From assembly GCA_963793265.1 (NCBI GenBank), contig CAWBZI010000001.1:448001-512000 (forward strand): a stretch of 64,000 nt of DNA. Direction: 5' to 3'. The notes beneath the pieces were generated by a model, which saw only the letters and a program-made list of their open reading frames with translations, was not told where the DNA came from and did not search any database. Positions 1-64,000 of the stretch are shown here, piece after piece. Each line of letters opens with the position of its first letter. Positions within the stretch are counted from its first letter, which is position 1. Source of the DNA: an uncultured cyanobacterium. GTDB lineage: Bacteria; Cyanobacteriota; Cyanobacteriia; Phormidesmidales; Phormidesmidaceae. Position numbers and translations under genes: made by a program.

Positions 1-159
1 CTAGTGTGTAACAGAGGCAATCGCCGAGCTTTGTTGTCCTATAGAAATCTGAACATATGGGGCGACCTTTGTAGAAACGAGCGTAGGGTACTCTGTGTTT
101 GTAAAGTGTTTATAGACTGCTGCTTACTAGCCGTTTGACTGTCTTTTAGATACGGACTT

Positions 160-1782
160 TTGAATACAGACGCTGTGCCTTTTCATCTTTTAGTCGCTAT
201 TCTGCCAGCGATCGCGGCTTTTCTCTCTGGTAGCTTTGCCCTCTACGCCTGGCAACGTCGCGATATCAATGGTGCTCAGTCGTTCGCGCTGTGCTCAGGC
301 AGCGTCTTTATTTGGTGCTTTTTTGCTGTTTTTGAGCAGCTCGCACCCACGCGATCGCAGCAAATTATGTTCGGCAAGCTCGAATATTTTGGCATTGCGT
401 CTTTTCCATCATTTTGGATCGTCTTTACGCTTCAGTACGCCCAGTACGACCGCTGGCTGAGCAAGCGAGTGCTTAAAGCGCTTAGCATTATTCCGATACT
501 GACGGTGGCGTTTGCCTTAAGCGATCGCTTTCATGGCCTAGTTTGGAAGGCAGCCGAGTTTTACTCAGAGCCTTTTCCCCGCCTTGAAATTACGCATGGC
601 TGGTGGTTCAATCATGTTGCCATTCCCTACTGCTACGCGATGCTTATTGTGGGACTAGGCGTCCTGTCGATAGCATCTTTTTCTGGATCGCGACTGCACA
701 AGCGGCAGACACTTGTGCTCCTGTCTAGTGCCCTATTCACGTTCGTAATCAACGTCATCTATATCATGACGGGCCATACCCTATATGGCCTAGATCCTAC
801 GCCAATAGGGTTTACGTTTCTAAGCTTAGCGATTCGGCTGAGCCTGTTTCACACCAAATTTCTAGATATTTCGCCTATTTCTTACAAAACGGTTTTTCTC
901 AATACGGCTGATGCGGTTATTTTGTTAGACCAACGGCAGCGTATTGTGGATTTGAATCCGAGTGCTTTGGCTGAGCTGGCGACGCAAATTGATGAGGCTG
1001 CTGTCATTGGCCAACCGTTTGGGCAAGTGTTTTCAGAGTATGGAACGGTGCTGAAGAAATTAGCAGGCGACGCTAGTGAGATAACCGAAGTTTTGAGGCT
1101 ACTTCGGTTACCGCTTAACTCGCAAAGCGGTCAGGTTCGAGAGATTTTTCGGAATGTGAAGGTGCGATCGCTGCTAAGCCCTGGCGGTAGATCAATAGGC
1201 TGGGTGATCATCATTCGCGACGTGACCTTAGAGAAGCAGCAGCAGGCGCAGCTAGAGCAGTTTGCCTTTATCGATAGCCTCACAGGCTTATTCAATCGTC
1301 GGCAGCTAGAGCTAAAAGCCGAAGAGATATTTGTGCCAGAGCCCTTCACAGATATTGCTACGCCGATCGCTTTACTTTATATCGATCTCAACCGCTTTAA
1401 GCCGATTAACGATACCTATGGTCACGATGTGGGTGACGAAGTGCTACAGCATTTTGCACAGTGTTTAAGAAGTAGCGTGCGCCAAGGCGATATGGTAGCT
1501 CGGATTGGAGGTGATGAGTTTGTTGCGCTGCTGTATGAGGCGAATAGGGCCGTGGCTTTGGAGGTGCGATCGCGTCTGCTCAAGTTATTAAACCGGCCTG
1601 TGGTGCTAGCGGGCCATTCATTTACTCTCAGCGCGAGCGTTGGCATTACTTACTATCCGCAAGAAGGCACGACCTTACAAGACTTACTGCGGCAGGCAGA
1701 TGCCAATATGTATCAAGAAAAGCGGCTATCAAAAGCGGCTAAATCTATTACTGGATCACAGCACGGTATATCGCAACGATAG
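160..1782 (+). CDS. Membrane-bound diguanylate cyclase (HisKA_7TM-like N-terminus, PAS, GGDEF)
   Basis: About 7 hydrophobic helices, PAS-like 'DAVILLDQRQRIVDLNPSA', 'DSLTGLFNRR', 'DLNRFKPINDTYGH', intact 'RIGGDEF' and an RxxD I-site (RQGD). Confidence 0.9.
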   Translation: MNTDAVPFHLLVAILPAIAAFLSGSFALYAWQRRDINGAQSFALCSGSVFIWCFFAVFEQLAPTRSQQIMFGKLEYFGIASFPSFWIVFTLQYAQYDRWLSKRVLKALSIIPILTVAFALSDRFHGLVWKAAEFYSEPFPRLEITHGWWFNHVAIPYCYAMLIVGLGVLSIASFSGSRLHKRQTLVLLSSALFTFVINVIYIMTGHTLYGLDPTPIGFTFLSLAIRLSLFHTKFLDISPISYKTVFLNTADAVILLDQRQRIVDLNPSALAELATQIDEAAVIGQPFGQVFSEYGTVLKKLAGDASEITEVLRLLRLPLNSQSGQVREIFRNVKVRSLLSPGGRSIGWVIIIRDVTLEKQQQAQLEQFAFIDSLTGLFNRRQLELKAEEIFVPEPFTDIATPIALLYIDLNRFKPINDTYGHDVGDEVLQHFAQCLRSSVRQGDMVARIGGDEFVALLYEANRAVALEVRSRLLKLLNRPVVLAGHSFTLSASVGITYYPQEGTTLQDLLRQADANMYQEKRLSKAAKSITGSQHGISQR

Positions 1783-1876
1783 ATGGCTAAAGGGGTGATA
1801 GGTACGTAAGAAAACAGGTAAGGTTATTATGACCTTTGTGCTTACTTCTTTTAGCGACTTCTCGTAACCGACCTAT

Positions 1877-3553
1877 ATGCGATATCTCATCACCAGCGCC
1901 CTGCCATACATCAACGGCATCAAGCATCTTGGCAACTTGGTGGGCTCGATGCTACCAGCAGATGTGTATGCGCGGTTTTTGAGACAAGAAGGTGAGGAAG
2001 TTCTTTACATATGTGCAACCGATGAGCATGGCACTCCGGCTGAGATTGCCGCACTAGAAGAAGGACTAGATGTAGCCGCCTTTTGTACGAGGCAGTATGA
2101 GCGGCAGGCGGATATCTATAAAAAGTTTGGTCTATCGTTTGATTACTTCGGACGGACATCTTCTACAGATCAAAAAGATTTGACGCAGGACTTTTACCGC
2201 AGCTTAGACAGAGAAGGCTTTATTGAAGAGCGCGAAATTAGTCAGGTTTATTCTGTTGCAGATGAGCGTTTTTTGCCCGATCGCTATGTAGAAGGTACCT
2301 GCCCAAACTGTGGCTACGAGAAGGCCAGAGGCGATCAGTGCGAGAACTGTACGAAGCTTTTGAACCCTACAGACTTAATCAATCCGCGATCGGCAGTTTC
2401 GGGCTCTACTGATGTAGAAGTGCGAACGAGTCGGCATTTGTTTTTGCGGCTCGACCAGCTCAGCGGTGAAGTACGTGACTGGGTAGACGAGCAGACTGAC
2501 TGGCCGAATTTGACTAAATCGATTGCCTATAAGTGGCTAGATGAAGGGCTGCAAAGCCGAGGGATTACGCGCGACCTGAAGTGGGGGGTGCCGGTGCCCA
2601 AAGAAGGCTTTGAGGATAAGGTTTTTTATGTGTGGTTCGATGCGCCGATTGGGTATGTGTCAGCCACTAAGAGCTGGGGCGATCGCGAAAATAAAGACTG
2701 GAAAAGCTGGTGGTACGACGCTAAAGACGTTCGCTACACCCAGTTCATGGCAAAAGACAATCTGCCTTTTCACACCATCATGTGGCCTGCGACCATTTTA
2801 GGCACGCGCGAGCCCTGGAAGATGGCGGACTACATTAAGGGCTTTAACTGGCTGAACTACTACGGCGGTAAGTTTTCCACCAGCTCTAAGCGAGGCGTGT
2901 TCTTAGATCAAGCCCTGGAGATTGCACCGCCTGACTATTGGCGATATATGCTGATGGCCTCTGCGCCAGAGTCGTCAGATTCGGCGTTTACCTGGGAGCA
3001 GTTTCAAACCAAGGTGAATAAAGAGCTAGCTGATAACTTTGGTAATTTTGTTAACCGGATTTTGAAGTTTACGGCCTCAAAGTTTGGCAATGAACTGCCA
3101 GCAGGTGGAGAGCCAGGTGAGGCAGAAGCTGAGCTGGAAGGGCGGTGTGAGGAGCTGGTGGGGGAGTTGCGATCGCACCTACACAACATGGAATTTCGCA
3201 AAGCCACCGAAACCCTCAACGCCCTCTGGTCAGCTGGGAATCAATACATAGACGTACGCGCACCTTGGACTTTGTTTAAGCAAGACAAAGCGCTAGCGGC
3301 AGTTGTCATTCGCACCTGCATCAACCTAATTCGCCTGTATGCAATAGCTTCAGCCCCTTTCATTCCCACCACTGTAGAACAGCTATTCGACGCTCTACAG
3401 CTCACCGAATCAGAACGCCGTAGTACGATGACCGTAGCGACTGACTTAACTATCCTCAAAGCCGGTCGAGCTTTTAACGTTCCACCTGTACTGATTCAAA
3501 AAATAGACGATGATCGTGTAGCCGAACTTAAGAACCAGTATGGAGGTGATTGA
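1877..3553 (+). CDS. metG: Methionine--tRNA ligase
   Basis: 'ITSALPYING..HLGN' HIGH motif, Zn-knuckle CPNC...CENC, 'KFSTS' KMSKS-equivalent, 'YVWFDAPIGY'. Confidence 0.97.
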   Translation: MRYLITSALPYINGIKHLGNLVGSMLPADVYARFLRQEGEEVLYICATDEHGTPAEIAALEEGLDVAAFCTRQYERQADIYKKFGLSFDYFGRTSSTDQKDLTQDFYRSLDREGFIEEREISQVYSVADERFLPDRYVEGTCPNCGYEKARGDQCENCTKLLNPTDLINPRSAVSGSTDVEVRTSRHLFLRLDQLSGEVRDWVDEQTDWPNLTKSIAYKWLDEGLQSRGITRDLKWGVPVPKEGFEDKVFYVWFDAPIGYVSATKSWGDRENKDWKSWWYDAKDVRYTQFMAKDNLPFHTIMWPATILGTREPWKMADYIKGFNWLNYYGGKFSTSSKRGVFLDQALEIAPPDYWRYMLMASAPESSDSAFTWEQFQTKVNKELADNFGNFVNRILKFTASKFGNELPAGGEPGEAEAELEGRCEELVGELRSHLHNMEFRKATETLNALWSAGNQYIDVRAPWTLFKQDKALAAVVIRTCINLIRLYAIASAPFIPTTVEQLFDALQLTESERRSTMTVATDLTILKAGRAFNVPPVLIQKIDDDRVAELKNQYGGD

Positions 3554-3682
3554 GTAGTATTTCTAAGCACTTCTGATACTCGTATCTTGGACATTAGATA
3601 CTGAGTTGCTGTCAGCATATGTATATTTGGGATATGTCTAATCGGTCACTATTTTTTATACTCAAGTAAGTAGAGTTAGTTT

Positions 3683-3922
3683 TTGGGAGGAATAGCACAG
3701 CCAAAACCTTCTATCGTGGACAAGTTCAGGGTAGTTGGAATAGAAAGCGGTAGAAAAGTCTATAGAGACGATACAGAAAATCGATACTACACATGGGATT
3801 CGATGCACGGAGAGTTTGAAGTATTTAACAAAAATGGTCGTCACTTAGGTGCGGTCTGTCCCACTACTGGAGACTTGATCAAGCCTGCTGTGAAAGGCAG
3901 GAAAATAAATAAACAAAATTAG
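3683..3922 (+). CDS. Stand-alone colicin E3-like cytotoxic RNase domain protein
   Basis: 'YYTWDSMHGEFEVFNKNGRHLGAVCPTTG..IKPAVKGRKI' matches the colicin E3 C-terminal RNase pattern (WDSQHGELEGY...GQHLG..DPKTG...R); TTG start. Confidence 0.8.
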   Translation: MGGIAQPKPSIVDKFRVVGIESGRKVYRDDTENRYYTWDSMHGEFEVFNKNGRHLGAVCPTTGDLIKPAVKGRKINKQN

Positions 3923-3932
3923 GAAGCGACAG

Positions 3933-4244
3933 ATGAGTTTTATCAAGATGTGCCTTGCTGGTGATGTTTTAGAAGATGAAATAGATGAATTCGTAGATAG
4001 ATGGCATGACGGTATAATCGGTGAAGGTCAGCAACTATACGAACTCTTAGGGATGACTTGGGAGGAATATTCTCTCTGGGCAACTCGACCATCAATACTG
4101 CCCTTTATTTTAGCTGCGCATAAGAACAAAACGGATGTCACAACTGAGCTTAACCAGGAGAGATATGCCTTAGCAGCTAGGGCCGAAACTGCTAAGGAAG
4201 CTGAGCAAATAGAGGATTGGTTGAAAAGTATAGGGAAGGCATAG
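3933..4244 (+). CDS. Small acidic hypothetical protein (candidate immunity protein or antitoxin)
   Basis: 103 aa with an ATG start and upstream AGGAAG; starts 10 bp after the toxin-domain gene; D/E-rich N-half. Confidence 0.75.
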   Translation: MSFIKMCLAGDVLEDEIDEFVDRWHDGIIGEGQQLYELLGMTWEEYSLWATRPSILPFILAAHKNKTDVTTELNQERYALAARAETAKEAEQIEDWLKSIGKA

Positions 4245-5191
4245 TGGAAGCCGTAGAAAAGATGGCTGCAAGGGTTCTCCACCGGAACGGGCTTATACCC
4301 CCGTATAACCTAGAAGCTTTGGCAAGTAAGTACGGAAACGTTGAATATCACCGATTTCCTCTAAATGCGGATGGAGTTACTGTTGGTATAGGTCGCGACA
4401 CTACACCACAGATTCTAGTCAATAAAGGGATTTCCCAAAGCAGACAGAAATTTACTTTGGCTCATGAATTAGGGCACGTGATAATTCCATGGCACGTTGG
4501 TACAATCGTTTCACATCTAGAGCTAAAAGCTTATGCCCAAGATGAATATCGGCAAATGGAATCTGAAGCTAATCGGTTTGCCGCCGAGCTATTGATACCT
4601 ACTGTATGGACTAAGAAACAAGTAAGTTTCTTTAAATCATACGGAAAGTACCTAGAATTCATCGTTGCCTCAACGGGTGCGTCTAGAGATGCCGTATTAA
4701 TCAAGATCTTTCCTATTCTAGATCAACCTATTGTCTGTGCTCAACATGACGAATCGGGAGAGATCATTAATTACTATCACACTCCATCAGCGCCTCCATG
4801 TTTTGATTTATCGGGAAAGAATATTTCCAGAGACAAGCTGTTTCTTACGCCTTGCAAAACGGAAGAATTTTACTTAGGAGATAGAAGGTATTATCTGTGG
4901 GAGTTTGAGAAAGAAGCAATAGACGAAAGTGATAGTCGAAGCTGGAGGGAAATCCTCTCTATCATCCTCTCTGAAGCAGATTGTGAGCATCTGCAACAGA
5001 ACGTAAATGCTGTCCTGCCAAGTGAAGTTAAGCCAAATAAGCATGGCTCTGTTAATGAGATATGTAACGCTGTTATGAGACGGTACGACGGTAGAGACTC
5101 ATCTAGGCCAGTAGTAGCTCATCCGCTCTTCAAGCAATACGTAGTTAAAAGAGTCAAAGAGCTAATTGCCCGTAGGAAAAAGATGGTATAG
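4244..5191 (+). CDS. ImmA/IrrE family Zn metallo-endopeptidase with a C-terminal extension
   Basis: 'RQKFTLAHELGH' HExxH and 'MESEANRFAAELLIP'. The likely GTG start at 4244 overlaps the upstream TAG (the ORF track starts at 4217). Confidence 0.88.
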   Translation: MEAVEKMAARVLHRNGLIPPYNLEALASKYGNVEYHRFPLNADGVTVGIGRDTTPQILVNKGISQSRQKFTLAHELGHVIIPWHVGTIVSHLELKAYAQDEYRQMESEANRFAAELLIPTVWTKKQVSFFKSYGKYLEFIVASTGASRDAVLIKIFPILDQPIVCAQHDESGEIINYYHTPSAPPCFDLSGKNISRDKLFLTPCKTEEFYLGDRRYYLWEFEKEAIDESDSRSWREILSIILSEADCEHLQQNVNAVLPSEVKPNKHGSVNEICNAVMRRYDGRDSSRPVVAHPLFKQYVVKRVKELIARRKKMV

Positions 5192-5238
5192 CAAAGAATT
5201 CTTTACAAGTCAGTCAGGGAGTAAGGCTGTAAGGAAAA

Positions 5239-5264
5239 GCTGCTTGCTCATGAGAGCAAGCAGC
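5239..5264. terminator. Hairpin between convergent genes (probable intrinsic terminator)
   Basis: GCTGCTTGCTC-ATGA-GAGCAAGCAGC, an 11-bp stem followed by a T-run on the minus strand. Confidence 0.6.
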
Positions 5265-5309
5265 CCATGGAGCTGTATATTTTGTCAAAGCTGAATATTG
5301 GTTAATCTT

Positions 5310-5744
5310 CTATGCGATCGTTTCGCTTAAAACATCGGCGGGCTGATGGCCAATCGCTTCGATAAACGCCGTTCTATTTTTGGGCGAGACTAGGATGAAG
5401 CGCTGTTTGCCGTAGTCAATTTTAAGGCGGTTGATTGACAGGGCTGGGGAAGAAATCCAGGTGCGGCTGGCGGTGACGGAGCGAATTTGTTCTAGCGGAA
5501 CAGACCAAGAGAAGGGGCCTGCTTGAATGCGCAAGATGGCAGAATCAACGCGATAGTACGTGGAGAGTAGTAGCCAAATTGGAATAATCGAAACTACCAC
5601 TAGAGCGCCAATAGTGAGTACCGTGGCCTTAGCGTTTTCATCGGATAAGTTGGAGAGTGCTGCGCTAAATAGAACAATAGGTAGACTGAAGACTAAACCA
5701 TAAAACCAGGGGTCAACGGCGGATCTAAAGAACATATTGAACAC
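5310..5744 (-). CDS. Bacterial PH-domain membrane protein
   Basis: Two N-terminal TM helices followed by 'TYYRV...LRIQAGPF...SSPALSINRLKIDYG...ILVSPK'. Confidence 0.7.
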   Translation of the reverse strand: MFNMFFRSAVDPWFYGLVFSLPIVLFSAALSNLSDENAKATVLTIGALVVVSIIPIWLLLSTYYRVDSAILRIQAGPFSWSVPLEQIRSVTASRTWISSPALSINRLKIDYGKQRFILVSPKNRTAFIEAIGHQPADVLSETIA

Positions 5745-5922
5745 TCACATAAACTCGATAATGGCAGCGATGCGCTGTGTTCTTAGATTACCCAACAAGA
5801 AATATTGATATCTATTGGGCTCAATCAATCAGTTATGTTTGATGTAAATTGGCTACAAGCAGCGGAATTATTGAGCTGTATGTGGTATCTAGAAGGTCAT
5901 ACTGTGATTTGGCTTAGATGAC

Positions 5923-6558
5923 GTGATAGATAGCGCAACGTTAGTTTCGTTTGGGATCGCAGCGGCTTTACTGGTGGCGATGCCGGGGCCTGCGACACTG
6001 TATATTGTGACGCGCAGTTTGGATCAGGGGCGCTCGGCGGGGGTGGCTTCGGTGTTAGGAATTTCGGTGGGGGCGATCGCACACTTCATAGCCGCAGGCT
6101 TCGGCCTCTCTGCCATCCTAATGACATCAGCAACCGCATTCTCTGCCGTCAAATATGCTGGGGCTTTATACCTAATCTACTTAGGCATCCAAAAACTACG
6201 CTCTAACGAAACGCTGAAGATAGATGGTGAGGTACCCAAAGAACCTTTGCTGAAGATCTTTCGCCAAGGCGTTATTGTGAACGTTTTGAACCCAAAGGCC
6301 GCTATCTTCTCTCTGGCCTTTCTACCCCAGTTCATCAATCCTACGGGCGCACCAGTATGGCAGCAGTTGAGCTTACTGTGCTTCGTATTTATATGCATTG
6401 GCCTATTGGGAGATAGCACCTACGCAATGCTTGCTGGGCAAATGCGCCAGTGGATTGTGAAGCACCCTAAGTTTTTGCGCCGACAAAAATACGTGACAGG
6501 CGGCACATATATTGCCTTAGGCATGGCCGCAGCGACGGTAGGGCCGAACCAAAAGTAG
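5923..6558 (+). CDS. LysE/RhtB family translocator
   Basis: 'PGPATLYIV', 'KYAGALYLIYLG', 'NVLNPKAAIF'. Confidence 0.92.
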   Translation: MIDSATLVSFGIAAALLVAMPGPATLYIVTRSLDQGRSAGVASVLGISVGAIAHFIAAGFGLSAILMTSATAFSAVKYAGALYLIYLGIQKLRSNETLKIDGEVPKEPLLKIFRQGVIVNVLNPKAAIFSLAFLPQFINPTGAPVWQQLSLLCFVFICIGLLGDSTYAMLAGQMRQWIVKHPKFLRRQKYVTGGTYIALGMAAATVGPNQK

Positions 6559-6581
6559 GGGATAAAGGAAAATGATCGAGT

Positions 6582-7628
6582 GTGTTGAGGGCTATTGGCG
6601 TGTTTTTTCTGAGTCGCACTAAGTTTGTTACTTTTGTTCTGCTGGGGCTAATAGCTTTACTAAGCACTTCGCTGGTAAGCTGCTATCGTGGTGCGGCAAC
6701 GGGCGGCGGCAATCCAACTGTCGAGTCCTTTGTTGCAGTCACCCAAATCGTCAAACACCCAGCTTTGAATGCCGTTCGCGATGGCATAAAAGAAGCCCTG
6801 GCGGATGCTGGATATAGAGAGGGAGAGTCTTTACGGTGGGAGTGGCTGAGTGCGCAAGGAAGCCCGCCAACAGCAGCGCGGATTGCGAGTAAGTATGCTG
6901 GGGCTAATCCTGATGTGATTGTCGCGATCGCAACCCCAAGCGCCCAAGCTGTCGCAGCAGCAGCGAAAAACATCCCCGTCGTTTTCTCAGCCGTTAGCGA
7001 TCCGGTTGGTGCAAACCTCGTTAACAATATCAATAAGCCTGGCAGCAACATAACTGGCGTTAGCGATCTTTCTCCTATCGCTCAACATCTAGCATTAATC
7101 AGAGAAATCTTACCTGAAGCAGAAACGCTCGGTGTGATTTATAGCGCCGAAGAGAAGAACGCTGCAAGCCTGATTAGTTTATTGAAAGAACAGGCTCCCG
7201 ATCAGGGCTTCAATGAAGTCAAGGAAGCGACAGTATCTACTGCTATTGAAGCGATAGGGGTCGCGCGTAGCTTGGTCGGAACGGTAGACGCAATATACGT
7301 GCCGACTGACTTAAGTATTGACAAGACAGGCATATCGATGCTTGAATCAGTAGCTCAAGTGGGTCAGGATAACGATTTTCCGGTGTTTTCAGGGGATGTG
7401 AACGCTGTTGAAAGGGGTGCGATCGCCAGCATTAGTTTCAACTACTACGACATAGGTCGTCAGACCGGGCAAATGGTAATAAAAGTGCTCGAAGGTAGCA
7501 GACCAGAAAATCTACCCGTCGAATATGTTAGTACCATACAGCTATCTATAAACCCAAAGTCAGCATCAGAAATGGGCGTGACGCTTCCTAGCGAAGTTAT
7601 TGAGCGAGCAGACCGAGTTATTGAATAA
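6582..7628 (+). CDS. ABC transporter substrate-binding lipoprotein (aromatic amino acid-binding type)
   Basis: Lipobox LVSC; 'QIVKHPAL', 'IATPSAQA', 'IPVVFSAVSDP', 'NITGVSD'. Confidence 0.85.
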   Translation: MLRAIGVFFLSRTKFVTFVLLGLIALLSTSLVSCYRGAATGGGNPTVESFVAVTQIVKHPALNAVRDGIKEALADAGYREGESLRWEWLSAQGSPPTAARIASKYAGANPDVIVAIATPSAQAVAAAAKNIPVVFSAVSDPVGANLVNNINKPGSNITGVSDLSPIAQHLALIREILPEAETLGVIYSAEEKNAASLISLLKEQAPDQGFNEVKEATVSTAIEAIGVARSLVGTVDAIYVPTDLSIDKTGISMLESVAQVGQDNDFPVFSGDVNAVERGAIASISFNYYDIGRQTGQMVIKVLEGSRPENLPVEYVSTIQLSINPKSASEMGVTLPSEVIERADRVIE

Positions 7629-7641
7629 AACTACGGTCGAA

Positions 7642-8385
7642 TCAGAAGAACAACAACAGACCCGAATAGCCCAGCGCGCCTGCTGCGAACATGCCAAACT
7701 TGCTCTCGTTCGCCTGTGGTAGCTCTTCTTTGAGCACATTAAGAATGATGCTGCCCGCCAAAAACGCAAACAATACCGCCGTAGCCGCTTCGCTGATTGT
7801 TGTCTGAGTGCCTAGAACCCAGCCAAAGATAACAGCGCCTGCTAGGATCCAGCGCCCTATTTTATCGTAGACATGCTTATGATCGCCGCACAGGCTGTAG
7901 TCATTAACAATAAAATGTAGCGCCATCGCAAAGACATACACCATCAGGCTCACTAGGCCCCCATCTTCGCGATGCATCAGCAGATAGCCAATAAGCGCGT
8001 TGTACAGAGAGAATGAAACCATGTGTAGCCAAAAAACATCGGCCTGAGTGGCGTCATCACCGCCGCTCCGCACACTTCGCTCCCTAGAGGCGTCTGCCGC
8101 TCGCTCTAACCCATAAAATGCAACCATTCCTACTAGAGACAAGATATAGACATGGTGCTCAATGGCATCTATAAACTGCACGTGAGACTGGAGCTGTTCT
8201 TGCGCTTCCCCTAAATCTGGCAAAATATGTACGAACACATACGCTACTGACACGCCGCTGCCTAGCGAAAGCCACCGACTTCGGGGCGACTTCCTTAAAA
8301 ACTTGAGCTTTCCAGCATAGATGTGGATCAGAGCTAGCAGCAAGGCTGACAAGCCCGTGATCCACCAGAGCGAGCTGTCATTCAT
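7642..8385 (-). CDS. Multi-pass membrane protein (ZIP-like His motifs)
   Basis: About 8 TM helices; 'VSVAYVFVHILP', 'AMALHF', 'LNVLKEELP'. Confidence 0.65.
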   Translation of the reverse strand: MNDSSLWWITGLSALLLALIHIYAGKLKFLRKSPRSRWLSLGSGVSVAYVFVHILPDLGEAQEQLQSHVQFIDAIEHHVYILSLVGMVAFYGLERAADASRERSVRSGGDDATQADVFWLHMVSFSLYNALIGYLLMHREDGGLVSLMVYVFAMALHFIVNDYSLCGDHKHVYDKIGRWILAGAVIFGWVLGTQTTISEAATAVLFAFLAGSIILNVLKEELPQANESKFGMFAAGALGYSGLLLFF

Positions 8386-8426
8386 AGCAACCTAAAGATC
8401 TGAGGGGTAGATCTATAGGTTAATGG

Positions 8427-8726
8427 CTATGGTGTTGCAGTACCACCACTTTGTCTGGCTCGTGACGTGCCTTGCTTAGAGAGCACGTCTTCGTCAACAG
8501 CCTGATCGCTCAAGTTGCCTTGGGCTCGCTCAATGGCAGCTTCAGTGGCTTCGGTTACTGGCTGGGCAGCGTCAGCCTGTCTATTCTGAGCCTGTGAAGG
8601 TGATATGGCGGTGGTATCTGCTTGAGAACAAGCAGTAGCAGTGATGACCAAAACGCCCGCTAAAAACACGATTAGTAGCTTGCGCATTTGCTTGTACGCC
8701 TGCACAGTTTGAGAAAGTAAGCTCAT
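8427..8726 (-). CDS. Small lipoprotein, hypothetical
   Basis: Signal peptide 'MRKLLIVFLAGVLVITATAC' with a lipobox; ATG at 8726 preceded by AAGGAA. Confidence 0.65.
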   Translation of the reverse strand: MSLLSQTVQAYKQMRKLLIVFLAGVLVITATACSQADTTAISPSQAQNRQADAAQPVTEATEAAIERAQGNLSDQAVDEDVLSKQGTSRARQSGGTATP

Positions 8727-8886
8727 CGTTTGGTTCCTTATTTTATAAAATCGAACACTGCTGCTGAGCTTATTAGGATATTTATTATTAGTCGTCAGGC
8801 TGAAGACAGACATTCAGCCTAGCCGCTATGGTAAGCGGTATGGCGATAAGGCTTTTCTCTTTCTTTAGATACAGGATACTAACGCA

Positions 8887-9066
8887 ATGAATAACGACTT
8901 TACGCGACTGGCTATTTTACTCTCTATTCTGTTGTTGATTGTATTTCCGTTTGCAGGGCTTGCGCCGCTGCTATTGATTGTGTTTGCGGCTGTCTTTGGC
9001 TGGATGCTACAGCTTGCTGGTACGGTGATTGGTGCAACTGAGCCAGAAGATGTAGAAAGGACATAG
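8887..9066 (+). CDS. 59-aa small membrane protein (not in the ORF track)
   Basis: Manual translation MNNDFTRLAILLSILLLIVFPFAGLAPLLLIVFAAVFGWMLQLAGTVIGATEPEDVERT*; AGGA upstream; strongly hydrophobic. Confidence 0.65.
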   Translation: MNNDFTRLAILLSILLLIVFPFAGLAPLLLIVFAAVFGWMLQLAGTVIGATEPEDVERT

Positions 9067-9202
9067 GCTCAGTAACAGTTGTCTCTTACGGTATAGATTC
9101 GATGGGGTTGAGATCGCAAGAACTCTACTTTTAGAAAGTTAAAAAAAGTAGGCTAATTCGTTGCTATATAGGCTGATGACCTGATTGAAAGGAGCCTTAA
9201 CT

Positions 9203-10063
9203 ATGGTAATTTCTGCCGACCAAATTCCCGCTCAAACGCAAGATAGACAGCCTGCGCTAGAGTCGGAGATGAACCCATCGCCAATTTACGACCGTGACAG
9301 CTACAAAGGTAGCGACAAGCTGAAAGGCAAAGTTGCCTTAATTACAGGCGGCGATAGCGGGATTGGCCGCTCGGTCGCTGTTCTGTATGCCAAGGAAGGC
9401 GCAGATGTTGCAATCTCTTACTTAGACGAGCAGGGTGACGCGGAGAAGACTAAGAAAGAAGTTGAAGCGCTCGGTCAGAAGTGTTTACTACTGCCTGGCG
9501 ATCTTAGCAATGAGCAGTTTTGCCATGAAATAGTTCAAAAGACCGTTGATGAGTTTGGCCAGCTCGACGTTTTGGTGAGTAATGCGGCTGAGCAGTACAC
9601 CGAGAAAGACTGGGACGAAATTGATGCAGCCAGACTAGGCAGCATCTTCAGCACCAACGTATTCCCGATGTTCTACCTGACAAAGGCAGCGCTGCCTCAC
9701 CTAAAAGAAGGGAGCACTATCATCATCACCACTTCGATCAATGCCTACAAAGGCAACGATTCTCTGTTGAGCTATTCGACGACAAAGGGCGCGAATCTGG
9801 CGTTTTTGCGATCGCTCTCCCAGCGCGTCCTCGAAAAAGGCATTCGCGTCAACGGCGTGGCTCCTGGCCCCATTTGGACACCCTTTATTCCTGATGCGAT
9901 GCCGCCTGAGCAAGTAGAAGGCTTTGGGAAGCAGGTACCGATGAAACGTCCTGGTCAGCCCGTAGAAGTGGCGACTTGCTTTGTGTTCTTAGCCTCTGAA
10001 GACTCTTCTTATATGACGGGTCAGGTGCTGCATCCCAACGGCGGTGTTGTGGTCGGCGGATAA
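9203..10063 (+). CDS. SDR oxidoreductase (YhxC/YdaD general-stress type)
   Basis: 'ALITGGDSGIG', 'YSTTK' catalytic motif, 'VAPGPIWTP', 'GQVLHPNGG'; AGGAG before ATG 9203. Confidence 0.9.
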   Translation: MVISADQIPAQTQDRQPALESEMNPSPIYDRDSYKGSDKLKGKVALITGGDSGIGRSVAVLYAKEGADVAISYLDEQGDAEKTKKEVEALGQKCLLLPGDLSNEQFCHEIVQKTVDEFGQLDVLVSNAAEQYTEKDWDEIDAARLGSIFSTNVFPMFYLTKAALPHLKEGSTIIITTSINAYKGNDSLLSYSTTKGANLAFLRSLSQRVLEKGIRVNGVAPGPIWTPFIPDAMPPEQVEGFGKQVPMKRPGQPVEVATCFVFLASEDSSYMTGQVLHPNGGVVVGG

Positions 10064-10098
10064 GCTAATGCTGACGCTTTGAGACACTAGACTCAGCG

Positions 10099-10150
10099 CA
10101 AAACAGGCATACCCTACGGCTCTTTATAGCCTGAAGGTATGCCTGTTTTG
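10099..10150. terminator. Bidirectional terminator-like inverted repeat
   Basis: CAAAACAGGCATACC ... GGTATGCCTGTTTTG, a perfect 15-bp inverted repeat between convergent genes. Confidence 0.7.
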
Positions 10151-10171
10151 TTTAGGCTTGCTCAGTTGTGC

Positions 10172-10870
10172 CTAAACCGTCTTGAAGCTGGCAATAAGTG
10201 AATCACTGTTGTGCGCGAGCCCAGCAGCTTGGGGGCTCAAGACAAGCTGGCGCTGTTGAATCTTCAACCAGCCTTCATCTTTGAAGTCGCGTAGTAGGCG
10301 AGTGACCGTAACGCGAGTGGTACCAATAATCGTTGCGATTTGATGGTGCGTTAGGCGTAGCTTAATGCGAACGCCGCCTGGCTCTACGTGGCCAAAGTCT
10401 TGAGCGAGCTGAATGAGAACGTAGCGCAGACGGTCGGATACCAGGCGTCTGCCAGAAATAGCAAGCCAGGCTTCGGCCTGCTGAAGGCGGCGTACTATCT
10501 GAGGAAAGATGCCTGCCATCAGAGCTGAGGAAGACTCTATTTCTGCCATTGATAGGGGTAATAGATCGACCTCTGCGATCGCAGTTGCCCAGTAAGGTTC
10601 TACGCTCGTAATTACTCTGCCAAACGCCATTGAGGGGCCACAAAGGCCGACGATCGTTTCGCCACCGTCAGCGTGAATAGTATGGAGCTGAACCACGCCC
10701 CGGCAAATAATATGAAGGTCTTGATGCTGAAGCGGAATGTTGCGACCGGTAGGGTATGTGATGAGCGATCGCTCTTGGTAAAGCTGCTCTAGCAGCGAGA
10801 TAAATTGCTCGCGATAGCCTGTAGCCCTAGCAGTCTGAGTATGCGCAGAAGCAGAATTTGCCAAAGTCAA
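10172..10870 (-). CDS. Crp/Fnr family transcriptional regulator
   Basis: C-terminal HTH 'LTHHQIATIIGTTRVTVTRLL' and an N-terminal cNMP-like beta-barrel. Confidence 0.9.
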   Translation of the reverse strand: MTLANSASAHTQTARATGYREQFISLLEQLYQERSLITYPTGRNIPLQHQDLHIICRGVVQLHTIHADGGETIVGLCGPSMAFGRVITSVEPYWATAIAEVDLLPLSMAEIESSSALMAGIFPQIVRRLQQAEAWLAISGRRLVSDRLRYVLIQLAQDFGHVEPGGVRIKLRLTHHQIATIIGTTRVTVTRLLRDFKDEGWLKIQQRQLVLSPQAAGLAHNSDSLIASFKTV

Positions 10871-11031
10871 AACGGATTAGCTCCACTGGTCGGTGAACAA
10901 AGCTTTGTAAATAGCTCAGCACCATGACTGTAGTTCAATCGTTTAGATGGGGCGTTAACAGAAGGAAAAGGAAAGGTTAAGGGCCAGAAAAACGCTCAGA
11001 AGCTTGAGCACTTGTCCCTATCCAAAGTACG

Positions 11032-11445
11032 CTATTTTTCCTTACGGTGAGACACTTCGATGACGGTGTGCACATTGCCCCGCGGCAAAAAGTCGCCCTT
11101 AACCGTAACAGAGAGTGGATCGCAGGCGGCTACGAAGTCATCCATAATTAGGTTGATCGATTCTTCGTGGGAGATGTTGCGATCACGATAGCTATTGATA
11201 TACAGCTTGATTGCCTTCAGCTCCACAACTCTTTGATCGGGCACGTAGTCCACATATATCGTGGCAAAATCTGGATAGCCGGAGAAAGGGCACTTACAGG
11301 TAAACTCAGGCAGCGTAATGCTGATGTTGTATTCCCGCCCCGGCCTGGGGTTCGGAAACGTAATCAACCTGCCTTCCTGAATGGCCCTCTCTCCATACAG
11401 GGTGGCGTCTGTTGTCGCTGTGATAGCAGTGTCTTGGGTAGTCAT
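11032..11445 (-). CDS. queF: NADPH-dependent 7-cyano-7-deazaguanine reductase
   Basis: 'PEFTCKCPFSGYPDFA', 'VELKAIKLYINSYR', 'SHEE', 'PRGN'. Confidence 0.95.
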   Translation of the reverse strand: MTTQDTAITATTDATLYGERAIQEGRLITFPNPRPGREYNISITLPEFTCKCPFSGYPDFATIYVDYVPDQRVVELKAIKLYINSYRDRNISHEESINLIMDDFVAACDPLSVTVKGDFLPRGNVHTVIEVSHRKEK

Positions 11446-11480
11446 AAATGGCCGAGAGATCGTCTAAAATTGCTCACCCC

Positions 11481-12317
11481 TTAGCGTAGCAAGCTAAATG
11501 GCTCCTGACGAGTACGCCACGGTCGTCTAGTCGTCATTTTGAGATCTGCGACTTTTGGCGCGGTTACTTTCAAAATCTGGTCTAGCAAGTTTGGTGAGAT
11601 GCGGTTGCACCACACGGCTAGATGAGACTGCCAGCCCACGAGCACTTCTGACGATCCTTTGTTAATGCCACGAACACAGGCTTGCGCGACCTGTTTAGAG
11701 GTCATTGGAATCACACCTCTAAACTTCCGCAAGTCTTTCACCATGTCGGTATCGGTGAGCGAGGGCAGCAGCGTCATCACCTTAACGTTGTAAGGGGCAA
11801 GCTCCATTCGCAGCGCACGGGTAAAGCCGACGATGGCAAATTTGGTCGCTGAATAGGTAGCCATGGTGGGGGCGGCCACTTTACCCATCAGGCTAGAGAC
11901 GTTAATGATAGTGCCGCTGCGGCGAGAGGCCATGCGCCGGGCAATTAGACTCGTAACCATGTACATGCCCATCATGTTGGTGGCGATCTCTTGCTGGACT
12001 GAGGTGAAGCGCGATCGCAAAAAAGGTGTTTGATGCGCCACGCCAGCGCAGTTTACAAGCAAATCAATATCGCCATAGTCACGCCAGGCTTTGGCTACCG
12101 CAGAACTCACCACGGCCTCAGCAGTCAGATCGATTGGAATGGCTACAGCTTCAACGCCGACGTGCCTGATTTCAGCAGCAACCTGGCTAAGATGATGTGG
12201 ATTACGAGCGATGAGGATGATGCGGCGGGCTCCGTTGAGGGCGAGTTCTTGTGCGATCGCCCGCCCAATGCCTCTAGAAGCACCCGTTACCAGCGCTACT
12301 TTTCCTTGAATATTCAT
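11481..12317 (-). CDS. SDR family oxidoreductase
   Basis: 'ALVTGASRGIG', 'NCAG', 'YSATK'; likely start MNIQGK at 12317. Confidence 0.9.
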   Translation of the reverse strand: MNIQGKVALVTGASRGIGRAIAQELALNGARRIILIARNPHHLSQVAAEIRHVGVEAVAIPIDLTAEAVVSSAVAKAWRDYGDIDLLVNCAGVAHQTPFLRSRFTSVQQEIATNMMGMYMVTSLIARRMASRRSGTIINVSSLMGKVAAPTMATYSATKFAIVGFTRALRMELAPYNVKVMTLLPSLTDTDMVKDLRKFRGVIPMTSKQVAQACVRGINKGSSEVLVGWQSHLAVWCNRISPNLLDQILKVTAPKVADLKMTTRRPWRTRQEPFSLLR

Positions 12318-12404
12318 AGGCCAAAGACCTCCATATAGGCTTGTCAGTTGCACAGCAATCTTCTTGTTCTGGTTCGATTGCTGTGCAAACAAGGTGACTA
12401 GAAA

Positions 12405-12605
12405 CTACGACTGAAAAGACTGATGATTTTGTCTATTCGGCGCAGAGTTAAGCAAGGTTCTAACTGCAAAGATGCAGAGCTTAAGAGAGGTCGCTACAGC
12501 CATCTTCATAAGTAGGTGCTGTACGTAAGACACGCCATACATTAGAGCTTTCAAAGGGTTTTGAAAGAAAGAAAGCGCCCGCTGATTGACAGAGAATTTT
12601 CTCAT
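12405..12605 (-). CDS. Small hypothetical protein (66 aa) upstream of the SDR gene
   Basis: ATG at 12605 preceded by a strong AGGAGA; MRKFSVNQRALSFF... Confidence 0.4.
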   Translation of the reverse strand: MRKFSVNQRALSFFQNPLKALMYGVSYVQHLLMKMAVATSLKLCIFAVRTLLNSAPNRQNHQSFQS

Positions 12606-13034
12606 CGTAAGTAGTCTCCTGAGGTAAATGTACTGATTCGGAAAAAGTGCAGACGATGCTGTGTTCTGTTTCACTTTGTTCACTTATTTGTCATTACGTT
12701 AAGAGAACTTAATGAATGAACGCGTCCAAGCTAACAACGGGATCGATAACCTGCAACACTTTCTTATATAAGTGCATTTCCTTTACATTGCTTAATGCCA
12801 GCTCTAAGCTTTTGTCTATGCCCATAGAGAGAGGCCAGTATAGGGGTTTCAACGTTGAAGTAGGCTTGAGCGGTTGTTCTTCACAAACACTATGAGAGGA
12901 ACTTCGATTTGTGATCTGCGTCCTTAAATCGATGAGTCTTACTGTTTGTAACCACAAGCCATCAGCGCCTGCTGTAGTCAAACCGGACTCAACCCAGTAA
13001 ACTTCAGTGAATAAATCCGTAATTTATACACACC

Positions 13035-13901
13035 TTGACGTTCCCTTTGTTCCTGAAAGATCTGTGCCAGCACAGTCTGATTTTCTTTATCGTGACCGTA
13101 CTGGGTTACTTCGCTGCCGCTGGAAGCTTGTACTGGGCCTTATACGTAAGAGAAAGCTCTAAGTTCGCGCACTCAAGGGCTGCACAGTCTAAGCCTGCGA
13201 GATCTAAAGCTGCGCTTGCAGACATCTGGACTGCCATCCGCAGCGATGTCATCCTCTCTGTCTTATCTTCTGCAATTTTCTCAGTCTGCGCCGCCATAAT
13301 GACAGCTGCCTACACGCTAGGCTACACACGAATTTACTTGCAGCCTGAGCAATACGGCCTTTGGTACATCGCCTTTAGCCTGGTACTAGCCATCGTCTTG
13401 CAAGATGCTTACTTTTATTTCACGCATCGCGCGAGTCACCATCCTAAGTGCTACAAATGGCTGCACAGCGGCCACCATCACTCCAAAAACCCGACACCCT
13501 GGACAGCCTTCGCCTTCGATCCGGCAGAAGCCATGATTCAGGCCATCTATTTAATAGGAATAACGATGCTGATTCCTATGCACCTATCTGTATTGGTGGC
13601 GCTAGTGATGGTGATGACGATGGGCGCGCTGATCCATCACTTCGGCGTACGGCTATTTGCCGACTCCGCGCTGGGTCGGTGGCTGGGTAGCTGGATGGTC
13701 GGCTGCACGCATCACTGGCTGCATCACCGTAAGTACACCGTTCACTACAGCTTGTACTTCACCTTTTGGGATAGGGTGCTAGGCACGCAGTACGAGGGCT
13801 ACGAAGACGTGCTGAGTCCAAAAGCTGACGTTGTAAAGCTAAAGACTGTTTCGACGCGCAAAACAATCCCTTTTCCAGCGCCCTTTAAAAAAGCCTCGTG
13901 A
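13035..13901 (+). CDS. Sterol desaturase / fatty acid hydroxylase family protein
   Basis: His boxes 'YFTHRASH', 'HSGHHHS', 'HHWLHH', and 'YFTFWDRVLGT'. Confidence 0.9.
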   Translation: MTFPLFLKDLCQHSLIFFIVTVLGYFAAAGSLYWALYVRESSKFAHSRAAQSKPARSKAALADIWTAIRSDVILSVLSSAIFSVCAAIMTAAYTLGYTRIYLQPEQYGLWYIAFSLVLAIVLQDAYFYFTHRASHHPKCYKWLHSGHHHSKNPTPWTAFAFDPAEAMIQAIYLIGITMLIPMHLSVLVALVMVMTMGALIHHFGVRLFADSALGRWLGSWMVGCTHHWLHHRKYTVHYSLYFTFWDRVLGTQYEGYEDVLSPKADVVKLKTVSTRKTIPFPAPFKKAS

Positions 13902-13911
13902 GCAATACACG

Positions 13912-14814
13912 CTACAAGTACTTTTTTAAAAGCATCGCTAGCTTTTCCTTTGCCTCGGTCGGTGCTTTGTCTAGCGGCGTAATAATAGCGTATTTCAAAG
14001 CAGAGTGGGCCTCTGATTCGGGTGGATTCTCGCTTAGCTGGCGCACCACTTCAGCAATCACCTTCTGCGCGTTCACGGCATTCTTTTGCAGATTGCCAAT
14101 CACCATTTCCACCGTCACGCTGTCGTGATCAGGATGCCAGCAGTCGTAGTCGGTCACCATCGCTAAGGTGGCATAGGCAATTTCTGCTTCCCGAGCAAGC
14201 TTAGCTTCGGGTAGGTTTGTCATGCCAATAACAGTGGCATCCCAACTTCGATACAAATTAGATTCGGCCTTGGTTGAAAAAGCAGGGCCTTCCATACAAA
14301 CATAGGTGCCGCCTCGGTGTAGTGTCACGCCTTCCAGGTTTTGACTCTCTACAGCATCCGCTAAAACCTTTGCCAGGTTATTGCATACCGGATCGCCAAA
14401 CGAGATATGACCAACAATGCCGCCGCCAAAGAACGTAGAGGCTCTGTTTTTAGTGCGGTCGATGAACTGATCGGGCACCACCATGTCTACCGGCTTAGCT
14501 TCGGCCTTAAGGGAACCGACAGCCGAGGCCGAAATGATGTATTCCACGCCGAGCGTTTTCATAGCGTAGATGTTGGCGCGAAAAGGCAATTCGGTAGGTG
14601 TAAGCGTGTGGCCCCTGCCGTGGCGGGCTAAGAAGGCGACGGGTGTGCCTTCTATCTTGCCGACAATCAGCGCGTCAGAAGGATTGCCAAAGGGCGTTTC
14701 GATCGTTATTTCTTCGACATCTGTTAGCGCTTCCATCTGGTAGAGGCCGCTGCCGCCGATAATGCCAATTTTTACGGGGTTCTCTTGCCAGCGATCGCTC
14801 TGAACAGTCATCAA
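13912..14814 (-). CDS. mtnP: S-methyl-5'-thioadenosine phosphorylase
   Basis: 'IGIIGGSG', 'FLARHGRGH', '[12 protein letters not shown]', 'VIGMT', 'TDYDCWH'. Confidence 0.93.
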
Positions 14815-15028
14815 TTTTCCCTATTAGGTCGTCAAGGGGAATTTTACCGTTCTCATCGGGTCTTAAAACATTTGTCCTCAGTGTATTTTTTAGACTAAGC
14901 AAAAACACGTACGGAACCAATTTTGCCGATACCAGTGTCATAACGGTGTCATCAGCCGGTTAGCACACGTCACGAGTGCCGACACCGCTACATTCCCTGA
15001 AAATCGTCACACCTACCATTTTACAGTT

Positions 15029-16165
15029 ATGCGCTTCTCCAACTTCTCTTCTGTACTTTTCGCAACTGGCGCAATGGCCCTATCGATGCGAGCACTACCG
15101 GCTGTAGCAGCTCCTTCTACTGACTTTCGCCCAGCGCTAACGCAATCTGCTGGCATTCACGCTTCTGGCTCTCAGCCAACGGGCGTTTTGTCAGGAACCA
15201 GCCGCGAATCGCAAATGGCTGACCAGCTTGCTAATCAGGGCGTTCGCGCCTTTACGAGCGGCGACCAGGAAGCGGCGTTTGAGTACTGGGAGCAGGCGCT
15301 AGGGCTATATGAGTCGGCTAACGATTTGGCAGGTTCTGGGCGGATGTTAGAGAACTTGAGCGTAATTCATCGCCTGGCGAATCGTCCTAATGACGCGCTG
15401 ATGATGGTTGAGGGTGCGCTGGCTGTGTATGAGGAGCTAGGGACTGTAAACGAGCAGCCTAGCCTGCATTTGAATGTGGGCAGCGCTTATCGGTTGAATG
15501 GTCAGTATTCGAGAGCGATCGCTGCCTACAACACAGGTCTTGCTATCTACCAGCGCCGCAGCGACGATGCAGGCGCTCGCATCATGCTCTCACTCATCGC
15601 TCAATCCTACGCTGAGCAAGGGAGCTACGCTCAAGGCATTAGCTTTCAGGAGCAGGCGCTAGAAATTTCGCAAAAGACAGGCCATAGGGCGGCTGAAGCT
15701 GAGGCGCGCTTTGAGCTGGGCTACGCTCATATGATGGTTGAGCAGCCTGCTGAGGCGGTGGCTCATTTGCGTCCGGCGCTGGCTTTGTTTCAGCAGATGG
15801 GCGATCGCGCTCAAGAAGTCGCTACGCTCAACAACCTGGGCCGAGCCGCCGCGCTCAATCAAGACTATGCTCAGGCGCTCAGTGCCTATGAGCAGGCGCG
15901 CGCTATTTTTCAACAGATGAATAGCCCGGTGCAAGAGGCGTACCTGCTAGTGAATATGGGTCAGGCTTATGTGGGTGCAGGACAAATGGATCAGGCAATC
16001 GCCTCCTTTCAAGCAGCCGTCAACATTTCTGAAACCATCCGCCGCCAGCAGCCCGTTGCCACTCAGCTTCCCGCTCGTCTAGAGGCTGGCTACCGCAATC
16101 TATCCACCTTGCTCCAGCAGCAAAACCGCAACGACGAAGCGCGTCAGGTACTCAGCTTGATCTAG
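15029..16165 (+). CDS. Secreted tetratricopeptide repeat protein
   Basis: Signal peptide followed by about 40-aa TPR-like repeats (e.g. 'TLNNLGRAAALNQDYAQALSAYEQARAIFQQ'). Confidence 0.85.
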   Translation: MRFSNFSSVLFATGAMALSMRALPAVAAPSTDFRPALTQSAGIHASGSQPTGVLSGTSRESQMADQLANQGVRAFTSGDQEAAFEYWEQALGLYESANDLAGSGRMLENLSVIHRLANRPNDALMMVEGALAVYEELGTVNEQPSLHLNVGSAYRLNGQYSRAIAAYNTGLAIYQRRSDDAGARIMLSLIAQSYAEQGSYAQGISFQEQALEISQKTGHRAAEAEARFELGYAHMMVEQPAEAVAHLRPALALFQQMGDRAQEVATLNNLGRAAALNQDYAQALSAYEQARAIFQQMNSPVQEAYLLVNMGQAYVGAGQMDQAIASFQAAVNISETIRRQQPVATQLPARLEAGYRNLSTLLQQQNRNDEARQVLSLI

Positions 16166-16231
16166 GTCTTCTCGGATTTTTTGAAGCAGGTTACGTTCCT
16201 CCACCTCTAATACACCTTAAAAAGCCTTTGT

Positions 16232-17116
16232 TTAGACAGGCTGCTTAGGGTGTATTTTTTTGCCTTCAGTCGATTGCAGCAGCCACAGCCCCGTATAAGT
16301 GACACCTGAATCATCAGGACGCACCAGTAAAAAGTGCAGTCCCTTCGCCGCGATTTTGCGCTCTGTAAACGTTCGCGCGGCCCCAGCCACGTCTGCATCC
16401 TCAAAGGTCGCCATAATCCAGCGGTCAGAAAGCCCGGCTTCAAGCAAAAGACCGTCTGGTTTACCGGCGATGTATTGCAGCATTACGGGCTGAACCGACT
16501 GTAGCCACCGGGCCAGCATCATTGACTGTCTGCCGCCGTCGATAATGACGCCGGGAATAAGTAGAGTGCTAGGCAGTCCTAACTCTATGGGCTGAATATT
16601 TTCGGGAATGGATTGAATAGGAATCGGTTCTTGTTCTAGGCAGGTAAGGGCATCGGGGTTAATGGCGGCGAACTGCCACCGGTCGCCCATGAGGTAGTCG
16701 GCAATGGGCTGGGGGGCGGGGCGGTCTATGGCAACCGGGTCGTAGGGTTCGGCGGTGTAGTTTTGGAGGTTTTGGTACCAGACGGCTCTCTGGCGTAGCC
16801 AGCGTTTGAGGGTAGGTGTGTCGCGGGTGGGGCTGACTTTGACGGGCAGTTCGCGGCAGGCGACTTCGACAAGGCTGACGGACTGGGGACGGAAGATTTC
16901 GATGTGGTCGGGCCAGCCGTTGGCGCGATCGCACGCAATCTGCAACTGCTCTCGTATCCAGGGCGCACTGGCGGCTGACTGCGGGCAAAATTCAGTGTAG
17001 GTAAAGGAGAGCTGTGGGTCGCAAATGAGCAGTTCCCATAGCGGTTTTCCCTGCGAGTCTTTCTGTGTGTCTTGGAGGGGGCGGCGGTAAAAATCGAGCT
17101 GCCAGGAAGAGGCCAT
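16232..17116 (-). CDS. Tab2/Atab2 family RNA-binding protein (DUF1092)
   Basis: 'WQLDFYRRP..GKPLWELLICD', 'IPGVIIDGGR', 'GLLLEAGLSDRW', 'GLHFLLVRPDDSG'. Confidence 0.88.
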   Translation of the reverse strand: MASSWQLDFYRRPLQDTQKDSQGKPLWELLICDPQLSFTYTEFCPQSAASAPWIREQLQIACDRANGWPDHIEIFRPQSVSLVEVACRELPVKVSPTRDTPTLKRWLRQRAVWYQNLQNYTAEPYDPVAIDRPAPQPIADYLMGDRWQFAAINPDALTCLEQEPIPIQSIPENIQPIELGLPSTLLIPGVIIDGGRQSMMLARWLQSVQPVMLQYIAGKPDGLLLEAGLSDRWIMATFEDADVAGAARTFTERKIAAKGLHFLLVRPDDSGVTYTGLWLLQSTEGKKIHPKQPV

Positions 17117-17187
17117 GAGTAAATAGCGTTAGTATGGGTCGAATAGTCTATTGTAAAAAGTCAGTAAAAGTTAATACCAGATACACC

Positions 17188-18504
17188 ATGACTCTTGCTC
17201 TTACCCAGTTTGGCGATCGCATGTCTCACCTAACCGGGGTGCGAGCGATTATGAAAGATATTATCGAAACCTTGGAGTCAGCCAAGGCGTCAAACTCTAC
17301 TCAGGAGTTTATCAACCTCAGTGCGGGTAATCCGGTCATTTTGCCAGAGGTAGAGCAGCTTTGGCGTGACTGCACTGCTGACTTATTAGCCAGCTCAGAA
17401 TACGGCGAAGTCGTCTGTCGCTACGGCGCTAGCCAAGGCTACGAGCCGTTTATTGAAGCGATTCGTGATGACTTTAACCAGCGCTACGGGTTAAGCCTCA
17501 CCTCTCGCAATATTTTGATTACGCCCGGTAGCCAAAACCTTTACTTTTTAGCGGCAAATGCCCTTGGCGGCTATGGCTCTAACGGTCAGCTCAAAGATAT
17601 CGTGCTCCCCTTAAGCCCAGACTATACCGGCTATGGCGGTGTCACCCTCTACCCTGAGGCGCTTAAAGCGTATCGTCCTTTCATCGAGCTAGGCGAAGAC
17701 CCACACTCGTTTAAGTATCGCCCCGACTTTGATCAGCTAGAGATTAACAGCAACACGGGCTTTGTTCTGTTCTCTCGGCCCTGCAATCCGACGGGCAACG
17801 TCGTCACAGACGCCGAAGTGCAGGGCATTGTCGATTTAGCGGCTCCTCACGATGTACCCGTATTTATCGATTCGGCCTACGCACCGCCTTTCCCGGCGCT
17901 AAATTTCACTGAAATGAAACCTGTATTTGGGCCTAATATTGTGCACTGCTTGAGCCTTTCTAAGGCGGGTTTGCCGGGTGAGCGCGTGGGCGTGGCGATT
18001 GGTGATGAGAAGATTATTCAGATATTAGAGGCGTTTCAGACGAATTTATGTATTCATTCGAGCCGGTATGGGCAGGCGATCGCAGCTCGTGCCATCCGCA
18101 ACGGTGGCCTAGCTGACATTGCTGAGAACGTAATTCGCCCCCACTATCAAAGCAAATTCGCAGTGTTAGAAGAAACGCTGACCAAGCACATGCCCAGCGA
18201 AGTGCCTTGGCGATTGCACCGCGGCGAAGGTGCGATCTTTGCGTGGCTATGGTTTGAAGATCTCCCCATGACTGACTGGGAGTTCTACAACGAACTTAAA
18301 AACTACGGTGTAATCATCGTACCGGGTTCTCCGTTCTTCCCTGGGCTGAAAGAGAGCTTGAAAGGGGAAGATTGGCCTCATATGCGACAGTGCTTCCGCC
18401 TTAGCTTGACCGCGACTGAAGAGCAGCTAGTCACGGCGCTCAAGCACTTGGCGACGTTAACAGATAAGGTGTATTCGGCTCAGCCCGCGATGGCGGCAGT
18501 TTGA
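17188..18504 (+). CDS. avtA: Valine--pyruvate aminotransferase
   Basis: 'GVRAIMKDI', 'NLSAGNP', 'SRPCNPTGN', 'DSAY', PLP lysine in 'SLSKAGLPGERVG'. Confidence 0.92.
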   Translation: MTLALTQFGDRMSHLTGVRAIMKDIIETLESAKASNSTQEFINLSAGNPVILPEVEQLWRDCTADLLASSEYGEVVCRYGASQGYEPFIEAIRDDFNQRYGLSLTSRNILITPGSQNLYFLAANALGGYGSNGQLKDIVLPLSPDYTGYGGVTLYPEALKAYRPFIELGEDPHSFKYRPDFDQLEINSNTGFVLFSRPCNPTGNVVTDAEVQGIVDLAAPHDVPVFIDSAYAPPFPALNFTEMKPVFGPNIVHCLSLSKAGLPGERVGVAIGDEKIIQILEAFQTNLCIHSSRYGQAIAARAIRNGGLADIAENVIRPHYQSKFAVLEETLTKHMPSEVPWRLHRGEGAIFAWLWFEDLPMTDWEFYNELKNYGVIIVPGSPFFPGLKESLKGEDWPHMRQCFRLSLTATEEQLVTALKHLATLTDKVYSAQPAMAAV

Positions 18505-19187
18505 TGGTTATGACAAGCGAGAAGACGGAGCAGGATTGGCTGCTGATTGGCAAAATTGTGGGCGCACATGGGCTGAATGGTCATGTAAAGGTGTTTGCTG
18601 AGAGTGATTTTCCTGAGCGGTTTACGAAGCCGGGCGATCGCTGGCTGCAAAAGCCAAACAGCCGTGAACCTATCAAAGTTCGGCTGACAAGCGGTCGCTT
18701 TTTGGATGGCAAAAATCAGTATCTAGTGAAGCTAGAAGGCGTTGACTTTCGCGATCAGGCAGAGGCTTTGCGGCAGGCTCAGTTGATGGTGCCCAGGAGC
18801 GATCGCCTATCCTTAGACCCCGGCGAATTTCACGTCTCTGACTTGATCGGTTTAACCGTTGTAATGCAGTCGGATCAATCAATCCTTGGCACAGTGACTG
18901 ATGTGTTTACAACCGGGCACGACATGCTAGAAGTTTTACTTGCAGACCAAGGCGCAGAAGAACCCGTCGAAGTCAGAGAGCCATCTGAGATTTCTAACGA
19001 GATTGCGCATCCTTCCACACGAGCGAAAGCATCCAGAAAGCTGAAGCTTCAGGCTAAACGAAAGCAAAAGAAAAAAGCGCCTAAGACACTGCTCATTCCG
19101 TTTGTGGAAGAGATTGTACCAATAGTTGATATTGCCGCTGAGCGAATTGAAATTACACCACCGCCCGGTTTAATCGATTTAGCTTAG
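18501..19187 (+). CDS. rimM: 16S rRNA processing protein RimM
   Basis: 'IGKIVGAHGLNG', 'DRLSLDPGEFHVSDLIGL', 'LIPFVEEIVP.VD...IEITPPPGL'. Confidence 0.95.
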   Translation: MMVMTSEKTEQDWLLIGKIVGAHGLNGHVKVFAESDFPERFTKPGDRWLQKPNSREPIKVRLTSGRFLDGKNQYLVKLEGVDFRDQAEALRQAQLMVPRSDRLSLDPGEFHVSDLIGLTVVMQSDQSILGTVTDVFTTGHDMLEVLLADQGAEEPVEVREPSEISNEIAHPSTRAKASRKLKLQAKRKQKKKAPKTLLIPFVEEIVPIVDIAAERIEITPPPGLIDLA

Positions 19188-19328
19188 AAAAGCAGTCCCT
19201 AACTTTATACTCTAAGGAAGTCTTTCAACGCTAATCAAGGCCGAATCACGACAAAAAGTAAAGTGCTCAAAAGCGATTTAGTTCCGAATAGACTATTATC
19301 ACCATCAGTAGTTGGTTTGTATGAATGA

Positions 19329-20090
19329 ATGAGTAATAGCAAAAAAACATCAAATCAAGGGACTTCTGAAAATTCTCTGTTTAATCGTCTCATTGTTCCT
19401 GTCTTACTAACATTAGTAGCCGGAGGAACCGCACCTTGGTGGATTGGTTTAGTTCGAAGTGACAATGATAGAGCCAAGCTTATAGAACCATCAAAGACGC
19501 AAAACGCTCCCGAGGAAGAATTTGGTGATACTGAAGCTATCGAGAAAGTGCAGGATGATACCCGTACGAACATTCAGGGGTCGGAAAACGACGTAAAGAA
19601 TACTCCTACAAAGGGTGAGGGGTCAGGAAATGTCATAAATGATTCCTCAGTGAGGCTTCAGGGCGAAGGAGATCAGGCCGTTATTCAAGGATCAGGAAAC
19701 AACACTATTCAAGGCTCGGACAATCAACTAACTATTCAACAAGATTCTGAAGCAAGATCTAGAGGTGAATTAGAGATCCCCTCTATTTATGGACTGGGCT
19801 ATCACGAGGCACGGGAAAAACTAACTGATTCAGGATGGATTCCTCAGACTCAACGTCATACATATGGCGCAACTGAGCCAGGTCTTCGATATGGAAACGG
19901 ACAAGTTTTCTGGGATATGGGATACTGGGAAGTTGTTTCTTGTAGTGGAATAGCAGAAGGTTTTTGTAGATTTGAGTTTGAAGACCCTGCTGGTCGTCGA
20001 TTAGTGATTATCACGGCAGGTATGGAGGATAGAAGTAGATCTATAGAGGCCCAGATTAATAGAGTCTTCTTTGCAGAAGACTCCTTATGA
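19329..20090 (+). CDS. Hypothetical membrane-anchored protein
   Basis: N-terminal TM, N/G/S-rich 'IQGSGNN' repeats and a Cys-pair C-terminal domain; AT-rich. Confidence 0.7.
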   Translation: MSNSKKTSNQGTSENSLFNRLIVPVLLTLVAGGTAPWWIGLVRSDNDRAKLIEPSKTQNAPEEEFGDTEAIEKVQDDTRTNIQGSENDVKNTPTKGEGSGNVINDSSVRLQGEGDQAVIQGSGNNTIQGSDNQLTIQQDSEARSRGELEIPSIYGLGYHEAREKLTDSGWIPQTQRHTYGATEPGLRYGNGQVFWDMGYWEVVSCSGIAEGFCRFEFEDPAGRRLVIITAGMEDRSRSIEAQINRVFFAEDSL

Positions 20091-20435
20091 TTTAGATTTC
20101 TCGAAGAGAGAAGTTTGATTTGTAATTCCAAATTTCGGAAAAAGGCAAGCTACTAGATTACAAAGCCTACAGATAAGCGTTTCATCCATTTAGCATTGCC
20201 AACCTTGCCACGCATCAGCACTGATAATTGAAAAGCAGAACTTGCTCACTCTAAGAAATTTGAGAACTTCACCGTTAAGCCATATTGTCACATCAGAAAG
20301 TTCTTCTTCAATCGGCTGAGTATGAGTAGTTCGCCGTTGATGCGCTTAGACTACTGAGTGGACACTGACTTCGCATACCCGTACCGAGAAGGAGCAACGT
20401 GGGTCGCCCACTACAATATTGTCAAACAGCCATCT

Positions 20436-20852
20436 CTATGAGGCGCTTAATAGCAACGCTTGGTAGCCCGCTTGTACAAAATGATTGTCAGCGGTAGCAG
20501 CTTCGATGATATTTTGCTCTCGCATTGCCACGAAGGAGATACAGTCTATTAACCCCCAAGTTTTATCAGCGCGATCACCATACAGCCGCAAAGCTCTATC
20601 CATAAGTTCTGTCTCGAACTTTACAACGTGAATGTTTGGCGTTTCATAGCATAGCCGAATAAATTCAACCGCTCCTTGCCGATTCACTGCACTTAATCCA
20701 TTGCCAACTTCAATCAATACGGCTTCTGTTACCCACGCTTCCGCTTTTTCGATTTCGGGCAACAAAGCTATTGCCCTTACGTGATACTGATCTCGGGAGT
20801 TGTAGATAGCTTGGATGAATACCGTATCAAGAAATATGCGGCGCTGGCTCAT
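20436..20852 (-). CDS. vapC: PIN-domain (VapC) toxin
   Basis: 'IFLDT', 'TEAVLIE', 'WGLIDCISF', 'TADNHFVQAG'. Confidence 0.9.
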   Translation of the reverse strand: MSQRRIFLDTVFIQAIYNSRDQYHVRAIALLPEIEKAEAWVTEAVLIEVGNGLSAVNRQGAVEFIRLCYETPNIHVVKFETELMDRALRLYGDRADKTWGLIDCISFVAMREQNIIEAATADNHFVQAGYQALLLSAS

Positions 20853-20855
20853 AGC

Positions 20856-21137
20856 TTATGCCTGCTGTTTGGGCGTGCCATAGAGATAATGGTCGTGCTC
20901 TTTTGCCCAGTCTTCCGGCATTTCTACTGAACCGGCCTGCTCACGCAAAACCGTCCATGCATTCTTTTTATCTGTCAGCGCCTGAGTGAGTTCTGCGTCA
21001 GATTTCTCTGTTTGTCCCGATGTGGCCTCCTCAACCACTAGAACTGCCTTATGTGTTCCCGGTGGCAAGTCTGAAGCTAGTTCTATAACGAGTGTGCCTT
21101 CTTGATTGACCTTTGCGGTAGTTTCGATAGTCTTCAT
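20856..21137 (-). CDS. Putative antitoxin for the PIN toxin
   Basis: Small gene 3 bp upstream of the PIN gene; C-terminal 'GSVEMPEDWAKEHDHYLYGTPK' motif typical of cyanobacterial PIN-associated antitoxins. Confidence 0.75.
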   Translation of the reverse strand: MKTIETTAKVNQEGTLVIELASDLPPGTHKAVLVVEEATSGQTEKSDAELTQALTDKKNAWTVLREQAGSVEMPEDWAKEHDHYLYGTPKQQA

Positions 21138-21169
21138 GGCTTGGTCTGAGATAGGTTGGGCTAGTGCTT

Positions 21170-21438
21170 CTATATCCGTTTCAGCAACTCATCATAATCA
21201 GCATGAGTTCAATCCAAAACCAGTAGATGTGATTATCCTCTAATAGACCGACTGCTCTGTAATTAAGGTTGATACGAACTGAATAGCATGGCTGGCGACT
21301 GCTTACCTTCTTAAATTAAAGACTAGGAGGGTACGGATTATCCCTCCATAGAGCATATGATCTATTAGCTTGCTCGCGTACTGCGTTTGGCAACTGGTCA
21401 AGCCGTTTTCGGAAGTCTTGGTTGGTACTTGACTTCAT
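21170..21438 (-). pseudogene. RelE/ParE-like toxin pseudogene
   Basis: Manual translation MKSSTNQDFRKRLDQLPNAVREQANRSYALWRDNPYPPSL*FKKV...YSVRINLNYRAVGLL...YWFWI, then a frameshift to THADYDELLKRI*. In-frame TAA at 21316-21318; ATGA overlap with the upstream gene. Confidence 0.8.
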
Positions 21439-21665
21439 TGAGTCGTTGGAAAGACTTCATCAAGCGGGGAGGTGTTGCCCGCCGCTATGTCTTGCCGTAC
21501 GCGAGCTGCGAGGCTGTCCCATTGAGCATCTGTAGTCGCCTCGAAACGGGTTTGCCAAGCCTGCTCGTCTTTTAGTTCGGCTATAAGTCGAGAGGCGATC
21601 ACATCCTGCTCCTCATCCGATAGCTTTTTGACCTCTGCGATGGCTTGTTGAAGAAGTTCAGTCAT
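21435..21665 (-). CDS. Putative antitoxin (partner of the RelE/ParE pseudogene)
   Basis: 'MTELLQQAIAEVKKLSDEEQDVIASRLIAEL.DEQAW...F'; its stop overlaps the toxin start. Confidence 0.75.
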   Translation of the reverse strand: MTELLQQAIAEVKKLSDEEQDVIASRLIAELKDEQAWQTRFEATTDAQWDSLAARVRQDIAAGNTSPLDEVFPTTQ

Positions 21666-21745
21666 AGGTTTTAAGTAGCTGACAAACTCGTATGAGAAGT
21701 AGCTATCATTGTACTCTCTCTTCAAAGATTGCTGTTGTCCTCATC

Positions 21746-23369
<1,624 letters not shown>

Positions 23370-23492
23370 AGAAGCTTAACAGGGCTCACTAAAACTGCGT
23401 TTACTATAGCGCTGGGTTGCAGCACAAAAAACTTTTACAAGAACCTAAACGCTTGGGTTATAGTTCAGAAAAAATAAGGTGGGGAGGTCTTC

Positions 23493-23915
23493 ATGGCGAA
23501 CGTTAGCATCACAGAGGCCCAAATTGAAGCAGCGAGAAAAGCGGGTCAAGCGTCTTTAGAAAGTGACTTTCATGCTGAATCAGCCTGGTATGAGCCAGCG
23601 AAGGATCTAGTTTGGATTAAGACAACGGCAGGAACTTATCATGGTGTTCCGGCAGCTCATCTACAAGGGCTATCAGGGGCTACACCAGAACAGTTGAGTG
23701 ATATTGAAGTAAGCCCGCAAGGAGTGGGACTACATTGGCCTCAGTTGAATGCAGATTTGACGGTACAGGGTATCGTCTTTGGGGTTTATGGCTCTCAAGC
23801 TTGGATGGCGGCGTTAGGAAGAAAAGGGGGAAGCCGAAAAAGCGCGAAGAAGGCGGCAGCGGCTAAGGCAAATGGGAAGAAGGGCGGCAGGCCGCGTAAG
23901 GAAGCGGCGCTATAG
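23493..23915 (+). CDS. DUF2442-like protein
   Basis: 'LQGLSGATPEQLSDIEVSPQGVGLHWPQLNADL' and a basic tail 'KAAAAKANGKKGGRPRK'. Confidence 0.8.
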   Translation: MANVSITEAQIEAARKAGQASLESDFHAESAWYEPAKDLVWIKTTAGTYHGVPAAHLQGLSGATPEQLSDIEVSPQGVGLHWPQLNADLTVQGIVFGVYGSQAWMAALGRKGGSRKSAKKAAAAKANGKKGGRPRKEAAL

Positions 23916-24905
23916 ACCGCTACGGACAATATCGTGAAGGCGAACAATGCCAAGGCAGTTATGGCTAGTATCTACCACAGGAAGGACTGAGATTTGTGAG
24001 GGGCGATCTTCCATGGTTTGTAGGGCGTCGTAGGCGAGGCAGCTGGCGGTGACGGTGACCGGGTTTGCGGTCATGAGGTCTTGGCCGATGAGCGTGTTCC
24101 AGTCGGACTGGTTTGTTTTTTCAAACATGCGGCGCAGGTCGCCATCGGTGATGATGCCGATAAGTTTGCCATCAGGGCTAGTGACGGTGACTGCGCCTAA
24201 GCCGCCCTGGCTGATAGCGGAGATGATTTCAATTAGCGGGGCTTGAGGCTGTACGGTCGGGGCGCAGGGATGCATTAAGTCGGAGACTTTGAGGGTAAGG
24301 CGTTTGCCTAAGCGGCCTGAAGGATGGTTGAAGGCAAAGTCTTCGGGGGTGAGGCCCTTGCGCTGCATGAGGGTCATGGCGATCGCATCCCCAATCGCCA
24401 AAGCCACCGTAGTACTCGCTGTCGGCGCTAAGTTTAGCGGGCATACCTCTTTATCGACGGTGGCTTTGAGGACAACGTGCGATCGCGCAGCTAGCGGTGA
24501 GTCTTCATTGCCGACAATTGAAATCAACGGAATTTTACGGTGCTCTAGATAAGGGAGCAGGCCGACGATTTCTTCGGTGTAGCCGCTGTTGCTCAGTGCG
24601 ATCGCCACGTCTGCTGAACCCACGAGCCCTAGATCACCGTGTAGCGCATCGCTAGGATGCAGGTAAATTGCCATCGTGCCTGTGCTAGTAAGGGTCGCTG
24701 CAATTTTGCGACCGACAATGCCAGATTTGCCCATGCCCAAAATAATCACCTTACCAGCGCAGCCTGTTAAGAGCGCCACAGCCTTTGCTACCTGCTCAGG
24801 CCGTAGGGCCGCTGCGGCCTGATGGATAGCATCGGCTTCTGCATGTAGTAGCGCCACGACCTGTTGATAGTCTGTAGGCGGCTTGAGATCTAAAGATTGA
24901 GGCAT
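23910..24905 (-). CDS. kdsD: Arabinose-5-phosphate isomerase (KpsF/GutQ family, SIS plus 2 CBS domains)
   Basis: 'GMGKSGIVGRKIAATLTSTG', 'HGDLG', 'LAPTASTT', 'HPSGRLG', 'GIITDGDLRR'. Confidence 0.93.
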   Translation of the reverse strand: MPQSLDLKPPTDYQQVVALLHAEADAIHQAAAALRPEQVAKAVALLTGCAGKVIILGMGKSGIVGRKIAATLTSTGTMAIYLHPSDALHGDLGLVGSADVAIALSNSGYTEEIVGLLPYLEHRKIPLISIVGNEDSPLAARSHVVLKATVDKEVCPLNLAPTASTTVALAIGDAIAMTLMQRKGLTPEDFAFNHPSGRLGKRLTLKVSDLMHPCAPTVQPQAPLIEIISAISQGGLGAVTVTSPDGKLIGIITDGDLRRMFEKTNQSDWNTLIGQDLMTANPVTVTASCLAYDALQTMEDRPSQISVLPVVDTSHNCLGIVRLHDIVRSGL

Positions 24906-24924
24906 GGGAGAAACTAAACCGACT

Positions 24925-25704
24925 CTAGTGCTTCACGATAAACGTTTTGGTGTGATTGCGACCTTCTCGGCCATAGCGGAGATGAAAAAGCTGCTCGGGC
25001 CTGCCTTTCATAAATTTGTCAATCGCTTCTTTGGCCATGGGGTAGTGGTAGGAGTTGTAGTCATCAAAAAAGATGATGCCGCCTTTTTCCATGCGCGGGT
25101 AAAAGAACTCCAGGCACTCGATATGGCCGTCATAAAGGTCGCAGTCGAGGTTGACAAAGAAGTACGGCCCTTCTGGCATGGTCGAAAGGGTGTCTTCAAA
25201 AAAGCCGGGAACCAGGGTGACGTATTTACTTAGGCCGCGTTCTTTGAGCGCTGAGCGCACCTGCTCTATTGAGGTGTCGTCAAAAATAGTGCCGTGATCG
25301 CGAAATTTCTCGATCACCAGCTCAGAGGCGTACTGCTCATCAATATCGGTGAGATCGGGCAGACCTTCAAAGGAGTCGAGGCCGTAGATGTGGGCGTTGA
25401 GGCCGTATTGACGAATGATTTCGGCGCTGGCAACGAGGCAGGAGCCCACGTATACGCCACATTCGGCGGCGATGTGCGATCGCCCATTCACCAGCAAATC
25501 ACCCAGCCGCCGCAGGCTTTTTTTCAGCGGATCACCGCGACCAGACTTACGAGCGTAGTGCTCTAAAAGCGCCGTGCGAAAGGTGTGCAAAACAGGAATA
25601 CGTTCGGCGTATTCTACTTTGTAGGGCAGATCGTAGGGGAGCGGCGTCCGCGAATTGACTTTGAGCTTTTTGGGCTTCGGCTCTGATTTTCTAGCCTCTG
25701 ACAT
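24925..25704 (-). CDS. TylF/MycF family O-methyltransferase
   Basis: 'AECGVYVG', 'GLDSFEGLP', 'GFFEDTL', 'LDCDLY', 'GGIIFFDDY'. Confidence 0.85.
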   Translation of the reverse strand: MSEARKSEPKPKKLKVNSRTPLPYDLPYKVEYAERIPVLHTFRTALLEHYARKSGRGDPLKKSLRRLGDLLVNGRSHIAAECGVYVGSCLVASAEIIRQYGLNAHIYGLDSFEGLPDLTDIDEQYASELVIEKFRDHGTIFDDTSIEQVRSALKERGLSKYVTLVPGFFEDTLSTMPEGPYFFVNLDCDLYDGHIECLEFFYPRMEKGGIIFFDDYNSYHYPMAKEAIDKFMKGRPEQLFHLRYGREGRNHTKTFIVKH

Positions 25705-25736
25705 ATCAGCTTTATTCGATAGTTTTAGTGGGCTCA

Positions 25737-27071
25737 CTATTCCCGCGCTGCCTCCTGCAAGTACACTTCTGGTTCGGTCGAGCTGCTTTGTAGCTGCCAT
25801 TCTCGGGGCTGATAGAACTGACACTGGTTCATGTTTTTGTTCTTCTTCACCTCAAAGCGGAACGATTCCACCATGTCGAATACATAGAAGGGCCTGCGAC
25901 TTACGGTTATTTTCATCACGTATAGGTTGGGGCTGAGGCCGCAGTGGGGTAGATGCAGACGGATTTGGTGCGCTCCAGCGCTTAGCGGTAAAGGCTTTTT
26001 GTCACGTTCGCTGCTGAGATTCAGCACGCAGTCGTTGCCAGAATTAAGTTCGCGAATCATTACACTGACGATGGCGTTCTCAATAGGTTCGCTGACGGCG
26101 CAGTGAATACAAATGCTGGCGGCTTTGCCGCTTGCTAAGGCTTCTATAGGTTCGTCTTTTGCATCTGCAAAGGTGACTTTTTCAATGGCAAGCTGAGGTT
26201 CGGCTTGCCCTTCGGCTTTACTACCTGCTTTGCTATTCGCAGCAGTGATGCCTTTATTGGCGTCGGCTTTGTAGGCGAGCAGGGCGTCTTCATAGCGGCT
26301 GATGACATGCTCAGCGTCGGCTTGCAATACGACTTTGCCACGTTCTAAAAAGACGGCAGTGTTGCAGAGATTGAGAACGGCGTTGGCATTGTGTGACACC
26401 AGAAAAAACGAGGTGCCCTGCTCACGCATGAGGGCCAGGCGGCGGTAGCACTTAGCGCGAAACATGGCGTCGCCAACGGCAAGGACTTCATCAAGCAAAA
26501 GAATATCAGGCTCGGTAAAGATAGCGCAGGCAAAACCAAGGCGCGCGCGCATTCCAGAGCTGTAGGTGCGTACAGGTGCTTCGATGGCCTCCCACACTTC
26601 GGCAAAGTCAACGACATCTTTGAAGCGATCGCGAATATCCCCCCGCGACATGCCCAAAATAGCCATGTTGATAAACACATTCTCACGTCCGCTTAACAAG
26701 GGGTTAAATCCGGCTCCGAGCGCGATCAGCGCTGCAATTCGCCCCCGGACAACAATGCGTCCGGTGTCGGGCTTCATCAGACCGCTAATCATGCGTAGCA
26801 GCGTAGACTTGCCGCTGCCATTAACGCCGACTAGGCCGATAGACTGGCCGCGTTTCACTTCCAGGCTGACATCTTTGACGGCCCAAAATTCCTGATCGCG
26901 GAGGCGATCACTCTGCCGTTCTTTTCCAACCACCTCTGCGAAAATATCTCTTAGCCCATATACATACGAGCGCTTGAGGTTGCGGCAGAACTTTTTAGAC
27001 ACCGATTGGACTGACAAAATAGAGTCAGCCGGTGCAATTAGGCTAGATTCAGGGGTGACAATAGCGCTCAT
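25737..27071 (-). CDS. wzt: Polysaccharide ABC exporter ATPase with C-terminal Wzt_C domain
   Basis: 'GVNGSGKST', 'YSSGMRARLGF', 'LLDEVLAVGD' and a C-terminal beta domain. Confidence 0.92.
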   Translation of the reverse strand: MSAIVTPESSLIAPADSILSVQSVSKKFCRNLKRSYVYGLRDIFAEVVGKERQSDRLRDQEFWAVKDVSLEVKRGQSIGLVGVNGSGKSTLLRMISGLMKPDTGRIVVRGRIAALIALGAGFNPLLSGRENVFINMAILGMSRGDIRDRFKDVVDFAEVWEAIEAPVRTYSSGMRARLGFACAIFTEPDILLLDEVLAVGDAMFRAKCYRRLALMREQGTSFFLVSHNANAVLNLCNTAVFLERGKVVLQADAEHVISRYEDALLAYKADANKGITAANSKAGSKAEGQAEPQLAIEKVTFADAKDEPIEALASGKAASICIHCAVSEPIENAIVSVMIRELNSGNDCVLNLSSERDKKPLPLSAGAHQIRLHLPHCGLSPNLYVMKITVSRRPFYVFDMVESFRFEVKKNKNMNQCQFYQPREWQLQSSSTEPEVYLQEAARE

Positions 27072-27074
27072 GGC

Positions 27075-27929
27075 TTAGCTGATTCTCTCCACCAAAAAAG
27101 GGATAGACAGGCGGAAGACGAGCCAGCCGAAGAACAGAGAGGCGATCGCAAGCAGGCTCACCGCTAAAAAAGAAATCGGCTCAGACACGTTACCTGTGGT
27201 CATCAGCTCACGAGCCGTCACCAGCAGCGGTGTTACAGGGTTGAGCCTGACTAACACTGCGAAGACAGCATTATCAGGCACGGGGTAAATCACGGGCGTG
27301 AGAAAAAACCACACCAGCACAATCACTTCCATTGCCCGCGAAATATCTTGGACAAGGTGGTTGATGGGCACCAGAAATAGGCCAATGCCTGTGCCTAACA
27401 AAATTAGGCTGATAAAGGCAAAGGGTGCGAGCAGTATTTTCCAGCTCACCGTGACGCTGAAGACAATAAACAAAATCACCAGCAGCGCAAGCTTAAGCAC
27501 GAGGTTGAAAAGCACCTGGCCGAGCTGAGATAGGATGATCGCCTCATGTGGAAACTTAACCCGTGAGAGCACGGTTCGCGAGGCTTTAATGGCTTTTTCA
27601 GGGCCGTTGAAAGCTTCTAAAAAGGTCTGCCAAAGAATCGTGCCCAGCATGACAAAGGCGGGATAGGGAATGTCCGTTTTGCCGACGTTGATGACTCCGG
27701 CGTTGCTGGCAAACGCCAGGCCCGCAGCGGTGATAGCTGCCGGTACGATGGCCCATAGGGTGCCTAAAAATGAGCTGCGGTATTGAGACTGAATATCGCG
27801 GACAAACAGCCGCCAGGCTAACGATCTCGAAAGCAGCAGGTCTTGAGACATTTCACGGAGCAAAAGTCTGGGCGAACGAATGCGGCTAGCCGGGGTATAG
27901 ACGGTTTCGTGAGCAGACGGTGGGGCCAT
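27075..27929 (-). CDS. wzm: Polysaccharide ABC exporter permease
   Basis: 'RDIQSQYRSSFLGTLWAI', 'FLTPVIYP', 'LNPVTPLL'. Confidence 0.92.
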   Translation of the reverse strand: MAPPSAHETVYTPASRIRSPRLLLREMSQDLLLSRSLAWRLFVRDIQSQYRSSFLGTLWAIVPAAITAAGLAFASNAGVINVGKTDIPYPAFVMLGTILWQTFLEAFNGPEKAIKASRTVLSRVKFPHEAIILSQLGQVLFNLVLKLALLVILFIVFSVTVSWKILLAPFAFISLILLGTGIGLFLVPINHLVQDISRAMEVIVLVWFFLTPVIYPVPDNAVFAVLVRLNPVTPLLVTARELMTTGNVSEPISFLAVSLLAIASLFFGWLVFRLSIPFLVERIS

Positions 27930-28044
27930 GTAGCACAGGCTTAAGGAAAGCTCAATAATTTTACTGGACAGTGGATGTTTGGGCTAATTCAGCCGTGCCG
28001 CAAAGCCCGGTTCGGCAATCTGACACAAGGCGAGTTGCGGGTTC

Positions 28045-29283
28045 TTATTTTTTGAGGTCGGCGGTGATTGTGTCGATGATTTTTTGGACGGCGTTGCCGG
28101 GGACTAGCTGAGTTTGTGAAAACTTTTGGGTGAGGGCGATGAGGCGATCGCGCCCACTCGCTGCGTGGCCAGATACCTGGCTACCCGACTGATCGTCTAT
28201 AGCGTCAGCTACTTGATGGCATACCTGATGGCATACCTGATGGCATACCTGATGGCAGAGCGATCGCCAGTCCTTGCCGCTCCGCAACAGCGGCAACGGC
28301 TCAAAGTTCGGCAAGTCCATTTCATAGGCAACAACGGCCACCGGACATTCTGCTCGCACCGCATCAATCGCCACGGTAGAAGGCGTCGTGATCACCACAT
28401 CCGCCACCTCAATTAGGGCCGGGGCGGTAAAAGCTTCCCATTTGGGATCTTTAGGGTCGGCCACGATCAGGTTATCAGCAGCAGGCACGTTGCCCTGATA
28501 GCGCTGCGTCAGCCAAAGCCCCGTATGGTGAGGCTTTACTAAGAATGTAATATCAGGACACTGCAAAGCCGTTTGCTCTAGATCTTGCAAAAAGCGCTGC
28601 CGGTATTCGTCGTTATATCGCCCCCAGTGCAGGTTTTCAAAGATGACAGCCAAACAACGTTCTCCTGCTTTTATGCCCGGAACTTTTACCGCCAGTCCCG
28701 GCGCATCAATAAACTTAGGACAGCCCACCGCCACACACTTTTGCCGCGTTTCATCCGGCGTCTCATCCGGCAGCTTTTCTACCTTGCCCCAGGTAAAAAA
28801 GGTCTGCGAGGCAAACATAATTTTGCCCACCGGATATTCTTCATCAAAGTAGGTCACCCCTACGTTTTCGTAGCCATGCTGCATGGTGTAGGTGGCAATG
28901 CCCTTCTGATTGGCCCGTTTAACTAGGGTATGCGGCCCCTTGTGCGCGTTAGCGGTGCTTTCTGAAGCGGTGACGACTGCTTTGATGCCATCCAGCCTTG
29001 GCTGTAGCCCTGCAACAACTGCTTTATGGCTGAGCACAACGGGCTCAATACCGTTTGCTGCTAGCAACCTGTCGATGCGCGGCGACTGCTTCCACACTTT
29101 GTCAGAAACAGCAACAACTAACGGGATGTCTTCGCGCTGCTGAAGCTGGGTCGCGAGCGGTAGCAGCATGTCTAAGTCTTGCTGCAGGTTAATAAAGAGT
29201 AAAATCTTTGGCTGAGGGCCCCACTGATAGCGCCACGAGCGGCCTAGTCTTTGCACACCGCGCGCAAGTCGTTTTTGAATCAT
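28045..29283 (-). CDS. Putative GT-B glycosyltransferase using a cytidine nucleotide-activated donor
   Basis: 'MQHGYE', 'VGCPK', 'FLVKPHH' and 'TTPSTVAIDA' motifs; lies inside the polysaccharide locus. Confidence 0.55.
   Translation of the reverse strand: MIQKRLARGVQRLGRSWRYQWGPQPKILLFINLQQDLDMLLPLATQLQQREDIPLVVAVSDKVWKQSPRIDRLLAANGIEPVVLSHKAVVAGLQPRLDGIKAVVTASESTANAHKGPHTLVKRANQKGIATYTMQHGYENVGVTYFDEEYPVGKIMFASQTFFTWGKVEKLPDETPDETRQKCVAVGCPKFIDAPGLAVKVPGIKAGERCLAVIFENLHWGRYNDEYRQRFLQDLEQTALQCPDITFLVKPHHTGLWLTQRYQGNVPAADNLIVADPKDPKWEAFTAPALIEVADVVITTPSTVAIDAVRAECPVAVVAYEMDLPNFEPLPLLRSGKDWRSLCHQVCHQVCHQVCHQVADAIDDQSGSQVSGHAASGRDRLIALTQKFSQTQLVPGNAVQKIIDTITADLKK
28214..28257. repeat. 12-bp tandem repeat (TGATGGCATACC x 3.7) encoding (CHQV)4
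   Basis: Read directly from the sequence; the protein reads LCHQVCHQVCHQVCHQVAD. Confidence 0.95.
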
Positions 29284-30704
29284 GCCATTTCCTTAATGTT
29301 GTCTAGCAGGCTTAACCATTGTTCAGAGATAACCTCACCGCTCAAGTTTTGCGCAATAACCTGCTGAGCCTGAGCGACATGCGCTTTAGCTAAGTCAGGA
29401 TTTTGTAGATAAGCCCGTAGCCCGCCCGCCCAATCATCTAGCCATATGCACTCTGAAAATATCTCTAGCGCTGGCGTGTGGCTGGCGATTACGGGCGTAC
29501 CTTGAGAGAGCGCTAGTACGGCCCGATTAGCTGACTTGCAAATGCTATAGACCGATTGGGAATTAGGAACGATCACCACGTCGCTAGCTCGCAAGTAGTC
29601 GTAAATTTTGCGGGGGTGCCAGGGTAGATAGTCGGTGGCAAAAGGCAGGGGCGCAATGTGATGTTCGTACTTTTGACGGCTGTTGCTAACCACCATCAAG
29701 CGTAAAGGCTGCTCTTGGCTGAGGGTTTCTAGTGCTGTCGCGACATCTAGAATATTCAACATGCCAAAGTTGCCGTACTTTGCACCGTGATTGCCAAACC
29801 ACAGCACCGTCTTGACGTTCAAAGCCGAGGGCCAGGGGTGAGGATAGAAAGGCGTGGGCTGGGCGATCGATTTTGGTTTAGGGATGCAGGCTCGCTGAGG
29901 TTGGGAAACGGACTGGGGTGCGGCGAGATGAGGAGTGCTTAAAGGTTGCGCGATCGCGACCTGTTGAGATATCTGCTGAGGCGGCTTTTGCCGTATCAAA
30001 CCGTAGCTTCTTAGCTGAGTGCCCACGGTTCTTTTTAGCTCGCATACCCAGCACTTTATCTGCCGCTTGCGCTGCTTATAGGCTCGTTTAGATGACTTCA
30101 AGATGTGTTGCTTCGTGAGCTTAAGCGCGATAGAACGCTGCTTTTGAGCCAATCTCAGCGCTCGGGCTACGACCCTTTTAACAATCCGCCGCTGAACTAA
30201 GCTAACGACTCGCTTCCACCGTAGCGCCCGAAAAGCGTATTTGATATCGCTAAGGGACTCGTTGCCATCGGGGATAACGACCACGGTAACGTCAGGATTA
30301 GGGGCGATAGCTGGATGAGTCTCGGCTAGCGATCGCTCCACTTGGGCCTTCATCGCTGCGCCTGTTGTGACAATAGCTGCTGCCCTTCGCGCCATCAGCC
30401 GAAAGTTTTTAGCCGGGTCGTAGTGGCTATCTACGCCGTATCCTTCGATAAAGATGTTGTCGCACAGATCCAGAATAATCGGCACGCCTAGCTGATAAGC
30501 TTGCTCGCAGGTTTGCACGTCCTCAGCGCGGAAGCTTTTGACAAAGATAATGGCCTGAGTGTTCTCGGTGAGCTGAACGGGGTCGGCCCCGCCGCAAATA
30601 ACTGAGGAGATGCCTTTGCCGCTGAGATAGCGCAGTGGGAACAGGCAGCGATAGCGCAGGCTAGCAACGTTTACATCCAGCGTTTGTGTTTTCCAAACCA
30701 GCAT
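29280..30704 (-). CDS. Putative glycosyltransferase with a long basic / PQ-rich insertion
   Basis: 'ASLRYRC', 'ILDLCDN', 'LWFGNHG', 'KSANRAVLALSQGTPVIAS'. Confidence 0.7.
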   Translation of the reverse strand: MLVWKTQTLDVNVASLRYRCLFPLRYLSGKGISSVICGGADPVQLTENTQAIIFVKSFRAEDVQTCEQAYQLGVPIILDLCDNIFIEGYGVDSHYDPAKNFRLMARRAAAIVTTGAAMKAQVERSLAETHPAIAPNPDVTVVVIPDGNESLSDIKYAFRALRWKRVVSLVQRRIVKRVVARALRLAQKQRSIALKLTKQHILKSSKRAYKQRKRQIKCWVCELKRTVGTQLRSYGLIRQKPPQQISQQVAIAQPLSTPHLAAPQSVSQPQRACIPKPKSIAQPTPFYPHPWPSALNVKTVLWFGNHGAKYGNFGMLNILDVATALETLSQEQPLRLMVVSNSRQKYEHHIAPLPFATDYLPWHPRKIYDYLRASDVVIVPNSQSVYSICKSANRAVLALSQGTPVIASHTPALEIFSECIWLDDWAGGLRAYLQNPDLAKAHVAQAQQVIAQNLSGEVISEQWLSLLDNIKEMA

Positions 30705-30730
30705 GAGCGCACGTATCACCTGAAAAAACA

Positions 30731-31906
30731 TTGAAGAGAATTGCGGTTGTCCATGAGTGGTTTACTAGCCACGCAGGCTCGGAGAAAGTCGTTGAGCAAA
30801 TTCTTAGGATTTATCCTAAGGCGGATTTGTACAGCCTGGTAGACTTTTTGCCGGATGAGCTGCGCCACATTATCGGGCACAAATCGGTCAATACATCGTT
30901 CATTCAGGCTATGCCTTTTGCTCAGCGCTATTTTCGCAGCTACTTGCCGCTAATGCCGATGGCGATCGAACAGTTTGATCTGTCTGACTATGACCTGATT
31001 ATTTCGAGCCATCATGCGGTGGCAAAAGGTGTGTTGACGCGCCCGGATCAGCTTCATATCAGCTATGTACATACGCCACTGCGCTACGGCTGGGAGCTGC
31101 AGCATCAATATTTGCGTCAGGCTGGGCTCACGCGGGGGGCAAAAAGCGCGCTGACGCGGGCAATTTTGCACTATATGCGGCTTTGGGATGTCACGAGCGC
31201 GCACCGGGTCGATCGCTATGTTGCCAACTCTCAATATGTGGGTCGTCGGATCGAGAAGACCTATCGTCGGGAGGCTGAGGTGATTTATCCGCCGGTTGAT
31301 ACGCAGCGGTTTGTGAGTGACGATCAGCCTAAGCCCCGAGAGGATTTTTATCTGGTGGTGTCGCGGTTTGTGCCCTATAAGCGGGTGGATTTAGCGATCG
31401 CAGCTTTCAACCAGCTCAACCTACCGCTGGTCGTCATTGGCGATGGCCCAAACCGCAAAACCCTACAAAAAATGGCCGCGCCAAACATTCGGTTTTTAGG
31501 CAAACAGCCAGACAGTGTGGTAGCAAATTATATGCAGCGCTGTCGGGGGTTTATTTTTCCACCTGAGGAGGACTTTGGCATTACCCCGGTAGAAGCCCAA
31601 GCAGCGGGGGCCCCTGTAATTGCCTATGCAAAAGGCGGACAGGCCGAGACAGTCGTGCATGAGCGCACCGGATTACTGTTTGCACGTCAGACAGTCGAAA
31701 GTCTGGTACATTCGGTCGAAAGGCTACAGGCAGGTGTGGATCAATTTGAAGCAGATGCGTTGAAGCAGAATGCTGAACGATTCTCGACTGCCCGCTTTCA
31801 GGCGCAGTTCAGCGCTTTTGTAGAAAATGCATGGGTGCAGTTTGTAGCAAGCGCGCGGCCTGGCTCGCTAGGTCATCAGCTAGAGGAGGTCGATAGAACA
31901 CTGTGA
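30731..31906 (+). CDS. Glycosyltransferase family 4
   Basis: 'AVVHEWF...GSEKV', 'IYPPVD', 'PYKRVDL', 'EEDFGITPVEAQAAG'. Confidence 0.92.
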   Translation: MKRIAVVHEWFTSHAGSEKVVEQILRIYPKADLYSLVDFLPDELRHIIGHKSVNTSFIQAMPFAQRYFRSYLPLMPMAIEQFDLSDYDLIISSHHAVAKGVLTRPDQLHISYVHTPLRYGWELQHQYLRQAGLTRGAKSALTRAILHYMRLWDVTSAHRVDRYVANSQYVGRRIEKTYRREAEVIYPPVDTQRFVSDDQPKPREDFYLVVSRFVPYKRVDLAIAAFNQLNLPLVVIGDGPNRKTLQKMAAPNIRFLGKQPDSVVANYMQRCRGFIFPPEEDFGITPVEAQAAGAPVIAYAKGGQAETVVHERTGLLFARQTVESLVHSVERLQAGVDQFEADALKQNAERFSTARFQAQFSAFVENAWVQFVASARPGSLGHQLEEVDRTL

Positions 31907-33369
31907 CCATTTACCAACCGTCTCCTTACCGAGGCGCAAATACGGTTAGCTTGAAGCAGGCGATCGCCCATGTTCGCACCCGCCCCTGGCTCACGCTCGT
32001 TACGCTAGTCGGCATAGATTTCTTCTGCCTGGCCTGGGCCGGTATCCTTAGCGTTTTAACGCGCTTAGCTTTAGACGGACAGTTTCAGCCTTCGGTGTAC
32101 TGGCGGCTGTGGCCAGTGATTTTGATTTTCATCGTGGCTTATGCAGCGGCAAATTTGTATCCGGCGATCGCGATGAGCCCAGTTGAGGAGCTGCGCCGCC
32201 TGACGCTGACTACAACGCTGCTGTATCTGCTGCTAGGCTCCGCTATTTTCTTATTTAGAGAAGGCGCTATCTACTCTAGAGGCGCTTTCTTGATGGCCTG
32301 GCCGCTGTCTATATTGTTTGTCATTATTGGGCGCTATAGCATCCGCTCGCTGTGCGCTAAGCAAACCTGGTGGGGCTACCCAGTAGTGGTGATGGGCGCG
32401 GGCAAAACTGGGGAGATGGTGATTCGGACGCTGCAACATCAGCCGACGCTCGGGCTCAAGCCGATTGCGGTGTTAGATGATGACAGCCGCAAGCACGGCA
32501 CGTTAGCGGGCGTGCCTGTCGTTGGCAATCTGTCGATGGGGCCAATGCTTGCGCGTGACTTCAACATTCCCTATGCAATTGTGGCCATGCCGGGTGTGGA
32601 GCACCATAAGCTTTCTCCGTTGCTAGAGCGCTACGGTCGCACGTTTCCGCATTTGATGATTATTCCTAATTTGTTTGGAATGGCGAGCCTGTGGGTAGCG
32701 GCGAAAGATTTAGGCGGCGTGCTGGGTCTAGAGGTTTGTCAGCAGCTATTTTTACCAGGGCCTCGGCTGCTAAAGGCGACTTTGGATAAGGGACTGGTTT
32801 TTTTGATCGGGCTGTTTTCTCTACCGCTGATTGTGTTAATCAGCTTGCTGATTGCCTGCGATTCGCCAGGGCCAATCTTTTACCGGCAAACTCGGATTGG
32901 TCGGGGTGGCAGACTGTTTAAGGCTTGGAAGTTTCGCTCAATGTCGATGAATGCTGAGGTGGCTTTGGCGCAGTATTTAGAAACTCATCCAGAGCTACGA
33001 GCGTCGTGGAAGAAAGATCATAAGTTAAAGAAAGATCCTCGAATCACACGGGTTGGAAAGCTTTTGCGCCAAACGAGTCTTGATGAGCTGCCGCAGCTAT
33101 GGAATGTGCTGTGTGGTGAGATGAGTATGGTAGGCCCGCGTCCGATTGTGCACGAGGAGGTATTGCGATACGGCGATAAGTTTGATCTGTATTTGCAGGT
33201 ATTGCCAGGTTTGACGGGGCTATGGCAGGTGTCGGGGCGCAATAACGTTTCCTATGAGGAGCGGGTCAACTTTGATACCTACTACGTTAGAAACTGGTCG
33301 GTATGGCTCGATATTTATATTTTGATTCGCACCGTTAAGGTGGTTTTGTTGGGTGATGGTGCCTATTAA
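31903..33369 (+). CDS. wbaP: Undecaprenyl-phosphate sugar phosphotransferase (WbaP type)
   Basis: 'KFRSM', '[34 protein letters not shown]', '[13 protein letters not shown]'. Confidence 0.9.
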
Positions 33370-34627
33370 GTCGTCTGATACGTTATCTGGTAAGTCACCT
33401 GGGCAGGGGCGATCGCTCGTTTGGCTAGCGAGCCTGATTGTGCTGCCCTATGCGAGCTATTTGGGGCTGTTGGTGATGCTGGGGCTGCTGATTGGGGCGA
33501 TGCGATCGCGCGGTAAGCAAGTATGGCAGCTTTGCGGGCAGTGTGGGTTTGGCTGGCTAACGGCGGGGCTGCTGCTGAGTTCGAGCTTTGCTTTGAACAA
33601 AGGCGAGTCTTTTTTACAGCTCACTAATTTTTTGCCCTTTTTTCTATTTTTTGGCGTTTTAGCAACGGTGCCGAGCGTTGTTAAGCAGCCCTTTGTTCAG
33701 CTTGAGGCGCTGGCAAAATGGCTGCTGCTGACTTCAGTGCCGCTGTGCTTGATTGCGGTGGTGGAGTTTGTAATTAAGTTTGAGGCGATCGCACCCCGCA
33801 TAAAAGCACTAGCGCTGCCTACCTGGCTACTCAACTGGATTTACGTGCCTGACTTTGGCCATCGGGCTCACAGCCTTTTTGGCCATCCGAACGCGCTGGC
33901 TGCTTATCTGGCAATTGTGCTGGGGCTGGGGCTGGGACTGGGACTGAAGCGGCTGTCTGAGCGAAAAGGGTTTGGGCTAGAGGCGTTGGCGTTGGGGCTG
34001 TGTGCGATCTCAATATTCTGCACGGGGTCACGAAATGGCGTGCTGATTTCGCTGGTTTTAGTCGCGATCGCCCTTTACGCTGCTCGTCGTCATAAGTGGG
34101 TGATGCTGGCCGGGCTCTTTGGCGGCGGCGCAATTGTCGCAGCGGTGTTGAGTATGGGAATTGGGGGGCGATCGCTCTCTATGGCACTGCTTACAAACGA
34201 CCCTCGCCTCGGCGTGTGGCGGCTCGCGATTGAAATGATTCATCAGCGGCCCTGGCTGGGCTGGGGCTTTGCCGGGCTCCGATTGCTGTATGAGCCCGGC
34301 AGCATTCCTGACTATGACAGCATTGCTCATGCCCACAACGTTTGGTTATTTCTGGCCTCGGAAGCCGGTATTCCAATGATGGTGGGATTTTGCGTGGTGG
34401 TTGGAACGATTTATTACAGGGGGGTAAGGGTGCTTTTGAAAGGGGGATTGATGGGGGGCGATCGCGCTATTTTGCTAGGCTACCTGCTCGCTTTTGCAAG
34501 CTGCCTGCTGTTCTCCTTATTTGATGTCGCCCTATTTGACTCGCGAATTAACGTATTGAGCTGGGGCTTGCTGGCGGCCATCTATCGCATGAGCATTCAT
34601 CAAAAGCCAGGAAATATTTTCACGTAA
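33353..34627 (+). CDS. O-antigen ligase family protein (Wzy_C / IctB-like)
   Basis: Multi-TM; 'FGHPNALAAYL', 'TGSRNG', 'RPWLGWG', 'HAHN'. Confidence 0.88.
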   Translation: MMVPIKSSDTLSGKSPGQGRSLVWLASLIVLPYASYLGLLVMLGLLIGAMRSRGKQVWQLCGQCGFGWLTAGLLLSSSFALNKGESFLQLTNFLPFFLFFGVLATVPSVVKQPFVQLEALAKWLLLTSVPLCLIAVVEFVIKFEAIAPRIKALALPTWLLNWIYVPDFGHRAHSLFGHPNALAAYLAIVLGLGLGLGLKRLSERKGFGLEALALGLCAISIFCTGSRNGVLISLVLVAIALYAARRHKWVMLAGLFGGGAIVAAVLSMGIGGRSLSMALLTNDPRLGVWRLAIEMIHQRPWLGWGFAGLRLLYEPGSIPDYDSIAHAHNVWLFLASEAGIPMMVGFCVVVGTIYYRGVRVLLKGGLMGGDRAILLGYLLAFASCLLFSLFDVALFDSRINVLSWGLLAAIYRMSIHQKPGNIFT

Positions 34628-34689
34628 AAAAGGTGCGAACAACCTTTTGCCCACACCCCTCTCCAAGTCTCAAATTAAACTAGCAAATC

Positions 34690-34785
34690 CTAGATCAGCT
34701 TGACAGCTCTTAGGCCGAAGTAGAGGGCCATTGCCGTGCCCGCCAACGCTGCGAGATAAACCACATAAATTACTGCGCCGCCCAT
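34690..34785 (-). CDS. petL: Cytochrome b6f complex subunit VI (PetL) (not in the ORF track)
   Basis: Manual translation MGGAVIYVVYLAALAGTAMALYFGLRAVKLI* (31 aa, single TM, 'FGLR..KLI' tail); AGGAG RBS; divergent from aroB. Confidence 0.88.
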   Translation of the reverse strand: MGGAVIYVVYLAALAGTAMALYFGLRAVKLI

Positions 34786-34881
34786 AATTTTCTCCTAAAC
34801 TAATGTTCTAATGCGTTCTTCTATTGAACCACAACGCCCGCTTTTCGCCCCCCAAATATCCCTGCCACTGGCCCCCTTGTT

Positions 34882-36003
34882 ATGAGCACCCTCACCAAAA
34901 CCACCATCCGCGTCAACATCCCTGAGAATCCTTACGACGTACGCATTGCGCCCGACGGCCTGGATGCTTTAGGCCAGTGGCTAACGGCTGAGGGCAAACC
35001 GCTCGTCAAGCCAGGGCAAAAGGTGCTGGTGGTGTCCAATCCGATTGTGTTTGACCTGTATGGCGATCGCGTTATCGACTCACTCACCCAGGCAGGCTAC
35101 GAGGTGTGCCAGTGCATTTTGCCAGCGGGCGAGCAGCACAAACACATGGCCTCGATTGCCACAATTCACGATGTCGCCTACGAAAATCGTTTAGAACGCG
35201 GCTCAGCAATGGTCGCCTTAGGCGGCGGCGTCATTGGCGATATGACCGGCTTTGCAGCGTCAACATGGCTACGCGGCATTGCCGTTGTGCAGGTACCTAC
35301 CTCTTTGCTCGCCATGGTCGATGCCTCTATGGGCGGCAAAACCGGCGTCAACCACCCCAAAGGCAAAAATCTAATCGGTGCTTTTCATCAGCCTCGCCTA
35401 GTCCTCATCGATCCAAGAGTACTTAAGACGCTACCTGTTCGCGAGTTCAGGGCGGGCGTGGCTGAGGTGATTAAGTACGGCGTGATTTGGGATTTGCCGC
35501 TATTTGAGAAGCTAGAAGCTGCCGCGCGACTAGACGATTTTAATCACGTGAGTGAAGCGCTATTGCAATACATGCTTGAGCACTCCTGCCAGGCGAAAGC
35601 TGATGTGGTGAGCCAGGACGTAAGAGAAGGGGGCATTCGAGCCATCTTGAACTACGGCCATACCATCGGTCATGCCGTTGAGAGCTTGACAGGCTACAGC
35701 GAAATCAATCACGGTGAAGCGGTGGGTATTGGGATGGTTGCCGCCGGGCAAATTGCTGTAGATATGGGGTTGTGGGCGCAGTCTGCGACCGACCGTCAGA
35801 ATGTGCTGATTAAGAAAACGGCGCTGCCGACTCAGTTGCCTGCGAGCGTTCGCACTGATGATATTTTGACGGCGATTAAGAGCGATAAAAAGGTACAGGC
35901 GGGTACGGTGCGCTTTGTCTTGCCAAAGGGAATTGGTGAAGCGTTTGTGAGCGATCGGGTTGATGCTGAAGATACGCGACGAGTGTTGGACGCTATGTAC
36001 TAA
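34882..36003 (+). CDS. aroB: 3-dehydroquinate synthase
   Basis: '[15 protein letters not shown]', '[21 protein letters not shown]', '[10 protein letters not shown]', 'HGEAV'. Confidence 0.97.
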
Positions 36004-36103
36004 TCGGAAAGCCTTACGATTGCGTTGCAGGATGTTCCGAATCTGGCCTGAAAGTGGTTCAGCCTGAAGCAGGCGGTTCAACGAGGGGTGACAGCGACGA
36101 CTA

Positions 36104-37133
36104 TAGCGGTTCCTAGCTGAATGAGGTACATTTTGAGTGTAGATTTCCTTTCCTCTTTGCTGAGTCTCAATGAAAGCGTACTCTCTCGATTTCCGGCAGA
36201 AAATAATGGAGGTTCATCACGAAGGTAAAACCTCACAGCGTCAGCTTGCTAAACGATTTAACGTTGCCTTGAGTTTCGTTGAGAAACTCATCAAACAAGA
36301 GAAAGAAACCGGCAGCATCGCCCCCAAAGGGCACGGCGGCGGGTCTAAGCCGAAACTGACGGAGGCACAAAAACAAGTCGTTGCAGAACTAGTTGCTGCC
36401 GACAACGATGCGACGTTAGTCGAACTGTGCGAGCAGCTCGAAGCGCGCGTTGGCGTTCGCGTTAGCCGTTCTACAATGGGCCGCCTCACGCAACAGCTCA
36501 ACCTGACCGTCAAAAAAAACGTTTAGAGCGGCTGAGAGAGACCGAGAGGACGTACTTCAGAAACGAGTGAGCTACTGGCAACTCATCCAGAAGATACGAG
36601 TAGAAGACCTCGTGTTCATTGACGAAGCTGGCGTCAACCTAGCGATGACGCGCCTCTATGCCAGAGCGCTACGCGGCCACAGAGCAACGGCAACGAAGCC
36701 CTCAGCCAGAGGTCAGAACGTTACGATGGTGGGCGCGATCGCTTTGTCAGGCGTGATTAGCGCGTTGACTTACACTGGCGGAACAGATGGGTTGACTTTC
36801 AAGACTTTTATCGAGAAAGCCTTAGTCCCTCAGCTATGGGAAGGTGCCTGCATCGTGATGGACAACTTCAGTTCACACAAAGTCGAAGGTGTCAGAGAGT
36901 TGATTGAGGCGGCAGGGGCCAAGCTGATTTACTTACCGCCTTATTCCCCAGACTTCTCGCCGATAGAGAACTTTTGGTCTAAGGTGAAGCAACACATTCG
37001 TTCAGCAGCGGCGCGTACATCTGAAGCACTTGACGAAGCGATTACAGATGCTTTCGCAGCGGTCTCTCTTGAGGATATTCAGCACTGGTTCGCTTATCGA
37101 TGCTACTGTACCTCACTGAACTGAGAACCGCTA
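36104..37133 (+). mobile_element. IS630-family insertion sequence, complete, with TA target duplication
   Basis: Left end TAGCGGTTCCTAGCTGAATGAGGTACA; right end (reverse complement) TAGCGGTTCTCAGTTCAGTGAGGTACA; TA on both flanks. Confidence 0.92.
36170..37124 (+). CDS. IS630 transposase split into an HTH orf (36170-36526) and a DDE orf, joined at an A8 run
   Basis: 'MKAYSLDFRQKI'; 'VFIDEAG', 'VMDNFSSHK', 'LPPYSPDFSPIENFWSK'; CAAAAAAAAC at 36511-36520. Confidence 0.9.
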
Positions 37134-37208
37134 TATACACGCCTATCGAACGTCGCTACTTCATCGTCTAACTTCAGTTTCGTTATCTAAGCGATCTTAG
37201 TTAGCTTC

Positions 37209-37664
37209 CTAGAACTGAGCATTCCGAATCTGTGAGAATATGATTCTCACCTGTCTCATGCCTAAAACAGGCGTGGCTACTAGCATTTTTCTACCATCAT
37301 AGTTCCGAAGATAAGACCGAAAAAGTCTACACTTGCTTCTTGATAAATCGATATCATCGAAGGAAAAGCGTTCTCTTTTAGTCTTTAGCATCCCTTTAAC
37401 AACGGGGCCAACGACGCCAACCTCACTGACTTCAATATCGGCTTGATTTATTAATGGTGTTGATACAAATAGCAGCAGTATTCCTAGTATCAATCCGGTG
37501 TAGAGGCCGATGTCTAGAACGCCTATTGGATCTTGCTCAGACAAGAAACCTGAGATATAGCGTGAGAAGAGACCTGAGCACAGAAAGGTAGGATACATGA
37601 TCAACACATATCGCCAGCGATAGGCTACATAAACATTTTTCATTGGGTAGCGTTTGACTCTCAA
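37209..37664 (-). CDS. Hypothetical membrane protein
   Basis: Two TM segments followed by a soluble domain. Confidence 0.55.
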   Translation of the reverse strand: MRVKRYPMKNVYVAYRWRYVLIMYPTFLCSGLFSRYISGFLSEQDPIGVLDIGLYTGLILGILLLFVSTPLINQADIEVSEVGVVGPVVKGMLKTKRERFSFDDIDLSRSKCRLFRSYLRNYDGRKMLVATPVLGMRQVRIIFSQIRNAQF

Positions 37665-37835
37665 CTACAACATGTTGATGTTAAAACTCGCTCTAGCGGA
37701 GAGCACTACTACTGTGCCAGTATTAAAGGCTTTTAGAAAGTGGAAGAGCGTTCTCTCTTTGAGAGCAAGCAAGTAGGGGAAATGCTGTAAACTCGTTGAT
37801 TTAGTACAAACGGTTTTTCAGGATTTCATTTTCAG

Positions 37836-38474
37836 TCAGCTAGGTCTACTAGAGGCGCTTTGCACGTGCGGGTATAGCCAGCGGTAGAACAGCCGCGTAA
37901 TACGAGGCATGACAACGTAAACCAAGGAAAAGACCGTCAGTGTTGTTAGGATAAACGCTCGTAGAAGGCTCGGTAGATCGGTCAGCAGTAACCCTAGCGT
38001 TCTACTTAAGATCTGAGACACTATAAAGACTGCTAGTGCTGTCAAAATCGCCATCTTATACCGCTTTGGTGGCTGCTTGACTAGCTTTCCTGGAAGCGTG
38101 AACCAGGTTTCAAAACCGGTGAGTACCTGCACGTCTTGATCTTTTTGAACCAGCGGCTGGGCCTTTTCCAGCCAGCGCTTGCGAATGGGCGACTCCATCC
38201 ATCGCTTCAGGTTTTGGTAACGGTCAAACTTCAAAATGATTGCATACTCAGGGTAAGTCTCATCTTGCGGACGAACAAAGCTAACACCACAGTGTCCTTC
38301 AAACTGCTGAGCGACGACAGAGACATCCCGCAACCACTTCTCATAAGCAGAAACATGCTCAGGCTTGACTAGGTGAGAGATAACCGCTGTCACATGCTGG
38401 TTGTCATCATTTGATAGCGGTGCCGAAGTTGAGAGAGAAGCCATACGCAGCGATCCTGTAAGGTCAAAAAGCAA
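37836..38474 (-). CDS. Antibiotic biosynthesis monooxygenase-like protein with C-terminal TM helices
   Basis: 'VTAVISHLVKP....YEKWL', 'WMESPIRKRWL', 'TGFETWFTLP', 'PPKRYKMA'. Confidence 0.8.
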   Translation of the reverse strand: MLFDLTGSLRMASLSTSAPLSNDDNQHVTAVISHLVKPEHVSAYEKWLRDVSVVAQQFEGHCGVSFVRPQDETYPEYAIILKFDRYQNLKRWMESPIRKRWLEKAQPLVQKDQDVQVLTGFETWFTLPGKLVKQPPKRYKMAILTALAVFIVSQILSRTLGLLLTDLPSLLRAFILTTLTVFSLVYVVMPRITRLFYRWLYPHVQSASSRPS

Positions 38475-38670
38475 TTCTGCAATCTATGAAAGCCAGTCCT
38501 TAATCGATTGTTATCCTTAGTTTGGCAACGTGGTATCAATATTAATATTTACACTGTACTGAAAATTAACTGAAAATTAGAAAAGGAAGCCAATTGAATG
38601 CCTCACAGTTAGGAAATACGTTCACAGCGATCAAAGACAACACAGAAGTCCTCTTATTCGACCTAGCGCT

Positions 38671-39576
38671 ATGAACATCGACTGTAACGCCATTGAAATA
38701 TTTGCTAAGAGCGCGAATGCGTTGATTGATTCTAAACAATCGCTCATTCGTCTCGACGATAGTTCCATACATGCAGAAGGGCCAGTCTATATCCCTATAG
38801 ACGAGAGTGTTGTATGGAGTGACGTCAAAGGAAACTGTCTGCGCCGTTGGTGTGATGGTAACGTCAGTATCATCAGACAGCCCACTCACTTCCAAAACGG
38901 AAACGCGCTCGATCTGGAAGGGCGTATTGTCGCCTGCTCTCATGGGGAACGCGCCATCGTACGTCAGGAGAAAGATGGTCGGTGGCACAAGATCGTTGAA
39001 CGCTATCAAGATAAGCGGCTCAATAGTCCAAACGATATCGTCGTCAAAAGTGATGGCACACTCTGGTTTACAGATCCGCCCTTTGGCCTAACTCAAGCAG
39101 ACGAAGGCTGCGGGGGCGAGCAAGAACAAGTGGGTAGCTTTGTCTTTCGCTTCGATCCTGCTACGGGCGAACTTGATGCCGTCATTACGGATATGGAACG
39201 TCCTAACGGTCTAGCGTTTAGCCCGGATGAGACGCTGCTGTATATCTCAGACACTTCGGCTGTTGAAAGAGCCGAGATGTGTCATGACATTCGAGCCTAT
39301 GACATCATAGATGACCGCTATGCTGCCAACATGCGAATATTCGCTGTGGTTGAACCTGGTCAGCCAGATGGCTTCTGCATTGACCAAGCCGGTAATGTCT
39401 TTACCAGCGCTCAAGACGGCGTTCAGATATACTCACCGACAGGCAACCTGCTCGGAAAGATACACACGCCAGAAGTTTGTACGAATGTAACCTTCGGTGG
39501 CAAAGAACGCGATTCTCTTTTCATCACGACAAGTTCTTCTCTTTACACGATAAAGACGAAGACTAGAGGTGCTTAG
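38671..39576 (+). CDS. SMP-30/gluconolactonase family protein
   Basis: 'HAEGPV', 'RLNSPNDIVV.SDG.LWFTDPPFG', 'PNGLAFSPDE', 'PDGFCID'. Confidence 0.92.
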   Translation: MNIDCNAIEIFAKSANALIDSKQSLIRLDDSSIHAEGPVYIPIDESVVWSDVKGNCLRRWCDGNVSIIRQPTHFQNGNALDLEGRIVACSHGERAIVRQEKDGRWHKIVERYQDKRLNSPNDIVVKSDGTLWFTDPPFGLTQADEGCGGEQEQVGSFVFRFDPATGELDAVITDMERPNGLAFSPDETLLYISDTSAVERAEMCHDIRAYDIIDDRYAANMRIFAVVEPGQPDGFCIDQAGNVFTSAQDGVQIYSPTGNLLGKIHTPEVCTNVTFGGKERDSLFITTSSSLYTIKTKTRGA

Positions 39577-39598
39577 CAACTTATTAATCACTTAAAGG

Positions 39599-39982
39599 CT
39601 AAGCGCCAAGATCCCCGAAGTACTCACGAAAGCCGACAACTTTGCCGTCTTTTACTTCAAAAGCGATCGCGTTGTGTCCCTTATACGGCTTGTTGACGTA
39701 TAAGCCTTCTGCTTCAAACTCAAACATCACAGAAGATTCGTCGCTGAGCGCGTAACGGGGTGAGGAAAACGTAAGGCGATCGCCTGCCGCCTCGTGGTCT
39801 TTGCACTTGGCAATCATCTTCTGTCGTCCCTCGGCTCCGCTGAACTTACCGCGATGAGTTCCCATGGGAAACCAAAAGGTCATCTCTTCAGCGAGCACAG
39901 CGATGTATGGGTCAAAGTTACCAGTTGCCCAACCCTGTGCGAATAAATCGAAAGCCTTGCGTGCTGTTGCTATATCAGCCAT
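39599..39982 (-). CDS. SnoaL/NTF2-like protein
   Basis: 127 aa; 'FEVKDGKVVGFREYFG' C-terminal pattern. Confidence 0.8.
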   Translation of the reverse strand: MADIATARKAFDLFAQGWATGNFDPYIAVLAEEMTFWFPMGTHRGKFSGAEGRQKMIAKCKDHEAAGDRLTFSSPRYALSDESSVMFEFEAEGLYVNKPYKGHNAIAFEVKDGKVVGFREYFGDLGA

Positions 39983-40060
39983 AACATTGAGTTTTATTGG
40001 TGACGCCTCAATCGTACAGCTCTATAACCATAAGAGAGCCATTACTCATGGACTAAACTA

Positions 40061-41375
40061 AGGAGCCGTTCGGAATTAACTTACCGGCTTGTTATTGTTT
40101 GTGTGGCTGTATTTCGTAGTTCCAGTCGCCCTGAAAAGCATTGCGCTTTAGCCGCACAGTTCTGATTTCTTCATCAGTCACTTTTCGACCAGTTAGATAT
40201 GTTTTACTATCGAGCCAACAGTGCACTTCTAACCCCGCTTCGGTTCGCGTTGAACCTACCAAATTGACCACGACTTGATGCGTTTCTAAGGGAACGCCTC
40301 GCCAATTTCGCGTGATATGACAGAACAAGCGATGCTCAATTTTGTTCCACTTGCTCGTTCCTGGCGGATAATGGCAAACCTCAATGTTCATCCCTGTTTC
40401 GTCTGCCAATCGTTGCAGTTCAAGTTTCCACAACCGGTTGCGATGACCGTTGCTACCGCCGCTATCGGCCGTAATCAGCAAACGATATGGTTTTGTATAG
40501 CGTGGCTGGCCTAACTCGTGCCACCAACGTCGAATCGCTTCGACGGCGAACTCGGCGGTGTCGCTACTAATGCCGACGGATACACCGGCTTCATTTTCGG
40601 CCATATCGTAAACACCATAGGGAACTGCTTTGCCCAGTTTCTTGTCGGGAAAGTCATGCGTGTCTACGGCTAGTGGATTGCCATTAGGTCGGTACTCTTG
40701 TCCTTTATTCGCTTTGTTTCCCAGCACTTCTTTCTTCTTCGTATCGACCGAAATCGCAGGCCGTCCGCTGCTTTGATAGGTTTTGACTCGTTTGGCAATA
40801 TGCTTGAATTGCGCATCGCGCTCAGGGTGGTTTTTACCTTCTCTAGTTTTGCGATTACCTTGAAGCGAATAGCCTAATTCTTTGAGCAGTTCGGCTAGCT
40901 TTGTGCGACCCACCGGATAACCCTGCTGCTTCAGCTCACTTTGCAAATTCGTCAAGCTTTTACACGTCCAGCGCAGCGGCGTTTGCGGGTCGCCTCGTCC
41001 AGTCGGCTCGACTAAACACTCGACCGCAAGCGGTAAGCTTTGATGGTGATGTTCGAGCCGCTTCCGCCCGCCGCCCGCTCGCCGCTGGCGACTCGCCGTT
41101 AATGGCGTTGAGCTACGCAGCTCTTGAATACCATTTCTCACGGTTCGATCTGATAGCCCAGTGGCATTTGCCACCGCGACAATGCCACCATGCCCGATGG
41201 CCATCGCTTCGGTTGCGGCCCAGCGACGACGACCCCGTTCATCTAAATCGTTGCTTAAGGCTAGATATTTTACACGGATGGTTTCAACTGTTTGAGCGTT
41301 TGGCATCTCAACAGCGTCGCAAAATTATGCTGTTTAATCAACCTGAAATCGGTAATTTATTTGCGAACGACTCCT
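40061..41375 (-). mobile_element. ISAzo13-family insertion sequence, complete
   Basis: Inverted repeats AGGAGCCGTTCGGAATTAACTTACCG and (reverse complement) AGGAGTCGTTCGCAAATAAATTACCG; TA on both flanks (reconstructed target CTAG). Confidence 0.88.
40092..41306 (-). CDS. ISAzo13 family transposase
   Basis: 'LDERGRRRWAA', 'RGDPQTPLRWTCKS', 'ISVDTKKKE', 'ITADSGGSNG', 'PPGTSKWNKIEHRLF'. Confidence 0.95.
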   Translation of the reverse strand: MPNAQTVETIRVKYLALSNDLDERGRRRWAATEAMAIGHGGIVAVANATGLSDRTVRNGIQELRSSTPLTASRQRRAGGGRKRLEHHHQSLPLAVECLVEPTGRGDPQTPLRWTCKSLTNLQSELKQQGYPVGRTKLAELLKELGYSLQGNRKTREGKNHPERDAQFKHIAKRVKTYQSSGRPAISVDTKKKEVLGNKANKGQEYRPNGNPLAVDTHDFPDKKLGKAVPYGVYDMAENEAGVSVGISSDTAEFAVEAIRRWWHELGQPRYTKPYRLLITADSGGSNGHRNRLWKLELQRLADETGMNIEVCHYPPGTSKWNKIEHRLFCHITRNWRGVPLETHQVVVNLVGSTRTEAGLEVHCWLDSKTYLTGRKVTDEEIRTVRLKRNAFQGDWNYEIQPHKQ

Positions 41376-41376
41376 T

Positions 41377-41970
41377 AGCAATGAGGCGCAACAGACTCGC
41401 GATTTAGAAGGTGACTTCACGATAGACACCTATCCCGAGTGCGTCGCGGTCAGAAAATGGCTACGACAGAACGACCGAATCGATGCCTACTTTGCGCTGC
41501 ACTCATCCGCTCTGATAGCGCCAGGCTTGTTCTTCTACGTAGGAAGTGGTTCTGAACCAGATCGTACTGACCAGTTGACTCATCTGCTTACTACCGCAGT
41601 TCCTGATTTTATTCCACTCCTATCCAGCGATCCGGCTGGCGTTGCCTCAGCGGTTTTATCTCCAGGACTTTTCGAGATACCACTTTCAAATCCTGAAGAG
41701 CTGAACCTGGTGAAGTCTAGCAACTCTCTCACATTTATCAGTCGACACTTTCAGCCTCAGTTCGTTGGTGTTTCAGAGATGCCACTAGCTGTCTGTCCTG
41801 CGCTCCAAGATGCGCCGCTATCTGAGATTGACCTGTACAATTGCAAATTTAGACAAACAGGCCAGATCGAACACTCAATTAGAGAGACTGAGCTAGGCTT
41901 ACAGCTTTCTATAATGAAAACTTTCGCTGAGGCCGTCGCACAGTTTGTTTCGCTGAACGCAACGACTTAG
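41377..41970 (+). pseudogene. 5'-truncated gene remnant, possibly M14 Zn-peptidase-like, next to ISAzo13
   Basis: Open frame from the IS end with no start codon: SNEAQQTRDLEGDF...PECVAVRKWL..RIDAYFALHSS..PGLFFYV...VSEMPL. Confidence 0.4.
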
Positions 41971-42117
41971 TTCTTCTTTCGATGTCTCGTTATCTAGAGG
42001 TATGAGAACAAATAGATAGATTGAAGTGATACGCAAATAGTCCTTTAGTGCAACGACACTCTCGCTGAACCTTTAATGACAAATACTATGCCAGAGCCAC
42101 ATTTAGGTATTATTTTG

Positions 42118-42588
42118 CTAGGCCGCTTCAAGATGCAGCGGAACAGAATAGTCTCGGCGCTGACCGTTCTTGTCAGTCAGCAAGGAAGGCAATTCTGTCT
42201 TTTCATCGTAGTTAACGTACCAGACCCAGTTGAACCGGCGCTCGCCAGGAATCAAAGACTCATTTTCACCTGGGATAACGTATTGCAAAATATGAGAGTT
42301 TGGAAACTCATAGAACACAAAGCGTTCGGTGAAAATCTCAGCAGTCTCTGCATCTAAATCTGATTCATCGACCAGTTCTCGATAGCCCACGTAGCCTGCA
42401 TACTGAGGTTCATAAGTGGGCAGTAGCTGTTGCCGAACAGAAGACGTGATGCCGTCTGCACCAATCAGCATGTCACCGACTTCTTGCGAACCATCGGTGA
42501 AAGTCACGGTGACTTTCTCATCATCTTGAACAAGGCTCTTGAACGTTTTTCCCTGGTGGATGATAATGGCGCGATTCTTCTTTTCCAT
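42118..42588 (-). pseudogene. Internal fragment of an FAD-dependent monooxygenase
   Basis: 'MLIGADGITSSVRQQL', 'YAGYVGYRELV', 'RRFNWVWY'; the N-terminal GxGxxG and C-terminal GD motifs are missing. Confidence 0.75.
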
Positions 42589-42643
42589 AGCCCGTTTTCT
42601 CCATCAATGCTTAGAACAACAATCAAACGCAATCTGAATAACG

Positions 42644-42967
42644 TTAGCGACTAGCCACTTTCCTCTTGTCAGCCGCTTTCTGAAAGGCAGATACTAAAGC
42701 GCTGACTGACTGTGCTCCAGGAATAGTTTGGACACCAATCTGAAGTGCAGGAACGCCGTGAATGCCTTTCAAACTTACTTGCTTCTCCATCGCTCGAACC
42801 GCTTCAATCCCTTCGGTAGAGTGCAAAAAAGACTTAGCATTTTCTACTGTCTCTACACCTACCTCAGCAGCCAGTACTGCTAGCGTATCAGCATCGCTGA
42901 TATTCTGACCTTCGCTGAAGTAAGCGCGCAAAATTCGCTCTGCCATCTCAGTTGCGAGGCCCTGCAG
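42644..42967 (-). pseudogene. C-terminal fragment of a DsbA/FrnE-like oxidoreductase
   Basis: 'AERILRAYFSEGQNISD..TL..LAAEVG', 'GIHGVP', 'GAQS'; the CxxC N-terminus is missing. Confidence 0.7.
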
Positions 42968-43260
42968 CTACTGACGCGCTCGAATAGAAAACTGACGCTC
43001 ACTGAAGCAGGCGATCGCTTCTATACCGAAGCGCAACATGTTTTAGAAGCGATCTCGCAAGCTGAAGCCAGCGTTGGCCGTCGTCAAAAGCCTTCAGGCA
43101 TACTCAGAATCAACTGCCCCGTTTCATTCGGGCAGCTTCAGGTGGTGCCCAGGCTCAAAGATTTTCTAGATCGCTACCCTGATATTCAAATCAAGCTCAG
43201 CATGAACGATCGGTTTGTAGACTTAGTAGAAACAGGTTTTGCGCTGATGAGAATACCCCT
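42962..43260 (+). pseudogene. Internal fragment of a LysR regulator
   Basis: LQLLTRSNRKLTLTEAGDRFY...PSGILRINCPVSFG...FLDRYPDIQIKLSMNDRFVDLVETG; no HTH start and no C-terminus. Confidence 0.8.
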
Positions 43261-43265
43261 GGACA

Positions 43266-43388
<123 letters not shown>

Positions 43389-43399
43389 CAAACTAGCCT

Positions 43400-43445
43400 A
43401 TTGCCCCCAACTGCAATTCTTGAGCAGTTGGGGGCAATTTTTGTT
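43400..43445 (+). terminator. Intrinsic terminator
   Basis: ATTGCCCCCAACTGC-loop-GCAGTTGGGGGCAAT followed by a T-run. Confidence 0.8.
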
Positions 43446-43486
43446 GTTCTTTTTGCGATCTAACAACAGCCGTTATGAGACTTTTG

Positions 43487-44191
43487 CTAAGCCGATAGAT
43501 CGAAGAGTAGAACTTCTGCGCTATCGGTGGTGGCTGTGATGTCTAGTTCAGGAAGCTGCGCGATCGCAACCCCATCCCCAGCCGTCAAAGCCTCACCATT
43601 TACTAGCACAGACCCGCGAGTCACCTGAAGCCAGGCTTTCCGCTGCGACGCCAGCTCATACGTTAGCTTTGCACCAGCGTTCAAAGTCGAAGTATACAGG
43701 CTCATGTCTTGATGAATCGTCACCGAGCCATCGCGGCCATCGCGAGAGCCAATCAGCCGCCACTGATCTTGCCGCTCAGCCGCTTCAAAGTGCTTTTGCT
43801 CATAGCCGGGCGCAATGCCTTTGGTGTCAGGCAGCAGCCAGATTTGCAAGAAATGAACTGGGTTGTCTGCCGAAGCGTTCATTTCGCTATGCATAACGCC
43901 TGTGCCTGCGCTCATGCGCTGTAGGTCGCCGGGGCGGATGACTGAGCCGGTGCCCATGCTGTCTTTGTGCGCTAGCTCTCCTTCTAATACGTAGGAAAGA
44001 ATTTCCATATCTCGGTGGCCGTGCGTACCAAAACCCGCGCCGGGCGCAACGCGATCTTCATTGATGACACGCAAATCGCTGAAGCCCATATGGCCGGAGT
44101 CCATGTATCCACCAAAGGAAAAGGTGTGCTTAGAATCTAGCCAGCCAAACTGCGAAGCGCCTCTGTCGTTAGCCTTGCGAACTGTGAGCAT
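43487..44191 (-). CDS. Pirin family protein (YhhW-like)
   Basis: 'WLDSKHTFSF', 'LRVINEDRV.PG.GFGTHGHRDMEI', 'MSAGTG..HSE', 'FLQIW'. Confidence 0.93.
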   Translation of the reverse strand: MLTVRKANDRGASQFGWLDSKHTFSFGGYMDSGHMGFSDLRVINEDRVAPGAGFGTHGHRDMEILSYVLEGELAHKDSMGTGSVIRPGDLQRMSAGTGVMHSEMNASADNPVHFLQIWLLPDTKGIAPGYEQKHFEAAERQDQWRLIGSRDGRDGSVTIHQDMSLYTSTLNAGAKLTYELASQRKAWLQVTRGSVLVNGEALTAGDGVAIAQLPELDITATTDSAEVLLFDLSA

Positions 44192-44334
44192 GTTGAGTCT
44201 CCTTGCCCTGCAATCGGGTGTGACATTTAACTGTTTCTATTATGGATTGAATTAAATTAAAAGACAATAGTCTATTTAATACGCAGATTGTATCTATTTA
44301 GAATACAATCAAAGCAGCTAAGCTAGGCACCTTT

Positions 44335-45244
44335 ATGGATAAGTTGGAAAGTATGCGAGCGTTTGCGGCTGTGGTGGATCACAGTGGATTTGCGGCGGCA
44401 GGAAGGCAGTTGGGGCTATCGCGGTCGGTGGTGAATAAGCTGGTGGCGCAGCTTGAGGGCAATTTGGATGTGCAGCTATTGCAGCGGACAACCCGGCGAG
44501 TGAGTCCGACTGATACGGGGCGGGCCTATTATGAGCGCTGTGTGGATATTTTGGCCGAGGTAGCGGCGGCTGAAGAGGCGGTGACGCAGCTTCAGAGTGA
44601 GCCGAAAGGGGCGCTGCGAATTAATGCGCCGATGTCGTTTGGCACAATGCATTTGGCAGAGGCGATCGCACAGTTCATGCAGCGCTACCCAGACATTCAG
44701 GTACAGCTCACGCTCAACGATCGCTTTATCGATTTAATCGAAGAAGGCTTTGATGTGACCCTACGAATTGCTCAGATGAGTGCAGATGAGGCTTTGGTCA
44801 CGCAGGCGATCGCACCCATCCGCAGAGTAGTCTGCGCCTCACCGAGCTATCTCGAAAAGCGAGGAACGCCCGCTCATCCCAAGCGATTTGTCAGCGCATG
44901 ACTGTTTGGAGTATGGGCATTTAGCAACGAGCAGTAAGTGGCGGCTTACAGGCGAAGACGGCAAGCTTTTGAGCGTGAAGCTGCGCTGTAAGGGCTATTC
45001 AAATAATGGAGAAGTGCTGAGGGAAGAGGCGATCGCAGGTGTCGGCATTGCGCTTTTACCCACCTTCATCGTCGGCGAAGCCATACAATCAGGTCGGCTC
45101 AAAATCATCTTGGACAACTACAGCCCACCACCGCTAACGGCCTACTTGAGCTATGCCACGAACCGCCACCTTTCTACCAAAATCCAGCTACTATCCGCCT
45201 TCTTGCAAGACTGGTTTGCTGTTCCCGTTTGGGAAACCAACTAG
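44335..45244 (+). pseudogene. LysR family regulator with a single frameshift near 44881
   Basis: HTH N-half (44335-44901) and C-half (44888-45244) in different frames; removing one A from CCCAAGCGAT restores [11 protein letters not shown]. Confidence 0.8.
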
Positions 45245-45282
45245 CTCAATTATGCTATACGGTTTTACGTAGGTCTGTTGCA

Positions 45283-45702
45283 TCAGGTAGATACTGAGAC
45301 AGAGGAGGCGTTTGATTGCTTTTCTTTAGCCTTTGCGAGCTTTTCAGAAACCGCTGCGACTTCTTCTAACCGAGCCGCCTCTTCGGCTTCATCTGCAAGC
45401 TGCTCGTCGCCCGTATCAGAAGGTGATGATTTGGGCGCTTTAGGTGCAGGCGTCTTGGGTGCTTTCGAGCTTTCGACTGCTCGGCTAACGGGCGCTACGG
45501 CTGTAACTGTCAGGTCTTCGGTTTCGCTGATGCTTTGGGTTTGGGCCTCTAGCTGGGCATTTGCTTGAGCGATCGCTGCCTCATCTTCTTGAATGCGCCT
45601 GGCCACAAATGAAACAAACGCTACGCTGGTGAAGCCTGCGCTGAAGAGCATCCAGCCCTCAATAACGTAGGTCATTAGGTGGTTGAGTTCATGGACAGAC
45701 AT
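45283..45702 (-). CDS. Hypothetical protein (N-terminal TM, low-complexity tail)
   Basis: ATG with GAGG upstream; one TM helix then an A/E/S/P-rich region. Confidence 0.65.
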   Translation of the reverse strand: MSVHELNHLMTYVIEGWMLFSAGFTSVAFVSFVARRIQEDEAAIAQANAQLEAQTQSISETEDLTVTAVAPVSRAVESSKAPKTPAPKAPKSSPSDTGDEQLADEAEEAARLEEVAAVSEKLAKAKEKQSNASSVSVST

Positions 45703-45863
45703 AGGTTAAAACCTCACCGAACTTAGCGCGCTAGATCACTATTATGCTAGCTGGGCTGAAAAGATTCAATCGCGGCCAGAATTGGCGGCGGATTGCTGAG
45801 GGGCTGAGGTGTTGCGATCGCCTGCACTTGAAAGTCGTAGTATGTAGAGAGTGAATTAAGTTA

Positions 45864-46547
45864 TTGAATACGGCTATGGTTTCTAGTGCTTCTCGGATTG
45901 CTGAAAATGGACTGTCTGCAAATGGGACATCTGCAAATGGGATGGCTGTGAAAAGCAGCGATCGCACCGCTTCAGTAAGCCGCACCACCAAAGAAACCGA
46001 TGTACAGGTAACGCTGAACGTAGACGGCACCGGCAAGTGCACTGCCGATACAGGCATTCCCTTTTTAGATCACATGCTGCATCAAATTGCCTCTCACGGT
46101 CTGTTTGATCTTGAGGTGAGAGCAACCGGGGATATTGAAATTGACGATCATCACACCAATGAAGATGTGGGCATTACCTTGGGAATGGCATTGCATCAGG
46201 CATTGGGCGATCGCAAAGGCATTACCCGATTCGGTCACTTTGTTGCCCCTTTAGACGAAGCGCTGGTGCAAATATCGCTTGATTTTTCAGGTCGCCCGCA
46301 TCTCAGCTACGGCCTAGAGATTCCAACTCAGCGCGTAGGCACCTACGACACGCAGCTCGTCCGCGAATTTTTTGTGGCAATCATTAACCACGCCCAAATG
46401 ACGCTACACGTTCGTCAGCTAGACGGCATTAACTCGCACCACATCATCGAAGCGACCTTTAAGGCGTTTGCGCGAGCAATGCGAATGGCCACAGAAGCTG
46501 ACCCCCGTAGAGCGGGAACCATTCCTAGCTCTAAAGGTGTCCTTTAG
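45864..46547 (+). CDS. hisB: Imidazoleglycerol-phosphate dehydratase
   Basis: 'RTTKETD', '[10 protein letters not shown]', 'IDDHHTNED', '[15 protein letters not shown]', 'PSSKGVL'. Confidence 0.97.
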
Positions 46548-46635
46548 CGTTAAGAAGACTTAAGACAGAGAGCGTGCTGCCTGTGGCGTGGCAAAGGAGC
46601 GCTGCGCAGGTGCTTTGGAAGAGTTGTTGGTAGTT

Positions 46636-47106
46636 CTAGGGGCGATCGGCCAATCGGTAGTTCCGCACAAAAATCTCAATTTGATTCAGCGCTTGGGCCA
46701 CAGACTTTTCAGCCGCAACGGGGCGAATTTGCTTAGCTCGCATTTCAGTCGTTGGAAGCTGAAACCACCAGGACTGAGGCGACTGTGAGTGCCGCTCATG
46801 CATTGCCGTCAGCAGCGCAGCCGGGCTTTCATCGGCTACATCAGCACTATTATTTTGAGTAGTGCCCAGCGGGCTGACCTTGATTTGAACGCTGGGCTGA
46901 TCGCAAGGCGTAATAAAAATGGCGTAGTCAGACTCAGCAACAGCATTGAATGCTGAAGGCTGATCGACTGAGGGCTGTTCGTAGATGAGCGATCGCACAC
47001 CCGGTAGCTGCCACTCAGAAACAGCTCTAGAAATCTGCTGAGTAACTTCGTTTTCTTGGCAGCAAACAATCCAGAACTTTGTTTTAGTCGCAGCAGAGGT
47101 TGACAT
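46636..47106 (-). CDS. Degenerate HoxW-like (hydrogenase maturation protease fold) protein
   Basis: 'VSEWQLPGVRSL', 'VAESDYAIF', 'SPAALL...HSQSPQSWW', 'AQALNQI' resemble cyanobacterial HoxW, but the GN..DDG motif is absent. Confidence 0.5.
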   Translation of the reverse strand: MSTSAATKTKFWIVCCQENEVTQQISRAVSEWQLPGVRSLIYEQPSVDQPSAFNAVAESDYAIFITPCDQPSVQIKVSPLGTTQNNSADVADESPAALLTAMHERHSQSPQSWWFQLPTTEMRAKQIRPVAAEKSVAQALNQIEIFVRNYRLADRP

Positions 47107-47444
47107 AGCGTTTAGTAGTGAACAATTTTTTGGTGGAACAGAGCAGTTTCGTTGAGCATGCCGTGTTTTTAATACTGACAGGGATTATGAAAGCCAAACG
47201 CTAAGATTATTTAAAGCGATTTGATTCCCAGTAATAGGTCTATGAGGACAGTTTATAGCCTCCTGAAAGCCTTTCTGTGAGCGGCTTATCTCAATTAATA
47301 TGACCTTCTTAAGGTTCCCTGCTTTTCGGGAACGATTCACCCTTTTTGATGAAATATTATTTGATGATTTGTTAAGCAAAAGACTGTTGTATTTCTGCCC
47401 TTTTATCTTCTTTTCGTAACATTTCTCCAAGGCTTCCTGACGCT

Positions 47445-48005
47445 ATGACTTCACATCCGAAAGTGCTGACAGCCCAATTTTTGCAAGCGCTGACGTTTGC
47501 CGCTGACAAACACCGCAATCAACGTCGTAAGGGCGCTGATCAAACGCCTTATATCAATCACCCTATTACGGTGGCCAATATTTTGATTAATGAAGCGGAC
47601 ATTACAGACGAGTGCGTTTTGATAGCGGCTTTGCTGCACGATACAGTTGAAGATACCGACACTACGTTTGAAGAAATTGAGCAGCGCTTTGGTAAAACTG
47701 TCCGCGATATTGTGAGTGAGGTGACTGATGATAAGTCTTTGCCAAGCCCGATTCGCAAGCAGCAGCAGATTGATCATGCCGGTGGATTGAGCGATCGCGC
47801 TAAGCTCCTCAAGCTCGCTGATAAAACGGCTAATCTTCGCGATATGGCCACTGTTCCGCCCGCAGACTGGTCAGCAAAGCGAATAGATGATTATTTGGAA
47901 TGGGGTAAGACCGTGATCGATCAGCTTCGCGGCAGACATGCTCAGCTAGAGGCTTTGTTCGATCAGGCGTACGAGGCGGGGAAAGCGACCGCGAACAAGG
48001 CTTAA
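47445..48005 (+). CDS. HD-domain small alarmone hydrolase (Mesh1/SpoT-hydrolase-like)
   Basis: 'FAADKHRNQRRK', 'PYINHP', 'AALLHDTVEDT', 'EVTDDKSL', 'KLADKTANLRD'. Confidence 0.88.
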   Translation: MTSHPKVLTAQFLQALTFAADKHRNQRRKGADQTPYINHPITVANILINEADITDECVLIAALLHDTVEDTDTTFEEIEQRFGKTVRDIVSEVTDDKSLPSPIRKQQQIDHAGGLSDRAKLLKLADKTANLRDMATVPPADWSAKRIDDYLEWGKTVIDQLRGRHAQLEALFDQAYEAGKATANKA

Positions 48006-48058
48006 GTTCAAGCAATACTAACGGGCGACATAATTTTCATTTCTGGTTTGGATAGAGC

Positions 48059-49744
48059 ATGGCGGCGATTAAAAAAATTCTATTTTTAGCGGCCAATCCT
48101 CGATCGACGAGTCGGTTGAGCTTGGATGAAGAGGCTAAGAATATACGCCAAGGGCTAGAGCGGGCGAGACGGCGAGAAAGTTTTGAGATTATTACGCGCT
48201 GGGCAATAGATGCAGAAGAGTTGAGGCGATCGCTCTTAGATGTAGAGCCGCATATCGTCCACTTTTCGGGGCATGGCTTTGGCGCAGACGGGCTAGCGCT
48301 GCATACGACTGATGGCAAGGCAAAGCTGGCGAGCAGTGAGGCACTGGCAAATTTGTTTGCTCTGTTTGCCGGGCAAATAGAGTGTGTGCTGCTAAACGCC
48401 TGCTACTCAGAGACGCAGGCAGCAGCCATTCATCGGCATGTGGACTATGTAATCGGGATGAATAATGCGGTGGGCGATCGCGCTGCAATCAATTTTGCAG
48501 TCGGCTTTTACGATGCGCTCGGAGCAGGCAAGTCTTACGATATTGCCTATAAGTTTGGCTGTAGTGCTATTGATTTTGAAGATATCGTACAGAGCATTAC
48601 GCCTGTATTGATGGCGAGATCTGCGAAAGTGGTCGAGCGAGAAACCCAGAAGAATATGCCGGTAGATCCGATTAAGGATAAGCCAGCGTGGCGTTCGAGC
48701 ACTGACCAGAGTGCTGAACCAACAGGCGTGATCTTAGAGAATCCAGAGGGGCAGGTGCCTTTAACGTCTCCTTTTTACGTGAGGCGATCGCCCATCGAAA
48801 CCGACTGCTACGCCGAAATAGAGCAGCCCGGCGCGCTGATCAGAATTAAAGCGGCCCGGCAGATGGGCAAATCTTCTTTGATGACCCGAATTTTAGATCA
48901 CGGTAAAAAGCAGGGCTATCGCGCCGTTCCGATTTACTTTCAGGAGGCAGACGGCGAGATTTTTAGTGACTTAGAGCAGTTTCTTCGCTGGTTTTGCGCG
49001 GTAATTGCCGAAGAACTTAGTTTAGATATCCCGATGGATGCTATCTGGAAATCTAGTGCGCTCGGGAACAAGCGAAAGTGCACTAACTTTTTTCAAAAAC
49101 ACGTGCTGCCTCAAATCAAAGAGCCTCTAATCTTGGGGCTAGACGAGGTGGATTTGGTGTTTCAGCATCTCAAAATTGCTCAAGACTTTTTTGCTTTGCT
49201 GCGCGCCTGGCACGAGCGGGGTAAAAATCAGGTGACCTGGCAAGGCTTGCGGCTCGTAATTGTCCACTCTAGAGAAGTTTATATTCCGCTAGATATGCAC
49301 CAGTCGCCCTTTAATGTAGGGATGCCGGTAGAGCTGTCTGAGTTCAGTATTTCTCAAGTTGACGATCTCGCTAAGCGTCATGGCCTAATGCTGAGCGACT
49401 CAGAAATTTATAGCCTGACTGATATGGTGGGCGGCCATCCTTATTTAGTGCGGGTGGCGCTAAGAGAATTGGCGAGAGGTCGGCTGACGCTGCCTCAGTT
49501 TTTGCGCGTGGCTCCCACTGAAGAAGGGCCTTATGACGATCATTTGCGCAGGCACCTGGCAAATTTGCATTCGGACGAAAAGCTGGTGAGTGCGATTGAA
49601 GAAATGATTAATAGCGATCGCCCGGTCGTCATTGCAACCGATGAAGTTTTTCAGCTAGACAGCATGGGCCTGGTGCAGCGTCAGGGCAATGCAGCAGCGC
49701 CGCTGTGTGATTTATATAAACAGTACTTTAGGGAGCGGCTATAA
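48059..49744 (+). CDS. CHAT (caspase-like) domain plus AAA_35 ATPase protein
   Basis: 'KILFLAANP', 'IVHFSGHG', 'LLNACYS'; Walker A 'AARQMGKSS', Walker B 'LGLDEVD', 'SPFNVG', 'GGHPYL'. Confidence 0.88.
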
Positions 49745-49748
49745 GACA

Positions 49749-52700
49749 ATGAATGCTGGATACCACGCTTCTCCTTACCAAATTGGCGGCTCGCTTCAGC
49801 TCAATGCGCCTACTTACGTCACTCGTCAGGCCGATAGTGAGCTTTATGAAGGGCTGAGCGCAGGCGAGTTTTGCTATGTGCTCAACTGTCGGCAAATGGG
49901 TAAGTCGAGCTTGCGGGTGCGGGCGATGGCGCGGTTGCAGGCAGAGGGGACGGCCTGCGTCGCGATTCAGATGACGGACATTATTGATGAGGAAACGACG
50001 CCTGAGCAGTTTTATGCGGGCGTAATCGATAGCATTACGACCGATTTGAATTTGGACTTCGATAATTTGGACTGGTGGGAAGCTAACGGCCATTTGTCTC
50101 TAGTTAAGCGATTTAGCAAGTTTGTTGAAACGGTTTTGCTTCGGCGAATTGCAAGTGACGTCGTTATTTTTATCGATGAAGTGGATCGCGTGCTTAGCCT
50201 TCCTTTTAAGGTGAATGGCTTTTTTGCGGCGATTCGCGAGTGCTACAACAAACGCGCCGACAGTTCGATTTATCGTAGGCTCACCTTTGCCTTACTCGGG
50301 GTGGCGACGCCTTCAGATTTGATCTCAGACAAACGCAGTACGCCTTTTAACGTAGGTAGAGCCGTTGAGCTGACGGGGTTTACCTTAGCAGAGGCGCGAC
50401 CTTTAGCAGATGGGTTGGGCGTTGATGACCAGGAAAAAGCACTAGCAGCTATTTTGAAGTGGACGGGCGGCCAGCCGTTTTTGACTCAAAAAATCTGTCG
50501 ACTGGTGGCGGCAGCTCATGCGCCTCAGGGGCAGTCGGTGGCGGATTGGGTGGACGGGCTGATTCAGCAGAATGTGGTGCAAAACTGGCAGTCGAATGAT
50601 GAGCCGGAGCATTTGCGGACGATTCGCGATCGCCTCCTCTCTGACGAACAAAAATCAGCCCGGCTGCTCGGGCTCTATCAACAGATCTTAGCGAGAGGCG
50701 GCTTAGCCGTAGAAAATGCGAATGCCGATCATATTGACCTGCGGCTTTCTGGATTAGTCGTCGAAAGGCAGGGGCAGCTTCGCATTTACAACCTGATTTA
50801 TGCAGCTATTTTTAATGCGACATGGGTAGGACAGCAGCTTGCGGAGTTACGGCCTTACTCGGTGGCGATCGCTGCCTGGCTAGCGTCTAATCGGTTAGAC
50901 AAATCCTGGCTGCTAGAAGGGCGAGACCTGCGCGAAGCGAAGCAATGGTCAGCCGATAAAGTGCTGCCGCCAGAGGACTATGCTTTTTTAGCGGCGAGTC
51001 AGGAGCTGGCGACCGAAGCGGTGGAAGAAGCCCGGCAAACGCTGGCGCAGGCAAATCGAACGCTGGCCGATGCGAATGTAGAATCCACGGCTAGAATCAG
51101 CAGCGCTAACAAACGCCTGCGGATCGGCTCGGGCATTTTGATGGGAACGATCGCGCTGTTTGCCTTTACGGGCGTGTATGCGAGTCAGCGGATTGGTACG
51201 GCTCAAAGTGAGAGCGAGCAGGCGCAGCAAGATAGTTTGGCAGCCGCCGATCAGATACAGCAGGCCGAGGCCGACCTAGAAGCAGCGAGCATAGTGCAGG
51301 CAGCGTTGGAAGAAAAAACAGAAAAAACAGAGCTAGAGGTGGCGCAGGCTGAGGAGAAAAGTGAAAAGATTGAAGCTGAGTCCCAGCAAAAAATTGGCGA
51401 AGCTGAGCAGAAGGTCGAGGTGGCCCAACGGCGAATAGAACAGGCGGCGGTGCAGGCGGAGCATGCGCGGGCGGCTACAGAACAGGCTGAAGCGGAACAG
51501 GCGATTGCACAAGTTAAAGCGACTGAGGCTGAGGAGAACGCCGTTGCTGCGCAAGCTCAGGTCGCCGCGGCGCAAACCCAAGTAGAAATCGCTCAGCAGG
51601 CAGAAGCCGACATTCGCCAGCAGCAACAAACTATTCGAGCAGGCATTGATTTAGAGCGTCGTAGCGCGGCTTTGTTAAGAAGACCGCCCGTTCAACAGGC
51701 CGGATTAGGCTTTTTGCTAGACGCAATAACAGTCGCACGTGAAGCAGAACAGCTATTAGCCTCATCGAACCAGGACGATGCAACAGATTTTACAAGAGAA
51801 CATCCTGCGGCCAGTTTGGCTTTAAGAACAGCGGTTAACAGCGTTTTAGAGAAAGCAGAGGTTAAGGGAGATCGTCCCGTTTTTAGCCCTGATGGTAATC
51901 GAATAGCGACTTCTAATACCTTTGAAAATCAAACATTCCTATACGACCTTTCGGGACAGCTCATACGCGCCTACGACGGAACAAACCCTCTCTTCAGTGG
52001 AGACAATCAGCAGCTACTTACCTCATCGACAGGCTCTGATATTATCTATCTGTATGATATTTCTGGCGCGCTCCGTCTGCGCTTAGACGGAAAATCTGCG
52101 TCATTTAGCCAGAACTCTCAGAAAATACTGTACGCGCAGGGAGCTGTCGCCACTTCTGTTCTTTATGATATTGCTAGCGATCGCACCGTCTCTTTCAACG
52201 GATATTCTCCCCAATTTGCACAAGGCGATCAGCGCATCGTCACCACCTCCTTTATCGATGAAAAGGTTTATGTGTATGACTTATCAGGAGAGCTTTTGCG
52301 CACCTTTGAGGGGACTTTCCCAAGGCTGAGTGAAGACGGCCAAAGGCTAGCGCTTTCATCGGGCGATCGATCTCTTTTATACGATCTTTCTGGGCGACAA
52401 ATTGCTGAGATGGAAGGAATTTCTCCTAACATTAGTAAAGACGGTCAGCGCGTAGCCACTTCAAAGCTTCCAGACGCTTACTTTTACGACGCCGCTGGAA
52501 ATCTCTTATCGTTTTTAGAAGGCAGTAGCGCCCCCGTTTTTAGTGAAGATAGTCAACATTTCGCGACTAGCTTGAGTAACCGTTTCGCCATTAACCTATA
52601 TGACTTTTCAGGTCAGCTTCTTTCTTCTCTTGAGGGCAAAACGCCTTTGTTTAATCGTGGTGGCAATCTGATAGCGGTCTCTGCAGCCGGATACAGAGAA

Positions 52701-54242
52701 CAGACTTCTTTCCGCAGGCCCTCTTCTCTATACGACTTATCAGGGCAGCAACTGGCTACTTTTAGTGGAGATATCACTGAGTTTAGTGAGGGCAATCAAG
52801 CGCTTCTAACTTCGTCCGAGGAAGCTACCACCTCTCGTCTCTACTCACTAAATAACGACAACATGCTAGCAAGCGTTCAGGCTGACAGCGCCATTATCTC
52901 ACCGGATAAGGCCAGTCAGCGTCTCGTAACCTACGCAGAAACGGATAATCTCTCTCGCCTATACGATTTCTCAGGTCAGCTTCTAGCTACTTTTGAAGGC
53001 AGCCGTCTAGCCTTATTTCCTGATGAACAGAGAGTCACTGCTATCTCTACTGACAATTCAATGGTTCGCCTATACGACTTATTGGGAAATCACCTTGCCA
53101 CGCTAGCAGGCCAGAAAAATACACTTAACGCATCCGACCGAAATGGCCAAGCCATTGTCACCTATTCTCGCGCCGACGAAACGTCTTTCGTATACGATTT
53201 TTCCGGTAAGCTTCTCGCATCTATCGCAGGTGTTCCCCGTGGCTTCAGCCCAGATGGCCGGGTAATACTGATAAATTCTTCTAATCAACTGGGAGCCAAT
53301 GCCTCACTGTACGACGCTTCTGGTCAGCTTATCTCCAACTTGATAGGCGATGAGACTCGCTTTAGTGCTGATAGTCAAAGGCTAGTGACTTATGAGAATG
53401 TTGATAACACATCCCGTCTCTACGACTTATCGGGTCAGCTTTTAATGTCTGCTACAGGGCGGCTGAGTTTCAATGAGGAGGGCACCAGACTTTTGAGCGC
53501 TTCTGCGGGTCAAACTGAGCTGTATGACACTTCAGGAAATCGACTGGCCTCCTTTCGCGGATCTTTTCCTCTTTTTGTTAATAGTCAAAGAATTCTCACG
53601 AGTCCGCCGCCTGCCGAGGGCGCTTCTCAAGCGGATTCACATAAAGTGAATACCACCAAACTGCTACACGATGCATCGGGTCAATTTATTGCAACCATAG
53701 AAGGGATATATTTCACGTCTAGCGAAGACGCTCAGCGCATAGTCACCTACTCTTTTGATGACAGCTTCTCCCGGCTATACGATGCGTCGGGTCAGTTGCT
53801 AGCTTCGCTCAACGGCAGTAGCCCTGTTTTGAATGAAGCGGCGCAAGCGATCGCAACCCGTTCACACTCAAAAGATACAACCTACCTTCACGACTTCTCT
53901 GGCCAACTGATTGCAACGCTTCCCGGCATGTTCGGCGGATTTAGTGAAGATAAGCAGAAAATGGTCATAACAGTTGCCGACGAAGATATCAGCCGTGTTT
54001 ACAACACAAACGGCGATCTCTTAGCAGAGTTTCCAGGGACATTAACTCATCAACAGGACAAGCTCGGCTTCACACCCGATAGCGACTATCTTTTCACCAG
54101 AACCCAGGATGGCTACTATCACCTCTGGCATTTAGACAACGGATTACAAGATCTACTAGCGCAAGGCTGTGACTGGGTAAGACCTTATCTGCAAGCCAAT
54201 CCTGAAGAGGAAAGGGCCCGCTTTTGTCTGCAAGCACAATAG
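49749..54242 (+). CDS. AAA_35 ATPase + TM + coiled-coil + WD40-like beta-propeller repeat protein
   Basis: 'YQIGGSL...YVTRQAD', 'RQMGKSS', 'IFIDEVD', 'GGQPFLTQK'; TM '[16 protein letters not shown]'; A/E/Q-rich coil; many '[10 protein letters not shown]' repeats. Confidence 0.88.
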
Positions 54243-54338
54243 CTCTACCTTTCCGCAGAATCCTATAGCGCGGCTGCATTGCTAATGTAAGGAAGTAATT
54301 ATCGCTAAGTTTTCCTTAAACGAGCCGCTATCAAACCT

Positions 54339-54863
54339 ATGAAAAAACGTCATCTTCTACAGACTGGTGGAGCGCTTGTGGGCCTAGTCGCCCTCTTCCG
54401 CCTCCCCTTTTTCAGAAGCAAACTCAACCCTCCCAATCCTGAAGCCGAACCCGTTTCAAATACTGACTTCGAGATCACTAAGACAAAGGAAGAGTGGCGT
54501 GAAATATTAGGGCCCAAAGAATTTGCCGTGCTCCGCGAACACGATACTGAACCGCCTTTTAGTAGCCCGCTCGACAAGCTATACGCGCCCGGCATCTATA
54601 ACTGCGCAGGCTGTCAAAATCCGGTATACCTTTCTGAAACTAAGTTCGACAGCGGCATAGGCTGGCCCAGCTTTTACGCCCCAATTGATGAAGACGCTAT
54701 AGGCACCTCCATTGATAACACGCTGTTTATGACCCGCACTGAAGTGCATTGCGATCGCTGCGGCGGACACTTAGGCCATATCTTTAACGACGGCCCTGAG
54801 CCTACCGGCAAACGCCACTGCCTCAACGGCATCGCGCTAGAGTTCACACCAGCAGTCACTTAG
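54339..54863 (+). CDS. msrB: Peptide-methionine (R)-S-oxide reductase
   Basis: 'TEPPF', 'KFDSGIGWPSF', 'RTEVHC..CGGHLGHIFNDGP.PTGKRHCLNG'. Confidence 0.95.
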   Translation: MKKRHLLQTGGALVGLVALFRLPFFRSKLNPPNPEAEPVSNTDFEITKTKEEWREILGPKEFAVLREHDTEPPFSSPLDKLYAPGIYNCAGCQNPVYLSETKFDSGIGWPSFYAPIDEDAIGTSIDNTLFMTRTEVHCDRCGGHLGHIFNDGPEPTGKRHCLNGIALEFTPAVT

Positions 54864-55017
54864 GGATAAAAAATTCGGTCAATTAGACATAAGCGCTTCT
54901 GCAATGATCTGCAACGGATATCCGCTACGGCGTGAACCCATGGTCTACTATAAATAACTGACCTGATGCAAGGTCTTTGAGTCGTTACTACTGCGCTTTT
55001 TGGTACGCACATTCGCT

Positions 55018-56430
55018 ATGAGCAAAGGCACCCTATTTGACAAAGTTTGGAACGCACATACCGTAGGCACGCTGCCTTCTGGCCAAACTCAGCTATTCAT
55101 CGGCCTGCACCTAATTCATGAGGTGACGAGCCCCCAAGCCTTTGCCATGCTCAATGAGCGCCAGCTAAAGGTGATGTACCCACAGCGCACTATCGCCACC
55201 GTTGATCACATTGTTCCGACTGAAGACCAGTCACGGCCCTTTGCCGATCCGATGGCTGAAAAGATGATGAGCGCGCTTGAGGCGAATACCAAAGAGCACG
55301 GCATTCAGTTTTTTAATGTGGGTTCGGGCAGTCAGGGCATTGTGCATGTGATTGCGCCTGAGCAAGGGCTGACGCAGCCGGGGATGACGATTGCCTGTGG
55401 TGATAGCCATACTTCGACGCACGGGGCTTTTGGTGCGATCGCATTCGGTATCGGCACCAGCCAAGTGCGCGACGTACTCGCCTCCCAAACCCTAGCACTT
55501 GCCAAGCTCAAAGTTCGCCGCATTGAAGTGAATGGCGAGCTGCCGACAGGCGTCTATGCCAAAGACATCATTCTGCACGTGATTCGCAAGCTTGGAGTCA
55601 AAGGCGGCGTAGGATTTGCCTATGAATTTGCAGGCAGCGCGATTGAAAGCCTATCGATGGAAGGGCGAATGACGCTATGTAATATGTCGATTGAAGGCGG
55701 CGCGCGCTGTGGGTATGTGAACCCCGATCAAACGACTTACGAGTACATAAAGGGTCGTGATTTTGCGCCTAAAGCTGAGCAGTGGGATAGCGCTGTGGCC
55801 TGGTGGGAGAGCCTGCGCAGTGACGCCAATGCTGAGTATGACGACTTTGTACAGTTTGACGCGGCTGAGATCGCCCCGACAATCACCTGGGGAATTACGC
55901 CCGGTCAGGGCATTGGTGTAAACGAGTCTATTCCCAAGCCTGAGACGATGCCGGATGATGAAAGGCCAATCGCAGAAGAAGCCTACCGTTACATGCAGCT
56001 TGCGCCCGGTCAGCAGATTGAAGGGGTGAAGGTGGACGTTTGCTTTATTGGAAGCTGCACGAACGGTCGGATTACTGACCTGCGCGAGGCGGCAAATGTG
56101 GCCAAAGGTCGCCACGTGGCCAGCGGCGTGAAGGCGTTTGTGGTGCCGGGCTCTGAGCGGGTAAAGCAGGAAGCTGAGGCTGAAGGGTTAGATAAGGTGT
56201 TTGTCACAGCAGGGTTTGAATGGCGAGAGCCAGGCTGCTCTATGTGCCTGGCGATGAATCCCGATAAGCTAGAGGGCACTCAAATTAGCGCGTCTTCTTC
56301 TAATCGCAACTTTAAAGGCCGACAGGGTTCTTCTTCAGGGCGCACTTTGCTCATGAGCCCGGCGATGGTCGTTTCGGCGGCGGTGACTGGACAGGTAACC
56401 GATGTTCGGCAGCTCGCCCCAGTCGGCTAA
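55018..56430 (+). CDS. leuC: 3-isopropylmalate dehydratase large subunit
   Basis: 'HEVTSPQAF', '[13 protein letters not shown]', 'FIGSCTNGR', '[11 protein letters not shown]', '[10 protein letters not shown]'. Confidence 0.97.
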
Positions 56431-56459
56431 CAGTCGGCTAAGTTCATCGCGACTAAATC

Positions 56460-57272
56460 TTAGCTAGACGCGCTGGTGTAGAACCTTAGCGCAAACTTCC
56501 ACCACCACCTGGATGCCTGGAATAAGGCGGCAGCTAAAACCGCTGAGCCCAGTAGCCAGGTGGCTTCGCTGCGGCCCATCATGGTTTGGGCAGGCACGGT
56601 GGTGAGAAAGGCAACGGGCACGACAAAGGTGAAGAATATGCGGTAGGCGGCGGGGTAGGCAGCCACGGGAAAGCGACCGGCTTCTAGGAGCGATCGCAAC
56701 ACTTCAGTCACATTAAAAATTTTGACGAACCAAATGCTGGTTGCACCCAAAATAAACCACAGGCTGTAAAGGCTGATAACGCCCAGCGCCAAAGGCGGCA
56801 GCACCGCGAGATAGGCCACAGGCGCAAGTTCTAGCTGCGAGCCTGCATAAAAAATAATCATTAGCCCAAAAATCAAATCCGGTAGGCCCCAGGGCGAAAC
56901 CGTGTGGGTGCTTAGCCAAAATTGTGAGCTGATGGGCTTGAGCAGCACAAAGTCGAGGGTGCCTTCTTGCACATAGCCGACGATTTTATTGAGGTTAGGC
57001 ACTAAAAAGGTGGCCGAGATACCTTGCAGCAGAGTAAATAGACCCAAGACGACAAGCGCCTCATTCCATGACCAGCCGTCAAAGGTGTAGCCCGTGCGGT
57101 AAAACAAAAATAGGCCAAACAGGCTACCGGCAAGCCCGCCTATGCTGCTGATCACAGCGACCACAAAGTTAACGCGGTATTCTAATTCGGCAGCGATCGC
57201 GACTCGCCAAAATAGCTGTAGCACTCGCAGATATCGCCCTACGCCTTGCCCGCTATAAAGCCCTTTGACCAT
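56460..57272 (-). CDS. ABC-2 type permease (DUF990-like)
   Basis: 'ELEYRVNF', 'GTLDFVLLKPISSQF', 'GRFPVAAYP', 'FYTSASS'. Confidence 0.88.
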   Translation of the reverse strand: MVKGLYSGQGVGRYLRVLQLFWRVAIAAELEYRVNFVVAVISSIGGLAGSLFGLFLFYRTGYTFDGWSWNEALVVLGLFTLLQGISATFLVPNLNKIVGYVQEGTLDFVLLKPISSQFWLSTHTVSPWGLPDLIFGLMIIFYAGSQLELAPVAYLAVLPPLALGVISLYSLWFILGATSIWFVKIFNVTEVLRSLLEAGRFPVAAYPAAYRIFFTFVVPVAFLTTVPAQTMMGRSEATWLLGSAVLAAALFQASRWWWKFALRFYTSASS

Positions 57273-57489
57273 CTATCTTTGACCCCAGTTCTTTAGATTC
57301 AGTTCCCAGTTTTAACTTTTTTCGCGTACATTAACTATCCGTTTGTCAATGGACATATTGCGTAACATTTGAACTGGAACTTCACCGCCAAAATAAAAGT
57401 CTTACGATAAAAGAGCAAGAATATTAAAAGTAGTCTCACCTACAAGCGATATCTCAAGCAGTAATTGCCATGCTCTCGCCTGCACCTAA

Positions 57490-58191
57490 CTATCCTGCAT
57501 TCAAATACATTTTTAGTTTCTCTTGCAGCCGCTGCCGCGCTCTAGCAATCCGAGACTTCACCGTACCGAGTGAAACGCCTGTGATATTGGCAATTTCCTC
57601 GTACGAAAGCCCCTGCAGTTCGCGCATAGCGATGGTTTTTTGAAACACGTCAGGTAGCTCGGCCATCGCCTGCTTCAGGTGATCGTGAAACTCCTGCGTC
57701 ATCATAGAATCAGCAGGCGTAGGCTCCACTGAAGGTAGCTCCCAGTCATACTGACCATCGCTGGAATAGCGAGGCGCATCTAAAGAGACAGACCCTTTGA
57801 ACCGCTTACGTTTGCGCAGTTCGTCGTAGAACAGATTCGTCGTAATTCTACCAAGCCAGCTCTTGAACTTGGCAGGCTCCTTAAGGCGGTGAATGCTGCG
57901 GTAAACACGAATCCAGACTTCCTGAGCCAGATCAGCTCTATCAGACCAGTCAGAAGCGAGGTGATACAAAAGTTTGTCAACATAGCGCTGGTAGCGGCTC
58001 ACTAGCTCTTCAAAGGCAACCCTATCCTTGTTGCACTGGTCTTGACATCGGCTAACTAAATCGTGGTTAGACAGCTCTGTTAGCGGAATTTCACTGGCAG
58101 GTGTTGTCTGTGGCTCAGATGGCGCTCGAAGCACCTGTAAGGACGCTTTGCCAAAGGTCGCAGGCTGTTTTAATGGAATTAAACTACTCAT
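57490..58191 (-). CDS. ECF RNA polymerase sigma factor (SigG/RpoE-like)
   Basis: 'AFEELVSRYQ', 'DLAQEVWIRVYR', 'FKSWLGRITTNLFYDELRKRK', 'GLSYEEIA.ITGVSLGTVKSRIARAR'. Confidence 0.92.
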   Translation of the reverse strand: MSSLIPLKQPATFGKASLQVLRAPSEPQTTPASEIPLTELSNHDLVSRCQDQCNKDRVAFEELVSRYQRYVDKLLYHLASDWSDRADLAQEVWIRVYRSIHRLKEPAKFKSWLGRITTNLFYDELRKRKRFKGSVSLDAPRYSSDGQYDWELPSVEPTPADSMMTQEFHDHLKQAMAELPDVFQKTIAMRELQGLSYEEIANITGVSLGTVKSRIARARQRLQEKLKMYLNAG

Positions 58192-58590
58192 CAGTTTTTA
58201 GAACTCAATCCTAAATGGGGCTGCACTTTTGTAGATAGAAATCTGTAAATAGAAAGTCGTAACAATGAAGACGCGGTAGACCGACAAAGCGCTCCTAGTA
58301 CAAACACTTTTGCTACCGCATCAGCATTTACCCGTACGTACGTAAGCATTTATTACTACGTGTCGCTTTGTTTAAGTCAACATAGTAAACATTACTTAGG
58401 CCATACATCAGCTAAATAGCCTAATCTTGTTCGTATTATCACTGGAAGGTTAAAAACCAATAATCGTTGAATTGATTAGAATTGATATAAAAGCATTAGC
58501 AAAGGCAGTGAAATTGATGCTCTCCTAAAAGATAGAAGGAGTCATATTTTTTACATCACTATCCATTATGCATAATGAATACATAATATA

Positions 58591-59385
58591 TTATGCGCCC
58601 ATCCCTGAGTAGCGCTTGAGGCCCGCTCGCCATAACTTACGGTTGATAACAAGAGCGATGATCCCCCAACCGGCCATTGTCAGCAGTCCTCGAACGAGAT
58701 CTACCGGTAGCCCTACTAATAGGCTGGCTGGAAAATAGATTAGGTAGGGAAAAGGCGTCCACAGTGCAAACTCTCGAATGGCCGCTGGGAAAAGCTCTAG
58801 CGGGGCGACCATGCCCGACAAGAAGGTGTAGAAGAGAAACCAAAATTGCTCGATGGCGGTCGCTCGCTCTACCCAAAAAGCCAGCATGGCAAAGGTGTAT
58901 TGAATTAAGAACCGTAGGCAAAACGACAGCATGAAAGTGAGCGATCCCCAAAAGAAAGCATAGGGTGTGGGAAGCCACATGGCGTCTGGATAGAGTAGGC
59001 AAAATAGGCCAACTAGCAGCAATATGAACGGCAGACGGGTGAGTCTTTCAGCCAAGTGACCGAAGAAGTGTCGCCAAACTGGGTCAATCGGCTGAAGCAG
59101 TAGCGGCGAAAGTTTGCCTTGCACAACTTCTTTTTCAAAATCCCAGATGACCCACACAACGGTAAGCTGCCTGGCTAAGAAGACGGCCAGGAAATATCGG
59201 GCAAATTCTGTGGGGGTAAAGCCTAAGTCGCCGCTTTGCGCTGCCTGGTTCCATAGGCCCAAAAATATGAGGGGAAAGCTACCCGAAAGCACCCAAAAAA
59301 TTAGCTCTGCGCGGTATTCAACCATGTAGGCGTAATACACCGAGAGAAAGGTTCGCGCGATTCGGAAGGGGCGCGGGCTAGTCAT
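58591..59385 (-). CDS. ABC-2 type permease
   Basis: 'YMVEYRAE', 'GKLSPLLLQPIDP', 'LSGMVAPLELFP', 'RYSGMGA'. Confidence 0.88.
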   Translation of the reverse strand: MTSPRPFRIARTFLSVYYAYMVEYRAELIFWVLSGSFPLIFLGLWNQAAQSGDLGFTPTEFARYFLAVFLARQLTVVWVIWDFEKEVVQGKLSPLLLQPIDPVWRHFFGHLAERLTRLPFILLLVGLFCLLYPDAMWLPTPYAFFWGSLTFMLSFCLRFLIQYTFAMLAFWVERATAIEQFWFLFYTFLSGMVAPLELFPAAIREFALWTPFPYLIYFPASLLVGLPVDLVRGLLTMAGWGIIALVINRKLWRAGLKRYSGMGA

Positions 59386-59411
59386 AGTGTTTCGAGCGGG
59401 TAAGGAGAATA

Positions 59412-60398
59412 TTAGAGAGAGCCGGACTGAAAGACTTTACCGATAACGTCTTCAATGGGGGGTTCGGCTACGGTGAGATCTTGAATGGCGTAGTCGTTTA
59501 ATAGTTTGGAGACGCTGCGGGTTAGGTCGCTTGCTTCTACTAAAAAGGTTGCTTTGCAGCCGTCTAGCGTTTGGAGGTTGCCGTAGGCTAGAAGCGCTGA
59601 TTTTTCGACAGACTGATGGCGCTCAAATTCGACGGAGACTTCTCGATAGGGAGCAAAGCGCTCTAGCAGGCCGTCAAGCAGGCCATCGTAAATGAGGTTG
59701 CCTTGGTGGATGACTAGGACGCGATCACACAAAGCCGTAATATCAGCCATATAGTGACTCGTCAGCAGCACAGTTGCCCCGTAGCGCTGGTTATACTCCT
59801 GTAAAAACTGACGGACGGCGACCTGCGCGTTTACATCTAGACCCAGCGTCGGCTCGTCTAAGAAAAGAACTTGCGGGCGGTGGAGTAAGGCCGCTAGCAT
59901 TTCCGCCTTCATCCGCTCGCCTAAAGACAGCTTGCGCACAGGCTGCTTAATTTGCTCTTGAATAGAAAGCATTTCAGCAAGTTCACTAATGCGCTGGCGT
60001 GATTCGGTTTCTGTCAGGTTGTAGATAGCCGCGTTTATCCTTAATGAATCAAGCGCGGGCAAGTCCCAAATAAGCTGCTGCTTTTGGCCCATTACCAGCG
60101 TGATTTGGCGCAAAAACTGAGCGTCTCGTTCAAAAGGTCTGTAGCCTGAAACGCTGACGTTGCCGGTAGAGGGATGAATGAGGCCCGTAAGCATTTTGAG
60201 GGTGGTGGTTTTGCCCGCACCGTTGGCCCCCAAAAATCCGACAATCTCTCCCGGCTCAATTGTGAAGGAAACGTTTTTGACAGCTTCGATATTGCGATAG
60301 GTGCGGCGGAAGAAGTGGCGCACCGTACCTTTAAGCCCAGGCGCTTTAATCGCGACTGGGTAGACCTTGCCTAAGTTTTGAACGTCGATAATGGGCAT
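59412..60398 (-). CDS. ABC transporter ATP-binding protein
   Basis: 'GANGAGKTT', 'LSLGERM', 'FLDEPTLGLD', 'LTSH'. Confidence 0.93.
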   Translation of the reverse strand: MPIIDVQNLGKVYPVAIKAPGLKGTVRHFFRRTYRNIEAVKNVSFTIEPGEIVGFLGANGAGKTTTLKMLTGLIHPSTGNVSVSGYRPFERDAQFLRQITLVMGQKQQLIWDLPALDSLRINAAIYNLTETESRQRISELAEMLSIQEQIKQPVRKLSLGERMKAEMLAALLHRPQVLFLDEPTLGLDVNAQVAVRQFLQEYNQRYGATVLLTSHYMADITALCDRVLVIHQGNLIYDGLLDGLLERFAPYREVSVEFERHQSVEKSALLAYGNLQTLDGCKATFLVEASDLTRSVSKLLNDYAIQDLTVAEPPIEDVIGKVFQSGSL

Positions 60399-60516
60399 AG
60401 GAATGCGGCGGCGGGCGCTGCTAATTTTTCGCCGTCATTTAAGGCGCACGGTAAATCTTATCACTGGCTCACGGCTGGATCTTTCTATCTGAAGAGGGCT
60501 GGCTGTTGCTTTTCGT

Positions 60517-60915
60517 TTGAAGATGATGGAAATAACGGAAAAGACGATCTTTATCAAGATGACAAACGTGGATTTGATGGCTATCCGCCAGGCAATTGAG
60601 CAGCAAATTAAGGCATTTCAAGACGACGATGCGATCGCTGCTTTTGCTCAGGCTGCCCCCGGTATTCAAATGCAGTTTGGGACGGCTGAGAATTTTGTAG
60701 AAATGGTCAAAGCGGCCTACCCGCCTGTGCATCGGCCTCGCTCGGTGATGTTTGAGGACTTAGTGCAAATTGAAGGGTTTCCGGCTCAGCAGGTGATGCT
60801 AATGGACAATAACGGTCAGTTGATTCGAGCGACCTATACGATGCAGCAGCAGCAGTCGGGTGCGTGGAAGATTGCGGGCTGTTATTTAACGCCGATTGGG
60901 TATGAGCAGGGCTAG
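60517..60915 (+). CDS. DUF4864-like protein
   Basis: 'IEQQIKAFQDDDA.AAF.QAAPGIQMQFG.AENFVEMVK.AYPPV', 'WKIAGC'. Confidence 0.8.
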   Translation: MKMMEITEKTIFIKMTNVDLMAIRQAIEQQIKAFQDDDAIAAFAQAAPGIQMQFGTAENFVEMVKAAYPPVHRPRSVMFEDLVQIEGFPAQQVMLMDNNGQLIRATYTMQQQQSGAWKIAGCYLTPIGYEQG

Positions 60916-60917
60916 GT

Positions 60918-62225
60918 TTAGGACTGGTGATGCTCGTAAAAGTGGCCGATGAGATAGAGTGAGCCGCATAGAACGGTAGGTGAGGTTTGGATTGCAACGG
61001 GTAGTGCTGTTTTGAGATTCGGGTGAATGCAAGTGTTGATTTGAGGGCAGATGGTTTGGGCGATCGCTGCCAGGTTCTCAGGCTCTGCGCTCGAATGATC
61101 AGGTACAGGAACTAGGTGGAGGCGATCGCCTGCCCGCAAAAGTTCTGTAAAAACGCCCTCGTGATCTTTGGTGCTCAACATGCCCATAAGCCAGGTAATC
61201 GACTGATGAGGAGACGTGCGGTTGATATAGGCTCTGAGCGATCGCGCTGCATCTCTATTGTGCGCGCCGTCAATCAATAGATCTTGCCCCTTCCACTGCC
61301 CTCGCTGCAATCGTCCTGGCCATTGGACATTCGCCATGCCTTGAGTGATCGCACTATCAGGAATTTTCCAGCCCTGGGTGCGGAGGGTTTGAATGAGCGT
61401 GATCGCGCAGGCCGAATTTATCCGCTGATGATCGCCCAACAAAGTCTGCGGATACTCAATGCCGTCATAGCTCAGCCGAGGCGGGTGCGTAGAAACTTCT
61501 TCAGCAGGTGTCACCCATACTAGGGGCGCGTCGAGTTTGATTGCATGGGCCTTTATCACCTTCGCCGCTTCGTCAGGCACAGGGCCAACGATCATTGGAA
61601 CGTCAGCCTTCGTAATACCGGCTTTTTCACCTGCGATCTCAGCGATCGTATCGCCCAGTCGCTGCCAGTGATCGCGGCTGATTGAAACAACCGCAGTAGC
61701 CAGCGGCTTTTTGAATACGTTGGTCGCGTCCAATCGGCCCCCTAATCCCACTTCTACAACAGCAATATCGACCTGCTGATCAGCAAAGTATTGCCAGGCG
61801 GCGGCTGTGAAGACCTCGAACTGAGTTGGGGTTGGGATGTTTGGTGCGATCGCCTCTATCACTACTTCCAAACTACTTTGCAAAGCTTCCCAACTAATCT
61901 GCTCACCGTCTATACAAATGCGCTCCGTCCAGTCGATTAAATGGGGTGAAGTATAGCGGCCCGTGCGGTAGCCTGCGGCAGTAAGCACCGCTGATAGATA
62001 GGCGCAAACCGACCCTTTGCCATTAGTCCCGGCAATATGAACAACCGGCACCTGCGCTTGAGGATTGCCCATGTCTTGCAGCAGCCTTTCAATCCGATCC
62101 AAACCCAAATCAACGCCAAAGCGAGCATAGGTTTGCAGGCGCGCCTCAACGGCAGCTTTCGTTATTGCAGAATTTTTCATTTGCGCCTCAACAAGAAAAC
62201 CTTCATCAAAAAAGGGAGATAGCAA
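60918..62225 (-). CDS. folC: Folylpolyglutamate synthase / dihydrofolate synthase
   Basis: 'HIAGTNGKGS', 'YTSPHL', 'EVGLGGRLDATN', 'WPGRL', 'DGAHN', 'CGSLYLIG'; the true start may be ATG 62180. Confidence 0.95.
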   Translation of the reverse strand: MLSPFFDEGFLVEAQMKNSAITKAAVEARLQTYARFGVDLGLDRIERLLQDMGNPQAQVPVVHIAGTNGKGSVCAYLSAVLTAAGYRTGRYTSPHLIDWTERICIDGEQISWEALQSSLEVVIEAIAPNIPTPTQFEVFTAAAWQYFADQQVDIAVVEVGLGGRLDATNVFKKPLATAVVSISRDHWQRLGDTIAEIAGEKAGITKADVPMIVGPVPDEAAKVIKAHAIKLDAPLVWVTPAEEVSTHPPRLSYDGIEYPQTLLGDHQRINSACAITLIQTLRTQGWKIPDSAITQGMANVQWPGRLQRGQWKGQDLLIDGAHNRDAARSLRAYINRTSPHQSITWLMGMLSTKDHEGVFTELLRAGDRLHLVPVPDHSSAEPENLAAIAQTICPQINTCIHPNLKTALPVAIQTSPTVLCGSLYLIGHFYEHHQS

Positions 62226-62266
62226 ATTGCCATCTCCCCGAAGCTGTAGAGCTTTTTAGACAGTCT

Positions 62267-62608
<342 letters not shown>

Positions 62609-62692
62609 TTAAACACACATCTCCCCAGTATTGACAGCAGCACCGAAACTACAAGCTTGGTGACACTGCATATACTAATACCATTTGCGGCC

Positions 62693-63529
62693 TTAGCGGT
62701 CGTTTAGCAACGGCTTCATGATTAAGAATCCTGCACCAAAGGCCGTCACGATGATCAAAATAATCGAAAGCGCCAGCCAAATGCCGCCTATTTCCTTATT
62801 CTCTGAAGACTCTAGAGACGTGCTGCGATAGCTTCCCCCTTTCTCCGTAAATAGCTTTGGCAAGGGCGCTTTGGCCATCGCGCTTTTAATCGGAGCCTCA
62901 GTTCGTTTGAGGGACTGCTGTCTAGCTGGCTGTCTTTGAGGCGCTTGCTGCCTGGCGATGTTAGCTCTCTCAGAAATCCTGGCAGCATCTCTAGCAGCTT
63001 CACGGGCGGCTTCTTTAGCCGCAGGCTTTACAGCAGGCACCTTCATTGAATGCTTAGCTGGGTTTTGAGCGATCGGACGTGGTACGCGGCTATGGGACGT
63101 TGCTGGTGCAGCGTTTGGTGACTGCGGGGCGCGAGGGGCCTCGGATTCGCTTCTGACGAGTTTGGCTAGCGTGTCAGGGGCGATCGCGTTGGGGAAGTCC
63201 TGGCGAAAATTCTGCCCAGTGCCTTCCCCTGCCGTCTGCCGAGCAACGCCTGCAAACTGTCCTAGCTGTAGCGCTGCTTGCACCACGTTATGAATCTCTT
63301 GCTTGAGCATTTGATTCTGGCTCAGCAACTGCTGATTTCGAGAATTCAGCGAATCAATAACGGCCTGGTTTGCTCTTAGCTCAGCCGCTAGCTCCCGGTA
63401 TACCGTCATCGGTACAGAGGGCGAATAGTGAGTTGGCGCTGAATGGCTAGACTCAGCAGGGTGTGAAGACTTCATAGGTGGGGTGTGGAATGTAGTCCAA
63501 ATTAGAGCAACATCGGTGCCATTCGTCAA
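62693..63529 (-). CDS. Hypothetical protein (coiled coil, disordered linker, C-terminal TM)
   Basis: 'YSPSVPMTVYRELAAELRA' coil and C-terminal TM 'WLALSIILIIVTAFGAGFLIMKPL'. Confidence 0.75.
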   Translation of the reverse strand: MTNGTDVALIWTTFHTPPMKSSHPAESSHSAPTHYSPSVPMTVYRELAAELRANQAVIDSLNSRNQQLLSQNQMLKQEIHNVVQAALQLGQFAGVARQTAGEGTGQNFRQDFPNAIAPDTLAKLVRSESEAPRAPQSPNAAPATSHSRVPRPIAQNPAKHSMKVPAVKPAAKEAAREAARDAARISERANIARQQAPQRQPARQQSLKRTEAPIKSAMAKAPLPKLFTEKGGSYRSTSLESSENKEIGGIWLALSIILIIVTAFGAGFLIMKPLLNDR

Positions 63530-63754
63530 GGTAAAACCTGAATTAGCTGCAAATTAGCGCTAAATGACAGATCAAAACGACGAAATGCGGCGATCTAGCT
63601 TATCAAGATCGGTTGATTCAAAAAGGCAGTCTAGTTGTACCCTATTTCGCGTCAGTTCTATTGATTGTTTTTAGAGGCGCTTTAAAGGGCTATGTGTCGG
63701 TAGGCCAAATGAACGAAATTGCCTGCTACACGTCGAAGTCCTAGCAGGCGCGGT

Positions 63755-64000
63755 TCAGTAGTGATATCGGCAGGCAATAATCGTCAAGTAGCTGTCATCT
63801 ACAGCGTAGACCAGACGGTTAGTATCATCTATTCTGCGCGACCAAAAGCCAGACAAGTCTCTTTTTAGAGGTTCTGGCTTGCCGATGCCTTCAAAAGGGA
63901 GAATTTTGGTCGCTTTAATAAGCTTATTGATTCTCTTAAGTGTTTTTTTGTCTTGCTGTTGCCAATACAGATAGTGGCCCCATGCCTCATCAGTCCAGGC
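63755..64000 (-). CDS. yoeB: YoeB/Txe family toxin (5' end outside the window; not in the ORF track)
   Basis: Manual translation AWTDEAWGHYLYWQQQDKKTLKRINKLIK...PFEGIGKPEPLKRDLSGFWSRRIDDTNRLVY...IIACRYHY*. Confidence 0.92.
   Translation of the reverse strand, partial: AWTDEAWGHYLYWQQQDKKTLKRINKLIKATKILPFEGIGKPEPLKRDLSGFWSRRIDDTNRLVYAVDDSYLTIIACRYHY

What the first reader, a model, noticed from the sequence alone, without database searches (positions are those of the whole stretch)
3100..61900. HIP1 sites mark local strand-asymmetry switches (G/T-rich 5' side, C/A-rich 3' side)
Seen: around many GCGATCGC sites, the preceding 50-250 bp are G/T-rich and the following bases are C/A-rich, whichever strand is coding. 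Examples: 3169 (metG, +), 6073 (LysE, +), 16925 (Tab2, -), 18076 (avtA, +), 22917 (kdsB, -), 24379 (kdsD, -), 31394 (GT4, +), 44662 (LysR, +), 55435 (leuC, +), 61846 (folC, -). At 6073 the sequence reads 'ggtgttaggaatttcggtggggGCGATCGCacacttcatagccgcaggcttcggcctctc'. The pattern is self-complementary about the palindrome. Established: HIP1 is highly over-represented in cyanobacteria, is methylated, and has no settled function. Inference: a directional mutational or repair process (nicking, resection or patch repair) starts at HIP1 and leaves a compositional footprint, which would be a clue to HIP1 function. I judged this by eye and did not quantify it.
Basis: partly seen in the sequence, partly recalled or inferred. 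Interest (0 to 1): 0.72.

Follow-up and report, generated by a model that had tools for sequence, protein, structure and literature searches.

The report
HIP1 marks short recombination tract ends
In this cyanobacterium each DNA strand is G-rich just before and C-rich just after the abundant palindrome GCGATCGC (HIP1), and clusters of differences from a wild strain of the same species stop beside it, which likely means that HIP1 is where short, base-biased DNA swaps between relatives begin, a testable job for a sequence unexplained for 30 years.

Summary
Confirmed, and far above chance. At fourfold-degenerate sites 4-10 bp from HIP1 (6,888 sites in the genome) a strand is 45% G/12% C on the 5' side and 11% G/46% C on the 3' side, whichever strand codes. 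A and T barely move. No other palindrome or CGATCG 7-mer does this. The signal fades over about 70 bp with a longer tail and grows with the site's age. It is strongest in this genus (ln G/C 0.93, against 0.28 in other cyanobacteria). Divergence near HIP1 is not raised and C>T is flat, which argues against deamination of exposed single strands. New here: all 7 fully seen clusters of differences from a wild conspecific strain end 4-91 bp from a HIP1 and none spans one (p 6e-5; 0.003 in the worst case). Best reading (0.55): HIP1 is the end-point of short homologous replacement tracts with mismatch-biased retention. Polar nick-directed repair is the main rival (0.25). The footprint was not found in ten literature searches. 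This scan noted it nine times before, eight times on this genome and once on another.

The parts
208..63187 (.). 77 HIP1 octamers (GCGATCGC) across the window, each the centre of a G-rich 5' / C-rich 3' footprint reaching about 150 bp, with a weaker tail
3169..3176 (.). HIP1 in metG (Met-tRNA ligase, PF09334); fourfold G-C +0.32 left, -0.44 right
6073..6080 (.). HIP1 in LysE gene; +0.67 / -0.35
16925..16932 (.). HIP1 in Tab2-like gene (minus strand); +0.76 / +0.29
18076..18083 (.). HIP1 in class I/II aminotransferase gene; +0.54 / -0.18
22917..22924 (.). HIP1 in cytidylyltransferase (kdsB-like) gene; +0.65 / -0.40
24379..24386 (.). HIP1 in SIS-CBS (kdsD-like) gene; +0.84 / -0.23
31394..31401 (.). 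HIP1 in GT4 glycosyltransferase gene; +0.59 / -0.28
44662..44669 (.). HIP1 in LysR gene; +0.58 / -0.33
55435..55442 (.). HIP1 in aconitase-family (leuC) gene; +0.56 / -0.43
61846..61853 (.).
2425..2665 (.). Cluster of 9 differences from strain X1, ending 14 bp before HIP1 2679
3235..3326 (.). Cluster of 7 differences (6 within 25 bp), starting 59 bp after HIP1 3169-3176
18063..18072 (.). Pair of differences 13 and 4 bp before HIP1 18076
22998..23226 (.). Cluster of 12 differences between HIP1 22917 (74 bp) and 23283 (57 bp); run X3 has the window allele, and run X5 shares X1's alleles at the first four places
29982..30081 (.). Cluster of 7 differences starting 25 bp after HIP1 29950-29957
31255..31342 (.). 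Pair of differences ending 52 bp before HIP1 31394
35161..35259 (.). Pair of differences starting 91 bp after HIP1 35063-35070
23847..24216 (.). Partly seen cluster (13 of the 22 differences of that contig listed); nearest HIP1 to the right is 24379. Left out of the main count and scored as a failure in the worst-case test

Best explanation
HIP1 is likely the end-point of short (about 10-400 bp) homologous replacement tracts: one donor strand would be swapped in starting at HIP1 and running outward to one side, and the mismatches formed would be kept or rejected according to their type, which over time would leave G on the strand 5' of HIP1 and C on the strand 3' of it. Shown: the polar footprint, its restriction to the full octamer, its length scale, its growth with site age, unchanged total divergence, and strain-difference clusters that stop beside HIP1. 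Inferred: that the clusters are imports (33 of 41 differences are synonymous, and some alleles occur in another lineage), that the tracts cause the footprint, and that the donor is transforming DNA rather than a sister chromosome copy. My preferred geometry is Chi-like. An invading strand has its 3' end at HIP1, and heteroduplex extends more readily through stable mismatches (G:G, G:T, G:A) than through C:C, C:A or C:T, so G on the invader wins and C loses. The mirror geometry is not excluded: a donor 5' end at HIP1, with MutS/MutL rejecting G:G and missing C:C. The nuclease or binding protein is not identified.
For: Tracts. 7 of 7 fully listed clusters in 28 kb covered by strain X1 end 4-91 bp from a HIP1 and none spans one; simulated p 5.5e-5. 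The three clusters, laid after the pattern was noticed, give p 6.5e-4 alone. With a coding-only null and two unseen clusters scored as failures, p is 0.0026. 0 of 17 single differences lie within 120 bp of HIP1, against 23% of covered bases. Clustered differences lie a median 96 bp from HIP1; the footprint-weighted median is 109 bp. Between species, divergence left and right of a conserved HIP1 is less correlated than across control conserved 8-mers (150 bp: -0.0007+-0.0003 vs +0.0005+-0.0003). Rates. Gains of G on the 5'-side strand rise (A>G x1.5-1.6, C>G x1.2-1.7) while G>C and G>T fall (x0.5-0.8), with total divergence unchanged. For transversions the split between raised forward and lowered reverse rate is 0.50+-0.08, as for a fixation bias. 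The six base-pair shifts (G/C 1.04, G/A 0.64, G/T 0.63, T/C 0.52, A/C 0.35, T/A 0.05) roughly follow computed mismatch-stability differences (2.42, 1.64, 1.26, 1.64, 1.26, 0.09 kcal/mol). Age: ln(G/C) is 0.24+-0.14, 0.56+-0.08 and 0.77+-0.04 for HIP1 held by 1, 2 or 3 of three species. ComEC is present. In PCC 7002, extending a homology arm by 8 bp to include a HIP1 raised integration 7-fold unmethylated and 83-fold methylated (10.1101/2024.09.10.611283). E. coli mismatch repair misses C:C and repairs G:G (PMC5021808).
Against: Only seven clusters, from one strain comparison, three of them mere pairs, and the tool's tables were cut. On 133 three-species gene sets a 'strand 5' of HIP1 wins' repair model fits better than an antisymmetric conversion bias (lnL +11.1, resampling p 0.04). 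G>A (x0.94-0.99) and C>T (x1.03-1.11) did not move as pure conversion predicts, and for transitions the forward share is 0.79+-0.10. Mismatch energies do not predict differences between sequence contexts within a base pair (0 of 6 correlations significant). A conspecific pair from another family with a weak footprint (L189 vs L096, 289 differences, 66 conserved HIP1) shows no boundary at HIP1. The cross-HIP1 decoupling is under 2 standard errors at 45 and 90 bp. The alleles inside the tracts show no clear direction by my hand tally.
Confidence: 0.55

Rival explanations
1. Polar nick-directed repair with no donor. A nick at methylated HIP1, on either strand regardless of age, is followed by 5'-to-3' removal and resynthesis of that strand. 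Polymerase errors (mostly a misinserted G) are then fixed on the strand 5' of HIP1 and erased on the strand 3' of it. This is a one-directional form of Elhai's proposed GmeC-directed mismatch repair.
For: Best constrained fit to three-species data (lnL -41616.5 vs -41627.6 for six-parameter conversion). Sums of complementary rates are roughly conserved and C>T/G>A are flat. MutL is present in 37 of 37 genus genomes. An m5C methyltransferase is conserved in 37 of 39 genus genomes.
Against: Does not explain mostly synonymous difference clusters abutting HIP1, or alleles shared with another lineage. Elhai's model makes the 7-mers active, but they carry almost no footprint (means 0.14, 0.02, -0.10 vs 0.94). 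The fit margin is slim, and the model assumes no recombination. No Vsr match in this genome.
Confidence: 0.25
2. Selection or molecular drive on the flanks themselves: a HIP1-binding, uptake or translocating protein prefers G-rich 5' and C-rich 3' DNA.
For: Fixation-like rates fit this equally well. There is an extra short component within about 10 bp, an 11.5-bp phased A/T period around HIP1, and strong preferences at positions 2-3.
Against: The smooth decay over hundreds of bases, the cancellation between neighbouring sites and the lack of any motif do not look like a binding site. New HIP1 sites arise without the footprint. It could account for the part within 10 bp.
Confidence: 0.1
3. Mutagenic exposure of single-stranded DNA 5' of HIP1 (a resected break or gap), giving C>T and A>G deamination, or error-prone patch synthesis. 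This is closest to the first reader's wording.
For: The geometry fits a 3' overhang ending at HIP1. A>G is raised x1.5-1.6. A free fit leans towards raised forward rates (0.63 overall).
Against: C>T is flat, total divergence is flat, and reverse transversions fall. Purine content at fourfold sites is 0.65 on the 5' side and 0.30 on the 3' side, which transitions alone cannot readily produce. The deamination model has the lowest likelihood of seven.
Confidence: 0.07
4. An artefact of codons, transcription, replication direction or long hairpins centred on the palindrome.
For: First and second codon positions and amino-acid use also shift.
Against: Strongest at silent sites and mirror-exact on both gene strands. 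Present in all 8 fourfold codon boxes, all three frames and intergenic DNA. Both flanks show it in 25 of 25 windows whatever the local skew. No position-matched complementarity between the flanks.
Confidence: 0.02

Closest known systems
HIP1 as an enhancer of natural transformation in Synechococcus PCC 7002 (10.1101/2024.09.10.611283; parts 1-3 of 4 and passages read)
   Same: Same octamer. A HIP1 at the outer end of a homology arm raises integration, more so when methylated, and the authors propose a Chi-like role.
   Different: The parts read report efficiencies only, with no tract ends, polarity or base bias. AddAB was not needed for the HIP1 effect.
Chi sites with RecBCD/AddAB (as summarised in the same preprint; otherwise recalled)
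   Same: A short abundant octamer at which recombination would start, acting to one side and fading with distance.
   Different: HIP1 is a methylated palindrome acting in both directions and independent of replication direction. The scale here is about 0.1 kb. A compositional scar at Chi was not found in my search.
Elhai's proposed GmeC-directed mismatch repair (PMC4390886; passages, part 3 of 8 and section 3.4 part 1 read)
   Same: Nicking tied to methylated HIP1 decides which strand survives.
   Different: It predicts active 7-mers and a reach of about 1 kb, and in the parts read says nothing on flank composition beyond 1-3 base palindromic extensions. Here only the full 8-mer works and the effect is polar.
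GC-biased gene conversion and strand-asymmetric patterns at meiotic hotspots (recalled; PMC7615360 seen in a search listing only)
   Same: A non-adaptive fixation bias around recombination start points that reshapes silent and even amino-acid sites.
   Different: The bias here is G over C on one strand. The strong-over-weak component is only about 0.05-0.1 against 1.0 for G versus C. The anchor is a fixed DNA word in a bacterium.
Helicobacter pylori microimports (PMC9426483; abstract read)
   Same: Very short imports after natural transformation (mean 28 bp) alongside longer ones.
   Different: The abstract gives no sequence anchor or base bias, and H. pylori lacks mismatch repair, whereas MutL is kept here.

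Membership tests
HIP1 | GCGATCGC strongly over-represented, about one per kb | tested here: met
   6,888 sites, 1.16-1.35 per kb on all 7 contigs; observed/expected 39
HIP1 | Methylation of the first C by a CGATCG methyltransferase (DmtC type) | tested here: inconclusive
   A PF00145 enzyme is conserved in 37 of 39 genus genomes, and GTGATCGC, the 5mC deamination product, is 3.5-fold over-represented. Specificity is inferred, not shown.
Chi-like recombination hotspot | Exchange tracts end at the site | tested here: met
   7 of 7 clusters, p 5.5e-5 to 0.0026; small sample; not seen in a weak-footprint lineage
Chi-like recombination hotspot | Non-palindromic, oriented with replication | tested here: not met
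   Palindrome; both flanks equal in 25 of 25 windows
Chi-like recombination hotspot | Recognition by RecBCD/AddAB, with the 3' end loaded with RecA | not testable with these tools
   Needs biochemistry; addAB deletion did not remove the HIP1 effect in PCC 7002
Biased gene conversion | Fixation bias (forward rate up, reverse down) without a higher total rate | tested here: inconclusive
   Met for transversions (0.50+-0.08) and total divergence; not for transitions (0.79+-0.10); a repair model fits better by 11 lnL
Biased gene conversion | Favoured alleles shifted to high frequency within populations | not testable with these tools
   Only contigs of a few runs, with cut tables
GC-biased gene conversion | Strand-symmetric preference for G/C over A/T | tested here: not met
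   Strong-minus-weak shift about 0.05-0.1 against G-minus-C about 1.0
Elhai GmeC-directed mismatch repair | The 7-mers within HIP1 are active | tested here: not met
   Mean footprint 0.14, 0.02, -0.10 vs 0.94
Elhai GmeC-directed mismatch repair | MutL present; a GmeC nickase exists | tested here: inconclusive
   MutL in 37 of 37 genus genomes; MutS not searched; no nickase identified
Very-short-patch repair | Vsr endonuclease | tested here: not met
   No PF03852 match in this 99%-complete genome

The most novel reading that the evidence does not exclude
HIP1 is a bidirectional, methylation-boosted start site for micro-recombination across cyanobacteria. It drives a strand-polar conversion bias (G kept on the strand ending at HIP1, C lost) strong enough to shift silent G:C ratios to about 5:1 next to the site and to change amino-acid use. 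In this species most of the strain differences seen (41 of 58) would enter through such tracts.
Probability: 0.42. Interest if true: 0.9.

Novelty: new variant of a known kind. Interest (0 to 1): 0.8.

Why it matters
HIP1's function has been open for three decades, and recent work ties it to transformation without a mechanism. The footprint gives a polarity, a length scale (about 10 bp, 70 bp and a tail), a base hierarchy and a requirement for the full octamer. The strain data place exchange ends at the site. Each of these can be measured in a standard transformation assay. If right, a strand-polar conversion bias is a little-recognised force on bacterial codon and amino-acid use, and it would confound codon-bias and selection estimates in cyanobacteria. 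It could also guide placement of homology-arm ends in cyanobacterial engineering.

Tried and rejected
Hairpin or template switching: no excess complementarity at matched positions. Replication direction: both flanks equal in 25 of 25 windows. Loss of mismatch repair in the genus: MutL in 37 of 37. Vsr: none. A GHKL ATPase lying beside uvrD or the methyltransferase in some genus members looked like a candidate partner, but it is found in only 21 of 37 genus genomes and not in G004, G007, G009, G015 or G001, which have the footprint. Its single-sequence fold was useless (pLDDT 32). m5C methyltransferase as the switch: not clean. Non-genus loci with a match give 0.32/0.19/0.19 and those without 0.24/0.11/0.06; G056 (match) gives 0.82, but G057 (no match) 0.83 and genus g5 (match) 0.17. 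The genome-contig scan returned four unrelated loci. The metagenome scan returned 80 loci, only 6 with HIP1 above 0.3 per kb and one usable conspecific pair, which showed no boundary effect. PMC4513875 held none of the mismatch-type terms searched. Amplitudes outside the genus rest on 5-40 kb per genome, so single-genome values are noisy and the G056 contrast is unreplicated. No paper supplements were read; flank analyses in the supplements of PMC4390886, PMC5861425 or PMC13756078 could bear on novelty.
Full report
Observation. The window holds 77 HIP1 sites, and the ten named ones are at the stated coordinates. The left-minus-right keto skew is 9-10 standard deviations above random placement at 25-100 bp. 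The window is G000:C1:448001-512000 of a 5.68-Mb genome with 6,888 HIP1.

Anatomy. At fourfold sites 4-10 bp away, the sense strand is A .20 C .12 G .45 T .23 upstream and A .18 C .46 G .11 T .25 downstream, an almost exact mirror, so the effect belongs to the DNA and not to the message. It is weaker at first and second codon positions and present between genes. It appears in all 8 fourfold boxes and after any next base, and it cancels between two close sites (ln G/C 0.07 when both lie within 30 bp). The best of five curves tried is a step of 0.46 within about 9 bp, an exponential of 1.36 with length 68 bp and a tail of 0.2; none fits fully (chi-square 329 on 53 points). The order on the strand 5' of HIP1 is G > A~T > C. 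Both flanks show it in 25 of 25 250-kb windows, in all three frames, with no position-matched complementarity.

Specificity and cause. HIP1 gives z = 86 among 142 palindromic 8-mers; CGATCG and GATC away from HIP1 give nothing. Of 12 one-base variants only GTGATCGC keeps most of the footprint (0.69 vs 0.94; the next two give 0.27-0.28). It is 3.5-fold over-represented, so about 72% of such sites would be decayed HIP1, matching the 73% of signal kept. Among orthologs of G004, G009 and G007, sites held by one, two or three species give 0.24, 0.56 and 0.77 (n = 17, 92, 383 site-genome cases). HIP1 therefore comes first and the footprint accumulates afterwards.

Breadth. In 20-kb samples, 9 of 9 genus genomes show it (z 3.0-8.7; pooled ln G/C 0.93+-0.08 at 4-30 bp). 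Forty-six loci from other HIP1-bearing cyanobacteria pool to 0.28+-0.03, and six control palindromes give -0.10 to 0.08. G029, with 62 sites and no C5 methyltransferase match, gives -0.33+-0.13. Four loci lacking HIP1 enrichment were tested with their own abundant palindromes (GGGATCCC, GGCGCC, GCCATGGC, CGGCCG) and gave -0.20 to 0.06. A DmtC-like m5C enzyme is in 37 of 39 genus genomes but in only 1 of 13 other family members sampled; its link to amplitude elsewhere is loose.

Rates. From 174, 223 and 181 ortholog pairs, fourfold divergence is 0.471 at 4-30 bp and 0.466 far away. On the 5'-side strand, against far sites, A>G is x1.60, C>G x1.72, T>G x1.28, C>A x1.36, C>T x1.11, G>A x0.94, T>C x0.70, G>C x0.58, G>T x0.67 (my ratios; reversibility assumed; the pairs share branches). 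With gene-specific rates, purely protective and purely mutagenic models fit 54 and 16 composite lnL worse than a fixation bias. On 133 three-way gene sets a free non-reversible fit gives A>G x1.54, C>G x1.40, C>T x1.08, G>A x0.97, G>C x0.73, G>T x0.46, T>C x0.93, with wide errors from only 8 bootstrap rounds; deamination fits worst. A 'strand wins' repair model beats antisymmetric conversion by 11 lnL, p 0.04. The rates thus argue against the simple single-strand damage story but do not choose cleanly between conversion and repair, and the recombination described next breaks these models' tree assumption.

Living population. Six metagenome runs from two studies hold the stretch or part of it. 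Laying contigs on 22001-42000 showed that strain X1 differs from the window in dense clusters next to HIP1; 2001-22000 was then laid as a check (35 of X1's 38 places listed). I used 58 differences on contigs whose differences were all or nearly all listed (28 kb, 27 HIP1), and left out two contigs listed in part (13 of 22) or not at all (0 of 7). Joining differences up to 110 bp apart gives 7 clusters, ending 14, 59, 4, 57, 25, 52 and 91 bp from a HIP1, none spanning one; the 17 single differences all lie more than 120 bp away. Simulated p is 5.5e-5, 6.5e-4 for the check region alone, 0.0016-0.0024 for the four clusters of six or more, and 0.0012-0.0026 with the two omitted contigs scored as failures. 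Five control 6-mers gave p 0.018-0.375. Thirty-three of 41 clustered differences are synonymous (11 of 17 singles are too), and run X5 carries X1's alleles at eight listed places where X3, where it covers them, matches the window. That suggests imports from a diverged lineage rather than fresh errors. Between species, divergence is less correlated across HIP1 than across control 8-mers at 150 bp, and weakly so at shorter range. A conspecific pair from a weak-footprint family showed no such boundary.

Mechanism. Short replacement tracts anchored at HIP1, with mismatch-dependent retention, account for the anchor, the length scale, the additivity, the age dependence and the flat divergence. The base hierarchy follows mismatch stability across the six base pairs but not across contexts within them. 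That favours, without proving, an invading strand whose 3' end is at HIP1; mismatch-repair escape of C:C (PMC5021808, passages) would give the mirror geometry. ComEC is present, and the cyanobacteria are often polyploid (established knowledge), so the donor could be foreign DNA or a sister copy; diverged alleles point to foreign DNA at least some of the time.

Literature. Searches. None listed a paper on flank skew or tract ends at HIP1; one search returned nothing. In PMC13756078 'skew' refers to sampling; its results link HIP1 to pilus and competence genes and RadC (parts 2-3 of 6). PMC5861425 has no hit for skew or asymmetry (passages). PMC4390886 reports only short palindromic extensions. 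PMC13663708 (passages) describes D-loop nucleases with loose sequence specificity. The library lacks most subscription papers, and no supplements were read. Earlier notes of this scan reported the footprint nine times; a word search for tracts or breakpoints found none.

Verdict. The feature is real, strong and apparently unpublished. The new step is evidence that exchange tracts end at HIP1, on a small sample. Interest 0.8; new variant of a known kind.

Noticed in passing
genome-wide, 10-130 bp from HIP1: A/T content at degenerate sites oscillates with an 11.5-bp period in phase with HIP1 (amplitude 0.010 against 0.002-0.004 around control G+C-rich 8-mers), as if DNA were bent or wrapped in register with the site.
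   Followed up: partly
genome-wide, codons within 45 nt of HIP1: Amino-acid use shifts: Met, Val, Glu and Gly are commoner upstream, Thr, Asn, Ile, Pro and His downstream (ln ratio +0.36 to -0.29). Met may partly reflect start codons.
   Followed up: partly
genome-wide: HIP1 sites avoid each other at short range: spacings of 8-20 and 20-40 bp are 0.27 and 0.67 of expectation. Palindromic extension at positions 1-3 is also under-represented.
   Followed up: no
window 36101-37134: A DDE_3 (IS630-like, family name recalled) element in two ORFs with TA ends; one X1 contig joins across it, so the insertion is polymorphic in the population.
   Followed up: partly
window 40092-41306: ISAZo13-type transposase (PF07592) with raised depth in runs X3-X5, suggesting several copies.
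   Followed up: no
window 44335-45244: The LysR gene appears split into two ORFs, each with part of the substrate-binding domain.
   Followed up: no
window 28214: A 12-base deletion in X1 lies between HIP1 28144 and 28260, on the contig whose 7 substitutions were not listed.
   Followed up: no
G000:C6:850646-854517; L080, L081, L083, L086, L103: uvrD is followed by a GHKL ATPase. In other genus members this ATPase precedes the DmtC-like methyltransferase, sometimes with a type II restriction enzyme behind it, suggesting the genus took its m5C enzyme from a restriction-modification module.
   Followed up: partly
L037 (G107): A family member with no HIP1 or CGATCG in 20 kb; GCCATGGC is its top palindromic octamer (7 copies).
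   Followed up: no
G004, G007, G009: Synteny breaks every 5-50 kb and identity is mosaic (76-93%), suggesting frequent rearrangement and exchange between species.
   Followed up: partly
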